NCBI RefSeq assembly: GCF_963921235.1
Contig: NC_086108.1
Location: 57,972,001 to 58,036,000, forward strand
Origin: Mobula hypostoma
Lineage: Eukaryota
DNA: 64,000 bases
Direction of reading: 5' to 3'
The translations under genes and the position numbers were made by a program. The notes under the pieces are model-generated. The model had not been told where the DNA came from. It did no database searches and worked only from the letters and a program-made list of their open reading frames with translations. Positions within the stretch are counted from its first letter, which is position 1. Every line of letters begins with the position of its first letter. Positions 1 to 64,000 of the stretch are shown here, in pieces.

Positions 1-1045
1 TGCAATGTTAGCATTCATTTTGAGAAGACTTGAATATAAGAGCAAGGATGTAATACTTTATTGTCGCCAAACAATTGATACTAGAACGTACAATCATCAC
101 AGCAATATTTGATTCTGCGCTTCGCGCTCCCTGGAGTACAAGTCGATAGCAAATATTAAAAATTTAAATTATAAATCATAAATAGAAAATTGAAAGGGGA
201 AAGTAAAATAGTCCAAAAAAACCGAGAGGCAGGTCCGGATATTTGGAGGGTACGGCTCAGATCCGGGTCAGGATCTGTTCAGCAGTCTTATCACAGTTGG
301 AAAGAAGCTGTTCCCAAATCTGGCCGTACGAGTCATCAAGCTCCTGAGCCTTCTCCCGGAGGGAAGAGGGACGAAAAGTGTGTTGGCTGGGTGGGTTGTG
401 TCCTTGATTATCCTGGCAGCACTGCTCCGACAGCGTGTAGTGTAAAGTGAGTCTAAGGACGGAAGATTGGTTTGTGTGATGTGCTGGGCTGTGTTCTGAA
501 GCTTATCAGGCACTGTCAGATCACACTTGCAGTATTATGAGCAATTTTGGGCCCTTTATTTAAGAAAATATGTGCTGGCATTGGAGGGTGTTGAGAAGAA
601 GATAATGATAATGATTCCAGGAATGAAAGGATTAACATATGGGGAGCATCTGATAGCTCTGGGCCTGTACTTGCTGGAGTTTATAAGACTGAAAGGAGAT
701 CTCACTGAATATTGAAAGGTCTGGATAGAGTGGATGTGGAGAGGATATTTCCTATAGTGGGTGTCTCTAAGACCAGTGGCCACAGCCTCAGAATTGAGGG
801 ACATCCATTTAGAACAGAGATGACGAAGAATTTTTTTAGCCAGAGGGAGTGAATCTGTGGAATTCATTGCCATACGTGGTTGTGGAGGTCGAGCCATTGA
901 GTATATTTAAAGCGGAGGTTGATAGGCTCTTGATTATTCAGGGGGTCAACGGTTACGAGAAGGCGGCAAGAGAATGGGGGTGAGACAGATAAAAATATCA
1001 GCCATGATGAAATGGCAGAGCAGACTCAATAGGCTGAATAGCCTA
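1..1045 (+). mobile_element. CR1-type LINE 3' fragment, interrupted by a Rex/Babar 3' end
   Basis: Decayed ORF2 C-terminus (YYEQFWALYLRKYVLALEGV..IPGMKGL) and CR1 3' UTR. Homologous to copies at 25692-27130 and 44255-46260. Confidence 0.8.
52..500 (-). mobile_element. Rex1/Babar LINE 3' end
   Basis: Minus ORF ..IIKDTTHPANTLFVPLPSGRRLRS..RFGNSFFPTVIRLLN, nearly identical to 21307-21760. Confidence 0.8.
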
Positions 1046-1669
1046 ATTCTGCTGTGGTCTTATTCAGTGACCCTTAGGTTTAGACTTCTTGGTCAGAAGA
1101 AAAAATTACCATTTAATTTGTTTTAGTAACTTTCTAAATTTTCAATGAGATAGCATTTAATATGGACTTAGATACAACCAGTCTGCAGGTAAGCCAAAGG
1201 AAAGAAATGCAAAGCACCAGCAGCCCAACTTCTTGATGTGGAGTCAGGAAGAGCATTGCTTCTGTGTTTGACTCCTTGCTCAGGACATTTATCATTTGGA
1301 TTCTTTGAACCCCAGTGATTCTATTAGGAATCACCAGCAAAGCTTGAAAACTTAATCCAATATAGAATTTTCTGAAAATGGCTGCAAATCTTATCCAATA
1401 TTTCTCATATTTCATGGGCACAATAATTGCCTAAAGTAAGCCTGACAAATTTAGCAGGTGTTCAAAAGTAAGCAAAAATGTTAGGCTATAATTCAGCAAA
1501 ATAAAACTCACATTGAATCTATTTTTCACCTGAAAATCAACCAGAATAACATTGAATTTAGGTTCCTCCAGTGTCACAAAAACCGTAATGGGTTTTATAC
1601 AGTTGCTATGTTGAGCATGAACCTTTTATGCCATATTCTATGTTTATTTATAACTCTCCCAACTTAGTG

Positions 1670-2000
1670 TTCTGCTCACAGTATGGGCTCCTCTGCAATG
1701 AAGAGACCAGACTGAATCTGGGCTATCACTTTATGGAACAGCTCCATTTAGGTTGCAGGCATGATCCAAGATTTTTCATCACCTGTCATTTTAATTCCCT
1801 GTTTCACGCTCACAATGACCTATCCTGCGCCTCCTACATTTTTCTAGTGAAGCTCAATGTAAGTGCAATGGCAGTACATTATCTTTCTTCTGTTCCAACT
1901 AATCCCTGAAAATCAACTTTATTTCTCTCTCCACAGATGCTGCCCTTCTTGCTAAGTATTTCCTATCTTTTCTGTTTTTATTCCAAGTTAACAGCATTTC
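1670..2000 (+). mobile_element. Old Penelope-like element 3' remnant
   Basis: Degenerate GIY-YIG C-terminal peptide (SQYGLLCNEETRLNLGYHFMEQL), followed by cagatgctgcc..gctaagtatttcc as in other PLE ends in this window. Confidence 0.5.
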
Positions 2001-2059
2001 CTATATGTGTTTCTATTTTCCAACTTTGGCATTTTTTTTGTAGAAGCTGCACTGTGTTA

Positions 2060-2400
2060 GTCATGCCTTTGCCACTGTAGTTTCCTCTTAGCTAGAAGAT
2101 TGGTGGTTGAAATCTAATCCAGGCACTTGAGAAAATAATAAAACACTGAAACTCTTCAGTGAAGTATTGAGCAAGTGTTGGATAATGTAGATGAGTGGCT
2201 AAATGGAATTTCTGCCTATGTCCTTGTGTAGATAGAAAAGGTCCCATGACACACTAGATAAAACTAAAGAGCTCCCGAACATCCTGTAGAACATTTATCC
2301 CTCAACCATCAGGCTAGATGTCTGTGGGATCTTGTAACTTGGAGTACTTTCCTGTGATGGTAAGTAAACTTTAAAAATGCCTCATTGGTTGAGCTATCCT
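2060..2400 (+). mobile_element. Ancient Deu-domain SINE remnant
   Basis: Motifs gtattgag..gtgttg, aaaaggtcccatgacac and aacatttatccctcaacc resemble the recalled DeuSINE central domain. Highly diverged. Confidence 0.45.
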
Positions 2401-3842
2401 GGGCTGGCTCACTGCATGGATCAGTTTCCATGGTGCCCTCCTTTTTTGAACTTACCTTTTGCAAATGTGGCTGATGAACTTTCCTGACCCTCTACACCCA
2501 AGAGACCGAACCAGCTCAAATCAGCAAATGGACCTTTAACCTTGCTATTGAACTCCCATCCAAAGGATATCATCTGACAAACATTTTTAAGCAGTTTAAC
2601 TATTTCAGATGGAGACGTTTCAAACAGAATACTTGTTTGAACATAATTTTAATGCAAGAGTAAACACTTGTATCACGGCTTTGTGAATGGAGATACATTT
2701 CATCAGTGCCAATATTCATAAAGGACTTCCAGTGATATAATCAAAAATTCATTCATTATTCAAGGTCTGAGTCTGTTGCATAAATAACTTTGTGGATCCA
2801 CACTTTCACTTAAATACAACTGAGTTTATTTTATTGCCAACATTTGGGACAATTGCTGAGAGAATGTCTGCTCTCCTCAAAGTCAATAGCGACAGAACCA
2901 GGCGAGTACTCAGAGAGGCACTATGCTACACAAGGCCTTGCTGATCAGCTGGAAGATGAACTCCCATCAGGAGAGTGTATTTGATACCATAATGGGGGGG
3001 GAAAAAGTGTGATCCCTGCACAGCTAACTGGGCAGTTTAGATCACCTATTGTTCGTCAGAAGATATGGCTCACAATGCCCATGCCAGGGATAGTTCATCT
3101 GATATCCTCTGTAAACACTGAATTCAGCTGCTGTTTGATCTTCTTTCACTTTTGAGATCTAAAAAAATCATTGGTTTTATTTTCACTGGTTGCTGTAAAT
3201 ATACTTGTGCTTAGCAATTCTTTTAATAGCTTCTGCTGATCTGTCATTTTTCTGTTTTGTGAACCTGGCCAGTTTATTACCTTGCCTTTATATTCATTTC
3301 AGTCTGCTGTGGTTCCCTTATATTTTATAACACTTTATTGTTTTTTCTTAAATTATTTACAAATTGTCCATTACAGTACGTCCCCTTTAATGTCCTTTAT
3401 CTTTCTTTCCAGTGGAATGTGTATGTCTTGTAAATGAGAGATTAACCTTGTATTCACAACAATAGCACCTTCTTAGCATTTTTATTGTTCATTCATGGTA
3501 TGTGAAGGTCAAGGTAAGGCAATGCTTGCATCTGTTGTCCACACTGACTTGAGGATGCAGTTATAAATCAGACATGATGGTGATCTGAAGTTACAAAAAA
3601 AGCAGATTAAACGAAGATAACAGATGTCTTTCCCTGCAGGACCTTAATAAACCACATGAGTTTTTAATGACAATGCAATCATTGTTAAATTACCAAGACT
3701 AGCATTTTTTTTAAATCTAGTTTTATTGAGTTACATGAATTTAACTTTTTCAGCTGGCCCGGTGAAGGATGCATGTTTGAGTGTGAACTTGTGTTTCTGG
3801 ATCATTTGATAACTGGGTTACAAGTCCAGTAACATAGCCATG

Positions 3843-4264
3843 TGTTACAGTAAGTGTCCATCTTAAATATTCTTTGAAAGCTCGCTACGGATTGGCCCAT
3901 TTAAGGAGCATTGAAGCTCTTTCACTGGCTGCCGTTTGGTGCCAGTGCCAGCTGATGATGTCCCGGTGTAGCTAGAGTATAATTCTAGTGCACTGAAAGC
4001 ACTCGTTCTCTTTTCGCAGTCTGGGTCATTCTGGGCTGCTATTATGACCAAGTGCCATGGAAGTGGTAAACAGTGAAAGTGTGCTGCAGTAAAGAGGACC
4101 CAGGTGCATACTTTAGTTTGCATTTGCTACTGTGCGTAACTTGAGTGAGTTACTGAATGTTTATTGTCTGCCTTGCCCTGTTAATAAATAGTTAACTTAC
4201 TTACCGGCAGTGAGTGTCGTCTTTCCCCACTCACCGAATCCTTCGAACCTGATTTCACACGACA
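3843..4264 (+). mobile_element. Solo LTR (422 bp)
   Basis: TGT...ACA termini and a 5-bp TSD CCATG (3838-3842, 4265-4269). TATA-like atttaa near 3899 and aataaa near 4183. Confidence 0.75.
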
Positions 4265-4728
4265 CCATGACACTATGGTGTCTGTACTTGCCAAATATTT
4301 TGCAGCCAAGTATGAGCTGTTAAAGTGCAGTCACTTTTGTTATGTATTATGTGTATATTTTAAAATATTATTAACATTTTTATACAATGTTGTCCAGTGC
4401 AGTTTCACTACATTCTTCACATAAAGATAATATTTCAGCTTTATACTATAAAAGGTTTATCTTGAATTTTACTACAAAGTGGTAGGTTTTTTTTAAACTC
4501 CAGTTGGCTCTTATCATTTTCTTTCTGCTACTTTATATCATGTACATGTTCAAATGGGTCCCTTGATAGACTGTGTCAGGTATCAATCTAATGTTCCACC
4601 TGTGAAGCACGAGTACAACTGTATATCACTGTTACATAATTAAATCACCAGCCCCAGAATATTTTGAAATGATTAAAAGAATGATGTGCTAATATTTTTC
4701 AGAAGTACATTTGTTTTTGCATTTTTAG

Positions 4729-4785
4729 ACTTACCAAGCTGCGCATTCTGGAGCTCAGAGAAAATCATCTGAAAACTCTACCAAA
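4729..4785 (+). CDS. LRRC7: LRRC7/densin-180-like internal coding exon (57 bp, LRR region)
   Basis: Acceptor tttttgcatttttag and donor gtaagt. Translates (R)LTKLRILELRENHLKTLP(K), matching the LAP-family LRR; RILELRENHLKTLPK fits LRRC7 better than ERBIN (recalled QILELRENQLKMLPK). Phase fits the next exon. Confidence 0.9.
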
Positions 4786-6324
4786 GTAAGTTCACATATA
4801 CATAAAGTTACATATTTGTTTCCTGACTGTTCAAATTTATATAATCAGAATGATCTTTGAAATTTGTTGAATATTCCAAACGGAAGTTGGAGGGCTTCAG
4901 GAACTGAGAAAGTAATAATACCAGACAGGTATAAAAAGGTTAGGATACTCAAGTAGCCAGGATGACTTACTTTCTTTCTCCTTTTATTCCCTGAAGATAT
5001 TAAGCAGAATAGAATTCACAGTTTCTGTATTTTGTCTGGTATCTTACTTAAATGGCTATTTCTCTGTGAGTCAAGGCAGTGACCATGAATCTTGAATAAT
5101 TGTGTTATGTATGTGCGGAACAAGAACGACAGCAGAGCAGTGGGATTAAAAGTTTTTACTGAGTCATGTTGGTCAGAATACACTCTGAGGTGCTTAAAGT
5201 GTGGGCCTGCCAAGATAAAAACATGCACACTCAGAATCCCGGGCAAAAAGAGAGAGCCTGATGGAGGCCCAATCGAATCACAGCATGATCAGTTGGCTGC
5301 ACGCACATTTGCCGCATTCTTGCAATCAATCCAATACAGTTCAAATAGAATCTTAAACTATCCCAATCTGTATCATAATATCCCTTTATCGTGGCTAAAT
5401 TATAATCCTGGAACTTCGTAATGGCAATATGTATGATCCTTTGCCATTTGGATTGCAGCAGTATAAGAAGGCATCAGCATCTCAGGGGAAGTTGGGATTG
5501 GCAATTAACATTGGACTTGGCAGCACCTCCCACATCACTTCAATGAATAAAAATAGCATATTACTACATATCAGCATATTCGTGTTATAACTTGAACATA
5601 AAATTAAAATATTTTTCATGGTATTAACCTACTAATACAACTTAGCAATTGTTGTCAGCAGTATCTTTTAAAGTAACACATCGTTTTAATACTTTCGTTC
5701 CTGCTATGATACTTGGTAACTGTGACTGGATAACTGCAATTTAAAATGATTTATTTTAATGGATGTAGTTCTTTTAGCGTGCCATGCTCTGTACCAAATT
5801 TCCAAAGCGGTCTTGTGATCTGTGAAGCAGGTTTTCATAAAACCTCACCAGTGCTGCTTGGCTGCTTTTTCCAAATTAGTAGCAAGATTTTTTTTTTGTG
5901 TGATTTTTTTTGTGGAAAGAGAGTGGTGAGTCTTCCTATGCTTGACAAAATAACTGCATATAAGAAAATTGACTCCTATGAAAAGCTGAGAATTCATGGT
6001 GTGCCATGAAACTATACCAATTTAACTGTAAAATAACCTTGCTGAGAATCAGCAGTAGACTTGATATAATATGATTTTACAGTTCATTTCCAAATAAGTA
6101 CAGAAATCCCATGCACTTGCTTCTGTTCCTGTGAGACACTGCCATTCAGAATGTTCTGGACTTAAAGACTGTCACACAGTATCTCATTATCAATTCCCAT
6201 GATAAATTTCAGTAATTAATATATTTGCTATATTCCAAAAGTGCTTCATATTTCTAATTAAGGTGCTTCATTTTTAGCTCAAAAGGTTGTTGATAGTGTA
6301 AGGCAAACAGCACACAGAATAGAT

Positions 6325-7092
6325 AGATCATCTGATTGAGTGGTGTCACTACTGCAACCTTGCACTTAATGTAAGACCAAGGAATTGATTGCGGGCTTCG
6401 AGAAGAGAAGTCGAGGCAATGCACATTATCTTCATCAAGGGATCACCAGTGGAAAGGGTGAGCAGTTTCAAGTTTCTGGATGTCAACATTTCTAAAGACG
6501 GATTGATGCAATTACAAAGAGGGTACGGCAGCAGATGTGTTTCATTGGGAGATGGAAGACACTTCGTATGTCATCAAAGACTCCTTGCAAATTCCTACAG
6601 ATGTACCATGCAGAGCATTTGAACTGGTTGCATCACTGCCTTTTTGGAACAGCCATTGCACAGGCTAGGAAAATCCTGCAACTTCAGCCAGCTCCATTAT
6701 GCATTATGGGCATTAGCCTCCCCAGCATCAAGGACATCTTCAGAAGGCAATGCTTCAAAAAGCTGGCATCCGTCACTAAGGACCCCCATCACCCAGGACA
6801 TGCCCTCTTCTCATTGTCACCATCGAGGAGCGGGTATAGGATCCTGAAGACACTGACTCAAAGTTTTAGGAACAGCTTCTTCTCCACCACCATCAGATAT
6901 CTGAATGGACAGTGAACCCATGTACACTAACTCACTACTATTCTTTTATTTTTGCTCTTTTTTTGCCATACATATGTAATTTAATTAATATATATTTTTT
7001 CTTATTATAATTTATGGTTTTTCTTTTATCATTGCTGCTGAGAAAAAACAAATTTCATGAGAATTGCCAGTGATCCCTAAGCTGATTCTGAC
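6325..7092 (+). mobile_element. Rex1/Babar LINE 3' fragment
   Basis: Peptides VERVSSFKFLDVNIS, KDPHHPGHALFSLSPS and FRNSFFS; 3' tail ctgattctga. Confidence 0.8.
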
Positions 7093-7104
7093 GGTATGGA
7101 ATAG

Positions 7105-7275
7105 CAAGTAGAGCTCTGCCTCACTGCTGCAATGACTCAAGGTCAATTCCAAACGCTGCTGCTCACTGCATGGACTTTGCATGTTGTGTGTGTTTCCCCT
7201 GGGGGGGGCTCCTCTTTCCCACCATATCCCAAAGACACAGTTTTGTAAGTTAATTCGCCCCTTGTTAACTATTCT
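7105..7275 (+). mobile_element. V-SINE (HE1-like) remnant
   Basis: tgcctcac head and V-domain-like ggactttgcatgtt...tttcccaccatatcccaaagac...gtaagttaatt. Confidence 0.5.
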
Positions 7276-9004
7276 GTGGTTGGAAATTACCATTGTCTGG
7301 CACTTCCGTGGCATATTTGACAATGATTGGTTAGACCAAAAACAGAATATTTATGAACTAACGTTTTTCTTTATTGGTGCAGTTACAAATGGACATGTAA
7401 TTCGTACAGCTTGGATGAAAGTGAGTTTGAAATTCATACAAGATTAGCTGTCCGTACAATCTCCTACTAGGTTTTCTTGACAATTCCCAAACTGTCAATC
7501 AGAATACAAAAGTTATTACCCAAGAATCATGAGTTAATTCTGAACAAGTGTTCCTCTTGATCCTAACATTATCTCCATGTCACTGGCATATCATTCACTT
7601 CCGGGATGATTGGTCTCCAGAGTTCTTCTTGCTTCTACACCTGCATTCTCTATTCTTAATCTCTTTCTGTACCGTTGTGTTTCCATCTCATTGGTTCTGC
7701 CTTATTGGGCCAGATGCTCCACTGGATCTAGTCCACAATTACAAGCAGCATCACCTCATCGCTCTTCTCCCAACAAGAAGTTGTGCCTCCCATCTCCTCT
7801 GTAGTTTTTTTGAAAGTCAGGTTAATTCAAACCACTTCCAGCCTGCTCATGTCATTTGCTGGGCTCAGGTTACCTTGGTTCATAGACATTTTCTTTTCAT
7901 AGATCTGTATCCCTTCTAGCCTAAAATTGTTACCTGTCACTTCTCAACCTACAGTAAAGATTGTCTAGCTCTTTCTGTGTGCAGGATTGGGCTGCATATA
8001 TAATTAAAATTATGCAATCATCAGCACACATCTACATTTCCAACCTTATGATGGAAGAAAGGTCCTTGATGAAGCAGTTTAAGATGACTGAGGCTAGAAC
8101 AATACCCGAAAGAACTCGTGCAGTATTGTCTTGGCCTGTGATGATTAACCTCTAAAATCCACAGTCATCTCTCTTTGTGTGAGAAATCACTCCAGTCATT
8201 GGGAACATCATAAACATTGCCTCTTGCAGGTTTCTCTTCCAATCTGTACCTAATTTTTCCCAGATTCCCATATGCCACACTCTTTCAAATGTTGTCTGAC
8301 TGTCAAGTTAACACACTCTTCTGCATTCACTTCTAGACTGTTAATATATATAATAAGAAATAAGGGTTCCAACTCTCAACCATGTAGCGTCTTCTCATTA
8401 TTAATTGTACACCCATCCAGAATGACAGTTACATTGTTGAAACTCCAACAGCATCTTCTTCCTTAATGAAGATTGATGTAAGGTACTCATTCAGTATCTC
8501 AGCTATGCCCTCATCCTGCATGAATAAATATTCTTTTTGGTCCTTGATCATTTAGTCTCTCTTTTTTAACACATTTTTGCACGCCTGTTGAATATTTTAA
8601 AATGAACTTTGATGTATCCTGTAAGCTTCTTTTTCTCATGTTTCTTTAATTTCTTTTTCACTTTCCCTCATAACATTTTTTACTGAACTTGGTTTTAACT
8701 TGTATTAACTTGAATTCAGTAATGTTTTTTACTGTATTTTATTCTCTCTTTTTTTGGTCAATGATGGGTGACTGGTTTCAACTGCAGTTCTGCCTGCCAA
8801 GCAATGATTGGAGATTTTGTGGTCTGGATCTGTTTTTGTCCTGCTGAAGCTGACCTTTCTCCAATTTGTTATTTTAAAGCTTGTAGGGTTCTAACCTTTT
8901 CCTTAGTAATTCTAAATTGGTTGCTGCTGTTTCTCAGATGTTTCCCCCAATGATGCGTGCTCTGCCTTGCCTAAATCATTTCCACTCCATATCGGTACTG
9001 ACAT

Positions 9005-9345
9005 ACAAGGGGTGACAGATAGGTTTGTGGTCTAAGGTAGAAAGAGTCAATTTTAGAAAACCTAGCACATTTATTTTTCAACATAGTCCCTTCCTACGTT
9101 TACACACTTAGTCCAGTGGTCATGGAGCATACGGATCTTGGACCTCCAGAAAGTGTCTACAGCAGGGGTGATTGATAAGTTCGTGGCCTAAGGCAGAAGG
9201 AGATGAGTTATACAGCTCTCAGTACATGCACGTGCATTTCAACTCCTTGAGTGATTATGCAGAAAGTTTGAAGTTAATAGCTCATCAGTTAATAACTCAT
9301 CAGGGGTGATTGATAAGTTCGTGGCCTAAGGTAGAAGATGAGTTG
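9005..9345 (+). mobile_element. Mariner-type non-autonomous element fragment with repeated TIR copies
   Basis: Starts ta-caaggggtg. The motif caggggtgattgataagttcgtggcctaagg recurs at ~9163 and ~9301 in direct orientation. Confidence 0.55.
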
Positions 9346-9552
9346 ATGAACGGATCCTGACCCGGATCTGAGCCATACCCTCCAAATATCCAGACCTCCC
9401 TCTCGGTTTTTTTTTTTGCACTACCTTACTTTCCCTTTTCTATTTTCTATTTATGATTTATAATTTAAATTTTCAACATTTGCTATCGTTTTGTACTCCA
9501 GGGAGCGCGAAACACAGAATCAAATATCGCTGTGATGATTGTACATTCTAGT
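9346..9552 (+). mobile_element. Rex1/Babar 3' UTR fragment
   Basis: tgaacggatcctgacccggatctg... matches 21524-21735. Confidence 0.75.
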
Positions 9553-11264
9553 ATTTTGGTGCTATTTACCTCTCCTGATCTTTGTGCACCTTTTTCTCTT
9601 TATTATGTGCTCATCCCCCACCATGTAAATTTACCCTCTTTCCCACTGCAACTCCCGCTCCCCCCCCCCACATGAGCGAACCAGCCCACAAAGGTGTTAT
9701 TCAGTTTAGTCCTATAGTCTCCAAAATCCAAGAATTGAAAGTTCCCTTTCAGCACCAGTTCTCCAACCATTCATTTATCTATGCTGTCCTGCTCTTTCTA
9801 TATTCACTAATGCTTAACACTGTATTCAAGATATGGCTATCTTTGATTTCCTGCTTTTTCATAACTTCTGAAATCAGCCTCCAGAACTGTGTACTCTTTT
9901 ATACTTAGTAATATCTTTAACCTTGGCATCAGGAGGCAGTGTACCATTCTGGAATCATATCTCCAACAATAGAAATGTTTATCTGTTCCTCTGGATGTAA
10001 AGTCAACATAGCTATTGCTCCCTTGGCCTTTCTCTTTCCTCCCTGTGCCTGGTGCTATGGTCATGGGTCTGACTGGAAACCCAGGGAAGCCCTCTACCCA
10101 TGTCAATACTTTGAACTGAATGTTGGTTAAAATATTAAGGTGTCCTCAAGGGTGTTTTGATCTGCCTGCCTGTTGTTTGCTTTTGGTATGGCATCATCAT
10201 ACACACTATTGCTCGTTCTCTCTCCTTCACTAGACAATTACTGTTGTGCTGTTGTCCAGGAGTGGATAATTCTTTCAACTCTTACTTGCTGCAGGATGTG
10301 AATCTGGCCATGCTTCATTCTGTTAGATTAACTGAATAAAAAGAACAAGAAAAAGCTATACTTCAAATATTCTTACTAATAACATTTTAACCTTTTATAT
10401 ACCACATAGGAGGGTGTGAGGACACCCAGCAGGACTAAAAAAAAAAGACCTGACAAACGGCGGATGAGCTCCTTGTGAGCCAACGGCCATCTTCCGTGGA
10501 AGAGTTTAAAGCCTCAACACGTATCTACGAATCGTATGCTATGCACCTAGTTAGAAGAGATATTATGAACTTGGGTGCTGCATCGTGTGACTGGACCTGC
10601 CCAAAGCCTCCACCTAACAAATGGCCGAGCTCGAAGAAGCGGCCGCAGCTGTAGGCCGACACGGCCTCGGGCTCGAGCTCGCCGGTGGGCAGTGCCAAGG
10701 CGGTCAGCGAGAACAAACTGGAAGAGAGGCTGTACTCGGTGCTGTCACAAGATCGAAGAAGATGGAGGTGCATAGCCGCCAACCTTGGATTCAGGACGGC
10801 ACCCACTGACTGACTGACAAATACCATATAGAAAAGTCTTTAATTTGCTGGTTATTAGTTCGAGTCTTTATTTCCTCAATTTCCTGTATTCCTTTTGCTC
10901 CCAGACCTCTCTTTCCCAATCTCATTTCACACCCTCTTTCCACTCACAAGAGCTTTGCATAACTTAGTCTTTTAGAAAGGGTTGAAAATTATCGGTGCAC
11001 TCTCGGTACCATTTGAATTTTGGTACAGTGCTCAGTTCTTCCATTTGTACCCCCGATGCACCACACAACTGTTCAACCTACATCTGCACAAACAGATGTG
11101 TGTCTTCAATCATCTTTTACTTCGCAATCCCAGACTCTGTCATAACTCTCACAGGGCCTCAGTGATGTTGAGGTTGCAGCAGATGCACTGTTGAAGCCCT
11201 GCTCTTCAATGTGTTTTCAGATGCTGCTATTGAAGATTTTAGAACATTTATAAGGTAACATTTA

Positions 11265-11570
11265 TAATATTTCTAGTGTCCTGTTCCAATCAACTTTAGC
11301 CAGATCATCTCTCCTGCCTTTATAATTCCTTTTACTCCATTGTAATACTAATACATGTAATTTTAGCTTCTTGCTCTCAAACTGCAGGGCGAAATCTATC
11401 ACATTATGATCATTGTCTCCTAAGGCTTCCTTTACCTTAAGCTCCATGGGGTCCTGCTTTTCAGCTTTCTACCTAGCTCCTTGCATTCTCTCTTCAGGAC
11501 CTCATCCCTTTTTCTACCTTGCTACCAATATGTACCATGACTTCCAGCTGTTCACCCTCCCTCTTTGACA
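11265..11570 (-). mobile_element. CR1 fragments (endonuclease end and ORF1 piece)
   Basis: Peptide ELKVKEALGDNDHNVIDFALQ; homologous to 40130-40300 and 41410-41510. Confidence 0.65.
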
Positions 11571-12614
11571 AGTGCCTAATAGATCGTTATGATTGAAGCC
11601 CACTGGAAAGTCCCGAAAGGTCCAGGTCTCTTTTTAAACCTTGTGCTGCATCAACCAAACAAGCAAGTGTTCTCGATGATTGAAGCCCACGAAAAGTTCT
11701 CTCAACTTCCTCTTCCTGAAGTGCACATTGGTTTTACTAATGTTGACTGCAAGTTTGTTGTTCCGACAACACTCACACAGCTGATCTATATCACTCCTAT
11801 ATGGCTTCTCATCACCATCTGAGATTCTGCAACTACAGTTGTATCATCAGCAAATTTAAAGAGGATGTTTGAGATGTGCCTTGCCACACTGTCATGGGTG
11901 TAAAGAGAGTAGAGCAGTGATATGCAAACGTGTTTTCAGTTGCAGATGGCGGGGGGGCAGAGGAGAAAACAATAAATTCTATTGTTTCTTAAGAGCATGC
12001 CCCAAGGCCAAACATCTCCAACTGCTTTGTTTCAGTTTTCTGCGATCTTTAAGTTTAAAAGTAGCAATACACACGAATGAATGCACAGTTCCTCTCACAT
12101 GCCTTGAACCCTAACTGTTTAATTTGTTTGTCTTTATAAAATGCTTGCATTTATTTTCTGCTATTCTTTCTGATCTCCAGTCTGTGCAATGTTTTTTGTT
12201 ATTTCTTTCTTGGTATTTCACCAAAGAAAAATTAAAGATTCCTGCGCTTGCTCAAGTCTAATGTGTTTCTTGGCCGCAGGTGGAAATAGTTTGCCTCCCC
12301 GACCAACATTCATCAGTTGATCCCTTCCTCTAAAAGCTGGTAATATATCCCATAGTCTTGTTTGTATGGACCCGTTCTTGCCAGAGGCTGCCAAGCTTCC
12401 CTCCATTGGAGCTGGAGTCCTAATTCAATCTGGTCACAAAATACTTCGGATTGCACAAGGATGAAAATCGTTGTAGATAAACATTATTCATTACTATCGT
12501 CATTATTTCCTTTTCTAATATTGATGATTATTAATATCTACTTGCAGTGTAATGGTATTTGCATAATATAATAACGTGACAATTTGCAAACCCTTTCTTT
12601 CTGAACTGTTGCAG

Positions 12615-12678
12615 GTCAATGCACAGACTGACACAAATTGATCGATTGGACCTGGGCAGTAATGAATTTACAGAGCTG
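12615..12678 (+). CDS. LRRC7: LRRC7-like internal coding exon (64 bp)
   Basis: Acceptor ctgttgcag and donor gtaaga. The first base completes the Lys codon split from the previous exon (aa+g). Translates SMHRLTQIDRLDLGSNEFTEL. Confidence 0.9.
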
Positions 12679-12866
12679 GTAAGAATAAATTTAAAACAGG
12701 TTGAAACAAATTAATCAGGTGCCACTAACTTTGGCAATTATCATATACCAAAAGAATAATCAATTCAATATTGTGAAGTCTGTTGGCTCATTTAACATCT
12801 ATTTTATATTTGGGTAACTGAGCGCTCAAAATATATCTCCTTGTCATGCATCTGTCACAAAAGAGC

Positions 12867-14376
12867 TTGACGTTGCGGTGTTTGCCGAGCTTGGCAATTA
12901 GCTTGCAGATGTTTCATCACGAGTCGAGGTGACATCCTCAATGTGCTGTTGTTGGTGTTTCTCTCTGGGAGTGCTCACATTTATATAGGTCCCCGTTCGC
13001 TTGTCTCGGTCCTGATTGGCTACCACTTCAGCTGACCTTTAAATTCCATTGGCTCACATTTCTTTGGCTCTTGGGGGTTTATAGATGGCGTCTATTTCGA
13101 CATGTTTGCTTGCAGAGTTATCAGAAGAGAGCCACGCTTCAAAAAATTCTCATGCTTGCTTGTGTTTGCCTACGTCAGAATATCTGTGGTGTCCTTCTTG
13201 GTCTTCATGTACCTAGATCAGCAGCAGTGGATCGTGTCTGCGTACCGCCAGTTTGTGTTCCCGTAATCAAGTTGAGAGTTTACATCCTGTCTGGCGATGT
13301 AGTTCTTGGTGCAGTCTCTGCAGGTGATCCAATACACTACATATTCAAACAAAATGAAATCAAGGTTACCTTTAACTAAGTCAAAAACGTATTCAGTGAC
13401 ACCAAATTTACAATGGAAAGAGAAAGAAGCAACCGACTGGCATTTCTGGGTGTACTTGTCGCGAGAAGGACAGACAGTATATTAGGGGCATCCGTCTACT
13501 GGTCCAAGTATTGAGCTACAGTAGCAACCACCCAGCCTGCCACAAGTCACGCCTTATTTAAGAGAGAACAAACGCACTGCAGCACCTCCGAACTTCAGAC
13601 CAGGAAAGAGAAGCACTTATTCAAAGTGCTCCAGAATAACAGTTACCCATGGAATTTCATCAGGAGATGAAAAAGAAGAAAAAGTCGCACAAACCTTACT
13701 CAAGGCACATTGAAATGTGCAACCTTGTCCTATATCAAGCATATCTCAGAAATGACAGCTTGACTGCTCGAACCTCACGGCATCACAATCGCTCACAAAC
13801 CAAGGGCGACTTTAAGGAAGCTTGTCTCAAGAACCAAGGTACCAGTAAGGACAACCAACAAAAGTAATGTGGTGCACAGAATCACCTGCGGAGACTGTAA
13901 CAAGAACTATGTTGCCAGACAGGATGTAAACTCTCAACCGATTTAGGGGAACACAAAGTGGCAGTACGGAGACATGATCCACTGTCGCTGATCTTGGTAC
14001 ATGAAGACTGAGAAGGACACCATTTTAACCAGGATACTGGGAAGGATCTGGCACAAGCAAATGAAGCAGGTTGGAGAATTTTTAGAAGCATGGTTCTTAT
14101 CTGATAATTCTGTAGACAAACATATCATAATAGATGCCACCTAGGAACCCCTTAGAGCCAAAGAAACGCAAGATAATAGAGATTGAAGGTCAACTGAAGG
14201 GGTAGCCAATCAGAACTGAGGCAAGTGAATGGAGGCCTATGTGAACATGAACCCTTCCAGAGAGAAACACCAACAACTGCGCACTGAGGGCGTCACCTCA
14301 ACTGGTGATGAAACATCTGCAAGCTAATTGTCAACCTCGGCAATCCCCTCAACCTGAGCTACCAATATTCACCAAC
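12867..14376 (+). mobile_element. Penelope/Poseidon-type PLE, 5'-truncated, with inverted 5' arm
   Basis: 13329-14376 has decayed RT thumb (FTME..LAFLGVLV) and GIY-YIG (ITCGDCNKNYV.RTG) coding sequence with no Cys-rich linker. 12867-13328 is a reverse-complement copy of ~13881-14355. HHR-like motifs lie at both outer ends. Confidence 0.8.
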
Positions 14377-14716
14377 ATCCCAGACCAATAGAACTGTATA
14401 GAACACTGTTTAATATTAATATCATAAACAGGTATGAGCATCCTAGCAAGAAGATTTTTTAAAATTGATTTTCAACTTTAAAATGTGGATTGATGATCTG
14501 GTGTGACTCCGAAAAAATAATAAATTTACTACAAATTCCGTTATTACAGAAGGACGTAAAATCTGTCTTCCTTTGCATCTCACTGGGTACAACCCAAATC
14601 AATCATGTGTGGTTTCGTTTTTATAACATTTCTTTATGTGGTTGTGAATTTGTGGAAAAGGAGAAAATTAAGTGGATAACAGGAGAGACAGGAATGTGGC
14701 AGATAAAAGCGAAGCA

Positions 14717-14872
14717 GACCTGCAAGGATATTCAGCAGCGTGGAGATGAAGGGGACCTGCAAGGATCTCAGCAGTGTGAAGATGAAGGGGACCTGCAAGG
14801 ATCTCAGCAGCGTGGAGATGAAGGGGACCTGAAAGGATCTCAGCAGCGTGGAGATGAAGGGGACCTGAAAGG
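14717..14872. repeat. 36-bp minisatellite, ~4.3 copies
   Basis: Unit gacctgcaaggatctcagcagcgtggagatgaaggg repeated in tandem. Confidence 0.9.
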
Positions 14873-15529
14873 GTGATGACCCAGAGGACCCTGCAGGGTA
14901 AACGAGAAACAGGGATAGACAGAGCAAAGGGGCAACTAACCAAGACGTGCAACAGTAATCGGTCAGGAGCAGGACTGTTGGAACTGAATGGTAACATGCG
15001 GAGAGTATGCAGACCTGGCAGGGTCATTTTAAATACCAAAATTTTGAGAGTAAGTTAGCTTACATATTTTGGGAAGCCTCATTAGGAGGCAAGACAGAAC
15101 TGAAATGCCAGTTATTTCACAAACAGAAATGTGATCCACCCATGGCAAACAAAAATAATCATGTATAGAACTAGGTAGATTAAAAAAGGAATCAAATAAA
15201 GTTGTTAGGTAATCTAAAATTGATTGAAAATTGATTGATAGACAAAAAACAAAGAGTAGTTCTAAATGGATCCTGATTTCTGTGGGAACAAAGGTACTGT
15301 ATCAGTGCTGAAGCTCCAGCTGTTTAACAGTGATCTGGAGGAAGGAACTAAATGTGAGATTTCTAAATTTGCTCTTGGCACAAGGCTTGGGACTGGGCAG
15401 AATGCAAAGGAACTTTGAGGCAATTTGGGTAAGCAGAGTACATGGAGACAAAAGTAGGCAAAGATGAGGTATAATGTAGATAACTATGCAGTTATGCACT
15501 TACTAAGGAAAAAAGAAGGCTGAAATGTT

Positions 15530-17508
15530 AATGAATGTGCGGAATTGGTGACAGACCACTTAGTAAAGTGCATTGAGAGTGTTACCGTGATTAAACACTA
15601 CACTCTCAGGGCAAACCGGAAACCATGGCTGACAGCTGAAGTTCATGTACTGCTTAAGGGTCAGGACATTGCCTTCAGATCAGGGGACAGGATGACTGTA
15701 AGGACAGCAAGAGTCACCAGGAGGGCAAAGTGTGAGTATGCACGGGAAATTTGCAAACACCTTTGTGATACCAGGGACACGCAGAGCATATGGCAAGGTA
15801 TACAAATCATGACTGATTACAAGTCCACCCTGCTCATGATGACAACGATGTCGCCCTTCCTGACAGGCTGAATGCTTTCTATGTGCAATTGACCAATGGA
15901 ATGATGTGACATTGAGAAAGGCCACCTCTCTTCCTGAAGAGCAGGCGCCCTGTCAGGCTGCAGTGGAGGTGGGGAGGACTCTCGCCAGGGTAAATCCATG
16001 CAAAGCTGAAGGGCCAGACAATATACCCAGTCAGTGCTGAGGGACTGTGCGGCCCAGCTAACAAAATTCTTAATGGATATCTTTAATATCTCTCTGAAGC
16101 AATTCACTGTCTCTCCAGGCTTCAAGGCAGTCACCATCATTCCGGTGCCCAAGAGAGCGATGGTAACTGGCCTAAACGATTGCTGCCCAGTGTCACTGAC
16201 CTCAACAGTTATAAAGTACTTTGAGCATCTGGTAATGGATCTTATGAAATTCTACCTTCCAGCTACATGAGGTCTTTTCCAGTTTGCCTATTCAAACCGG
16301 TCCACTGATGATGCCATAGCCTCAGCCCTCCACCCCAGCCTGTGCCACTTATAAAGCAATGCCTCATACACTAGGATGTTGCTCATCGACTTCAGCTCAA
16401 CATTTAACCCTCAGAGGGTGGTGGGTTAACTGTCCTCGTTGGGACTCAACACCCTTCACTGTAACTGGGTTATTAGTAGAAGTCCCCAGTCTGTCCGAGT
16501 TGGCAGCAACATCTCAACTTCATCACACTGAGCGTTGGTCTGTTGTGTTCACATTGCTGACTCAGGACTGCACTGCCAGATTCAGCTCAGACAGGAGCGT
16601 CAGCAAGTTCACTGATGATACTACAGTGGTCGGCTTCATCAGCAACAATGAGTGGGCACACAGAGGAGGCAGAGAGGCCTGACAAATGGTCAAGAACAAA
16701 AGAGATGATTGTAGCCTTCAGGAAGGCACGGGTTGACCACTTTCCTTTGCACATCAATGGCTCTGCCATGGAGAGAGTGAAGAGCACAAAGTTCATTGGT
16801 GTGCACATGGTGGATGATCTAACCTGGACCCACAACACCTCCTCACCAGTCAAGAAGGCAACAGCAGTGTCTATGCTTTCTGAGGAATTTGAGGTGTACA
16901 AGGCTCCCCGTCCCCATTCTAACACCTTTCTACAGGAGCACCATCGAGAGTGCCCTGTCTGGCTGCATCACCGTGTGGTACAGAAGCTGCAAAGCATCAG
17001 ACCACAAGACCCTGCAGAGGATAGTAAACTCCGCCGAGAAGATCATCAAGGTCTCTCTCCACACACCACCTCCCCACTCCAATTTATGACATTTACTGGG
17101 AAGGGTGTAGACGAAGGGCTCAAAGCATTTGTTGAGGATCCCTACCACCTATTCGATAATCTCTTTGAGCCATTACCATCAGGAAGGAGGTACAGAAGCT
17201 CTAGGACTGCCAGACTGGGTAACAGCTTCATTCCTCAGGCTGTGAGGTTGATGAATACCCTGCCACTTCTGAGGTCTTGTCACTAGGATAGCAAGCTGTT
17301 CACTGTTTACCCATGCTGTGCTTTACATTTTGTAAAATTGTGATTTTGCATTTTGAAGTATATTTTTATTAACTTATATATACATAGTATAAGATTTTAG
17401 TTTATCTGCTGTGTGTGATATATGTTGTGTGGGTGCACTGTGGTCTGGAGAAACGTTGTTTCATTTGGTTGTATATATGTACAGTCAGACAATAATAAAC
17501 TTGAACTT
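15530..17508 (+). mobile_element. Rex1/Babar LINE (decayed RT)
   Basis: Peptides NRKPWLTAEV, LRDCAAQL..IFNISL, KFTDDTTVVG and PLPSGRRYRS; 3' end aataaacttgaactt. Confidence 0.85.
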
Positions 17509-17539
17509 AGGATAAGTGATCTGGAAGCCCATATTATAC

Positions 17540-18430
17540 TGAAATAAAGCATACAGCAAGCTGCTATGAAGATGAATGGTGTGTTGGCCTCCTTTGCAAA
17601 AGTTTTGAAAACAGAAGTGATGTAAGACTTTGGTGAGACCTTTGTGGACTATTATATGAAATTCCAGTTAAAAATCCCTCCCCTCCCCTTTTCTTCTATT
17701 CCCCACTCTGGCCTCTTACTCTTCTCACCTGCCTATCACCTCCCCCTGGATGCCCCTCCTCCTTCTCTTTCTCCCGTGGTCCACTCTCCTCTCCTTTCAA
17801 ATTCCTTTCTTTCCAGCACTTTACCTTTCCCAACCACCTGGCTTTCTCTATCACCTTCTGGCTTTCCTTCTTCCCCTCCCCCAATATTTTTATTCTGACA
17901 TCTTCCTCCTTTTCCAGTCCTGAAGAAGGGTCTCGGCCCGAAATGTCAACTGTTTATTCATTTCTTGACCTGCTGAGTTCCTCCAGCATTTTGTGTGTGG
18001 TGGTATGAAATTTTGGTCTCCTTTGCCAACAAAGGATATATTTAGAACAAAGGCTTCATAGAAGGAATGCAACAAATTCACAGGCATGGTAGGATTGTCA
18101 GATGAGGAGAGATTGGGTCAACTGGATTTGTATTCACTGGAGTTTTGAAGAATGTGAAAAGAACATAATTTTGACAAGGTTCAACAGGTTCAATTTTCCC
18201 TGACTGAGGATTCTGGAATCAGTTGTCTTAGGATACAGGGTGAAATGTTTAGGCTTGAGATGAGAAATTAGTTCACTCAGTTGGTGAAAAACCTGTGTAA
18301 TTCTATTCTACAAAAACTGAAAGACAATTTGGTGTATATATATTCAAGGAGGCGGTAGATTTCCAGACCAAAAGGCATTAAGAGGTATGGGGGATCCACC
18401 ACAATCATATTATCTGGCAGAACAGGCTAG
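17540..18430 (+). mobile_element. CR1 3' fragment (old), host of a PLE insertion
   Basis: aagactttggtgagacc..gactatt | tttggtctcc..gaggagagattgg; CR1 ORF2 end. Confidence 0.6.
17664..18003 (+). mobile_element. PLE 3' end with minimal hammerhead ribozyme
   Basis: 9-bp TSD tatgaaatt (17655-17663, 18004-18012). HHR cagtc-ctgaaga-agggtctcggccc-gaaatgtc-aactg at 17915-17952. Confidence 0.8.
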
Positions 18431-19149
18431 TCAGAAAGAGATGACGAGCTCATAGATGTCATGGTATCCATTTTCAGTGTGCCTGAAATATACTGTTACT
18501 CCCATTATATCCATTCTTGCTCCAAGTACATTTGGCAAAGATATTTGCATTTTGTCTCTGTTCTGGATATCATGCAAAGTGTACTTAAAAATGAGTGACC
18601 TGTGGTATAATCATTTTTTTTGACAAATAGAAAGATGAAGAAATGAGATTTGGTTTTGCTCTGCTTTGAAAATAGCAAAATATATTAATTACATGGCCTC
18701 CTTCTGCCAGTATTTTGAATATTATATTGTTGCTTTAAAAACATAGTAAGACTAAAATTTATTGTTTTATTTGATGCATCAAAATGGTATACTTCTCAAA
18801 AAGAATGTTAACGATACTAAATTGTCAATTTGATTTCATTAAGTTTCTATGTTTAGCATCAGTAATGAGCAACAGAGCTGCCTGTGTTATTTTAAATAAT
18901 TCAGGAAACTAATTTTGTGATGCCTTTCTTGACCTTACTGAATCTTGCAACTTCAGATGAGACTGCTCATTTATATTCCAACATTCTTATTATAAGAGAG
19001 TGTGGAATCTACACTATTGAAGCAGGTTCCTTAAAGGGAAATTACAGTTTCAGTTGCTGATAAAAGTTTTTTCCCTAATTTGAATTTTCATTAGATTTTA
19101 CTGCATTTAATGATTTTTAATATAATTTTAATGTACTGTAAATCGTCAG

Positions 19150-20695
19150 GTGTCATAGAGTCATAGAGTTGCACGGCATATATAGGCCCTTCAGCCCATC
19201 ACACCCATGCCATCCATCGTGCCTTTCTGTACTAATCACATTTGCCCATATTAATTCCATATTCCCCTCTGCCCTGCTCATTAAGATGCCTCTTAAATTT
19301 TGTTTCTCTTTCTGCCTCACCACCATCTCTGGCAGCTTATTCCAGATGCCAGCTATTCTTTGTGTGACAAATTTATCTCAGTTTCCCTTGAAAATGTCCC
19401 CCCTCTCAACTTAAACCTATGCATATTAGTTTTAAACATCCCTACATAAGAGCAGTCACTGACTATCTTACCTCATGTTGCTTCTCAGTCTCCTTCGCTT
19501 TGTAGAAAATAGACCGACCCTATCCAATCTCTCTAGTCCTGCAAAAGCCTTGAGTTTCTTTTCTGTACCCTCTTAGCTTAATTAGCTCCAGCTTTTGTAC
19601 AACTATAATATGAAGTCCCAACTCTTAAACTCATTGCTTCAGCCAATGTAGGCAAACGTGCCAAACACTTTCCTCACCACTATATCTACTTACTTTCCTA
19701 CTTTCAGGGATCTTTGCACTTATACCCCAAAGTCTTTCTGTTCAACACAACACTCTATATGTCTGCTGGGGTTTAACTTCACAAAATGCATCATTTTTGC
19801 AGATATCTGAGTTAAAGTCCATCAGCCACTCCCTTACCTCATTTCTCAAATGATCTACAGCCAATTGTAAGCTCATATGATCTTCTTCACCGTCAATCAT
19901 ACAAACAAATTCAGTGTCGCCTGCAAACTTACTAACCATGCTGTTTGCATTTACACCCAAATCATTAATATATATGGCAAACAGAAAATAAGACCCAGCA
20001 GCAATCCCTCAGGCACAACCATTGGCCACAGGTCTCCATTCTGAAAAGTAACCCTTCACTACCACCCTCTGGCTCTTCCACTGAGACAGATCGGTATCAA
20101 ATTGTCTTGCTCATCCTGCCCACATGTTCTAACATTTCAAACCAGCCCAGCATGTGGGACTTAATGAAAGGCCTTGCTAAAGTCCATGTAAACAAGATGT
20201 ACCATGTCTACCCTCATCAGTCCTCTTGGTCACCTCTTCAAATTTGCGAGACATTATTTACTATGCAGAAAGCCATGCTGCTATCTCTAATTGGTCCTTA
20301 TCTTTCCAGATGCAGATAATCTGCCCCTCAGAAAGCCTTGCAATAATTTAACTATCATGGATTTAGGGCTCACTAGCCTGTAGATCCCCAGCTTATTCCT
20401 GCTGCTCTTTAATAAATATACATTACCTATCCTCCAGTTTTCTGATACCTCACCAATGGCTAACGAAGATACCTAAATCGCTGCCAGGGCTCCAGCAATC
20501 TTCTCCCTTGCTTTCCATAACATCCTAGGATAAACCTGGTCAGGCTCTGGGTAATTACCCACCTTTATGTATTTCGAGAGCTCCACCTTTGTCATGTTGA
20601 CTTGCTCCGGGAAACCCCTGTTCTCTCTCAACTCACTATGTCCTTCTCTGTGGCATGTAAATACAGACAAAAACTATAAATTTGGAAGCTTGACC
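19150..20695 (-). mobile_element. CR1 LINE, decayed; continues at 21770-22191 and 23494-23580
   Basis: Minus-strand peptides SKFAGDT and PEPDQVYPRMLWKAREKIAGAL; (catagagt)n-type 3' tail at ~19154. Confidence 0.7.
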
Positions 20696-20699
20696 ATCT

Positions 20700-21770
20700 A
20701 TATCCTCACAGACAGGACCCAGGCTGTAAAAATAGCTCTCCTCTACAATCACTCTGAGCACCGGTGCCCCACAAGGCTGTGTACTCAGCCCCCTGCTGTA
20801 CTCACTGTACACCCATGATTGTGTAGCCAAGTTTCCATTGAACTCAGTATGTAAGTTTGCTGATGACACCACAATTGTAGGCCATATCTCGGGTAATGAT
20901 GAGTTTGAGTACAGAGAGGAAATTAAGAACCTGGTGGCATGGTTCGAAGACAATAACCTATCCCTCAAATGTCAGCAAAATGAAGGAATTGGTTGTTGAC
21001 TTCAGAAGGAGTAACGGACCGCGCGATCCCATCTACATCGGTGGTGCACAGGTGGAACAGGTCAAAAGCTTTAAGTTCCTCGGGGTCAATATCACAAATG
21101 ACCTGACTTGATCCAACCAAGCAGAGTCCACTGCCAAGAAGGCCCACCAGTGCATTTATTTCCTGAGAAAACTAAAGAAATTTGGCCTGTCCCCTAAAAC
21201 CCTCGCTAATTTTTATAAATGCACCGTAGAAAGCATTCTTCTAGGGTGCATCACAACCTGGGATGGAAGTTGTCCTGTCCAAGTCCGAAAGAAGCTGCAG
21301 AAGATCGTGAACATGGCGCAGCACATCACACAAACCAATCTTCCGTCTGTGCACTCACTTTACACCGCATGCTGTCGGAGCAGTGCTGCCAGGATAATCA
21401 AGGACACGACTCACCTAGCCAACACACTTCTCATCCCTCTTCCCTCCGGGAGAAGGCTCAGGAGCTTGAAGACTTGTACGGCCGGATTTGGGAACAGCTT
21501 CTTTCCAACTGTGATAAGACGGCTGAACGGATCCTGACCCGGATCTGGGTCGTACCCTCCAAATATCCGGACCTGCCTCTCGGTTTTTTTTTTGCACTAC
21601 CTTACTTTCCATTTTTCTATTTTCTATTTATGATTTATAATTTAAATTTTTATCATATTTACTATTTATTTGTACTCCAGGGAGCACGAAGCGCAGAATC
21701 AAATATCACTGTGATGATTGTACGCTCTAGTATCAATTGTTTGGTGACAATAAAGTAATAATAATAATAA
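20700..21770 (+). mobile_element. Rex1/Babar LINE, young 5'-truncated copy
   Basis: Peptides TGAPQGCVLSPLLYSLYTHDC, KFADDTT and VKSFKFLGV; 3' end caataaag(taa)n. Confidence 0.88.
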
Positions 21771-22191
21771 TATTGTTGATTATCCTCACTCACCAGCTAC
21801 TCTTCTGATCTTAATATACTTGTAGAATCTTACAGGATCTTCCTTTGCCTTGTCTGCCAGTGAAGTCTTATGGCACTTTTTGCCTTCCTAATTTCCTTCC
21901 TATGTCTCTTATTCTCCTCAGGGGACTCATTCAATCCCAGCTGCCTGTGCTTGACATACACCTAATCTTTCCTGACCAGATGCTTAATATCCTTTGTGAA
22001 TCACAGTTCCTTACTCTTGCTGGCCTTGCCCTTCACACTAACAGGCACATTCTGTCCTTCAACATGCAAACAGTCTCTCCTATTCTACTTTTTTTTTTGC
22101 AAATTTCTGTTTGATGACGACAAAATTAGACTTCCGCTAATTTAGGACTCAGAAGTATGGTCCCTGAACCAAAATAGGCCCACTGACACAT

Positions 22192-23493
22192 CACATACAG
22201 GAGAGAATCTGCAGGTGCTGGAAATCCAAGCAACACGAGCACAAAGTGCTGGAGGAACTCAGCAGGCGAGGCAGCATCTATAGAAAAGAGTACAGTCAGT
22301 GTTTCAGGCCGAGACCCTTCATCGGGACTGCAAAATATAGATGAGGAGTCAGAGTAAGAATGTGGAGGGAGGGGAGGAAGAAATAAAAGGTAGTAGGTGA
22401 CAGGTGAAACTGGGAAGGGGGAGAAGTGAAGTAAGGGGCTGGGAAATTGATTGGTGAAAGAGAAAAAAGGCTGGGGAAAGGGGAATCTGATAGGAGAGGA
22501 CAGAGAGCCATGGAGGGAAAAGGGGGAGGAGCACCAGAGGGAGGGAGGTGACGGGCAGGTAAGGAGATAAGGTGAAAGGGAAATGGAGGTGGGGAATGGT
22601 GAAGGGGGAGAGGTGCATTACCAGAAGTTTGAGAAATTGATATTCGTGCCATCAGGTTGGAGGCTATCCAGATGGAACTTAAAGAGTTGCCCCTCCAACC
22701 TGAGTGTGGTCTCATTGTGACAGTGGAGGAGGCCATGGACTGACATGTCAGAATGGGAATGGAAAGTGGAATTAAAATGGGTGGCCACTGGCAGATCCCG
22801 CTTTTTCTGACAGAGCGTAGGTGCTCGGCAAAGTGGTCTCCCAGTCTGCATCAGGAATCACCGATAGACAGCAGGCCATACCAGGAGTGCTGGATGCAGC
22901 AAATGGCCTCAAAGAGACTCACAGGTGAAGTGTCACCTCACCTGGAAGGACTGTTTGGGGCTGTGAGTGGTGGTGAGGGAAGAGGTAAAGGGGCAAGTGC
23001 AGCACTTGTTCTGGTTGCAAGGATAAGTGTCAGGAGGGAGATGAGTGGGGAGGGACGAATGGAGAAGGGAGTCACATTGGGACTCCACTTCCCATTCCAA
23101 CATGTCAGTCCATGGCCTCCTCTACTGTTGTGATGAGGCCACACTCTGGTTGGAGGACAGCAGAGCTCCTTACCTGCCATTCACCTCCCTTCCTCTCCCT
23201 TTCTCCCCCTTTTCTTTCCTTCTGTCCTCTCCTATCGGATTTCTCCTTCTCCAGCCCTGTACCTCTTTCACCGATCAATTTCCCAGCTCTTTACTTTACT
23301 CCTCCCCTCCCCTTCCCAGTCCACCTATCACCTACAACCTCGTACTTCTTCTTCCCCTCCCTCCACTTTCCTACTCTGAGTCCTCATCTTGTTTTCCAGT
23401 CCTGATGAAGGGTCTCGGCCTGAAACATTGACTGTACTTTTTTCCATAGATGTTGCCTGGTCGGCTGAGTTCCTCCAACATTTTGTATGTCTT
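22192..23493 (-). mobile_element. Neptune-type PLE fold-back insertion
   Basis: Minus arm 22192-~23075 (tail, HHR 22293-22330, GIY-YIG). Plus arm ~23080-23493 (HHR 23397-23434). TSD gcccactgacacat at 22178-22191 and 23494-23507. Confidence 0.85.
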
Positions 23494-23594
23494 GCCCACT
23501 GACACATAAACCACTTGCCCAGTCTTATTTCCAAAGAAGAGATTAAGCGTGACCCCTTTCCTGCAGGGAAACTACATACTTATTTAGAAGAGCC

Positions 23595-25330
23595 ACAAAG
23601 TAATGTCGCATCTCTATAAAACTCTGATTAGACCTCACTTGGAGTATTGAGTTCAGTTTTGGTTACCTCATTATTGGAAGGACATGAAAGCTTCAGAGAG
23701 AGTGCAGAAAAAAATTACCAGAATGCTGCCTGGATTAGAGAGTATGTTTTATGAGGAAAGGTTGAGCAAGTTAGAGCTTTTCTCTTTGGAGTGAAGGAGG
23801 ATGAAAGGTGACTTGATAGATGTGTATTCAATTCAATTCAAGTTTTATTGTCACTCAACCATACATGAATACCCATGAATACAGCCAAACGAGATAGTGT
23901 TACTCCAGGGGCAATCCCCCACTATCCAAAAGTACAGCGTTCCTATGAAATCTTTCGTAAGCAGAAATGGCGTAAAACGAAGAAGCAATTACCATTAATT
24001 TATATGGGAAAAATTTTTGAGCGTTCCCAGACCCAAAAAATAACCTACCAAACAGTACATAAAACCTAAAAGAGAAAGGCACGTACACGCATGCACGCAC
24101 ACCTGCCTGTGCGAGGCTTCACAGTCACGGTAATCTTTCTCGGGGTAAACACCAGTTTAAAGTGGGCGCCTTTTCTCATAAACGTGAAAATCCTCTTCCG
24201 ATTTCTTTTGGTTAGCGAAAACAGGTGTACTAATGTAAGTCTTTCGTAAAAGTGAAGTGGCTTAAAGCGAACTTTTGTAAAGAGGGGGACACCTGTACCA
24301 ACAGTCACACAACACAAAGCACACATAGCACATACAAGATAGCAAAGACATGTAAGATGTCAGTAAAATTATAGCCACACCAAAAAAAAGTCCAGACCCC
24401 GAGTCCATGAATGCCGCAGAAATCTGTAGTCAACCACAGTACTACTTGCCTGAGGCTGACTGAACACTGGGAGGCAGCAACGACTCCAGCCTGGACACCG
24501 CACCACAGCACCCCCGGTGCTGCACACTGGCTCCGGTGCCACTCTCCGGGTGGCTGGAAACAGGTGGCACCGCAGCTTGAGACCTAGTCCTCACTACAAC
24601 TGAAGCCACACAGCTCACTCGCACTTCACCAATAAATCGGTGAATCAGACTTGCAGCATTCCACATTAACAATGTCCTAAAGGGTCTTGCAATCAGAAGT
24701 AAAGTGACTAGGATGGTCACTCGCTATTAAAACACACCTCTCCTTTGCACACCAACCCCTCCACACAACACTCCTCCAAAGGGTCTCTGCTGTAAGTAGC
24801 AGCATGATCTGCATAAAATCCAGTTCCTTCACTTTCTTCGCCAACAAACAATTTGCTGATGAGGTAGACCTGCAGTACTTCAAGTTCTTTATGTCGAGCA
24901 GGATGTTGCGATTATAAAAGTTACGCTTAGAAAGGAGAGTCTCACCCTTAGTTGACCCTGTAGGAGCCACTACAATCGAACGCACTGGAAGCCCTGCAAT
25001 CTTACCAGAAGATAAGAGGCTTACATAGAGAGACCAGTGCCTTTATCCCATGATGGTAATGGCTAATAGTTTTAAAATGATTGGAGGAAAGCAGAGGGGT
25101 ATTGTCAGAGGTAGGCTTATTACACAGAGAATGGTAGGTACATGGAACATACTGCCAGGGGTGGTGGTAGAGGCAGGTACATTTAAGAAACTCTTAGGGA
25201 TGCACATGGATGAAAGAAAAATGAATGACTGTGGGAGAGAAGGGTTGGATTGATCTTGGAGTACACTAAAAGATCAGCACAACACTGTGGGCAGAAGGGC
25301 CTGTAGTGTAGTACCGTTCTATGGTCCATA
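23595..25330 (+). mobile_element. CR1 3' fragment with a nested minus-strand non-autonomous retroelement (23827-25008)
   Basis: CR1 sequence breaks at gatagatgtgta and resumes at agataagaggc. The insert begins with (ttcaa)n plus ttttattg, an antisense 3' tail. Confidence 0.6.
23906..24297. mobile_element. Tigger/pogo-like MITE
   Basis: Right end cttttgtaaagagggggacacctg-ta; degenerate left end cagg..tcccccactatccaaaag; internal tttcgtaa repeats. Confidence 0.55.
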
Positions 25331-25691
25331 CAAAACTCTTCTGGACACACTTAACAAAACTCTGTCTGAAATCCCTTAGAATTATGTCAGCTCTATCCAA
25401 TATCTGGGAACTTTAAATCATCTACTATTTCAGCCCGTCCACCACCGCACTTCCTCTGCCTGCTTGAAGATATAGGTGATCCTTGCAGCAAGGAGACAAC
25501 GCACCACTCTGGAAGCTTATGTGTATCCCCAACTTACAGGGTCCACCATCACTGTCATTCCCTTAGGTTTGACCTTCTCATAGTGTCACTGATCTGCTGA
25601 CAGCTATTGATTTCCATCTCAGGTCTATTTCACACCCACCCCACTCCACCCCTTCTCTCTAAGATTATCTATCCAAGGTGGTATACTTGTT

Positions 25692-27130
25692 AGACCATAT
25701 GATTTAGGAGCACAATTAGGCCATTTGTCCCATCAAGTCCGTTCCGCCATTCATCATGGCTGATCCATTATTCCTCTCAGCCCCAATCTCCTGCTTTCTC
25801 CCTGTATCCCTTCATGCCCTGACTAATCAAGAATTTCTCAACCTCTACCTTAAGTATACGGACAGACTTGGACTCCACAGCTGCCTGTGACAACGAATTC
25901 CACAGATTGAACACTCTCTGGCTAAAGAAATTCTTCCTCATCTCCATTCTAAAAGGATGCTCCTCTATTCTGAGGATGACCCCTCTGGTCTTAGACACTC
26001 TTACCATCGGGAACTTCCTCTCCACATCCACTCTATCGAGGCCTTTCACTATTTGATAGATTTCAATGAAGTCACCCCTCGTTCTTCTGAATTCCAGTGA
26101 ATACAGTCCAGAGCCACCAAATGCTGTTTATATGACAAGCTGCTCAAGCCTGGAATAATTTTTGTGAACCTCCTTTGAAGCCTCTCCAGTTTCAGCACAT
26201 CCTTTCGAAGATAACGGGCCCAAAACTGCTCACAATACTCCAAGTGAGGCCTCACCAGTGCTTTATAAAGTCTCAACATTACATCTTTGCTTTTATATTC
26301 TAGTCCTCTTGAAATGAATACTAACATCATTGCTAACCTTCCACACCACAGACTCAACCTATGAATCAATTTTTATGGAATCCTACACAAAGACTCCCAA
26401 GTCCCTTTGTGCCTCAGCTTTATTCTTGTATTTTCTCTCCATTTAGAAAATAGTCAATCCTTTCATTTCTTCTACCAAAGTGCATGACTGTACACTTCCC
26501 GACATTGTATTCCATCTATCACTTATTTGCCTATCCTCCTAATCTGTTTAAGTCCTTCTGTAGCCTATCTACTTCCTCCAAGCAACTTACCCCTCCATCT
26601 ATCTTCATATTGTCCGCAATTTTACAACAAGCCATCAATTCCATCATCCAAATCATTAACATACTACATAAAAAGAATTGGTCCCAATACAGAGCCATGT
26701 AGAATATCACTAGTCACTGGCAGCCAACCAGAAAAGGCTCGCTTTATTACCACTCTTTGCCTCCTGCCCGTCAGCCACTGCTTTTTCCATTGCAGAATCT
26801 TCCCTGTAGTACCATGGGCTCATAGCTTGTTTAAGCAGCCTCATTTGTGGCTCCTCATCAACGGCCTTCTGAAAATCCAAGTACACAACATCAAGCGATT
26901 CTCCTTTGTCTATCCTGCTGTTATTTCTTCAAAGAATTCCAACAAATTTGTCAGGCAAGATTTTCCCTTGAGGAAACAATGCTGACCACAGCCTATTTTA
27001 TCATGTGCCTTCAAGTACCTTGAAACCACATCCTTAACAATTGACTCCAACATCTTCCCAATCACTGAGGTCAGACTAACTGACCTATAATTTCCTTTCT
27101 TCTGACTCTCCCCCTTCTTAAGAGTGGAGT
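25692..27130 (-). mobile_element. CR1 LINE 3' half
   Basis: Peptides LYKALVRPHLEYCEQFW and KNFFSQRVFNLWNSL; continuous RT-region homology. Confidence 0.88.
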
Positions 27131-27645
27131 GATGCTAGAGAGGGGATTAGACATGGGGGAATCCTGGGGTTTACTTATTCTACTGGCTGAACTTGCTGTG
27201 ACTATCTCCCTGAAACTTTTACCTCTAACACTTTCTGCCTCTTGTATGCTCCTCAGTGAGTCTAGCTGCTGCTCCAACTTGATTCACACAGTTTTAGAGG
27301 AGCGGCTGATGGAAACTCCCCTATAAATGTAGTTGTCAAAGACACGACTTCCCCCTACTCTCCTACAGTTCACAGGAAGGTCATACTGGTCCACTAAGTA
27401 CCATTTCAGCCTCATTCCTACCTACATCTCTACTGGATGGGCTACCACTTTTGCACTTAGGTAGGACTTCTGACAAAACTTGCTTAACCTTTTGTCATTC
27501 AAACCACAGATCAAAGTAGAAGTTGGGACCTTTGTTTTAAGTGTTTAAATTAATTTCAATTTCATAGAAATTTCGAAGTTTATGTGGAACTATCAAGCTT
27601 ATGTGGAATGACCCTGAAACATTTTGTCCAAGGCAATTGCTAATT

Positions 27646-28257
27646 TAGATTAGATTAGATTATGAGGACACTCAGTCCTTATTAATTGTCATTTAGAAAT
27701 GCATGCATTAAAAAAATGATACAATGTTCCTCCAGAAAGATATCACAGAAACACAGGACAAACTAAGACTAAAACTGACAAAACCACATAATTATAACAT
27801 ATAGTTACAACAGTGCAAAGCAATACCGTAATTTGATAAAGAGCAGACAGTAGAAGGGAGAAACTCTCCCTGCCATGAGCCCCCAAGCACCGCAAACTTG
27901 CCGATACATTGGAAGCACCCGACTGCAGCGGACTCTGAGTCCGTCCGAAAACCTCGAGCCTCCGACCAGCCCTCCGACACCGTGCACCATCCTCTACCGA
28001 GCGCTTCAACCCCGCCCCGGCCGCCGAGCAACAAGCAAAGCCGAGGACTCGGGGCCTTCCCCTCTGGAGATTCTGGATCACACAGTAGCAGCAGCAGTGA
28101 AGCAGGCATTTCAGAAGTTTCACCAGATGTTCCTCCATGCTCTCATGTCTGTCTCCATCAAATCAGGATTGTGCACGGCACCCTACTTGACAGATAACAG
28201 ATATCATTCACCAGAGTGGCCGCTGCACGCTGCGTTGCACTGACATCTTCTCCTCCT
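27646..28257 (-). mobile_element. Non-autonomous retroposon with GC-rich head and (AATCT)n tail
   Basis: (ttaga)4 tail on + strand and a CpG-rich body. Minus-strand start ggaggagaagatg..gcagcgtgcagcggcc. No coding capacity. Confidence 0.55.
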
Positions 28258-28390
28258 GCTGTAGTTTTTGCAGAAAATTAAAAAATATGGAAATACTCAA
28301 ATGAAGTGGCAACTGTGGACAAAGTTGGTTCACATTTCAGGTCAATGAATTATATCAGAACTCTTAAAAAATTGGGAAGTATTAAGAAGT

Positions 28391-28680
28391 GTGTGGCACA
28401 TGGCCAAGTGGTTAGGGCGTTGGGCTCACGATCTGAAGGTCGTCGGTTTGAGTCTCGGCCAAGACAGCATGTTGTGTCTTTGAGCAAGGCACTTAACCAC
28501 ACACTGTTCCAGTCCACCCAGTTGAAAATGGGTACCGGCAAATGCTGGGGGTTAACCTCGCGATAGACTGGCGTCCTATCTGGGGGGTAGTCTCGTACTC
28601 TCAGTCGCTTCACGCCACAGAAACGGGCATAAGCACCAGCCTGATGGGCCTCAAGGTTCGGGACAGACTTTTACTTTGAT
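28391..28680 (+). mobile_element. tRNA-derived SINE, full length
   Basis: A box tggccaagtgg, B box ggtttgagtct, core ttgagcaaggcacttaac. 12-bp TSD gtattaagaagt (28379-28390, 28681-28692). Confidence 0.85.
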
Positions 28681-31600
28681 GTATTAAGAAGTACCGAGTT
28701 ATGAAAAGATTATAAAGGAAAATGGAATGAAGTACCTTATGATCTGCTTTTATGAAGCTATTCATATGCATCTGAGTATATTGAGAAGTCATTTTCTATT
28801 CTGCGAGAGTGCCGACTTACCATAGGGATTGAAACATCAAGTCCAAGTAGCTCTACTGATCTTCTGGGAGAAAATCAGTGACTGCTGTGAAAGTGCAGCT
28901 GGCGACAAGGGAAAGACCGTATGACAGCTGGAGAGACAGCTGACAGGAGGAAATAGACCCCAACGGGGCTGTTATGGGCTAGCTACCCATAACAGCAGGC
29001 TCCATCACCTTGTCAGGAGAGCAGAAGAACTACCCTCACCTGGCTACGGAAAGCTTAAAAAGAAGTATACCCTCAGAGTCTGCAAGAGCGGGGGCGCAAG
29101 AAGACTCTCTGACTGACCTTCCGGTAACAAACTTTGGCATGGACACGACAATGAATCAAGAAAGTGGCAATACTCTTGAGAAACCAGCAAATGGACTTGT
29201 TCTTCAGACCTGTAGGTGTGGCTGGACTAAAGTGACATCAACTCATGGTCTAAAAAGTCATCAAGGACAGAAGAAATGCTTGGAAATCTCCAACCCAGGG
29301 CCCCGCATTGACCAGATTCTGTTAAGAGGAAGGTCAAATCAGTCGAATGAAACTCAGCGGCAGGAAGAAACCCACAGTCCACAGAGTATCAGCACCCTAC
29401 GGGATGTGGGAGAGGTTTCAGGCACAAGCAGCAGTCCAAGGCACAGCCAGGCACATCGTAAAGTGGAGAACATGCAAGGACGTAAGCTGTTGGTGAAATG
29501 GCCAAAGTCTAACAGCAAGGAGTGGGAAACCATCAATGCAGATGTGAGCCTGATCTTAAGTGGCATCAAGGGATCAGCAGAAAAGAAGTTGGAGAGGATG
29601 GGTGACCTGATCTACAGCTACAGAAAGGAGAAATTTGGAGTGAAGGAGCAAGTCAGCAGGAAAGATATGCCTCCTCCCCCCAAATCCCGTCGTCTCCAGG
29701 AAATCCAACGACTTGCTAAAGAAAGAAGAGGCCTGAGCAAGTTGTGGAAAAAAGCAACAGCAGAAGAAAGGGAGGGTATCAACCTCCTTCAAGAGGACCT
29801 AAAGCAGAGGCTCTCGAAGCTGCGCAGAGCAGAGAATTTAAGGAAACGATGCAAAAAGAAGGAAAAAGCAAGAACAAACTTCTACAAAGATCCCTTTAAA
29901 TATGTGAAAGGCATTTTCACAAAAGAGAAAAGCGGATACTTGAAAATATCAAAATAGGAGGTTGAAAGACATCTCAGAATCATCCACATTGATAAACAAA
30001 AAGATGAACCGATACTTGTCCCAGCTGACATCCCACCAATCTCACACCCACAACATCAATTTAACATCAGCCCTCCCAAGCTGAGTGAGGTGAAAGAGGC
30101 AGTGAAGAAGGCAAGATTGGCATCAAGACCAGGCCCTAACGGTGTTCCTTATTGTGTCTACAAGAACACCCCAGATGTTCTGAAATTCATTTGGAAAAAC
30201 ATGAGGGTTGTGTGGGAAAAGCAAATTATCACCAAAGCCTGGAGAAGAGCGTGGGGAGTTCTGATCCCAAAAGAAAAGAATTCATCCACCATCGAGCAAT
30301 TTCGCCAAATAAACCTTCTGAACATAGAGGGCAAGATCTTTTTCAGCATGTTGGTGCAAAGACTTACAAAGTATCTGAAACAAAACCATTTCATTGATAC
30401 GTCAATCCAAAAGGCTGCCATAGCAGGCTTCTCGGGATGCCTTGAACATACCAGCGTCATATGGTATCAAATCCAGATGGCTAAGAAAGAAAGAAAGGAT
30501 CTGCATGTCTTGTTCCTCGACCTGGCCAACGCCTATGGATCAGTTCCTCATTCCCTACTGTGGACTGCTTTTGAATTCTTTCAGGTGCCTGCAACAACAA
30601 CAAATCTGGTAAAACACTACTTCCAGGATCTGCAAGTTTGTCTCACAACATCAGACTTCACCACAGCGTGGCAACCACTGGAAGTAGGCATCATGGCGGG
30701 GTGCACCATCTCCCCATTGGCCTTTACTATGGCAATGGAGCTCATTATCAGAGCCTCAAAATGGGTTGTGGGAGGAAAAAGGCTACAGTTTGGTCAACGG
30801 TTACCACCCATATGACCCTATATGGACGATATAACAATACTGACGATAACTGTCCCCTGCACCAAGAGACTTCTGGAAAAGCTTCATCAAAACACCACAT
30901 GGGCGAGGATGAAGATCAAGTCCAGCAAGTGCAGAACCATCTCCATTGTCAAAGGTCAAGTCACGGATAAAAGATTTCAGATTGACGGGACACCTGTCCC
31001 AACTGCTTCAGAAATGCCAGTGAAGAGCTTGGGCCAATGGTATGATGCTAAGCTCAAGGACACTGAGCAGTTTAAAAAAGGATACCATCATGTACACAGC
31101 TCGCATCAACAAGACCTTACTGCCAGGAAAACTCCAGCTGTGGTGCTTCCAGTTCGGCATACTCCAAGACTCATGCAGCCTTTAACAGTGTATGAAATCC
31201 CCATCAGCAAGGTTGAAAAGCTCGAAAGAGTGATCAGCACACATGAAACAGTGGCTTGGACTTCCACAAAGCTTAAGTTACGGGAACGGCAAATTGGAAT
31301 TACCAATTGCAGGTCTTGTGGAAGAATTCAAATGCACCAAAGCAAGGTTGGTCATGACCCTCACTGAATCTGAAGATACTGTTATTCGTACAGTGCCCCC
31401 CCCGCCCCCGTGTGGCAACGGGGAGAAAGTGAACCCCATCTGAAGCTGTTCAGAGTGCTAAGTCTGTTCTTCACTTCAGGGATGTGGTTGGCCAAGTCCA
31501 ACATGGGAGAGCCGGGCTTGGGCTCGTCCCAAAAGCTCCTCAGTGGCACAAGGCAACATCAGTGCAGAAGAGACGGCTCGTGGTGGAGGAGTTGAGAAGA

Positions 31601-32154
31601 CAGGAGGAGGCAGAGCGAAACGCCAGGGCCGTCTCAATGGCCAAGCAGGGCCAATGGACTAATTGGGAGAGCCTGGAAAAGAGGAAACTTAGCTGGCGTG
31701 ACATCTGGGAGATGGAAGGATCTCGGCGAAGTTTTGTTATCAGAGCCACTTATGACCTCCTACCCACACCCCAGAACCTGAATCAGTGGTGGGGAGAAGA
31801 CCCCGCTTGCTTTCTTTGTCAAGCACCTGCATCACGAAGGCACATTTTAACAGAATGCACCACAAGCCTCACCCAGGGGCTGTACACTTGGCGGCATAAG
31901 CAAGTTCTCAGACAACTGGCATCAGTCTTGGAACAGAGGTGAATCACCACAAATGCTCTCCCACAAACATCGGCAGGAAATGTCCACATTACACAATCTG
32001 TACCAGCAGGCCAACCTCCAGAGCACCATATGACATCAAAAGATGTAAGCATTCTGCAGACAACAGGAATTCTGCAGATGCTGGAAATTCAAGCAACACA
32101 CATAAAAGTTGCTGGTGAACGCAGCAGGCCAGGCAGCATCTCTAGGAAGAGGTG

Positions 32155-32192
32155 CAGTCGACGTTTCAGGCCGAGACCCTTCGTCAGGACTA
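32155..32192 (-). ncRNA. Minimal type I hammerhead ribozyme (PLE), mirror copy
   Basis: Exact reverse complement of 33547-33584. Confidence 0.85.
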
Positions 32193-33546
32193 ACTGAAGG
32201 AAGAGTGAGTAAGGGATTTGAAAGTTGGAGGGGGAGGGGGAGATCCAAAATGATAGGAGAAGACAGGAGGGGGAGGGATGGAGCCAAGAGCTGGACAGGT
32301 GATAGGCAAAAGGGATACGAGAGGATCATGGGACAGGAGGTCTGGGAAGAAAGACAAGGAGGGGGGAAGACCCAGAGGATGGGCAAAGGGTATATTCAGA
32401 GGGACAGAGGGAGAAAAAGGAGAGTGAGAGAAAGAATGTGTGTATAAAAATAAGTAACAGATGGGGTCTGAGGGGGAGGTGGGGCATTAGCGGAAGTTAG
32501 AGAAGTCGATGTTCATGCCATCAGGTTGGAGGCTACCCAGACGGAATATAAGGTATTGTTCCTCCAACCTGAGTGTGGCTTCATCTTTACAGTAGAGGAG
32601 GCCGTGGATAGACATGTCAGAATGGGAATGGGATGTGGAATTAAAATGTGTGGCCACTAAGAGATCTTGCTTTCTCTGGCGGACAGAGCGTAGGTGTTCA
32701 GCAAAGCGGTCTCCCAGTCTGAGTCGGGTCTCGCCAATATATAAAAGGCCACATCGGGAGCACCGGACGCAGTATATCACCCCAGCCGACTCACAGGTGA
32801 AGTGTTGCCTCACCTGGAAGGGCTGTTTGGGGCCCTGAATGGTGGTAAGAGAGGAAGTGTAAGGGCATGTGTAACACTTGTTCCGCTTACACGGATAACC
32901 ATTCAGGGCCCCAAACAGTCCTTCCAGGTGAGGCAACACTTCACCTGTGAGTCGGCTGGGGTGATATACTGCGTCCGGTGCTCCCGATGTGGCCTTTTAT
33001 ATATTGGCGAGACCCGACGCAGACTGGGAGACCGCTTTGCTGAACATCTACGCTCTGTCCGCCAGAGAAAGCAGGATCTCCCAGTGGCCACACATTTTAA
33101 TTCCACATCCCATTCCCATTCTGACATGTCTATCCACGGCCTCCTCTACTGTAAAGATGAAGCCACACTCAGGTTGGAGGAACAACACCTTATATTCCGT
33201 CTGGGTAGCCTCCAACCTGATGGCATGAACATCGACTTCTCTAACTTCCGCTAATGCCCCACCTCCCCCTCAGACCCCAACTGTTACTTATTTTTATACA
33301 CACATTCTTTCTCTCACTCTCCTTTTTCTCCCTCTGTCCCTCTGAATACACCCCTTGCCCATCCTCTGGGTCCCCCCCCCCCCGTCTTTCTTCCCGGACC
33401 TCCTGTCCCATGATCCTCTCGTATCCCTTTTGCCTATTACCTGTCCAGCTCTTGGCTCTATCCCTCCCCCTCCTGTCTTCTCCTATCATTTTGGATCTCC
33501 CCCTCCCCCTCCAACTTTCAAATCCCTTACTCACTCTTCCTTCAGT

Positions 33547-33584
33547 TAGTCCTGACGAAGGGTCTCGGCCTGAAACGTCGACTG
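33547..33584 (+). ncRNA. Minimal type I hammerhead ribozyme (PLE)
   Basis: Stem I tagtc/gactg, core CUGACGA, stem II (a)ggg-tctcgg-cct, GAAAC-GUC with a palindromic ACGU in place of stem III. Predicted cut after C33579. Confidence 0.85.
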
Positions 33585-34439
33585 CACCTCTTCCTAGAGA
33601 TGCTGCCTGGCCTGCTGCGTTCACCAGCAACTTTTATGTGTGTTGCAAGCATTCTGCAGGTTGCTTGGGATTGAAAAATGGACGTAGACTTGGGAAAAAA
33701 AGCTTGTGTTTCCTCCAGACATTGCGGCTACAACATTCCGGCCAGACATAGTCCAAGCTGGCATATGTTGAGGAATTGACAGTACCATGGGAAGATAGTA
33801 TCAAAGAAGCTTATGAGAGGAAAAAGACCAAGTAATCTGAACTGGCAACTGAAGCTGCCCAGAATGGCTGGAAGACCAAGATTTTCCCTGTAGAAGTGGG
33901 ATGCAGGGGATTCGTTGCTACATCTACAACCAGTTTATTGAAGAAGATGGGGGTGAGGGGTCACTCCCTCCAACAAGCAATCAAGTCCTTGTCAAATGCA
34001 GCAGAAGAAAACAGCAATTGGATTTGGATTAAAAGGAAAGACAACAATTGGGCTGCAAGATGAAGACAGGAGGGTATGGAACTGAGGGGGGTGTATCTGG
34101 GACGCCAGGTAGCACCGTTGAGCCCTTTGGAGACGTCGTGGGCTTATCAACGGAACATCAAAGAAGGAGGGTGCCCACCTGATGACCCCGATGACGTACC
34201 TACCCTCCCTCCTTGTCACCACTCCAAGCCCACTGCCAAAATCGAGAGTGCCGACTTACCATAGGGATTGAAACATCAAGTCCTAGTAGTTCTACTGCTC
34301 TACTATTTCATTGCCAGGTGTTGTATTCTATTGAAATGCCAGATGAATTTTACTGGTACTTAAAGCAAAGACTCTTCTCATTAAATTAAGCGTTGTTGCT
34401 TCAGTGTTACTTCAGTATTCCAATTCACAGTAGGTGGCA

Positions 34440-35185
34440 AATTTCAAAAGGTACATTTAATGTCAGAGAAACTCATACAATATACGTCCTGAAATTCCTT
34501 TTTCTTTGCAAACATCCACGAAAACAGAGGAGTGACCCAAAGAATGAATGATGGTTAAATGTTAGAACCCCAAAACACCCCCCAGCTCCCTCCTCCCACT
34601 CACAAGCAGCAGCAAGGCAATAAACCCCCTCCCCCACCAGCAAAAAGCACCAGCACCCTCCACCGAGCACTCAAGTGTGCAGTGAAGCATCAATAAAGAC
34701 ACAGACTTGCAGTACCCCAAAGACTACTCATTCGCCCGGTATTCAACATACAGGCTGTCTCTCTCCCTAACAAGTGAAAAAGGAATGTCCCCATTTCACA
34801 GCGAGAAAACAAACAACTCGCTGATTTACGATGTTAACAGTCTGCTGCCTCGCCTTTTCTAAGCTCTGCACTCAGAGAGTTGGGCCCAGAAAGGCTCAGC
34901 TCTCCAGACACACAACCCAGGGCAGCTAACCTGCTGCTCCCGGTGTCCCACGTTCTCCCGCGACGCTTCAGTCAGGGGCACCGGCCTCGAATCAGCAGGT
35001 CTCCAGAGCCACGAAAATCTGGAACCCTGAAGGTGTGCTAGTTTTCCAGGCCGCTTTGGGATATCAAAAAGTGGCTAGTCATAATGCCCTGAGAGCGGGT
35101 CTCATTCCCACAAAGAGCCAAAGTCAGAGTGTAACTCCAGGTCAGGGTCTTCAAAAGAACCTTGAAAATGTAAAAAAGAGATATC
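34440..35185 (-). mobile_element. Non-autonomous retroposon (Rex-associated type)
   Basis: Antisense tail ttcaaaaggtacatttaatgtcagag on + strand; GC-rich body; no ORF. Confidence 0.45.
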
Positions 35186-35314
35186 AATATCAAGTGAACT
35201 TCACCTGAAGTTAAGGATTATGCGTTCCTCTGAGTGGAACAAATATGGATTGTAATAAGAGCCAATCTACAATTTTTTTAACTTTGTAAGCTCCCGTCAT
35301 TCAGTAATATTTAA

Positions 35315-35520
35315 CTATGCTCCCCCCTCCCTCCACCTATCACCTGCCAGTTTTTGCTTCACATCTTCCCTCCTCCTTTTTAGACTGGTTTTCGTCACTC
35401 CAGATGAAGGGTCTTGATCAATTATCCATTTCTCTGCATAGATGCTGCCTGAACCACTGGGTTCTGTCAGCATTTTGTGTATTGCTCTAGATTCCGGCAT
35501 CTGCAGTCCCTTGTGTCTCC
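35315..35520 (+). mobile_element. Degenerate PLE 3' end
   Basis: cagatgaagggtcttga (decayed HHR), catagatgctgcctga and tail ccggcatctgcagt. Confidence 0.65.
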
Positions 35521-36050
35521 CAGCTGTCAAGTTTGCCGACCTGGTAACTGTGACTTAATCTATTATTCATTAGTCGTGAGTCATTGGGACATACTGGGGT
35601 CAGAAGTGCTTTATGAATTGTATTCTTTACATATTTATGATACAAGGATCTTCCTTGCTCATTTTTAACTGACCTTGGATAGCAGGTCATCGTTTCGCTG
35701 CGGCTTGATTTTAGAGCAGTGGCAATTAGTGATCAGAAGCATGAGAAGACATAGCTGACTCAGACTTGCTGATTGAGTACATAAGACCAAAAGATAAAGG
35801 AGCAGAATTAGGCCATTTGGCCCATCGAGTCTGCTCTGCCATTTCATCTGGCAGATCCATTTCCCTCTCAGCCGCAATCTCCTGCCTTCATCTTGTATCC
35901 CTTCATGCCCTGACCAATCAAGAATGTATCAACCTCTGCGTTGAATATACCCAATGACTTGGCCTCCGCAGCCTCCTGTGGCAAAATTCCACAGATTCAC
36001 CACTTTCTGGCTAAAGAAATTCCTCCTCATCTTTGTTCTAAATGGACATC

Positions 36051-37826
36051 CACCTACATCCGGGATACATCCCATGCCCTCCACCTCTTCAATAACTTCC
36101 AGTTCCCCGGTCCCAATCGCTTCATTTTCACCATGTATGTCCAATCCCTATACACCTCCATTCCCTATCAAGAAGGCCTCAAAGCGCTCCGCTACTTTCT
36201 GGATAATAGACCTCACCAGCTCCCCACCACCACTACCCTCCTCCGGTTGGCGGAACTGGTTCTCACACTCAATAACTTCTCTTTTGGCTCTTCCCACTTT
36301 CTTCAGACTAAGGGTGTAGCTATGGGAACTCACGTGGGCCCTAGCTATGCCTGCCTCTTCGTTGGTTATGTGGAACAGTCTGTGCTCCAAACCTATTCTG
36401 GTACTGCTTCCCAACTTTTCCTTCGGTACGTTGACGACTACATTGGTGCTGCTTCCTGCACCCATGCTGAGCTCGTCATTTTCATTGACTTTTCTTCTAA
36501 CTTCCACCCAGCCCTCAAATTCACTTGGTCTATCTCAGACACTTCTCTCCCCTTTCTCGATCTCTCGGTCTCCATCTCTGGAGACAGACTGCCCACTGAC
36601 ATCTTCTACAAGCCCACTGACTCTCATAACTACCTCGACTATACCTCTTCCCACCCCACCACATACAAAAATGCCATTCCCTATTCCCAGTTCCTCTGCA
36701 TCCTCTGCTCCGAGGATGAGGTTTTCCGTTCCAGGACATCTCAAATGTCCTCTTTCTTTAAGGATCATGGTCTCCTTTCTGCTGTCATTAATGATGCCCT
36801 CACCTGCATCTCCTCCATTTCCCACACTTCGGCCCTCACCTCATCCTCCCACCACCACAACAGGGACAGAGTTCCCCTTGTCCTCACCTACCACCCCACC
36901 AGCCTCCGGATCCAGCACATTATCCTCCACAACTTCCGCCACCTTCAACAGGACCCCACCACAAAGCACATCTTTCCCTCTCCACCCTTCTTTGCTTTCC
37001 ACAGGGATCAGTCCCTCCACGACTTCCTGATCTACACGTCCCTCCCCATGGATCTCCCACCCGGCACTTATCCCTGTAAGCGCAAGTGCTACACCTCCTC
37101 TCTTGCCACCATTCAGGGCCCCAACCAGTCCTTCCAAGTGAGGCAACACTTCACTTGTGAGTCTGTTGGGGTCATCTATTGCATCCGGTGCTCCCGGTGC
37201 GGCCTCCTCTACATCAGTGAAACCCGACGCAGATTGGGGGACTGCTTCGTCGAGCACCTCCGCTCTGTCTGCCACAACAGACAGGATCTCCCAGTAGCCA
37301 CCCACTTCAACTCTGCTTCCCACTCCCATTCAAATATGTCCATACATGGCCTCCTCTACTGCCATGATGAGGCTAAACTCAGGTTGGAGGAGCAACACCT
37401 CATATACCGTCTAGGTAGTCTCCAGCCCCTTGGTATGAACATAGAGTTCTCCAACTTCCGGTAATTCCCTCCCCCTCCCTTCCTCTATCCCCATGTCACT
37501 CTGCCACCCCCCCCCCAGCTGCCTATCACCTCCCTCATTGTTCCGCCTCCTTCTACTACCCATTGTGTTTTCCCCTATTCCTTCTTCACCTTTCCTGCCT
37601 ATCACCTCCCTGTTTCCCCTCCCCCACCCCTTTATCTTTCCCCTCACTGGTTTTTCACCTGGAACCTACCAGCCTTCTCCCTCCCACCCTCCCCCCATCT
37701 TCTTTATAGGGCCTCTGCCCCTTCCCTCTACAGTCCTGTTGAAGGGTTCCGGCCCGAAACGTTGATTGATCCTTTCCACGGATGCTGCCTGACCTGCTGA
37801 GTTCCTCCGGCGTGTTGTGAATGTTG
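36051..37826 (+). mobile_element. Neptune-type Penelope-like element, 5'-truncated (RT + GIY-YIG + HHR)
   Basis: Open frame to 37464: YVQSLYTSIP (motif-A Asp replaced by Tyr), GVAMGT, LRYVDD, LPFLD, YKPTDSHNYL, YPCKRKCY linker, GIY-YIG. HHR with mutated core (ctgttga) at 37731-37768. The ORF-track start at 35941 is borrowed from antisense CR1. Confidence 0.92.
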
Positions 37827-38530
37827 TTTCTATTCTGAGGTTGTGTCCATTGACCTTAGACTCTCCCACCATAGGAATCATTCTCTCCACATCCGCTCTA
37901 TCGAGGCTTTTCAATATTCGATAAGTTTCAATGAGATCCCCAACTCATTCTTCTGAATTCCTTTGGACACTCTTGAATTGTTAGCACATCCTTTCTTACA
38001 TAAGGTGTGCAATACTGCTCACAATATTCCAAGTGAGGCCTCACCAGGTGCCTTATAAAATCCTAACATTACAACCTTGCTTTTATATTCTAGTCCTCTC
38101 AAAATGAATGCCAACATTACATTTGCCTTCCTCACCACTGACTCAACCTGCAAATTAACCTTCAGGGAATCCTGCACAAGGACTCCTAAGTCCCTTTACA
38201 CCTCAGATTTTTTTGTATTTTCTCTCCATTTAGAAAACAGTCTGCACTTTCATTTCTTCTCCCAAAGTGCATGACCATACACTTCCTGAGCTATATTTCA
38301 TCAGCCACTTCTTTGCCCATTCTCCTGATCTAAATCCCGTTGTAGCTTCTTTGCTTCCTCAATACTACCTGCCCCTCCACCTACCTTCATATTGTTTGCA
38401 AATTTTGTGACAAATCCATCAATTCCATCATCCATTTTATTAACATATAATGTAAAAAGAAGTGGCCAGACACGGACCCCTGTGGAACACCACTAGTCAC
38501 TGGAAACCAACCAGAAAAGGCTCCCTTTAT

Positions 38531-39066
38531 AAGCAAGGGAAAACCTGAAGATGCTGGAAATCCAAGCAACATACACAAAATGCTGGAGGAACTCGGCAGG
38601 CCAGGCAGCATCTATGGAAAAGAGTACAGTCGACGTTTTGTGCCAAGACCCCTTATCAGGACTGGGAAAAGAGATTAACAGCCAGAGTAAGAAAGTGAGG
38701 GGGGGGGGTGATAGGTGAAACCGGAAAGTGGGGGAGAGGGTAAAGTAAAGGGCTGGAAAGTTGATTGGTAAAAGAGATATAAGGGCAGAAGAAGGGGGAA
38801 TCTGGTAGGAGAGGACAGAAGGCCATGGAAGAAAGAAAATGGAGAGGAGCACCAGAGGGAGGTGACAGGCAGATAAGGAGATAATATGAGAGGCAGAAAT
38901 AGGAATGGGGAATGGTAAAGGAGAGGTGGGGGGGCATTACCAGAAGTTCAAGAAATCGATGTTCATGCCATCAGGTTGGAGGCTACCCAGGCGGAATACA
39001 AGGTGTTGCCCCTCCAAACCGAGTGTGGCCTCATCATGACAGTAGATAAGGCCATGGCCTGACATG
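38531..39066 (-). mobile_element. PLE 3' end with tail and decayed HHR
   Basis: 9-bp TSD tccctttat (38522-38530, 39067-39075); HHR-like motif at 38627-38664. Confidence 0.8.
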
Positions 39067-41949
39067 TCCCTTTATTCCTGCACTTTGCATCCTGCCAATC
39101 AGCCACTGCTTGATTCATGCCAATACCTTTCCTGTAATACCATGGGCTCCTAACTTGTTAAGCAGCCTTGTGTGGCACCTTGTCAAGAGCCTTCTGAAGA
39201 TCCAAGTACGCAACATCCATTGATTCCCCTTTGCCTATCCTGCTTGTTAATTCTACAAAGAATTCCAACAGATGTGTCAGGTGAGATTTTCCCTTAAGGA
39301 AACCATACTGACTTTGGTCTAGTTTCTCATGTTCCTCAAAGAAACCTGAAACCACATCCTTAACAATCGACTCTAATATATTCCCAACAACTGAGGTCAG
39401 ACTAGTTAGCCTATAATTTCCTTTCTTCAGCCTCTCTCTCCCTTCTTGGAGTGACATTTGCAATTTTCTAGCCCTCCAGAACCATGCCAGAATCCATTGG
39501 GTCTTGAAAGATCATTGCTAATGCATCCACAGTCTCTTTAACCATCTCTTAAGGAACTCTGGGGTGTAGACCAACTGGTCCAAGTAACTTATCTAACTTC
39601 AGACCTTTCAGTTTCCCGAGAACCTTCTCCCTAGTAATGGCAACTTCACTTTCTTCTCCTCCCAACACTTTCAAACTACCAGAATACTGCTTGTGTCTTC
39701 CACAGTGAAGCCTGATGCTAAATATTTACTCAGTTCATCTGCCATTTCCTTGTCCGCCATTACTACCTCTCCAGTATTGTTTTCTAGTGGTCTAATATCT
39801 ACTCTTGCCTCTCATTTACACTTCAAATATTGTAAGAAACTTTTGGTATGCTCTTTAATGTTATTGGCTAGCTTACCTTTGTATTCCATCCTTTCCTTCT
39901 TTAAGACCTTTTTAATTGTCTTCTGTTGGTTTTTAAAAACTTCCTAATCCTCCACCTTCCCAGTAATTTTTGTTCGATTATATGCTCCCTCTTTGTCTTT
40001 TATTGTCAGCCCCAGTTGCATCATGTAGCCTTTTGAATACTACTTCTACTTTGGGATGTATCTATTCTGTGCCTTCCAAATTTCTCCAAAAAACTCCAGC
40101 CATTGCTACTCTGTTGCCATTTCTGATAATGTTCCCTCCAATCAATTTTGGCCAGCTCCTCTCACAACCCTCTGATATTCCCTTTACTCCACTCTAATAC
40201 TGATACATTTGACTTTAGCTTCTCCTTCACAGATTGCAGGGTGAATTCAATCACATTATGATCACTGGCACCAAAGTGTTCCTTTACCTTAAGCTCACCA
40301 ATCAATTCTGGTTGATTGCACAGCACCCAATCCAGAATAGCTGATTCCCTCGTGGGCTCAATCACAACGTTCTCTAAAAAGACATTTTATGGGCATTCTA
40401 CAAATTCCCCCTTGTGGGACCAAGCACAAAACTGATTTTCCTAATCAAACTGCATATTGAAATCCCCATGACTATTGTAACATTGCCGTTTTAGCATGCA
40501 TTTTCTATCTCTCATTGTAATTTGTAGACCATATCTTTTCTACTAATTGGAAGTCTGTGTATAACTCTCATCAGGGTCTTTTTACCCTAGCAGCTTCTTA
40601 CCTTTACCAACAACAATTCTATACCTTCCAAACCTACATCACCTCTTCCTAATGATTTTATTTCAATTTTTACTAACAGAGCCAGCCACATTCTTTGCCT
40701 ACCTGCCTGTCCTTTCAATACAATGTGTATCCTTGGACGTGAAGCTCCCAGCCACAACTCTTTCAGTCACGAATTAGTCCCACGTCATACTTGCCAATCT
40801 GTAACCGTGCTATAAGTTTATTTACCTTATTCTGTATGCTCCATGCATTCAGGACCTTCAGTCCTGTATTCATCCCCCCTTTTCAATTTTGTTCCCCTTT
40901 TACATTGCAACTCATCCTGTTGACTGCAACTTTGCCCTATCATCAGCCTCTCCTTGCTAGCAGTCTCATTATACACTGCCTCAGTTGTTAAACTAATTAC
41001 CCCATCCTCAGCACTATCACTCTGGTTCCCATCCCTTGCCAAATTAGTTTAAACCCACCTGAACAGTTCCAGTAAACCTGCCCACAAGGATATGGGACCC
41101 CTCAGGTTCTGGTGTAACCCATCCCTTTTGTACAGATTGTATCTTCCCCAGAACAGAGCCCGATGATTCATAAATCTGAACCCCTGTCCCCTGCACCAGT
41201 TCCTCAGCCACACATTCATCTGCCAAAACATCCTATTCTTACCCTTACTGGCTCATGGCACTGGCAGCAATCCAGAAATTACTACTTTGTACTTAACTTT
41301 ATTGTCGCCAAACAATTGATACTAGAGCATACAATCATCACAGCGGTATTTGATTCTGCGCTTCGCGCTCCCTGGAGTACAAATCGACAGTAAATAGTAA
41401 GATCCCGGAGGTCCTACTTTTCAGCTTGCCACCTAACTCCCTAAAATCTCTCTTCAGGTCCTCCTCACCTTTCCTACCTAAGTCATTGGAATAAATATGT
41501 ACCAAGACTTCTGGCTGCTCGCCTTCCTCCTTTAGAATGCCATAGAACCAAATCAAGACATCCCTGACCCTGGCCCCTGGGAGGCAACAAACCTTCTAGG
41601 TGTCTCTGTTGTGGTTCTATTCCTCTAACTATGGAATCTTCTATCACTACTGCAGTCCTCTTCACCTCTCTTCTCTTCTCTTCTGAGCCACAGCACCAGA
41701 CTCAGTGCCAGAGAGCTGGCCATTGCAGCTCCCCCTGGTAGGCCGTCTTCCTCAGTAGTATCTAAATTGGTAAACATTATAGAGGGGAATGGACACAGAG
41801 GTACACCACTCTGGCTACCTATTTCCCTTCCTTCTCCTGACAGTCACCCAGTTACCTGCCTCCTGCAAACTAGAGGTGTCTCCAATCTATGACATCATCA
41901 GTTTCCCATATGAGCCAAAGGTCATTAAGCTGCAGCTCCAGTTCTTCAA

Positions 41950-43545
41950 CATCTCAAGAACAAAAGAACAATTCTGAATGAGATTAGAGGTGGAATCGGA
42001 TGCACGTCAACTCTGGCAGTGTTTGCAGTCTATTACTTCCTATAAAGAAAAGCTTAACATCATGAGTGACAGTGATGCTTCACTTCCAGGTGAGCTCAAC
42101 AACTTTTATGCATGCTTTGAAAGGGAGAATAAAGCTACAACTCTGAGGATCCCTGCTGCACCTGGTGACCATCAGATCATCTTTCAAGAGGATGAGCCCT
42201 CACAAGGCAATAGGCCCTGATGGGTACCCGGTAAGGCTCTGAAAACCTGTGTTAACCAGCTGGCAGTTGTGTTCAGAGATATTTTCAATCTCTCATTGCT
42301 ACAGTTGGAAGTTTCCACTGGCTTCAAAAAGCCAACAATCACACCAGTGCTCAAGAAGAGCGGGATGAGCTGCCTCAACAACTATCATCCAGTCACACTC
42401 ACATGTACAGTGATGAAGTGCTTTGAGAGGTCGGTCATGGTGAGAATCAACTCATGTCTCAGTGAGGAACAGGACCCGCTGCAATTTGTCTATGGCCACA
42501 ATAGGACCACAGCGGATGCGACCTCATTGGCTCTTCATGCAACCTTAGATCACCTGAACAATATTAATACTTATGTCAGGCTGCTCTTTATTGACTACAG
42601 CTGAGCCTTTAACACAATCATTCCTAAAGGTCTGATTAAAAAGTTCCAAAATTTGGGCCTCTGTACCTTTCTCTTCCACTGGATCCTCGAGTTCCACACC
42701 GGAAGACAACGGTCTGTGTGGACCAAAAATAACATCTTCAATTTGCTGATAATCAGCACTGGTGTACCTCAAGGGTGTGTTCTTAGCCCACTGCTCTACT
42801 CTCTCTACATCCATGACTGTGTGGCTAGGCACAGTTCAAATGGCATCTATAAATTTGCTGACAATGCAACTATTATTGGCAGAATTTCAAATAAATACAA
42901 GAAAGTGTGCAGGAGCGAGATATATCACTAGTTGAGTGGTTTCACAACAACAACCTTGCACTCAACATCAGTCAGACTAAAGAACTGATTGGAGACTTTA
43001 GAAAGGGTAAGACGATGGAACACACCAGTCCTCATAGCGGGATCAGGAGTGGAAAGAGTGAGCAAGTTCTTGTGTTTCAACGTCTCTGAGGAACATCTCA
43101 ATAAAGTTACAAAGAAGGCATGACATCGGCTATATTTCATGCTGAGTTTGAGGAGATTTGGTATGTCATCAAAGACACTCACAAATTTCTACTAATGTAT
43201 CCTGGAGAGCATTCTAACTCTCCCACAGGATTGAAATAAGCTGCAGAAAGTTGTAAACTCAGTCAGCTCCATCATGGATACTAGCCTCCCCAGCATCCAG
43301 GATATCTTCAAGGATTGATACCTTAAAAATATTATATCCATTGTTGAGGAACCCTATCACCTAGGACATGCCCATTTCTCATTACTACCATCAGGGAGGA
43401 GGCACAGGAGCTTGACGGCACACACTCACTGATTCAGGAACAGCTTCTTCCTCTCTGCCATCAGGTTTCTGAATGGACATTGAACCCATGAAAAACTACC
43501 TCAATACTTTTTTTGTACTACTTATTTAATTTAACTTGTGAGTGT
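41950..43545 (+). mobile_element. Rex1/Babar LINE
   Basis: Peptides DARQLWQCLQSIT, FRDIFNLSL, YVRLLFIDYS, TGVPQGCVLSPLLYSL and KFADN. Confidence 0.85.
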
Positions 43546-43899
43546 GTGTGTGTATCCTCACTGCATTAACTGTACCCTAACAGATGAGGAATAAAAAATA
43601 ATAATAAGAAGAAAGAACTTACCAGATACTTACCCTGCCCAAATCTGATATCGCTGAAGCCTGATGAGCAAATCCACTCTAACACTGGCCCACTCGCACA
43701 GTGGCTGCTCCAACAATGGCCACTTCACTTGCCCCAGCCTTATTTTTGTTTGCCCTTTCTAATGAATCCAGTTCACTGATTGGGCACAGTCTAGCTTCAA
43801 AAACCAACGTGAAGCACTACCTTTTCTAATCTTCAACCATGAACCTGAAAGAAATTGCCGCTTCTCGTGTTCCTTCTCAATGGTTAGGCCTAGTCCAAC

Positions 43900-46580
43900 T
43901 CTAAGGCATTGATTTGTGGCATTGATTGGTGTTTTAAAAGAGGCCAATCACCGATCAGCATTGATTGGCAAGAAAAAGTGAAAAGAGGACCGTGGCAAGT
44001 AGAGCGGCTATTGTTGAAGTGCACAGTGTTAGAGTGGGGAATCTGAGGGTTTAGCTCTTTGAGGTTTCAGCAAGATGAGGCTTAAGTGACAGAAGGTGAA
44101 AGGCCGTAGGAATATTTTTCTCCATGGTTTATTTATTGTTGTCCTTCTTTAAACGTCAACTGTACCTCTTCCTATAGATGCTGCCTGGCCTGCTGTGTTC
44201 ACCAGCATCTTTTGTGTGTGTTGCTTGAAATTCCAGCATCTGCAGATTTCCTCATGTATGAGGGAGGAGTTGGCCAGAATTGATTGGAAAAGAACTCTGG
44301 CAGGGAGGATGGCAGAGCAACAACAGCTGGAATTGCTGGAAACAATTTGGAATGCATAGGATATACAGTATATATCCCAAAGAGGAAGAAGTATTCTAAA
44401 GGAAAGATGACACAACCATAGCTAACAAGAGAAGTCAAAGTGCACATAAAAGCCAAAGAGAGTGCATGTAATAGAGGAAAGATTAGTGGCAAGTTAGAGG
44501 ATTGAGAAGCTTTCAAATACCAACAGAAGACAACTAAAAAAGTCATTAAAAAGGTAAAAATGGAATACTCAAGTAAGCTAACCTATAGTTTTAAAGAGAA
44601 TATGAAAAGTTTATTCATATACATAAAGTGTAAAAGAGAGGTGAGATTGGATGTTGGACCACTGGAAGACAATGCTGGAGAGGTAGTAATGGGTTACAAT
44701 GAAATAGCATATGAGCTGAATAAGTATTTTGTATGAGTCTTCGCTATGGAAGATACTCAAAGTATGATGGAGGTTCCAGGTGTCAGGAAGCATGTAGTGC
44801 GTGGTTACCATAATTAGAGAGGAGGTTCTTGGGAAACTGAAAGGTCTGAAGGTAGATAAGTCACCTGAACCAGGTGGAGTACACTCCAGAGTTCTGAATG
44901 AGGTGGCTGAAGAGATCATGAAGGCATTAGTAATGATCTTTCAAGAATCACTAGATTCTTGAATGGTTCCAGAAGACTGGAAAATTACAAGTGTCACTCC
45001 ACTCTTCAAGAAGGGAAACTATAGGCCAGTTAGTATGACCTCAGTGGTTGGGACGATGTTGGATTCAATTATTAAGGATGAGGTCTCAGGATCCTTGGAG
45101 GCATGCGACAAAATAGGCCATAGTCAACATAGTTTCCTCAAGGGAAAAACTTGCCTGACAAATCTGTTAGAATTCTTTGATGAAGTAACAAGCAGGATAG
45201 ACAAAGGAGAATCAGTTGGTGTGTAATTGGATTTTCAGAAGGCGTTTGACCAAGTGCCACACATGAGGCTGCTTAACAAGATATATACCCATGGTATTAC
45301 AAGAAAGATTCTAGCATGAGTAAAGCAATGGTTGGTTGACAGGAGGCAAAGAGTGGGAATAAAGGGAGCTTTTCCAACTGGCTGCCAGTGACTAGACGTG
45401 TTCCACAGGGGTTTGTGTTGGGACTGATTCTTCTTTGGTTATTTGTCAATGATTTGGATAATGGAATAGATGGCTTTGTTGCAAAATTTGTAGTTGATAT
45501 GGAAATAACTGGAGGGGCAGGTAGTTTTGAGGAAGTAGCGAGGCTACAGAAGGACTTAGACAGAATAGGAGAAAAGACAAAAAATGGCAAGTGGAATACA
45601 ATATCAGGAAATATGCGGTCATGCACTTTGTTAGAAGAAATGAAAGGCTTGATTATTTTCAAAATGGAGAGAAAATACAAAAAACTGAGATGCAAAGGGA
45701 TTTGGGAGTTCTTGTGCAGGATTCCCGAAAGGTTAACTTGTACGTTGAATTTGTGGTGAGGAAGGCAAATGTGATGTTACCATTCATTTCAGTAGGACTA
45801 GAATATAAAAGCAAGGATGTAATGTTGAAACTTTATAAAGCACTGGTGAGGCCTCACTTGGAGTATTTGGGCCCCTTATCTGAGAAAGGATGTGCTGAAA
45901 CTGGAGCGAGTTCAAAGGAGGTTCACAAAAATGATTCCAGGATTGAATGGCTTGTCAATTGAAGAGCATCTGATGGCTCTGGGCCTGTATTCGCTAGAAT
46001 TCAAAAGAATGAGAGGTAACCTCATTGAAACCTGTCGAATGATCAAAGGCCTTGATAGAGTGGATGTGGGGAGGATGTTTCCTATGGTGGGAGAATCTAA
46101 GACCAGAGGACACAGCCTCAGAATAGAAGGGTGTCCATTTAGAATAGAGATGAGGAGGAATTTCTTTAGCCAAAGAGTGGTGAATCTATGGAATTCTTTG
46201 CCACAGGCAGCTGCAGAGGTCAAGTCTTTATGTATATTTAAAACTGAGGTTGATAGATATTGTGTGCAGTTTAAGTCACCTACCTACAGGAAAGATGTAA
46301 ATAAGGTTGAAAGAGTACAGAGAAAATTTACAAGGATGTTACTGGGACTGGAGGACTTGAGTTAAAAGGAAAGATTGAATTGGATAGGACTTTATTCCTC
46401 GGAGTGTGAAAGATTGAGGGGAGATTTGATAGATGTATACAAAGTAATGGGGGATGTAGGTGGGGTGTATGCCAACATGATCTGGGTGCAGGTTGATGGG
46501 AGTAGGCAGTTTAAATGGTTTAGAACAGACTACGTGGGCTGAAGGGCCTGCTTCTTTGCTGTACTTTTCTGTGCCTCTAA
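43900..46580 (+). mobile_element. CR1 copy: 5' UTR joined via a PLE tail (44150-44256) to ORF2, plus a second CR1 3' end (46258-46580)
   Basis: Peptides VPEDWKITSVTPLFKKG, VPQGFVLG, LYKALVRPHLEY and FFSQRVVNLWNSLP. Confidence 0.82.
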
Positions 46581-48544
46581 GGCAGTGTGGTATCATCTTT
46601 ACTGTTGTTGTCTATATGTGAAAGTTTTCTTTCTGCACATCATAGTTTTGATGCATCTGGATAGCTTGCAAGATGGTTAGAAGACTTGAGAGCTAACCAC
46701 CTGTCTGTCAGTCTAAAGTTACATGTAGCCCAGAGAGGCTTGGGGTGTTTGATGTGAACCTTGTAACTAGGTGATCATTTAATGATGCTACAAATTCAGT
46801 ACTGTAAGTTTCTGGTTAAGTACACAATATTGACTAATTTTAATATTTAATTCTACTTCTTGGGGATAATTTTTTAGGCAAATTGAAATCCTTCTTGAAA
46901 GGCCTCAAGTGAACCAGATGGCGATTTAAAGAAATTCTTAATAGTTTTGCAGTTACCATGTCTGTTACTAGTTTTGAATTTCAATTCTACAAAATTAAAC
47001 AATTTTTTTACTTATCATAGTAGATTTCAATTAGAAATCTACTAATATAACCCCTATGTTAAGATGTACCAAAATGAAAGCTATTTTCTTTTTGGTAGGG
47101 TAACTCTTTGGCTCCCTTTGGATGTTTTTGGAAAACCAAACTTTTCTTGTGCACTGTCCCATCAATATCTTACATTATCTCCTTAGCCTAGTCTAAGGGC
47201 ACTGGATGACAGATGTCATATGTCATACAGTTGACACTTCATCTTTTTTTTCTCAAAATGAACAAGAAATGGAGAGAATTGCTCATAGGCAGCTTGTTGT
47301 ACAACCGGTTGTAAAATGGGATAAAATTAGGAATTGGCAGGTGTTAAGGAAGAAAAGGCAAAGGTGAACAACAAAACTACAAAGGTTTCATTACATACAG
47401 GAAATAACTGCTACTTCCTACTTTGAACTGCAGATGTTTTTTTCATACTGATGTAATAAACTGAAAGTAAAGGAAACATAGAAAATTGAACGTTTGCATC
47501 ATTATGACGTATTCCCAGATTTAAATGTCTCAACATCCAAATGAATGGATGTTTCCTTGTACCTTTGAAAATGACAGCAGAAATTGGGCAGCTACTTAAG
47601 TTGGTAAGGGTGTGTTATTATAGACCTTTACTAGATTTTCAGCTTCTTTCTGCTCAAGTTGTAGCTCAAAATTACAAACGTTTGTAGAAGTATATTTGCA
47701 TACGTAGGCCCTTCACTCCTGAAAAATATTCTTCTTCCCAGGACTGGGTAATATAGACATAATCAGCAGAATGGCTGTTTTCTGTGATGTAATTTGCATT
47801 GATGTTTTAAGTGATTCTGAACAAAGCATGCCCTACATGTATTGAGAACATGTCTGTAAATTATCTTAGTTGCTTGGCTTGCACAAGTATGGCTGAGTTA
47901 TTTTCTCCAATCTGATTTCAGAGCAATGACTCATTCCACCTGACATCTAAGTAGTCTGGAGCTCAAATATGGGAGTATAGCTTAAAGCTGAGTTAAACAC
48001 AGATGTGTTTCTCCTGATTTTGTGTAGAAATCAATATGATCAGATGATCAAACCAAATAAATTAAGATTAAAGTAAAACAGGTCCTTGGCTTTAATCCAA
48101 GAAAATTTACATTACTTCATAATAGACCTCAATTATCCACCTTGATTTTTTATTCCTTGAATATTCAAGGTTTTCTGTGTGGAATTTGCAGTAAGGCAGG
48201 ATTAAAATGGTGTGCTAAGCGAACAGAGCACAGAGCTTTTTATGTGTGGATGTTCACTGAGGCAACATTCAAGATTGTAAAATGAGAGAAGCAGTGTGCA
48301 GACATAGTGCAGTCACCCAGGCTGAACATGGTGCATGAAGGGTTAACTCTAGTACAGCTTTTCTGTTCAAGTCTAGAGCAAAGGCCACCAAGCATACCAA
48401 GACAAGACAAAAATGCAAATGAAGGATTCTGGGGCAACTCTTATTACTGAACAGTTATCTTACTAATACTTAAGAATTATTGACCTTCAACTCATAGATT
48501 TTATTACTTATTAATACCTGAAACATGTATTATGATTGATAAAA

Positions 48545-48662
48545 CGTACCGTCGACATTTCAGCCTGAAACGTCAACTGTACTTTTTTCCATAGATGCTG
48601 CCTGGCCTGCTGAGTTCCTCCAGCATTTTGTGTGTGTTGCTCGGATTTCCAGCATATGCGGA
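48545..48662 (+). mobile_element. Short PLE 3' terminus (half HHR plus tail)
   Basis: gcctgaaacgtcaactg..catagatgctgcctggcctgctgagttcctccagc..gatttccagcat. Confidence 0.7.
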
Positions 48663-48974
48663 TAGGTACTTGAATATGCAAATGATGGGATTCAGCAGTG
48701 CACTAGGTTTCTATTAGATCAATATACAGTATGTGTCTAACTGGTCAACTTCTGTATAAAAATGACATTTCTTTGTTAAGACTTCAGAGTGTTTTGGTGA
48801 CAAGTAAATAAAGTGTGATTGAAGAACGAGAGCAAGTAGTCAGATTCTGGTATTATGCCAATACAAAAAACAGATTTGTGCTAATCTAAAGCCATTATTA
48901 AGTAAGAAAGGAATACAATTTGAGTGTTTCATGCTTTTCCAAGTAGGAAAATACTGCTATTGATAGTCTCTCGG

Positions 48975-51716
48975 TTGGGGGGAATGAAATACATAAGTTA
49001 CCACTATATGCTGATGATTTATTACTATATATCTCTAACCCTAAAAAATCTATTCCGGCAGTAATATCCTTGCTTGATCAGTTTAGTAATTTTTCTGGCT
49101 ACAAATTGAACCTTAATAAGAGTGAACTCTTCCCTTTAAATATGCAGGTTCCAATTTATAGATGTTCGCCACTCAGAATGGTTGCTGGTTATTTTACTTA
49201 CCTGGGTGTTAAAATTACTAAGAAATATAAGGATTTATTTAAGCATAATTTTTTACCTTTAATTGATCAGGTTAAACAATTGTTTATTAAATGGTCCCCA
49301 TTGTCTCTATCAATGCTTGGTCAAATTAAGATGATTGTCCGACCTAAATTTTTATACTTGTTTCAAGCATTACCAATTTTCATTTCTAAATCCTTTTTTG
49401 ATACTTTAGATTCTAAGATTTCTTCATATATATGGCAAAATAAAAATCCTAGGTTAAGTAAAAAATATTTACAGAAGTCTAAAAAGGATGGTGGTTTAGC
49501 ATTGCCGAATTTTAGATTTTACTATTGGGTAATTAATATTCGATATTTAATATTTTGGACACAAGATTTGGATATAACTTTAATCCCACAATGGGTAAAC
49601 CTGGAGTGTAAATCTGTACAAGGGTTTTCTCTGACTTCCATTTCAGAGATTGCTCTTCCATTTGTTCTTTCTAAATTAAATAAACAAATGGTTAATCCAA
49701 TAATTAAACATACACTATGAATATGGTTTCAATTTCGTAAATTTTTTGGTTTGAACCAATTTATTTTATCAAGTCCTATTATATCTAACTTTTTCTTTCA
49801 ACCATCTGTTGTAGATTAAGCTTTTTTGGTATGGAAAATGAAGGGTATATTAAGCTTTCGTGATTTATTTTTGGATAGCTGTTTTATGTCTTTTGAACGG
49901 TTATCTAATAAATATAATTTGCCTAGATCTCATTTTTTCAGATATTTACAAATTAGAAACTATTTAAATACTAAGTTACCTACATTTCCAACTTCATATC
50001 CATTTGGTATTAGGGAAAAAATTTTAGGTTTAAATCCCTATCAGAAGGGTTTAATAGTAGTCATTTATGATTTGATTATGAAAATAAATTCAGGTATATC
50101 TGATAAAATTAAGACTGAATGGGAAAGGGAACTTCTTCATATATCTACAGAAAAATGGGAAAACATTTTTTCAGTTAGTCAACCTGTCCTCTTTATGTGC
50201 TAAACATACATTGATACAATTTAAGGTGGTACATAGGCCTCATATATCTAAAGATAAATTAGCTCGTTTTTATTCTCATATAAGCCCTATTTGTGATAGA
50301 TGTCATTCTGAAGGAGCTTCCTTGACTCATATGTTCTGGTCTTGCCCTTTTTTGGATAAATATTGGAAAAATACCTTTGATATTATTTCTACGGTTTTGT
50401 GTATTGATTTACAGCCTCATCCCATTACTGCAATTTTTGGGTTACCAATGATGAAAGATAGTTACTTATTCCCTTCAGCCTGTCGGATGATTGCATTCCT
50501 TACATTAATGGCTAGGAGATCTATCTTACTGAATTCAGACATCCCACCCTGCAAAAACTCATTTCAGGGAGGTAGCACTATCAATTTGCGGGAGACTTCA
50601 GGAGAGGTGGGATGTCTGCAATAGAGTAGCTCCTTAGCAGCTGGCCAGCTAGTTTAAATAACGTTAGCTATGCTAATGAACGAATGACATCTGTTAAACT
50701 CACCTCAACACGTCTTTTACAGTTTTAACCCACCATGGGCAACAGAAAAGTCACTGTTGCAAACAGTGCAGTGAGCAACACTGTCATTATTTTGACCCCT
50801 ATTAGGCAGGGGTACACTTTAGGGTAGTCTGGGGTGACGTACGTTTTATATATTTTTTAGAACACTCTGCCATGGCGCGCTCTCGCTCACGCACTCTCTC
50901 TCTCTCTCTCTCTCGTGGTCGGTCACGCGCTCTCAAGCGCTCTCGCCTGCTTTCTCTCTCGCTCACACGCTCTCGCTTGCTTTCTCTCTTGCTCGCACGC
51001 TTGCTTGCTCTTGCTCTCTCACGCACACGCTCTCTCTCGTGGTCGCTCTCGCACTCTCTCTTGCCTTTTCTCGCTCGCTCTCAAAAAACTGATTTCTGTG
51101 ATATTGTATATAATTTGCGGGCATCAGGGAGCCACTATTAATATGCAGGAGACTCCCGGATCTTCCGGGAGAGGTGGGATGTCTGTGAATTGGAAAAAGG
51201 TCAATCCTCCTACTACATTTGAATGGTTTTCTCAAACTATATCTTGCTTAAATTTAGAGAAAATCACCTTTGATCCTTCGGTTAAATTTGAAGGAACTTG
51301 GAGACCATTTATTCAACATTTTCATATGATGTAGTTTGACCTTTTTTTGAATCCTTTTTTTAAACTAAAGATATACGGATAGAGGAGTGGAGTTAACGAC
51401 ATTAATGATTGTATCCAATGTAATACGTTAGCCGGACTTTGTTTTATTTTTGTTTAATTTAGTCTAGTTTTGCTTAGCTTAATTTAGTGTTTTTTTTCTT
51501 TTCTAGTTTGGGTTTTTTTCAAAGTTTTTTTTTCCATTTATCTTTTACCATGTTCAATTATATTTAGAGTTGGGGAGATCTAACATACTTGGACTATCAG
51601 CAACTTTATATTTGCAAATGTTAGCTATCAATAATGTAATCTCATTCTCTGTTTATCAATATTATTGTTATGTTTAAAATTTTGAAAATTAATAAAAAGA
51701 CTAGAAAAGAAAGAAA
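48975..51716 (+). mobile_element. L1-clade LINE, 5'-truncated, AT-rich
   Basis: Peptides LYADDLLL, FSGYKLNLNKS, YLGV, GGLALPNF and CDRC..LTHMFWSC. Tail aataaaaaga..(gaaa)n. 13-bp TSD gatag(t/c)ctctcgg (48962-48974, 51717-51729). Confidence 0.92.
50536..51185. mobile_element. MITE with 13-bp TIR cagacatcccacc and 6-bp TSD
   Basis: TSD tgaatt (50530-50535, 51186-51191); removing the insert restores the L1 frame SILLNWK. Internal (CT/CG) low-complexity tract at 50875-51085. Confidence 0.88.
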
Positions 51717-52089
51717 GATAGCCTCTCGGAAATCTTCCTCCTTCAATGTAGCTGCTGAAAGGGCTAAAGTTGTTGTCAATTGGTTTCAGAGTCCTCAAAT
51801 TATTTTGAATATTTTTGATTATTGAGTGTATATTTGAATCATTTTAAATGTTCATCTGTACTTTCAAAATGAACTTGTTGCAATTTCAGTATCTACAATA
51901 AAATAAAATATACTGTATATTCTGAAAACCTGATTTGTAACACCTCCCAGTCTTCAATAGTTTCTGGCCCAACCTCCATAAAGCTTTGATTTCTCTGTTG
52001 TCTAAAAATGTATCTACCTCTTGAATATACTCCTTGGCAGCTTGTTCAGCTTTCTTTAATAGAGACGTCAGAAGATTCCTGACCCTCTT

Positions 52090-52955
52090 ATGGCAGCCAT
52101 TGTTGGAAGAATCCCAATGGAGATGAGAGGATGCACCCGGAGTGAGATATACCAGCTAGTTGAGTGGTGTTGCGGCAACAGCCTTGGACTCAATGTCAGT
52201 GAGACCAAAGAGTTGATTGTGGACTTGAGGAAGGATAGATCGGGTGAACACGAACCAATCCTCATCGAGGGATCAGAAGTAGAGAGTGAGCAACTTCATG
52301 TTCCTGGGTATCAAGATCTCTGAGGATCTAACCTGATCCCAGCATACCAATGCAGCTATAAAGAAGGCAAGACAGTGGCTATACTTCATTAGGAGTTTGA
52401 GGAGATTTGATTTGTCACCTAAAACACTCAAAAGCTTCTACAGATGAGTTTTCTGACAGACTGCCTGGTATGGGGGAGGGCTACTGCACAAGATCAAAAA
52501 AAGCTACAGAAAGTTGTAAAATTAGTTAGCTCCATCTTGGCTACTAGCCTCCGTAGTATCCAAGAAATCTTCAAGGAGTAGTGCCTCAGAAAAGCAGCTT
52601 CCATCATCAAGGACCGCCACCACCCAGGACGTCCTCTTCTGATTGTTACCATCAGGAAGGAGGTACAGAAGCCTGAAGGCACACACTCAGCGATTCAGGA
52701 ACAGCTTCTTCCCCCAAGCCATCCAATTTCTAAACGGACATTGAACCCATGAACACTACCTCATTTTCTTTAAATTTCTGTTTTTGCGCTACGTATCTTA
52801 ATTTAACTATATAATATATATATATATAAATATACTCACTGTATTCAGTTTTTTTCTATATCTATCATGTATTTGCTGCCACAAAGTTAATAAATTTTAC
52901 AACATCTGCTGGTGATTATGACCTGATTCTGATCCTAATTCTAATTCTGATTCTG
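52090..52955 (+). mobile_element. Rex1/Babar 3' fragment
   Basis: Peptide LNVSETKELIVDLRK; (gattct)n tail. Confidence 0.8.
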
Positions 52956-53971
52956 AAGAAGAAATACTCATCTATCCACCAATAATCAGTGGTGTGGTTT
53001 GGGAGGGGTGCATGATGTGATGGGTGAGGAGGAACAGATGGTGGAAGGAGGGATGCAAGCTATCTGCCATCTTACACTTTTAAATAACAATGGTTTATAC
53101 TGCAATAGTACATTTGAAGGGTAAATGATATTAATTTTAAATACAGCAAAAATGACTTAAATAAGTGACTGTACTCACCATCAAAGAGGCTGTATTTTAC
53201 TTCCCTTGTGCATAAACATGAAGAAACTTCAACACATGTATCATTCTAAGTTAAGGAAGAACTCTTGAAGCTTTGAATGGTGATTTTATGTCATAAATTG
53301 CTGAGGTGTTGATGTTGTTTTATTCAGTAAGAATGTAATGATATTCACCTTTTTTCAGACTTGTACACCTTTCCATTTCGTACCATTATCTGGTGGTAGG
53401 TAGGAAACAGAATTGGAGTCAACCACCACTTGCAATACGCTGCTGGGAAAGAGAACTTGAACAAATCTGTATCAGAACATAGCGCACCAAATTCAAGTTC
53501 ATGAATTTTAAAAACATATGAAATTGGTTAATATTGTTGAAAATTTTTCCTGATTACATGAGGATTTCAGTGCAAAAATAGCAAGTGAACAAGAGTTTGC
53601 TATTTTATAATTAACCACATACAGATAGCAAATAGACTGAGAATGGGTATCATTTGGTGAATTAAATTATGAATCCGTTAATTAAAATAGTAATCCTGGT
53701 GGATTTCTGTATTGTAGTTAAATAAGTGGTGTTTTCCTGGACCAATGAATAAAAAAACAACGACAAACATCAGACAGGTTCATGTCTTATGGTTGTCACT
53801 GGCAAGATTAGTACTTACTGTTCCGACTTAATTGTAGAGAAAGGCTAAGAGATCTCCTTGAACCATCGCAGTTGCTGTGCTGCAGGTGTTCTCAAGTTTT
53901 ATTGTTTACATCTTCCCAGTCTGACCCAGAAATAATGAAAGAAACAAGTCAGGACAAGGTGTAAATTGGAT

Positions 53972-54890
53972 TAAACCAGAATCAGTTTTATTATTATTGT
54001 CTTATATGACATGAAAAATCTTGTTTTGCAGCAGCAGTACAAAGTCGAGTAATAAAATTGCTTTAAACTACAAGATAAATAAATAGTGCAAAAAAGTAAT
54101 AATGTGTTCATGGACTGTTCATGAATCTGATGATGGAGGGGAAGAAGCTGTTCCTGAATCATTGGATGTGGGTTATCTGGCTCCAGTACTACCTCCCTGA
54201 TGGGAGTAATGAGAAGAGGACGCGTCCCAGATGATGACGGTCCTTAATGATCGATACTGCCTTCTTGTGGCACCACCTCTTTACAATGTCTTCAGTGGTG
54301 GGGAGCATTGTGCCAGTGATGGAGCTAGCTGAATCTACAACTCTCCAGATCCACTTGTCGTCCTGTGTATTGGGGCCTCCATATCAGGCAGTGTGCAACC
54401 AGCCAGAATCCTCTCCTCTGTCCACCTACAGAAAGTTGCAAGACTCTCTGGTGACATAACAAATATCCTGAAATTAGAACCACTAGTGTGTCTTCTTCAT
54501 GATTGCATCAATGTATGGTGCCCAAGACATATCCTCGGAGATATCGACACCCAGAAACTTAAAGCTGCTCACCCTTTCCACCACCGACACTCAATGCAGA
54601 GATTAAATGTGCATTCTCCTGACCTGACTCACCTTTCCTGAAGTCCACAATCAATTCTTTGGTCTTGCTGACAGTGAGTGAAAGGTTGTAAGTGCAAAAC
54701 CATTCAACTAGCTGATCCATCTGACTCCTGTAAGACTCTCGTTGTCGTTTGATGTTTTACTCACAACAATGGTGTCATCTGCAGGTTTATAAATGACATT
54801 TGAGCTGTGCCTAGCCACACAGTCATGAGTGTAGAGAGTAGAGCAGTGGGTATGCATGTATCCTTGAGGTGTTCCTGCATTGATTGTCAA
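53972..54890 (-). mobile_element. Rex1/Babar 3' fragment
   Basis: Minus-strand peptide GTPQG..YTHDCVARHSSNVIYKPADDT; tail ccagaatcag on + strand. Confidence 0.78.
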
Positions 54891-55369
54891 AAGGGGGAAC
54901 TTGTGTTCATTGACCCCCCCCCCCCCACTCCGTATGTGCCTTCTTTGTAGTCAATCTCATTTTTGGGGCCTGTTTTCAGGTGGTAATGTCAAAGGAGCCT
55001 TGATCATTTGTAGCAGAGTCTTGTCCACAACAAATGTGTTGTGCAGATGCAGATGGACTGAATACTTAACATGGTGAAGATGGTCTGAAACAAGTAGATT
55101 CTTTTTCTCTTGAAGATGGTAAACATCTTGAGCATTGGAACTGTACTCACTTGGCTAAGTGGAGAGTGTACACAATGTTGTTTCCTCATGTGTCTTTTTG
55201 ACGCTGGAAAGGCAATTGAGAGGGTCAAAAGATAAAGCACTGTTCCCTGTGACCCAGCCTCTGTCTAGCAAAGCGACCAAGCCACCCAGCGACTTGCTCT
55301 AGGCCCAGATTTTGCGACCTAGCCCGATGCTGTTCTCAAGCTCTTCAAATCAGCTTGGCGCCCAGTGCA

Positions 55370-55580
55370 ATCCAACCTCACTCCCGAACCAGCTGTACAG
55401 GGACCTAATCTCCTCTACCCGGACCCCGACTTCTCCTATCGGCACCCAGAGTGATCATACCTCACTCCTGGGCCAGCTGTACGGGCACCGAATCTCCTCT
55501 GCCTGAACCCCGACTTCTCCTATCAGCGCCCAGAGTGATCATACCTCACTCCCAGACCAGCTGTATGGGCATCGGAACTC
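55370..55580. repeat. 84-bp tandem repeat, ~2.4 copies
   Basis: cctcactcc recurs at 55376, 55460 and 55544 with conserved ccagctgta; the first two units also carry ccccgacttctcctatc. Confidence 0.85.
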
Positions 55581-56344
55581 CAACTGCAATGATTCCGCAA
55601 CACACCATCTCACTCATCCCTCGATCCTGCCTCACCCCTTCATTGTTTGTTGCAATAATTTATCACAATTTACCTCAGATAAGGTATTTTAGTGATATTT
55701 TAGTTGGATTTCTTAGCTTTATGACTACCAGAAAGCTGTCACACACATTCAGTAACGTCGTCTTAACCGGAAATGTTTGACCTGAAATGCTAACCCTGTT
55801 TCTTTTTCCACAAATGCTGCCTGATCTGTTTAGAGTTTCTAGCAGTTTCTGATTTTATTATATGAACATACAAGTAATATTTTCTTTTACAAGATCGGTA
55901 CAGTGTTAATTCCATTAATAGAGTCATATATGCATGTCTCTGTGGCAGATAGTCTGATGAGAACAACGTCAAATTGTTTTTTACTTTCCCAGTGCACACT
56001 GAACTTACAGTTTGATAGGTATGTGCTTCAGGACTTGCCTGACTCAACCAATATTGGTACTAAGAAATGCTCTTCATAATATTGTAGTTTCCTTCCCAAA
56101 GTCAATTTAACAGGATGTAGTCAGCCTTAAATTAGTGGAGGGTGGATACAGACAAAATTGGCAGAGAATTAATTGAAAAAATTTATCAAACCTTAGTTGT
56201 GATTAATTGTTTGTGTATCAAATCTTAATTGTTTATATAAATGCTATTATGAGTTCAGGATGTTATCTAGCCATATTGATTCGTTAAAATTTTGACCTTA
56301 ATTCAAATGTATTAGTGATGGTGCAAAAAATTCTATTAATTTAG

Positions 56345-56419
56345 CCAGAAGTCCTGGAACAGCTGCAAAGTCTGAGGGAGCTATGGATGGACAATAACTC
56401 AATACAAACATTACCTGGG
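56345..56419 (+). CDS. LRRC7: LRRC7-like internal coding exon (75 bp)
   Basis: Acceptor ttag and donor gtaaga, phase 0. Translates [25 protein letters not shown], directly continuing the LRR from the 12615-12678 exon. Confidence 0.9.
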
Positions 56420-58054
56420 GTAAGAATCTGTAAAGCAGTATCAGAATTCTCTTACCTTACTATTTCATTACTTACTGCATGTTGCTTGGTTAATTGACTC
56501 CGTTTTCCTCTCTGAAGGATTGTTTTTCCAGAAAGCTTTCTTCACCTAAACGGGTGAACCTAGTCTTCACCTGGTCGCAAACTTATAAACTCCTTTGCCC
56601 CCGAGAAGGGTATCCTAGGTCCCTAAATTCACAATTCTTCAAGAGAGAAAGAAATTGTCTTATTTCTCTCCTTTTTATACAAGTGTACTTGGTTCTAGAG
56701 TCTCCCACTAGAGTAGGGGCCCCTGATCTTTTTTATGCCATGGAGCCTTACCATTAACAGATGTGTCCATGAACACCAGATTGGGAATGCCTTCACTAGA
56801 GGAAACACCCACGTCACATCCACTGTACCCAGACTCCCCAGGATCTAATATTTTTCAATCAACTCTTTCCTTATTTTCAAAATAAGTGTCAGCATTCTGC
56901 CTGTTTCTGAAAAAGCATAAGTGAAAATAACTGAAATGATTATTTAATTTCTTTAATAGTTGTATGCATTTGGAAATGACAGAAGATTATATGTCATTGC
57001 CTTACTAATAGTATTGGCAGAGAAGATTAGCCATTTTCAACATGAACAAAAATCAGTACAGTAAATTTCATAACAAAAATGTACAAAATATACAGAAAAC
57101 ATTTTTCATAATGTACCTTCATTGTATACTTAAATGTTAATACAACATTTTATTGCTTAATGTTTCATCAAAAATAAAGTACCAATATTTTCTATTTGAG
57201 TTTCCATACCAATATGAGCAGTTAATTTAATTCCATTTATCCATGAATTAATATATTTTGCACATAACTCTGCAGACTAGTTTTCCCAGAAATCTATTCA
57301 TCTTCTTAGTTATCTCCTTCTGTCTTCGAATTTGTTCAGCATTATTCTGTTGAATAATGTATAATGTACAAAACACAAGTAAATGGGGCTAATGACATTG
57401 CTCTGCTAGAAACTGGTAAGGACATAAGGGGAATCGAAGTGAAGATTTTGGAAACAACATGAGAAATTTAATACAAACACACGTCTGTGAACTTTCATTG
57501 AAATTATCCTGTAAGTGTTTAAGACAAAAATATATTTGGCCAAAGCGGCATTGGTTATTGGGTGTCTCAATGTTTGTCCCTTTACTTTTTAAATTTGTGT
57601 TCAAACCCAGAGCAGTTTACTTAGATAAAAGCTCACTTCTTTCTACAAAATAAAATTCAACTGTCTCAATCTAGTTCCAAACTAACTTTCTGTCCACAGC
57701 AAACTGAATTTGCTTTGTCATTGTCACTGAGAGAAAACACAAGGTTGATTATTGTCCAAAAGGAAAACAATACACCCGTTCACCCAAATGATGCAAGAGA
57801 CTGCAAATACTGGAATTTAGAGCCAAAGAAAGAGCTGCTGTCAGAACTAGGTGGAGTCAAGCATCATCTACTGAGGGAAATAGATAGTTGACATGTTGGA
57901 TCTAGAACTATTATCTGGATTGAAAGAATAGATGGAAAACATCTGGTGTAAAATGCAAGAGGAGGGCTGACAAATGTTAGCTGGATCCAGGTGAAGAAGT
58001 TTTGATTGCCAGATGAAGTCAGGTGGGATTGAGAACAGAGAGTTTTATATCGAC

Positions 58055-58680
58055 CCTTACAGCACAGTACAGTCCTTCAGCCTGCGAAGTGCTAACCTTG
58101 TAACCTATTGAGACCAGGCTAACCCTTCCCTCCTGCATAGCCCTTCATTTTTCTATCATCCATGTGCCTATCCCAGAGTGTCTTAAATGTCCCTGATGAA
58201 CCAGCTTTTACCACCACCCTGGGAGGGCGTTCCATGCACCCACTACTCTCCATATAAAAAAACTTACCTCTGATATCCTCCTTATACTTTCCCCCAATTA
58301 CCTTAAAATTACACCCATTTACACCCTGCAGAAAACATCTCTATCCTCTCAATCTTTGCCTTTTATCATCTTATACTCCTCTATCAAGTCACATCTTATC
58401 ACCTTTCACTCCAATGAGAAAAGCCCTAGCTTTCACAACCTATCCTCATAAGACATGCTCTCTAATCCAAGCAGCATCCTGATAAATCTCCTCTACGCCC
58501 TCTCTAAAGCTTTCACATCCTTCTTATAACGAGGTGACCAGAACTGAATACAATATTCAATACATGGTCTAACCAGAGTTTCAGAGCTGCAATATTACTT
58601 CATGTCTCTGGAACTCAGTCCCCTGACTAATGAAGGCTAACGCACCACATGCTTTGTTAATAATCCTATCAACTTTACTT
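58055..58680 (-). mobile_element. CR1 3' fragment
   Basis: ctatcaagtcac..gaaaagccct..tgaccagaactgaatacaatattc; antisense CR1 ORF2 end. Confidence 0.7.
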
Positions 58681-59329
58681 TGCATCTAATTATGATTTAC
58701 CTGTTCTAGAAATGCTTGATGTTGATACTTGTTAGCAAAACTGGCAAAAGGTAATACATTTAAGAGAAATAATCTTGAGCTGTGATACTTTAATATATTG
58801 AGTGTGCCTTTCTGTTTTGTCCTGTTCTTCATCCATTAAATCAAAATTATCAATTTTTGCTTCAATACGTTGAAGTAAAACTTGAACATGGTGGAGTACT
58901 GATTGTACTGACCTACTCCTGGGCCAGTTTCTCACTGCTGAACTTTTCAGCAGGTCTCACACTGTCCTACGCTACTTCACCAATCTGTACTTTGTTATAA
59001 ACTTGACCCACTTCATGTTGCGTAAAGATTGTATTTTTCATTGTGAACTCTTTAGCGCTAATATCTCATATGGGGATATTTCTTAAAATTCATTGTTAGT
59101 GAGTTTATATCGAGTTTTGGTGGAACAAATTATATAGTTTGATATAAGTTGCAGAAATAAGAGGTGTGGTTATGGACAAATCTAAATCAGAAGGGAAAAT
59201 TCTGATGTACAATTAGAAGCAATTGTGGAATAGCAAGCAAAAGAGTAATATGTCGGAAATGGTGGAAAGTAAGAGGCAGCAGAGCTCTTGGTAAACTGAA
59301 GCTGATGTTATTGAGTCACAGGTTAATGT

Positions 59330-60240
59330 TTTACAGAAATGGGCTCTTCAATATACTCTGTACATATGAATCATCAGAAATCTATCTGTACTTACTCATC
59401 TGCCCGTAACCTTTAATGCCATTGTGATTTAAGTTATAATCTCCTACCTCCTCTAACCCCTTGAGCAGTTTTGTACATAATCCAACTACCCTCTGGCTGA
59501 AAAATTCCTCTTAAAATATTCTCTAAACTTCTTGCTCCTTACCCTAAAACTATGCCTTCTAGTTTTAGACACCTCTGCTATGGTGAAATGGTTTCTACTG
59601 TCTACCCTATCTATGCCCCTCTTAATTTTGTATGTCATCACCAGGTCCCTCCCTCAGCCTCCTCTCCTCCAAGGAAAATAGATCTAGCCTATCTAGTCTT
59701 TAGTCATAAACTGAAACGCTCTATACTCGTGTTTCTTCTCTTGACTTTCCCAGTGTAATCGCATCTTTCCCCCATGCAGTGACCAGAGTGGTGCACGGTA
59801 ACAGGTGTGGCCTAACCAATGTCTTATAAACTTTAACTCCCCATCCTTACATTCTATATTACGGCTAATGAAGGCAAGTGTACTTGTTTTTCTCACCACC
59901 TTATTTGTCTGTGCTGTTGAATTCAATACGCCCTGGAGCCCTGCTATTCATTGCTGATGTCCTAGCCTTATTAATCTTCCCAAAGTGCATTTCCTCACAT
60001 GTATCAAACTGCATTGCGCTGCCCATCTAACCACTGACTATTCTCATACTGTACTCCAAACCTAGGGTCCTAGTTATAAACAACATTTTTCTGTCATCCG
60101 TGAATTTAGCAATCCTAGCTCCTCCATTGGTATCCAAATTGTTGTGACAAAAGGGAAAGGCTACCACTTGTCACAGGTTTCTAATTACATTAAAACCCAT
60201 CATCCCCTGCATCTTATCACAAAATCAATTTGGATCCAAT
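59330..60240 (-). mobile_element. Old CR1 3' fragment
   Basis: Minus-strand peptide TLAFISRNIECK; ctaatgaaggcaag. Confidence 0.55.
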
Positions 60241-61428
60241 TGTATTTGATCCCAGTAAAAGGCTTACATTTTCAAATTTAATTATCATTCAACCATACAT
60301 GAATATAGCCAAACGAAACATTGTTCCTCTGGAGCCAAGGTGCAAAACAGATTACCAACAGCACACAGCACACAGCACACTGCACATAGCACATAGCCCA
60401 AAAAGCACATGGTTACTATTTCAGAAAAACATACAGTCACAAAGAAAAAAATATAGCTCAATTCCTTGAGTGGCATGACTATAGATTTTCCTGGTCCAGC
60501 TTGTTCTTCCACTGAGCAAACACTGGAGGGCAGCACTGACTGCAAGGGTCAGCCCCCAACCCGCTACAGTTATGTGCACACCCAATAGAGGCCCTGCTGT
60601 CTCCCACACTGCCTCATTTCTACTCCCATGGACAACTACAACAGGCAACACTGTGGCCTAGGCGTAGTCCTCACCACAAATGAGGCAACTCAGCTTCGCT
60701 GCTGTCATTCTCACCAGTGAACCAGACTTGCAGTGTTCTATATTACCAATATCAAACTGGATCTTGTGATCACAATGAAAATGTCCACATCAATCCCTCG
60801 CTCCATTTGATAGATTACACACAACAGTATGCAACATGTCCAGCTCCATCGCTATCGAGCAACTCACTGATGGGATAGTCCTGTAATGCTTGATGTTCTT
60901 AGTATCCAGCAGTGACTTTTAATTGTGAAAAAGACGTACAAGATGAACAAATACACCTTCAATTGGACCCGGAATGGCCATTGCATCCAAGCGTGCCACC
61001 ATCTTACTGAACTCCCTGTAAATGTTATTACCCTCAGTACCCTCATTTGTTTTAAGAGATTTTGTTGTGTCCTCAAAAAATTGAGTCAAGTTTGTCAAGC
61101 CAGATGACCTGCAACTAAGCCATGCGACTACCATTGAATCACCTCTGCCCACTGGGCCACAACCTCTTAAGCACCACTACTACCATCATGGCTGCCCATT
61201 CCACGCAACTATCACTCTATTGGAAAAAAACTTGCCATGGACATTTTCCCTCAGTTTGCTTTCCTCTAATACTTAACATTTACAGTGTACCCTGGGGAAT
61301 AAAGATTCTGCTTATCTCCCCTATCAGTGCCTTTCAAAAGTTTATAAACTATCAGGTCTCTGTTCAGCCACTCCAGAGAAAACAAAGATTTTCTGACCTC
61401 TCCTCTGTTCATATCACTCTAATCCAGA

Positions 61429-61582
61429 GCAACACTCACAACACGCTGGAAGACCTCCCCCCACCTTCTTTATAGGGCCTCTGCCCCTTCCCTCTTCAGT
61501 CCTGATGAAGGGTTCCGGCCGGAAACGTCAGCGTGTTATGAGTGTTGCTTTGACCCCCGCATCTGCAGAGTGTTTTGTGTTT
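61429..61582 (+). mobile_element. Miniature PLE fold-back insertion (154 bp)
   Basis: TSD actctaa(t/c)ccaga (61416-61428, 61583-61595). A ~25-nt inverted arm gcaacactcacaacacgctgg is followed by a plus arm with the HHR core and tail. Confidence 0.82.
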
Positions 61583-62334
61583 ACTCTAACCCAGACATTC
61601 TTCTAACCCCCTTCCTCACCCTTTTCAAAGCCTCTCCCTCCTTCCTTTAATAGGATAACCAGAGTTGCACAAAATGATCTCAAGTGCAGCAAAACCACAA
61701 TTTCATATAGCTGCAACACTACTTCCTTAATTATGTACTCTATACCCCAAACAATGAAGACAAGCATGGATTTGCCTTCTTTCCCTCCCTAGCTAATTCT
61801 GTGGCCACTGTCAGTGAGCTATAGATCGCTCTGCCCATCAATGCTGTTAAGGCTGCTACCATTAACAATGATTTCCTCTTACATTTGACATTATACTTGC
61901 TTGGATTGAACTCTACCTGACATTTTCTTTGCTCATGTTTATAAAAATCTACATCACAGTTCTAGCAATCTCCTCTTTAGCCTCCTATATACCCCTTGGA
62001 TATATACCACCAGACTAGTGAGGATTTAGACACCTGTAAATCTGCTAATACCCACCCCTAATACCTCCTTTGGCAGTTTGTTCCAGGTGCTCACCACTGT
62101 GTGGAAAAACCTGTCCCTCAGGACCCTTTTATATCAAATCATCTGAAGTTATACCTGTCCCTTCCAGTTTTACATTCCCTGATGTGGGAACAAGGACTGT
62201 GATGATCTACCCTACTGATGCCCCTTGTGATTTTATGAACTTCCATAAGGTCAGCCCTTAGGCTCCGTCGCCACAGGGAAACAGTCCTAGTCAATCCAGT
62301 CTCTTCTTTTAACTTAAGCTCTCTAGTCCCAGCA

Positions 62335-62372
<38 letters not shown>

Positions 62373-62444
62373 ATGCACACACACACACACACACAACGCT
62401 GGAGGAACCCAACAGGCCAGGCAGCATCTATGGAAAAGAGTAAA

Positions 62445-62482
62445 CAGTCGATGTTTCAGGCTGAGACCCTTCATCAGGACTG
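62445..62482 (-). ncRNA. Minimal type I hammerhead ribozyme (PLE 3' end, 62331-62530)
   Basis: Minus strand reads cagtc-ctgatga-agggtctcagcct-gaaacatc-gactg, with intact core and stem I. A (CA)n expansion lies at the element terminus, 62334-62394. Confidence 0.82.
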
Positions 62483-62527
62483 AAGAAAAAAGTTGAGAAG
62501 ACAGAGGAAGAAGGTAGGGGGGGTGGG

Positions 62528-64000
62528 GAGGAAGAAGTACAAGGAGGTAGACAATGAGTGAAACCGGGGGGGGGGGGGGGAGGAGGAAGAAGTACAAGGT
62601 GGTAGGCAATGAGTGAAACTGAGGGTGGGGGGGTGGGGGAGAAAGAAGTACAAGGTGGTAGGCAATGAGTGAAACCGGGGGGGGTGGGGTGGGTGGGGAG
62701 GAAGAAGTACAAGGTGGTAGGCAATGAGTGAAACCGGGGGGGTGGGGTGGGGTGTGCAGGAAGAAGAACAAGGTGGTAGGCAATGAGTGAAACCGGGGGG
62801 GTGGGGTGGGGTGGGGAGGAAGAAGTACAAGGTGGTAGGCAATGAGTGAAACCGGGAGGGTGGGGTGGGGTGTGGAGGAAGAAGTACAAGGTGGTAGGCA
62901 ATGAGTGAAACCGGGGGGGGGGTGGGGAGGAAGAAGTACAAGGTGGTAGGCAATGAGTGAAACCGGGGGGGTGGGGTGGGGTGGGGAGGAAGAAGTACAA
63001 GGTGGTAGGCAATGAGTGAAACCGGGGGGGTGGGGTGGGGTGGGGAGGAAGAAGTACAAGGTGGTAGACAATGAGTGAAACCGGGGGGAGGTGAGGAGGA
63101 AGAAGTACAAGGTGGTAGGCAATGAGTGAAACCGGGGGGGGGGTGGGGGGGTGAGTAGGAAGAAGTACAAGGTGGTAGGCAATGAGTGAAACCGGGGGGG
63201 GTGGGGGAGGAAGAAGTACAAGGTGGTAGGCAATGAGTGAAACTGGGGGGGGTGGGGTGGGGTGGGGAGGAAGAAGTACAAGGTGGTAGGCAATGAGTGA
63301 AACCGGGGGGGTGGGGTGGGGGAGGAAGAAGTACAAGGTGGTAGGCAATGAGTGAAACCGGGGGGGGGGGGGTGGGGGAAGAAGTACAAGGTGGTAGGCA
63401 ATGAGTGAAACCGGGGGGGGGGTGGGGGAGGAAGAAGTACAAGGTGGTAGGCAATGAGTGAAACCGGGGGGGGTGGGGTGGGGTGGGGGAGGAAGAAGTA
63501 CAAGGTGGTAGGCAATGAGTGAAACCGGGGGGGGGTGGGGGGGGTGGGGGAGGAAGAAGTACAAGGTGGTAGGCAATGAGTGAAACCGGGGGGGGGGTGG
63601 GGGAAGAAGTACAAGGTGGTAGGCAATGAGTGAAACCGGGGGGGTGGGGTGGGGGAGGAAGAAGTACAAGGTGGTAGGCAATGAGTGAAACCGGGGGGGG
63701 GGTGGGGTGGGGTGGGGGAGGAAGAAGTACAAGGTGGTAGGCAATGAGTGAAACCGGGGGGGGGGGTGGGGGAGGAAGAAGTACAAGGTGGTAGGCAATG
63801 AGTGAAACCGGGGGGGGGGGTGGGGGAGGAAGAAGTAAAAGGTGGTAGGCAATGAGTGAAACCGGGGAGGGGGGTGGGGGAGGAAGAAGTACAAGGTGGT
63901 AGACAATGAGTGAAACCGGGGGGTGGGGAGGAAGAAGTACAAGGTGGGGGGTGAAACCGGGGTGAGGGAGGAAGAAGTACAAGGTGGTAGGCAATGAGTG
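62528..64000. repeat. G-rich ~55-60 bp satellite/minisatellite, ~27 units, runs off the window end
   Basis: Constant block gaggaagaagtacaaggtggtaggcaatgagtgaaacc plus a variable G-run spacer (g)n(tgggg)1-3. Confidence 0.95.

Follow-up and report, generated by a model that had tools for sequence, protein, structure and literature searches.

Pairing of one tailed with one tail-less 3' end in two-armed Penelope-like insertions of Mobula hypostoma and other animals

The published signature of Penelope-like elements (PLEs) comprises an inverted arm and a tail of 30–40 nt at one or either end (PMC8557442, PMC3846280). For EN+ PLEs of the Neptune and Penelope/Poseidon clades, the accessible parts of these papers explain the inversion by self-priming and the tail by nuclease resolution, without giving counts; the inverted copies of rotifers have target-site duplications (TSDs) of 8–10 bp, compared with the 12–14 bp found here. 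One of these sources describes the origin of the inverted arms and the tail as undefined (PMC8557442). For PAc, a Poseidon element of Anolis carolinensis, Frangieh 2024 showed in vitro that two internal start sites of the reverse transcriptase (RT) bound the tail. As in our scheme, both target strands were cut and extended, and a dimer was predicted (PMC11167929); the main text of that paper does not address the pairing of the sites within an insertion or the origin of the inverted arm. In the twin priming of L1 (Meyer 2010, PMC2837659), two target 3' ends likewise prime opposite cDNAs, giving a TSD-bounded inversion with microhomology at the inner joint. However, in L1 the internal site of the second primer varies and the arms are non-overlapping pieces of one RNA, whereas the PLEs described below have fixed starts, 33–57 nt apart, and arms that usually overlap. 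PLE insertions therefore work like twin priming, but not in its L1 form. A first-pass annotation of our sequence had called for a comparison with the published inverted pLTRs and tails of Penelope, and this signature turned out to be in print already. The elements, the inverted arms, the tail and the two RT start sites are thus known; our comparison adds the occurrence of one tailed and one tail-less end per insertion, and this pairing rule was not found in the literature searched.

Penelope-like elements of the window

We analysed a window of 64,000 nt from Mobula hypostoma (GCF_963921235.1, NC_086108.1, positions 57,972,001–58,036,000, forward strand; Table 1). Its insertions A–D (12867–14376, 22192–23493, 32060–33646 and 61429–61582) are genuine PLEs, A of the Poseidon type and B, C and D of the Neptune type. 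All four are inverted pairs with their 3' ends pointing outward, as first annotated. A domain scan placed RVT_1 in the frame at 36052–37461 and GIY-YIG in the frame at 32745–33254, and a protein search with the window PLE returned 635 homologues, many of them with both domains; in the EN+ arrangement, a GIY-YIG nuclease lies C-terminal to an RT of the PLE type. The motif VIYCxxCxxCxxLYIGET with histidines downstream, given for EN+ PLEs in the accessible text of PMC8557442, was conserved in the homologue alignment (A2). B, C and D also display the inverted 5'-truncated arm, the 30–40-bp tail at one end and the short TSD. A minimal hammerhead motif (CUGANGA...GAAAC plus stem I), characteristic of PLE terminal repeats, was recognized on both strands; an Rfam scan gave no match to it. 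The cut site predicted from the consensus is the reference for all + coordinates.

The Neptune linker CX2-5CxxC lies between RT and nuclease as CKRNKCYTC in C and is conserved in A2; from this linker, we take B, C, D and the single arms to be probable Neptune elements. Nematis carries a linker of this type as well (PMC8557442), so the linker alone does not split the two. It was absent from A, from its relatives P0122, P0125 and P0153 and from L082 (181–2260), as in Penelope/Poseidon. RT and GIY-YIG domains were both listed for four of the seven scanned relatives of A; homologue searches with the decayed frame of A itself gave no matches. The PLEs of the window are ordinary, very abundant, known elements. 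A search for viral relatives found none, and the window DNA motifs had no matches in metagenomes; 75 and 1 matches in prokaryote and viral contigs were judged from their titles to be chance.

Table 1. PLE features of the window (positions in the window; + coordinates relative to the predicted ribozyme cut)
Feature	Positions	Strand	Remarks
A short inverted arm, Poseidon-type 3' end	12867..13342	-	78% identity to 13867-14353
A long arm	13343..14376	+	decayed RT thumb, GIY-YIG start, hammerhead-like motif, AC-rich end
Single tail-less Neptune arm	17664..18003	+	9-bp TSD 17655-17663, 18004-18012
B left TSD	22178..22191	+	14 bp; right copy 23494-23507
B long arm, Neptune	22192..23083	-	tail 22192-22229, 38 nt
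B short arm	23084..23495	+	internal deletion; end at TTGC, +66
C left TSD	32047..32059	+	13 bp; right copy 33647-33659
C long arm, young Neptune	32060..32898	-	Cys linker, GIY-YIG; tail 32060-32092, 33 nt; end +100
C short arm	32899..33646	+	96% identity to long arm; end at TTGC (+67)
Old single tailed Neptune arm	35320..35520	+	no TSD
Longest Neptune arm, 1,776 nt	36052..37827	+	RT to GIY-YIG, 470-aa frame; tail-less; no TSD
Single tailed Neptune arm	38531..39066	-	35-nt tail; 9-bp TSD 38522-38530, 39067-39075
Single tailed Neptune stub	44151..44257	+	no TSD
48.5-kb copy, inverted arm	48541..48563	-	23 nt, 19/23 matches; not TTGC; missed at first
48.5-kb copy, long arm	48565..48663	+	partial tail ~23 nt; TSD not clear
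D left TSD	61416..61428	+	13 bp, 1 mismatch; right copy 61583-61595
D short arm	61429..61457	-	tail-less
D long arm	61455..61582	+	tail 61549-61582, 34 nt
Tail-less Neptune end	62332..64000	-	crosses expanded (CA)n and tandem array, leaves window

The longer arms had been credited with tails of ~25–37 nt. This was borne out for B, C and D (38, 33 and 34 nt), but the tail of A is not delimitable because A lacks a TSD and is the sole copy of its family in the window. The end comparison confirmed that the short inverted arms of B, C and D stop tail-less at TTGC. TSDs of 12–14, 13 and 13 bp had been read for these copies, and we found 14, 13 and 13 bp, the last with one mismatch; counting the terminal GC as element would shorten that of B to 12 bp. 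The oldest copy, A, was correctly described as having no readable TSD. Its arm homology stops near 12867–12872 / 14353, the outer end of its short arm is uncertain by ~5 nt, and the reach of its long arm past ~14360 is unverified. The short arm of C starts 56 nt further 3' than its long arm, and the internal deletion of the D long arm begins at the predicted ribozyme cut.

End positions and their pairing

Relative to the predicted ribozyme cut, 21 of 41 3' ends lay at +116..123, 16 at +63..71 and 4 elsewhere. The annotation had proposed two defined priming positions, with a bimodal end distribution as the check, and these 37 ends in two bins support it, as does the in vitro precedent reported in PMC11167929. 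Tails of the Neptune families outside the window measured 50–57 nt. On the long arm of C, two contig sets covered the tail bin at 0.44 and 0.49 times the depth of the bin beside it, a crude measure. The contig runs were saturated and had only 12 loose ends of 2,424, with a pile at 32065, near the tail end, and none at 32093, so nothing but this ratio was used; two raw-read runs gave 2 and 0 reads. Folding z-scores of the 3' ends ranged from -1.2 to +0.6, and the consensus hairpin had 21 pairs and zero compensatory changes, which makes a stem-loop at the tail-less end no more than suggestive; the +67 site of the outside family is not at a stem foot, and Rfam gave two weak miRNA matches to the C hairpin, far under the gathering scores.

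Loci outside the window came from host DNA of other animals in metagenome and MAG assemblies, with 13 of 21 belonging to two MAGs and one repeat family. All 18 two-armed insertions bounded by a TSD, drawn from three families (3 in the window and 15 outside it), had exactly one tailed end, in agreement with the annotated use of one position per target strand within an insertion. Their maximal TSDs had a median of 13 bp, with 12–14 bp in 14/18. Among copies retrieved with a motif of the element body, which takes no account of the tail, 9/10 were one-of-each pairs versus 49% expected (p = 0.009). The exceptions had no TSD: L202 (+67 and +78), L001 (both ends at the same position), L197 (both ends tail-less, yet with the host flank mirrored too) and the 48.5-kb window copy (short-arm end +13). 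Inverted repeats that had no PLE sequence or whose TSD could not be read were left out (L002, L013, L021, L022, L024, L043, which is tail-to-tail, L045, L055, L064, L069, L086 and others). L045, with its 8-bp TSD, resembles a DNA transposon. Two-armed copies, or fold-backs, kept a TSD more often than single arms (10/13 vs 4/16, p = 0.009). The longer TSDs first expected of them were no rule, as outside single arms had 8, 9, 13 and 15 bp.

Origin of the two arms

We regard as probable a twin target-primed reverse transcription in which each cut strand is extended from its own one of two start sites, with a single RNA as the probable template. The GIY-YIG nuclease would cut both target strands ~13 nt apart, leaving 3' overhangs, as the TSDs suggest. 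The RT would then start internally at either of two sites downstream of the hammerhead, with the tail as the stretch between them; internal starts at two sites were shown in vitro, and the bimodal ends were observed here. Within one insertion, each of the two target ends would use a different site. The two cDNAs share their source, in the simplest case a single RNA that a protein dimer presumably holds. The RT starting distally would displace, or stall behind, the proximal one, and each cDNA would stop at a variable point, often near the ribozyme 5' edge. The cDNA ends would be joined through microhomology, short palindromes or filler, while fill-in would yield the TSD; these junction types are seen in the copies, and we infer the enzymes of the joining step. 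Arm length would reflect where each RT stopped rather than strand order, and abortion of one cDNA would leave a single arm with a variable or missing TSD. Paired use of the two sites by the two strands would give tail and inversion a single explanation, unlike both published suggestions and unlike LINE priming, and testable in the existing in vitro system.

The common source is evident from the private variants shared by the two arms: there are 20, where 5,000 re-pairings gave 5.1 on average and 15 at most. Such sharing does not single out one RNA, as two transcripts of the same locus, gene conversion and assembly polishing could each produce it. The arms overlap in all insertions but one (L214), by up to 750 nt, and under twin priming this overlap needs strand displacement. 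Dual priming, with two RNAs of one locus brought in by cis preference, one per strand, and forced by the dimer into complementary registers, needs no displacement (748 nt in C) and has been proposed for L1 (PMC2837659). It could also accommodate the arms of B, whose identity to each other (80%) is no higher than their identity to an independent copy (81%, 78%), although age explains this divergence. We consider it improbable, since free site choice predicts about half like-ended insertions, compared with 0/18 among the TSD-bounded ones, and since variant sharing lies far above random pairing.

Shared variants would equally arise if a cDNA, or an antisense template, snapped back and copied itself, with nuclease resolution leaving the tail at one end, as suggested in the accessible parts of Arkhipova 2013 (PMC3846280) and Craig 2021 (PMC8557442). 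Microhomology and palindromes at the junctions, a 12-nt snap-back filler in L075 and the near containment of the short arm in the long arm (4/4 window copies) agree with this explanation. It also fits all four window cases, weakly excepting D, whose short arm holds ~9 nt missing from its long arm. The outside cases contradict it: in 7 of them, the short arm carries a tail for which the tail-less long arm offers no template. The short arm of L214 (= L082, 2805–4223) consists only of the distal 29 nt of the tail, inside a 13-bp TSD, and is absent from its 1.36-kb tail-less partner (best match 16/29); therefore, it is no fold-back copy. The symmetric junctions turn at TCGA, TTCGAA and TGGCCA; such zero-loop turns at 4–6-nt palindromes would make poor hairpins and suit the annealing of two cDNA ends. 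The tail, moreover, corresponds to the stretch between the two in vitro start sites (PMC11167929). Self-priming is therefore unlikely in our assessment.

The first-pass annotation had tied the tail to a first-strand long arm and the tail-less end to a second-strand short arm in all clades. This agrees with 4/4 window copies (p = 0.0625 alone), with the tail-less short arms of L083 (PLE arm) and L026, with 4–7 nt of target microhomology at several tail-less ends, and with a tailed arm longer in total length in 9/12 motif-found outside copies, mostly via 56 nt of tail. However, the tail-less arm reached further in 7/8 strongly asymmetric (>50 nt) outside insertions, as opposed to 0/4 in the window, and the tail-on-long polarity of 4:0 in the window differed from the 1:7 outside (p = 0.01). 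Tail-less long arms stand beside tailed short arms in L008, L025, L067, L075, L200 and L190, the sole outside Poseidon-type copy has its tail on the shorter arm, and the longest Neptune arm of the window is tail-less. Tails as frequent on short as on long arms were what the annotation itself had named as refuting it, and by this criterion the link to the long arm falls as a cross-clade rule; tails on long arms may be a lineage bias in this fish. Its strand assignment fares no better. Lone arms of both kinds bear TSDs, the tail-less ones being that at 17664 in the window, L216 and L207, and target microhomology occurs at tailed ends too, so we rejected it as a marker of strand order. In vitro, top and bottom strands showed no difference in start site (PMC11167929), which also counts against the twin-site model. 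Which strand comes first cannot be told, and we hold the annotated scheme to be very unlikely.

Twin priming from paired sites might further be obligate, although we advance this only tentatively. A dimer would hold one RNA in two registers 33–57 nt apart, with the RTs in convoy and the trailing one displacing or stalling. If so, tail, inverted arm and TSD would be one footprint, single arms would be aborted twins, and lineages differing in displacement would have the tail on the long arm, as in this fish, or on the short arm, as in the other family.

Other copies in the window

The listed single-arm ends needed some revision. Two copies with 9-bp TSDs were confirmed (17664–18003 and 38531–39066). 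The end at 62331 is indeed tail-less, but its copy runs out of the window, and the copy ending at 48662 is two-armed. Its inverted arm, the sole such site among 63,800 window positions, ends ~13 nt beyond the predicted ribozyme cut. Because it probably overlaps element sequence, we did not take the 9-bp repeat at 57791/57953 for a TSD. Three older PLE ends had been missed (57793, ~55860 and ~1990). The longest arm sits inside a LINE, which is continuous around it.

Architecture and identity of the window insertions

The window DNA is repeat-rich and vertebrate. Self-comparison bore out the four outward-facing inverted pairs (A–D) reported in the first-pass annotation. B, C and D, like the single arms, contain or match a reverse transcriptase (RT) and a GIY-YIG domain with a CX2-5CxxC linker, which is absent from A and from the three relatives of A examined. 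By the definitions in PMC8557442, the former would be assigned to the Neptune type and A to the Penelope/Poseidon type. The closest named relatives of the 470-aa frame come from rays and sharks, with 81% to a protein of Hypanus, which makes a cartilaginous fish the probable host. The elements and their footprint are known.

The target-site duplications (TSDs) and the tails on the longer arm held for B (14 bp; 38 nt), C (13 bp; 33 nt) and D (13 bp with one mismatch; 34 nt), whose short arms stop at TTGC as described. A has neither a TSD nor a second copy of its family in the window, and its tail can therefore not be delimited. Tails on the long arm in 4/4 window insertions correspond to p = 0.0625. 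The 48.5-kb copy, previously called single-armed, possesses a short inverted arm ending at about +13 from the predicted hammerhead cut. This arm has 19/23 matches and is the sole such site in 63,800 positions.

Positions of the features in the window and at outside loci
Feature	Locus	Position	Strand	Remark
Insertion A	window	12867-14376		
Insertion B	window	22192-23493		
Insertion C	window	32060-33646		
Insertion D	window	61429-61582		
Longest Neptune arm in window	window	36052-37827		no tail, no TSD
470-aa frame	window	36052-37461		
Inverted arm, 23 nt	window	48541-48563		
Tail-less end	window	62332		element continues beyond window edge
Older Neptune-type end, tailed	window	57793-57950	-	not in first-pass annotation
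Older Neptune-type end, tail-less	window	55781-55860	+	not in first-pass annotation
Older Neptune-type end, ambiguous	window	1673-1990	+	not in first-pass annotation
D long-arm deletion	window	61529-61530		
Broken non-LTR frame	window	28983-31942	+	
Tandem array	window	62513-64000		continues past window edge
Poseidon-type copy	L082	181-2260		
Back-to-back SINE units	L083	1643-2017		
Back-to-back SINE units	L082	6053-6982		
Back-to-back SINE units	L063	4569-4964		
Single arm	L179	2474-2596		match position

Pairing of tailed and tail-less ends

The query was aligned with 24 of at least 120 homologues (25 sequences in all), and this alignment was used to search for further loci. The best 80 of 489 metagenome loci were taken, together with 9 loci from genome contigs; all are apparently animal host DNA. 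Two motif scans were added to reduce length bias. A tail motif gave 20 loci (one dropped: contig edge, unrelated record), and a body motif that takes no account of the tail gave 32, of which 31 are distinct. Contigs filed under bacterial MAGs (L081-L089, L166-L217) contain dozens of animal PLE insertions; these records are contaminated with host DNA.

End positions were mapped on L085 as the reference, leaving out the duplicate L198, the second copy of the mirrored L197, internal fragments, the arms L210 and L212 (interrupted before the end) and one stray 19-nt piece. The body-motif set yielded 41 ends: 21 at +116 to +123, including the reference itself, 16 at +63 to +71, and 4 elsewhere. Most two-armed copies pair one tailed with one tail-less end. 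This was found in 12 of the 14 distinct outside copies with both ends in view, the exceptions being L197, where the host flank is mirrored too, and L202, with ends at +67 and +78 and no TSD. In the body-motif subset the pairing occurred in 9/10 copies versus 49% expected (p = 0.009). Exactly one tail was present in 18/18 TSD-bounded two-armed copies, window and outside together, with a median maximal repeat of 13 bp (range 9–17, overlaps with element sequence counted in); L001, whose ends share one position, and L026, whose longer arm is tailed, have no TSD and stand outside this count. TSDs were readable in 10/13 two-armed versus 4/16 single copies (p = 0.009), and those of single outside copies measured 8, 9, 13 and 15 bp. 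The tail-bin depth, a crude measure, was 0.44 and 0.49 of the next bin in two contig sets, which would fit tails on half of all ends.

According to PMC3846280, one of the inverted pLTRs bears a tail, TSDs are 8–10 bp, and self-priming is proposed. In PMC11167929 each target strand is cut and extended, and the tail lies between two internal start sites, in whose use top and bottom strands do not differ. In the open literature searched, which also took in PMC4209133, PMC2837659, PMC8969392 and bioRxiv 10.64898/2026.07.22.740005, we found no statement on pairing of the two start sites between target strands.

Arm polarity and priming

The tail had been proposed to mark the long arm, and this fails as a general rule outside the window. 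The RT-bearing fold-backs L008, L025, L067 and L075 carry a 50–57-nt tail on the short inverted arm (TSDs of 16 bp in L008 and 13 bp in the others), opposite to the window insertions. The Poseidon-type copy in L082 likewise has a 42-nt tail on its short inverted arm, with a 12-bp TSD. Where arms differed by more than 50 nt, the tail-less arm reached further in 7 outside copies and the tailed arm in 1, versus 0 and 4 in the window (p = 0.01); 4 of those 7 were found by RT search only, which favours long arms but neither end type. Among the motif-found copies, the further 5' reach belonged to the tailed arm in 3 and to the tail-less arm in 6, and 3 were ties; total length was greater for the tailed arm in 9/12, largely because the tail itself adds 56 nt. 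Where the partner end could not be seen, the short arm carried a tail in L043, L087 and L181 and none in L083. Both polarities exist, and lineage may bias them.

The one-of-each pairing points, with fair probability, to twin priming from two fixed positions. Copying of one arm from the other by fold-back is less favored, since a tail-less long arm cannot template a tailed short arm. Moreover, the short arm of L214, enclosed by a 13-bp TSD, comprises only the terminal 29 nt of the tail, a stretch that its 1.36-kb partner lacks, and about 9 nt of D's short arm are missing from the long arm, although the long-arm deletion could be later. Two primings on RNA are preferred for these reasons. Symmetric turns lie on 4–6-nt palindromes, and other turns on short microhomology or filler. 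Eleven pairs with overlapping arms had 20 shared variants versus a null mean of 5.1; therefore, both arms come from one source, of which a single RNA molecule is the simplest reading, short of proof. The earlier assignment of first and second strands to the end types was not sustained: lone arms of both kinds carry TSDs and target microhomology is present at both ends, so the strand order cannot be assigned.

Ribozyme-related positions and neighboring elements

The predicted hammerhead cut coincides with the start of the D long-arm deletion, and L179, a single arm bounded by a TSD, begins at +1 of this cut; these two cases are possible traces of in vivo ribozyme cleavage. The arms of C end at +67 and +100 from the cut, placed by consensus. 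A tail-less end about 67 nt past the cut (+67 in C, +66 in B, +63 to +71 in the L085 family) is common to two unrelated Neptune-type families, though their tails differ (33 vs 56 nt); the corresponding end of A lies at about +40. This spacing is possibly a ruler, or else chance. Numerous 5' stops and turns in L166-L217 are concentrated between -17 and -48, at the 5' edge of the hammerhead, and the separate insertions L166 and L177 have an identical TCGA turn.

The back-to-back tRNA-like SINE units have one 22–46-nt tail and 12–13-bp TSDs, and look as if moved by PLE machinery; our literature search found no paper on such mobilization. The broken non-LTR retroelement frame (~3 kb) combines an RT-like region with a Cys/His-rich stretch at the C-terminus, and is unlike the surrounding LINEs, which are probably CR1/L2-like. 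The tandem array has units of ~55–60 bp that originate in the purine-rich section of the Neptune terminal repeat.

Follow-up and report, generated by a model that had tools for sequence, protein, structure and literature searches.

Features of the locus

The window analyzed here is a 64-kb stretch of the Mobula hypostoma genome (contig NC_086108.1, positions 57,972,001 to 58,036,000). LRR-coding exons lie on its + strand at approximately 4.7, 12.6, and 56.3 kb, and because the two-armed insertion that is our subject (positions 32047 to 33659) is located between them, it is intronic. A PDB sequence search gave no name for the LRR gene, which is putatively LRRC7. The insertion is flanked on both sides by an older multicopy repeat, for which there were at least 39 other matches among those scored. 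No Pfam family was found for this host repeat; by one motif, it resembles a non-LTR retrotransposon that carries a restriction-like endonuclease. The coordinates of all features are given in Table 1.

TABLE 1 Features of the two-armed insertion and its host repeat, in window coordinates
Feature	Positions	Strand	Remarks
Host: older, decayed multicopy repeat	30500..34297	+	88 to 94% identity to other copies; left edge not mapped
Left TSD copy, 13 bp	32047..32059	+	Single copy in 5/5 empty paralogous host sites
Tail, 33 nt	32060..32092	-	Continuous and in frame with the body of the element in the tandem copy L020
Left arm, 5'-truncated PLE copy, 839 nt, tailed	32060..32898	-	97.5% to family majority reference
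Minimal type I hammerhead core, without helix III loop	32156..32191	-	Own motif pattern; architecture as in PMC4209133
PLE ORF C-terminal end with GIY-YIG, without start codon context or RT	32487..32898	-	Pfam
Unpaired 54-nt "loop," extra upstream sequence of the left copy	32844..32897	-	At least 39 copies, 98%
Head-to-head junction, 1-nt overlap	32898..32898	.	Unique in genome
Right arm, 5'-truncated PLE copy, 749 nt, tailless	32898..33646	+	98.3% to family majority reference
PLE ORF C-terminal end with GIY-YIG	32898..33254	+	Pfam
Minimal type I hammerhead core, without helix III loop	33548..33583	+	Own motif pattern
Right TSD copy, 13 bp	33647..33659	+	As left copy

Aligned as reverse complements, the two arms (32093 to 32843 and 32898 to 33646) differ by 16 substitutions and one 2-nt indel and are 97.6% identical, which agrees with the near-perfect complementarity that an earlier note on this DNA had described. 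Their substitution divergence is 16/743, or 2.2%, and they form the longest inverted repeat within the window. Three of the sites at which they differ are polymorphic in the family. When the differences were polarized on the family, the changes in the left arm were mostly C to T on the sense strand. An apparent A/G bias between the arms could be read as a trace of editing, but after polarization there was no excess of sense A-to-G changes in either arm, and we rejected this reading.

The 13-mer that borders the unit has exactly two occurrences in the window, and the match between them does not reach any further. In all five of the paralogous host-element copies that we examined, the 13-mer is single and the flanks are contiguous. 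Because these empty sites have it only once, the 13-mer is a true TSD, and the earlier claim that the whole unit arrived in one insertion event holds. The claim that a 33-nt tail is present solely on the left arm was likewise confirmed. The target site has nine consecutive bases in common with the tail (32066 to 32078); this is not so at other targets and is probably due to chance.

The 54 nt between the arms had been described as a separate loop. When the sequence from 32800 to 32940 was searched against its own genome, the only full match among the best 40 of 2,857 candidates scored was at its own locus, and at least 39 other places among the 40 matched only the first 99 bases (32800 to 32898), at 98%. 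Because these bases are continuous in at least 39 other family copies, the "loop" is ordinary element sequence, namely, the upstream part of the left copy, and its reading as a novel sequence is ruled out. The upstream end of the left copy simply lies 54 nt beyond that of the right copy, and the two copies meet with a 1-nt overlap. A 33-base junction pattern had one match in the 3.5-Gb genome with up to two mismatches allowed. The junction is unique genome-wide, and therefore the palindrome has not multiplied as a whole. A self-mobile fold-back element or MITE would have one junction at several loci, but all 38 of the junctions examined differ; the suggestion that the palindrome itself is mobile did not survive these searches.

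Element family

In each arm, a frame free of stop codons matches the Pfam GIY-YIG domain (24.0 and 23.7 bits; curated cut-off, 22.6), and Pfam gave no RT match in either arm. The element thus lacks its RT here, and the family to which it belongs is better seen in a sister copy, L058. L058 has one open frame of 1,031 amino acids in which an RT (RVT_1, residues 532 to 684; E = 3e-5) is followed by a C-terminal GIY-YIG domain (residues 934 to 1008; E = 0.003), both matches being below the curated cut-offs. These results uphold two claims of the earlier note, that the GIY-YIG frames are uninterrupted in both arms and that the unit derives from a Penelope-like element (PLE) without its RT. L058 is itself a two-armed unit of 6.4 kb (2412 to 8819), in which the nearly full-length inverted copy that carries the 1,031-amino-acid frame has a 2.9-kb partner arm. 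In another copy, L020, an upstream partial copy of 850 nt runs into a full-length body as a pseudo-LTR tandem, and its tail continues in frame; this tandem is absent from the truncated unit in the window.

We found all of the features of endonuclease-bearing PLEs that we tested: an ORF with RT and then GIY-YIG, a pseudo-LTR, a 30- to 40-nt tail, and an inverted 5'-truncated copy within one TSD. The unit is a dead insertion of such an element. As PMC11167929 describes it, Poseidon of Anolis carolinensis (PAc) also has RT and then GIY-YIG in one ORF, a hammerhead near the repeat-ORF junction, and two classes of ends separated by about 35 nt. The PAc start region is AC-rich, whereas the sense strand of the present family is GU-rich at both end classes.

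Hammerhead motifs and transcript folding

By our motif pattern, both arms contain the boxes of a minimal type I hammerhead, with helices I and II and no helix III loop, near the outer end of the arm. An intact core in each arm, as had been claimed, is therefore present. An Rfam scan of the unit found no hammerhead; its only matches were three to miRNAs, all below threshold and at the tip of the hairpin, which we put down to chance on a perfect stem. Like the minimal type I hammerheads of animal PLEs described in PMC4209133, the motifs have a short helix I, an extra nucleotide before stem II, no helix III loop, and palindromic positions at helix III. Unlike the tandem dimers described there, they are on opposite strands and so cannot dimerize within one transcript.

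The folding predictions give these motifs little chance to act. Helices I and II are predicted to form in an isolated 61-nt piece; even within a single arm the predicted probability of helix I is only about 0.001, and shuffle z-scores for the hammerhead region were unremarkable (0.30, -1.40, and 0.05). Each strand has one sense hammerhead, which lies inside an arm and is transcribed after its complement, and in the predicted folds of both full transcripts the hammerhead is 100% paired to the opposite arm. The earlier note had proposed that transcription of either strand would produce one ribozyme together with a long dsRNA. Because the sense motif, which is of the minimal type without helix III, would pair entirely with the other arm, we expect the hairpin only. 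Both hammerheads are thus predicted to be silent passengers, unable to cut at this locus. In reported in vitro assays, single minimal hammerheads without helix III did not cleave, and tandem dimers cleaved at low levels (PMC4209133); in PMC11167929, hammerhead cleavage is described as protein assisted and dispensable for insertion. The RNA hairpin is predicted to form in the host pre-mRNA. It is a putative substrate for ADAR or Dicer, and the palindrome is a possible cruciform, but the same would hold for every such insertion.

Survey of sister insertions

Our survey drew on two samples, each made up of the 38 loci that best matched one part of the unit, with a different part used for each sample; these are top-scored loci and not random ones. 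Two-armed, head-to-head units were found at 21/38 loci in one sample and 16/38 in the other (37/76 together), the degraded locus L014, which has no TSD, being left out of the count. All 37 sister units have a TSD (9 to 17 bp; median, 14). The insertion in the window is therefore routine, and about half of the sampled sister insertions look like it. Mean arm divergence was 2.8% and 2.7% in the two samples, which makes the 2.2% of the present unit ordinary. The TSD pairs diverge at 10/515 nt (1.9%, a value that is biased low), and arm divergence is near that value. Across the family, hammerhead cores are intact in 76/88 arms, and GIY-YIG frames are open in 45/75 arms when insertions are not scored. 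Near the 5' ends of the 16 one-armed copies in sample 1, we found no convincing short inverted 3' pieces. Three mini-palindromes of the element end (L052, L053, and L082; 170 to 200 bp), which lie away from the anchor copy and are outside the counts, have one tailed and one tailless arm each.

Exactly one arm is tailed in all 38 two-armed units, the present one included, and the tail is about 35 nt long. Three tailless arms that end further in than the usual site were scored as tailless. If the ends were independent, the probability of this pattern by chance would be about 1e-12; among the one-armed copies, 15 are tailed and 23 are tailless. The tailed arm is the shorter one in 28/36 sister units (P = 0.0012), with L044 left out because of an internal deletion, and in 28/37 when the present unit is included (P = 0.0026). 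In the remaining 9/37 units it is the longer arm that is tailed; the present unit is one of these, and its tailed arm is only slightly longer. At L064 and L072, the inverted arm is the tail alone (32 to 35 nt) and terminates where tailless copies end. The stub at L064 (7801 to 7835) and that at L072 (32 nt, in a like arrangement) are the cleanest signature of twin priming in the survey.

The junctions of the 38 units are all at different places. Eight are blunt, 10 have an overlap of 1 to 5 nt, and 20 have filler, the lengths of which are approximate under our strict BLAST scoring; no overlap exceeds 5 nt.

We also asked how alike the two arms of a unit are. Rare variants common to both arms numbered 24 versus 1.4 after shuffling, and 13 versus 0.8 (37 versus about 2 in total). 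At subfamily-diagnostic sites, the arms of one unit disagree in 25/250 cases (17/159 plus 8/91). Had the arms been identical at birth, background mutation would give a discordance of 1.6%; it is 17.5% between loci of one subfamily and 46 to 52% in shuffled pairs. This haplotype test used only eight roughly 50:50 sites outside the stretch by which sample 1 was picked, and the apparent polymorphisms at reference positions 2604, 2628, and 2656 were excluded because similarity within that stretch had been the basis for choosing sample 1. Neither L064 nor L072 was long enough to be included. The family position matching window position 33597, just 3' of the hammerhead, has three alleles (G, C, and T), and there the arms of one unit often disagree (seven units). 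A conversion hot spot and an error-prone template position are candidate explanations.

Origin of the head-to-head units

LINE-1 5' inversions arise by twin priming, in which both target strands prime on one RNA, and the resulting cDNAs are joined at sites that have little microhomology or none. This is exactly the pattern of the tail-only stubs in the PLE family. The two pieces of a LINE-1 inversion come from different parts of the RNA, whereas in most PLE units the pieces overlap, giving a long palindrome.

The unit consists of two 5'-truncated PLE 3' ends, head to head in one TSD, and we think it likely that they were placed there by twin priming on one RNA. The one-tail rule, the short tailed arm, the tail-only stubs, the short overlaps, and the common rare variants all favor twin priming over fold-back copying. 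The suggestion, made from this locus, that both target strands were primed on the PLE 3' end is thus a probable one, now backed by the 76-locus survey. In such an event, both nicked target strands would serve as primers on one RNA, one strand being primed at the tailed start site and the other at the tailless start site. The target would be nicked on both strands, at staggered positions about 14 nt from each other. Synthesis from the tailless start would lead, with the tailed start about 35 nt behind. The trailing, tailed cDNA might stop at the other primer, which would produce the tail-only stubs, or it might displace the first cDNA, assuming strand displacement by the PLE RT, and would then usually become the shorter arm. 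The two short cDNAs would finally be end-joined at their 3' ends.

Biochemical work on the anole PLE bears on this model. The protein is reported to nick and extend both target strands in vitro, to start synthesis at two adjacent internal RNA sites that bound the tail, and to be a predicted dimer (PMC11167929). Twin priming fits the reported nicking and extension of both strands from two start sites. As a counterpoint, the start site did not differ between strands in that report, the main text of which has no discussion of inverted units. The more specific proposal is that PLE integration is asymmetric twin priming, in which a dimer makes nicks about 14 nt apart, each strand uses its own RT start site on the same RNA, the tailless strand leads, and the tailed strand trails by strand displacement. 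We give this proposal an even chance. If it is true, asymmetric twin priming alone would yield the one-tail law, the short tailed arm, the tail-only stubs, and the long palindromes, and it would replace antisense self-priming as the account of PLE inverted repeats.

To explain why the arms disagree at 10% of the diagnostic sites, one must invoke either gene conversion at a later time or two related templates, which are indistinguishable here; the rare variants that the arms have in common could also stem from arm-to-arm conversion. We regard as unlikely, though not negligible, two primings on two related templates, either tandem pseudo-LTR copies in one transcript or dimer-held RNAs from one source. 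Two templates would account for the discordance and for the tail on the shorter arm: in the tandem version, the upstream copy always runs into the tail and hence is short, and partial tandems do occur in the family (L020). However, because many source 3' ends are tailed, two templates do not in themselves forbid two-tailed units, yet we saw none among 38. Nor do two templates account for tails on the longer arm or for tail-only inverted stubs at the tailless start (L064 and L072).

Fold-back copying, in which a cDNA or antisense RNA snaps back, is copied into a hairpin, and then is integrated, is less probable still. Self-priming on an antisense template has been proposed for inverted PLE units (PMC3846280). 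Such copying agrees with the rare variants common to both arms and with the spacer, which in every case is single-copy sequence from the longer arm; the present unit, with its tail on the longer arm, would be compatible with it if taken alone. But a copy of the longer arm cannot bear a tail that the longer arm does not have, and this is the arrangement in 28/36 sister units. In addition, an overlap of at least 3 nt, from which priming could occur, was found at only 4/38 junctions, and the tail-only inverted stubs have no sequence in common with the other arm.

That the palindrome is a mobile or functional unit, a ribozyme plus a dsRNA regulator of the host gene, is very improbable. Its hammerhead cores and frames are intact, and a 750-bp, 97.6% identical intronic hairpin would on general grounds be a plausible dsRNA substrate. 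Intact cores and open frames are, however, common in this young family, the arm divergence is ordinary, the junction is found once in the genome, and the hammerhead is predicted to be fully sequestered. Finally, although long palindromes are described as known assembly hazards (PMC8557442), a fold-back assembly or read artifact is hardly credible given the 16 substitutions between the arms (several at family-polymorphic sites), the tail on one arm only, the true TSD around the unit, flanks that are not mirrored, and the same grammar in 37 sister units.

Comparison with published units

The two-armed palindrome is an already known, published form of PLE insertion (PMC8557442, PMC3846280, and PMC2377424), as the earlier note had assumed when it wrote that PLEs can insert with inverted terminal copies. 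An inverted 5'-truncated copy adjoining the 5' end is described as typical of PLEs, often with a 30- to 40-bp tail at one end only (PMC8557442). Pen2a_Av of Adineta vaga forms a like inverted unit with a TSD (PMC3846280), and Penelope of Drosophila virilis has inverted terminal repeats of variable size (PMC2377424). As these three papers describe them, the inverted-pLTR units have in common with ours the inverted 5'-truncated copy head to head at the 5' end, the 30- to 40-nt tail at one end, and one TSD around the whole. They differ in that each of the present copies is cut off inside the GIY-YIG region, which leaves neither an RT nor a tandem pseudo-LTR, and in that the present arms are nearly equal in length. 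The one-sided tail appears in these descriptions as "optional" or "often" present, whereas here it is found in 38/38 units and is biased to the shorter arm. The literature that we searched held no statement of a strict one-tail rule or a short-arm bias; older papers on Penelope may already contain the one-tail rule. The part of bioRxiv 10.64898/2026.07.22.740005 covered here adds nothing further on inverted units. The origin of the inverted units and tails of PLEs is described as unresolved in PMC8557442, PMC3846280, and PMC11167929.

As far as can be told, the present insertion is inert, and the locus itself carries little weight as one among many dead two-armed insertions. The family-level counts have modest weight; they make sharp predictions that are testable in the existing in vitro PLE system. 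If about half of the young copies in the genome are long near-perfect palindromes, they would also give rise to much potential dsRNA and to many assembly errors.

Other repeats in the host intron

The host intron holds further, more diverged inverted pairs. At 12872 to 14353, an older pair has 78% identity between its arms over about 480 nt, with the arms 524 nt apart. Its translation has a GIY-YIG-like stretch, and it has no similarity to the reference of the young family; it probably belongs, as a head-to-head unit, to a different and older PLE family. An older relative of the present PLE family (76% identity) lies at 35914 to 37494 and has an open frame of 516 amino acids with RT and a GIY-YIG end. 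Further decayed pieces are found at 22208 to 23072 and 38545 to 39068.
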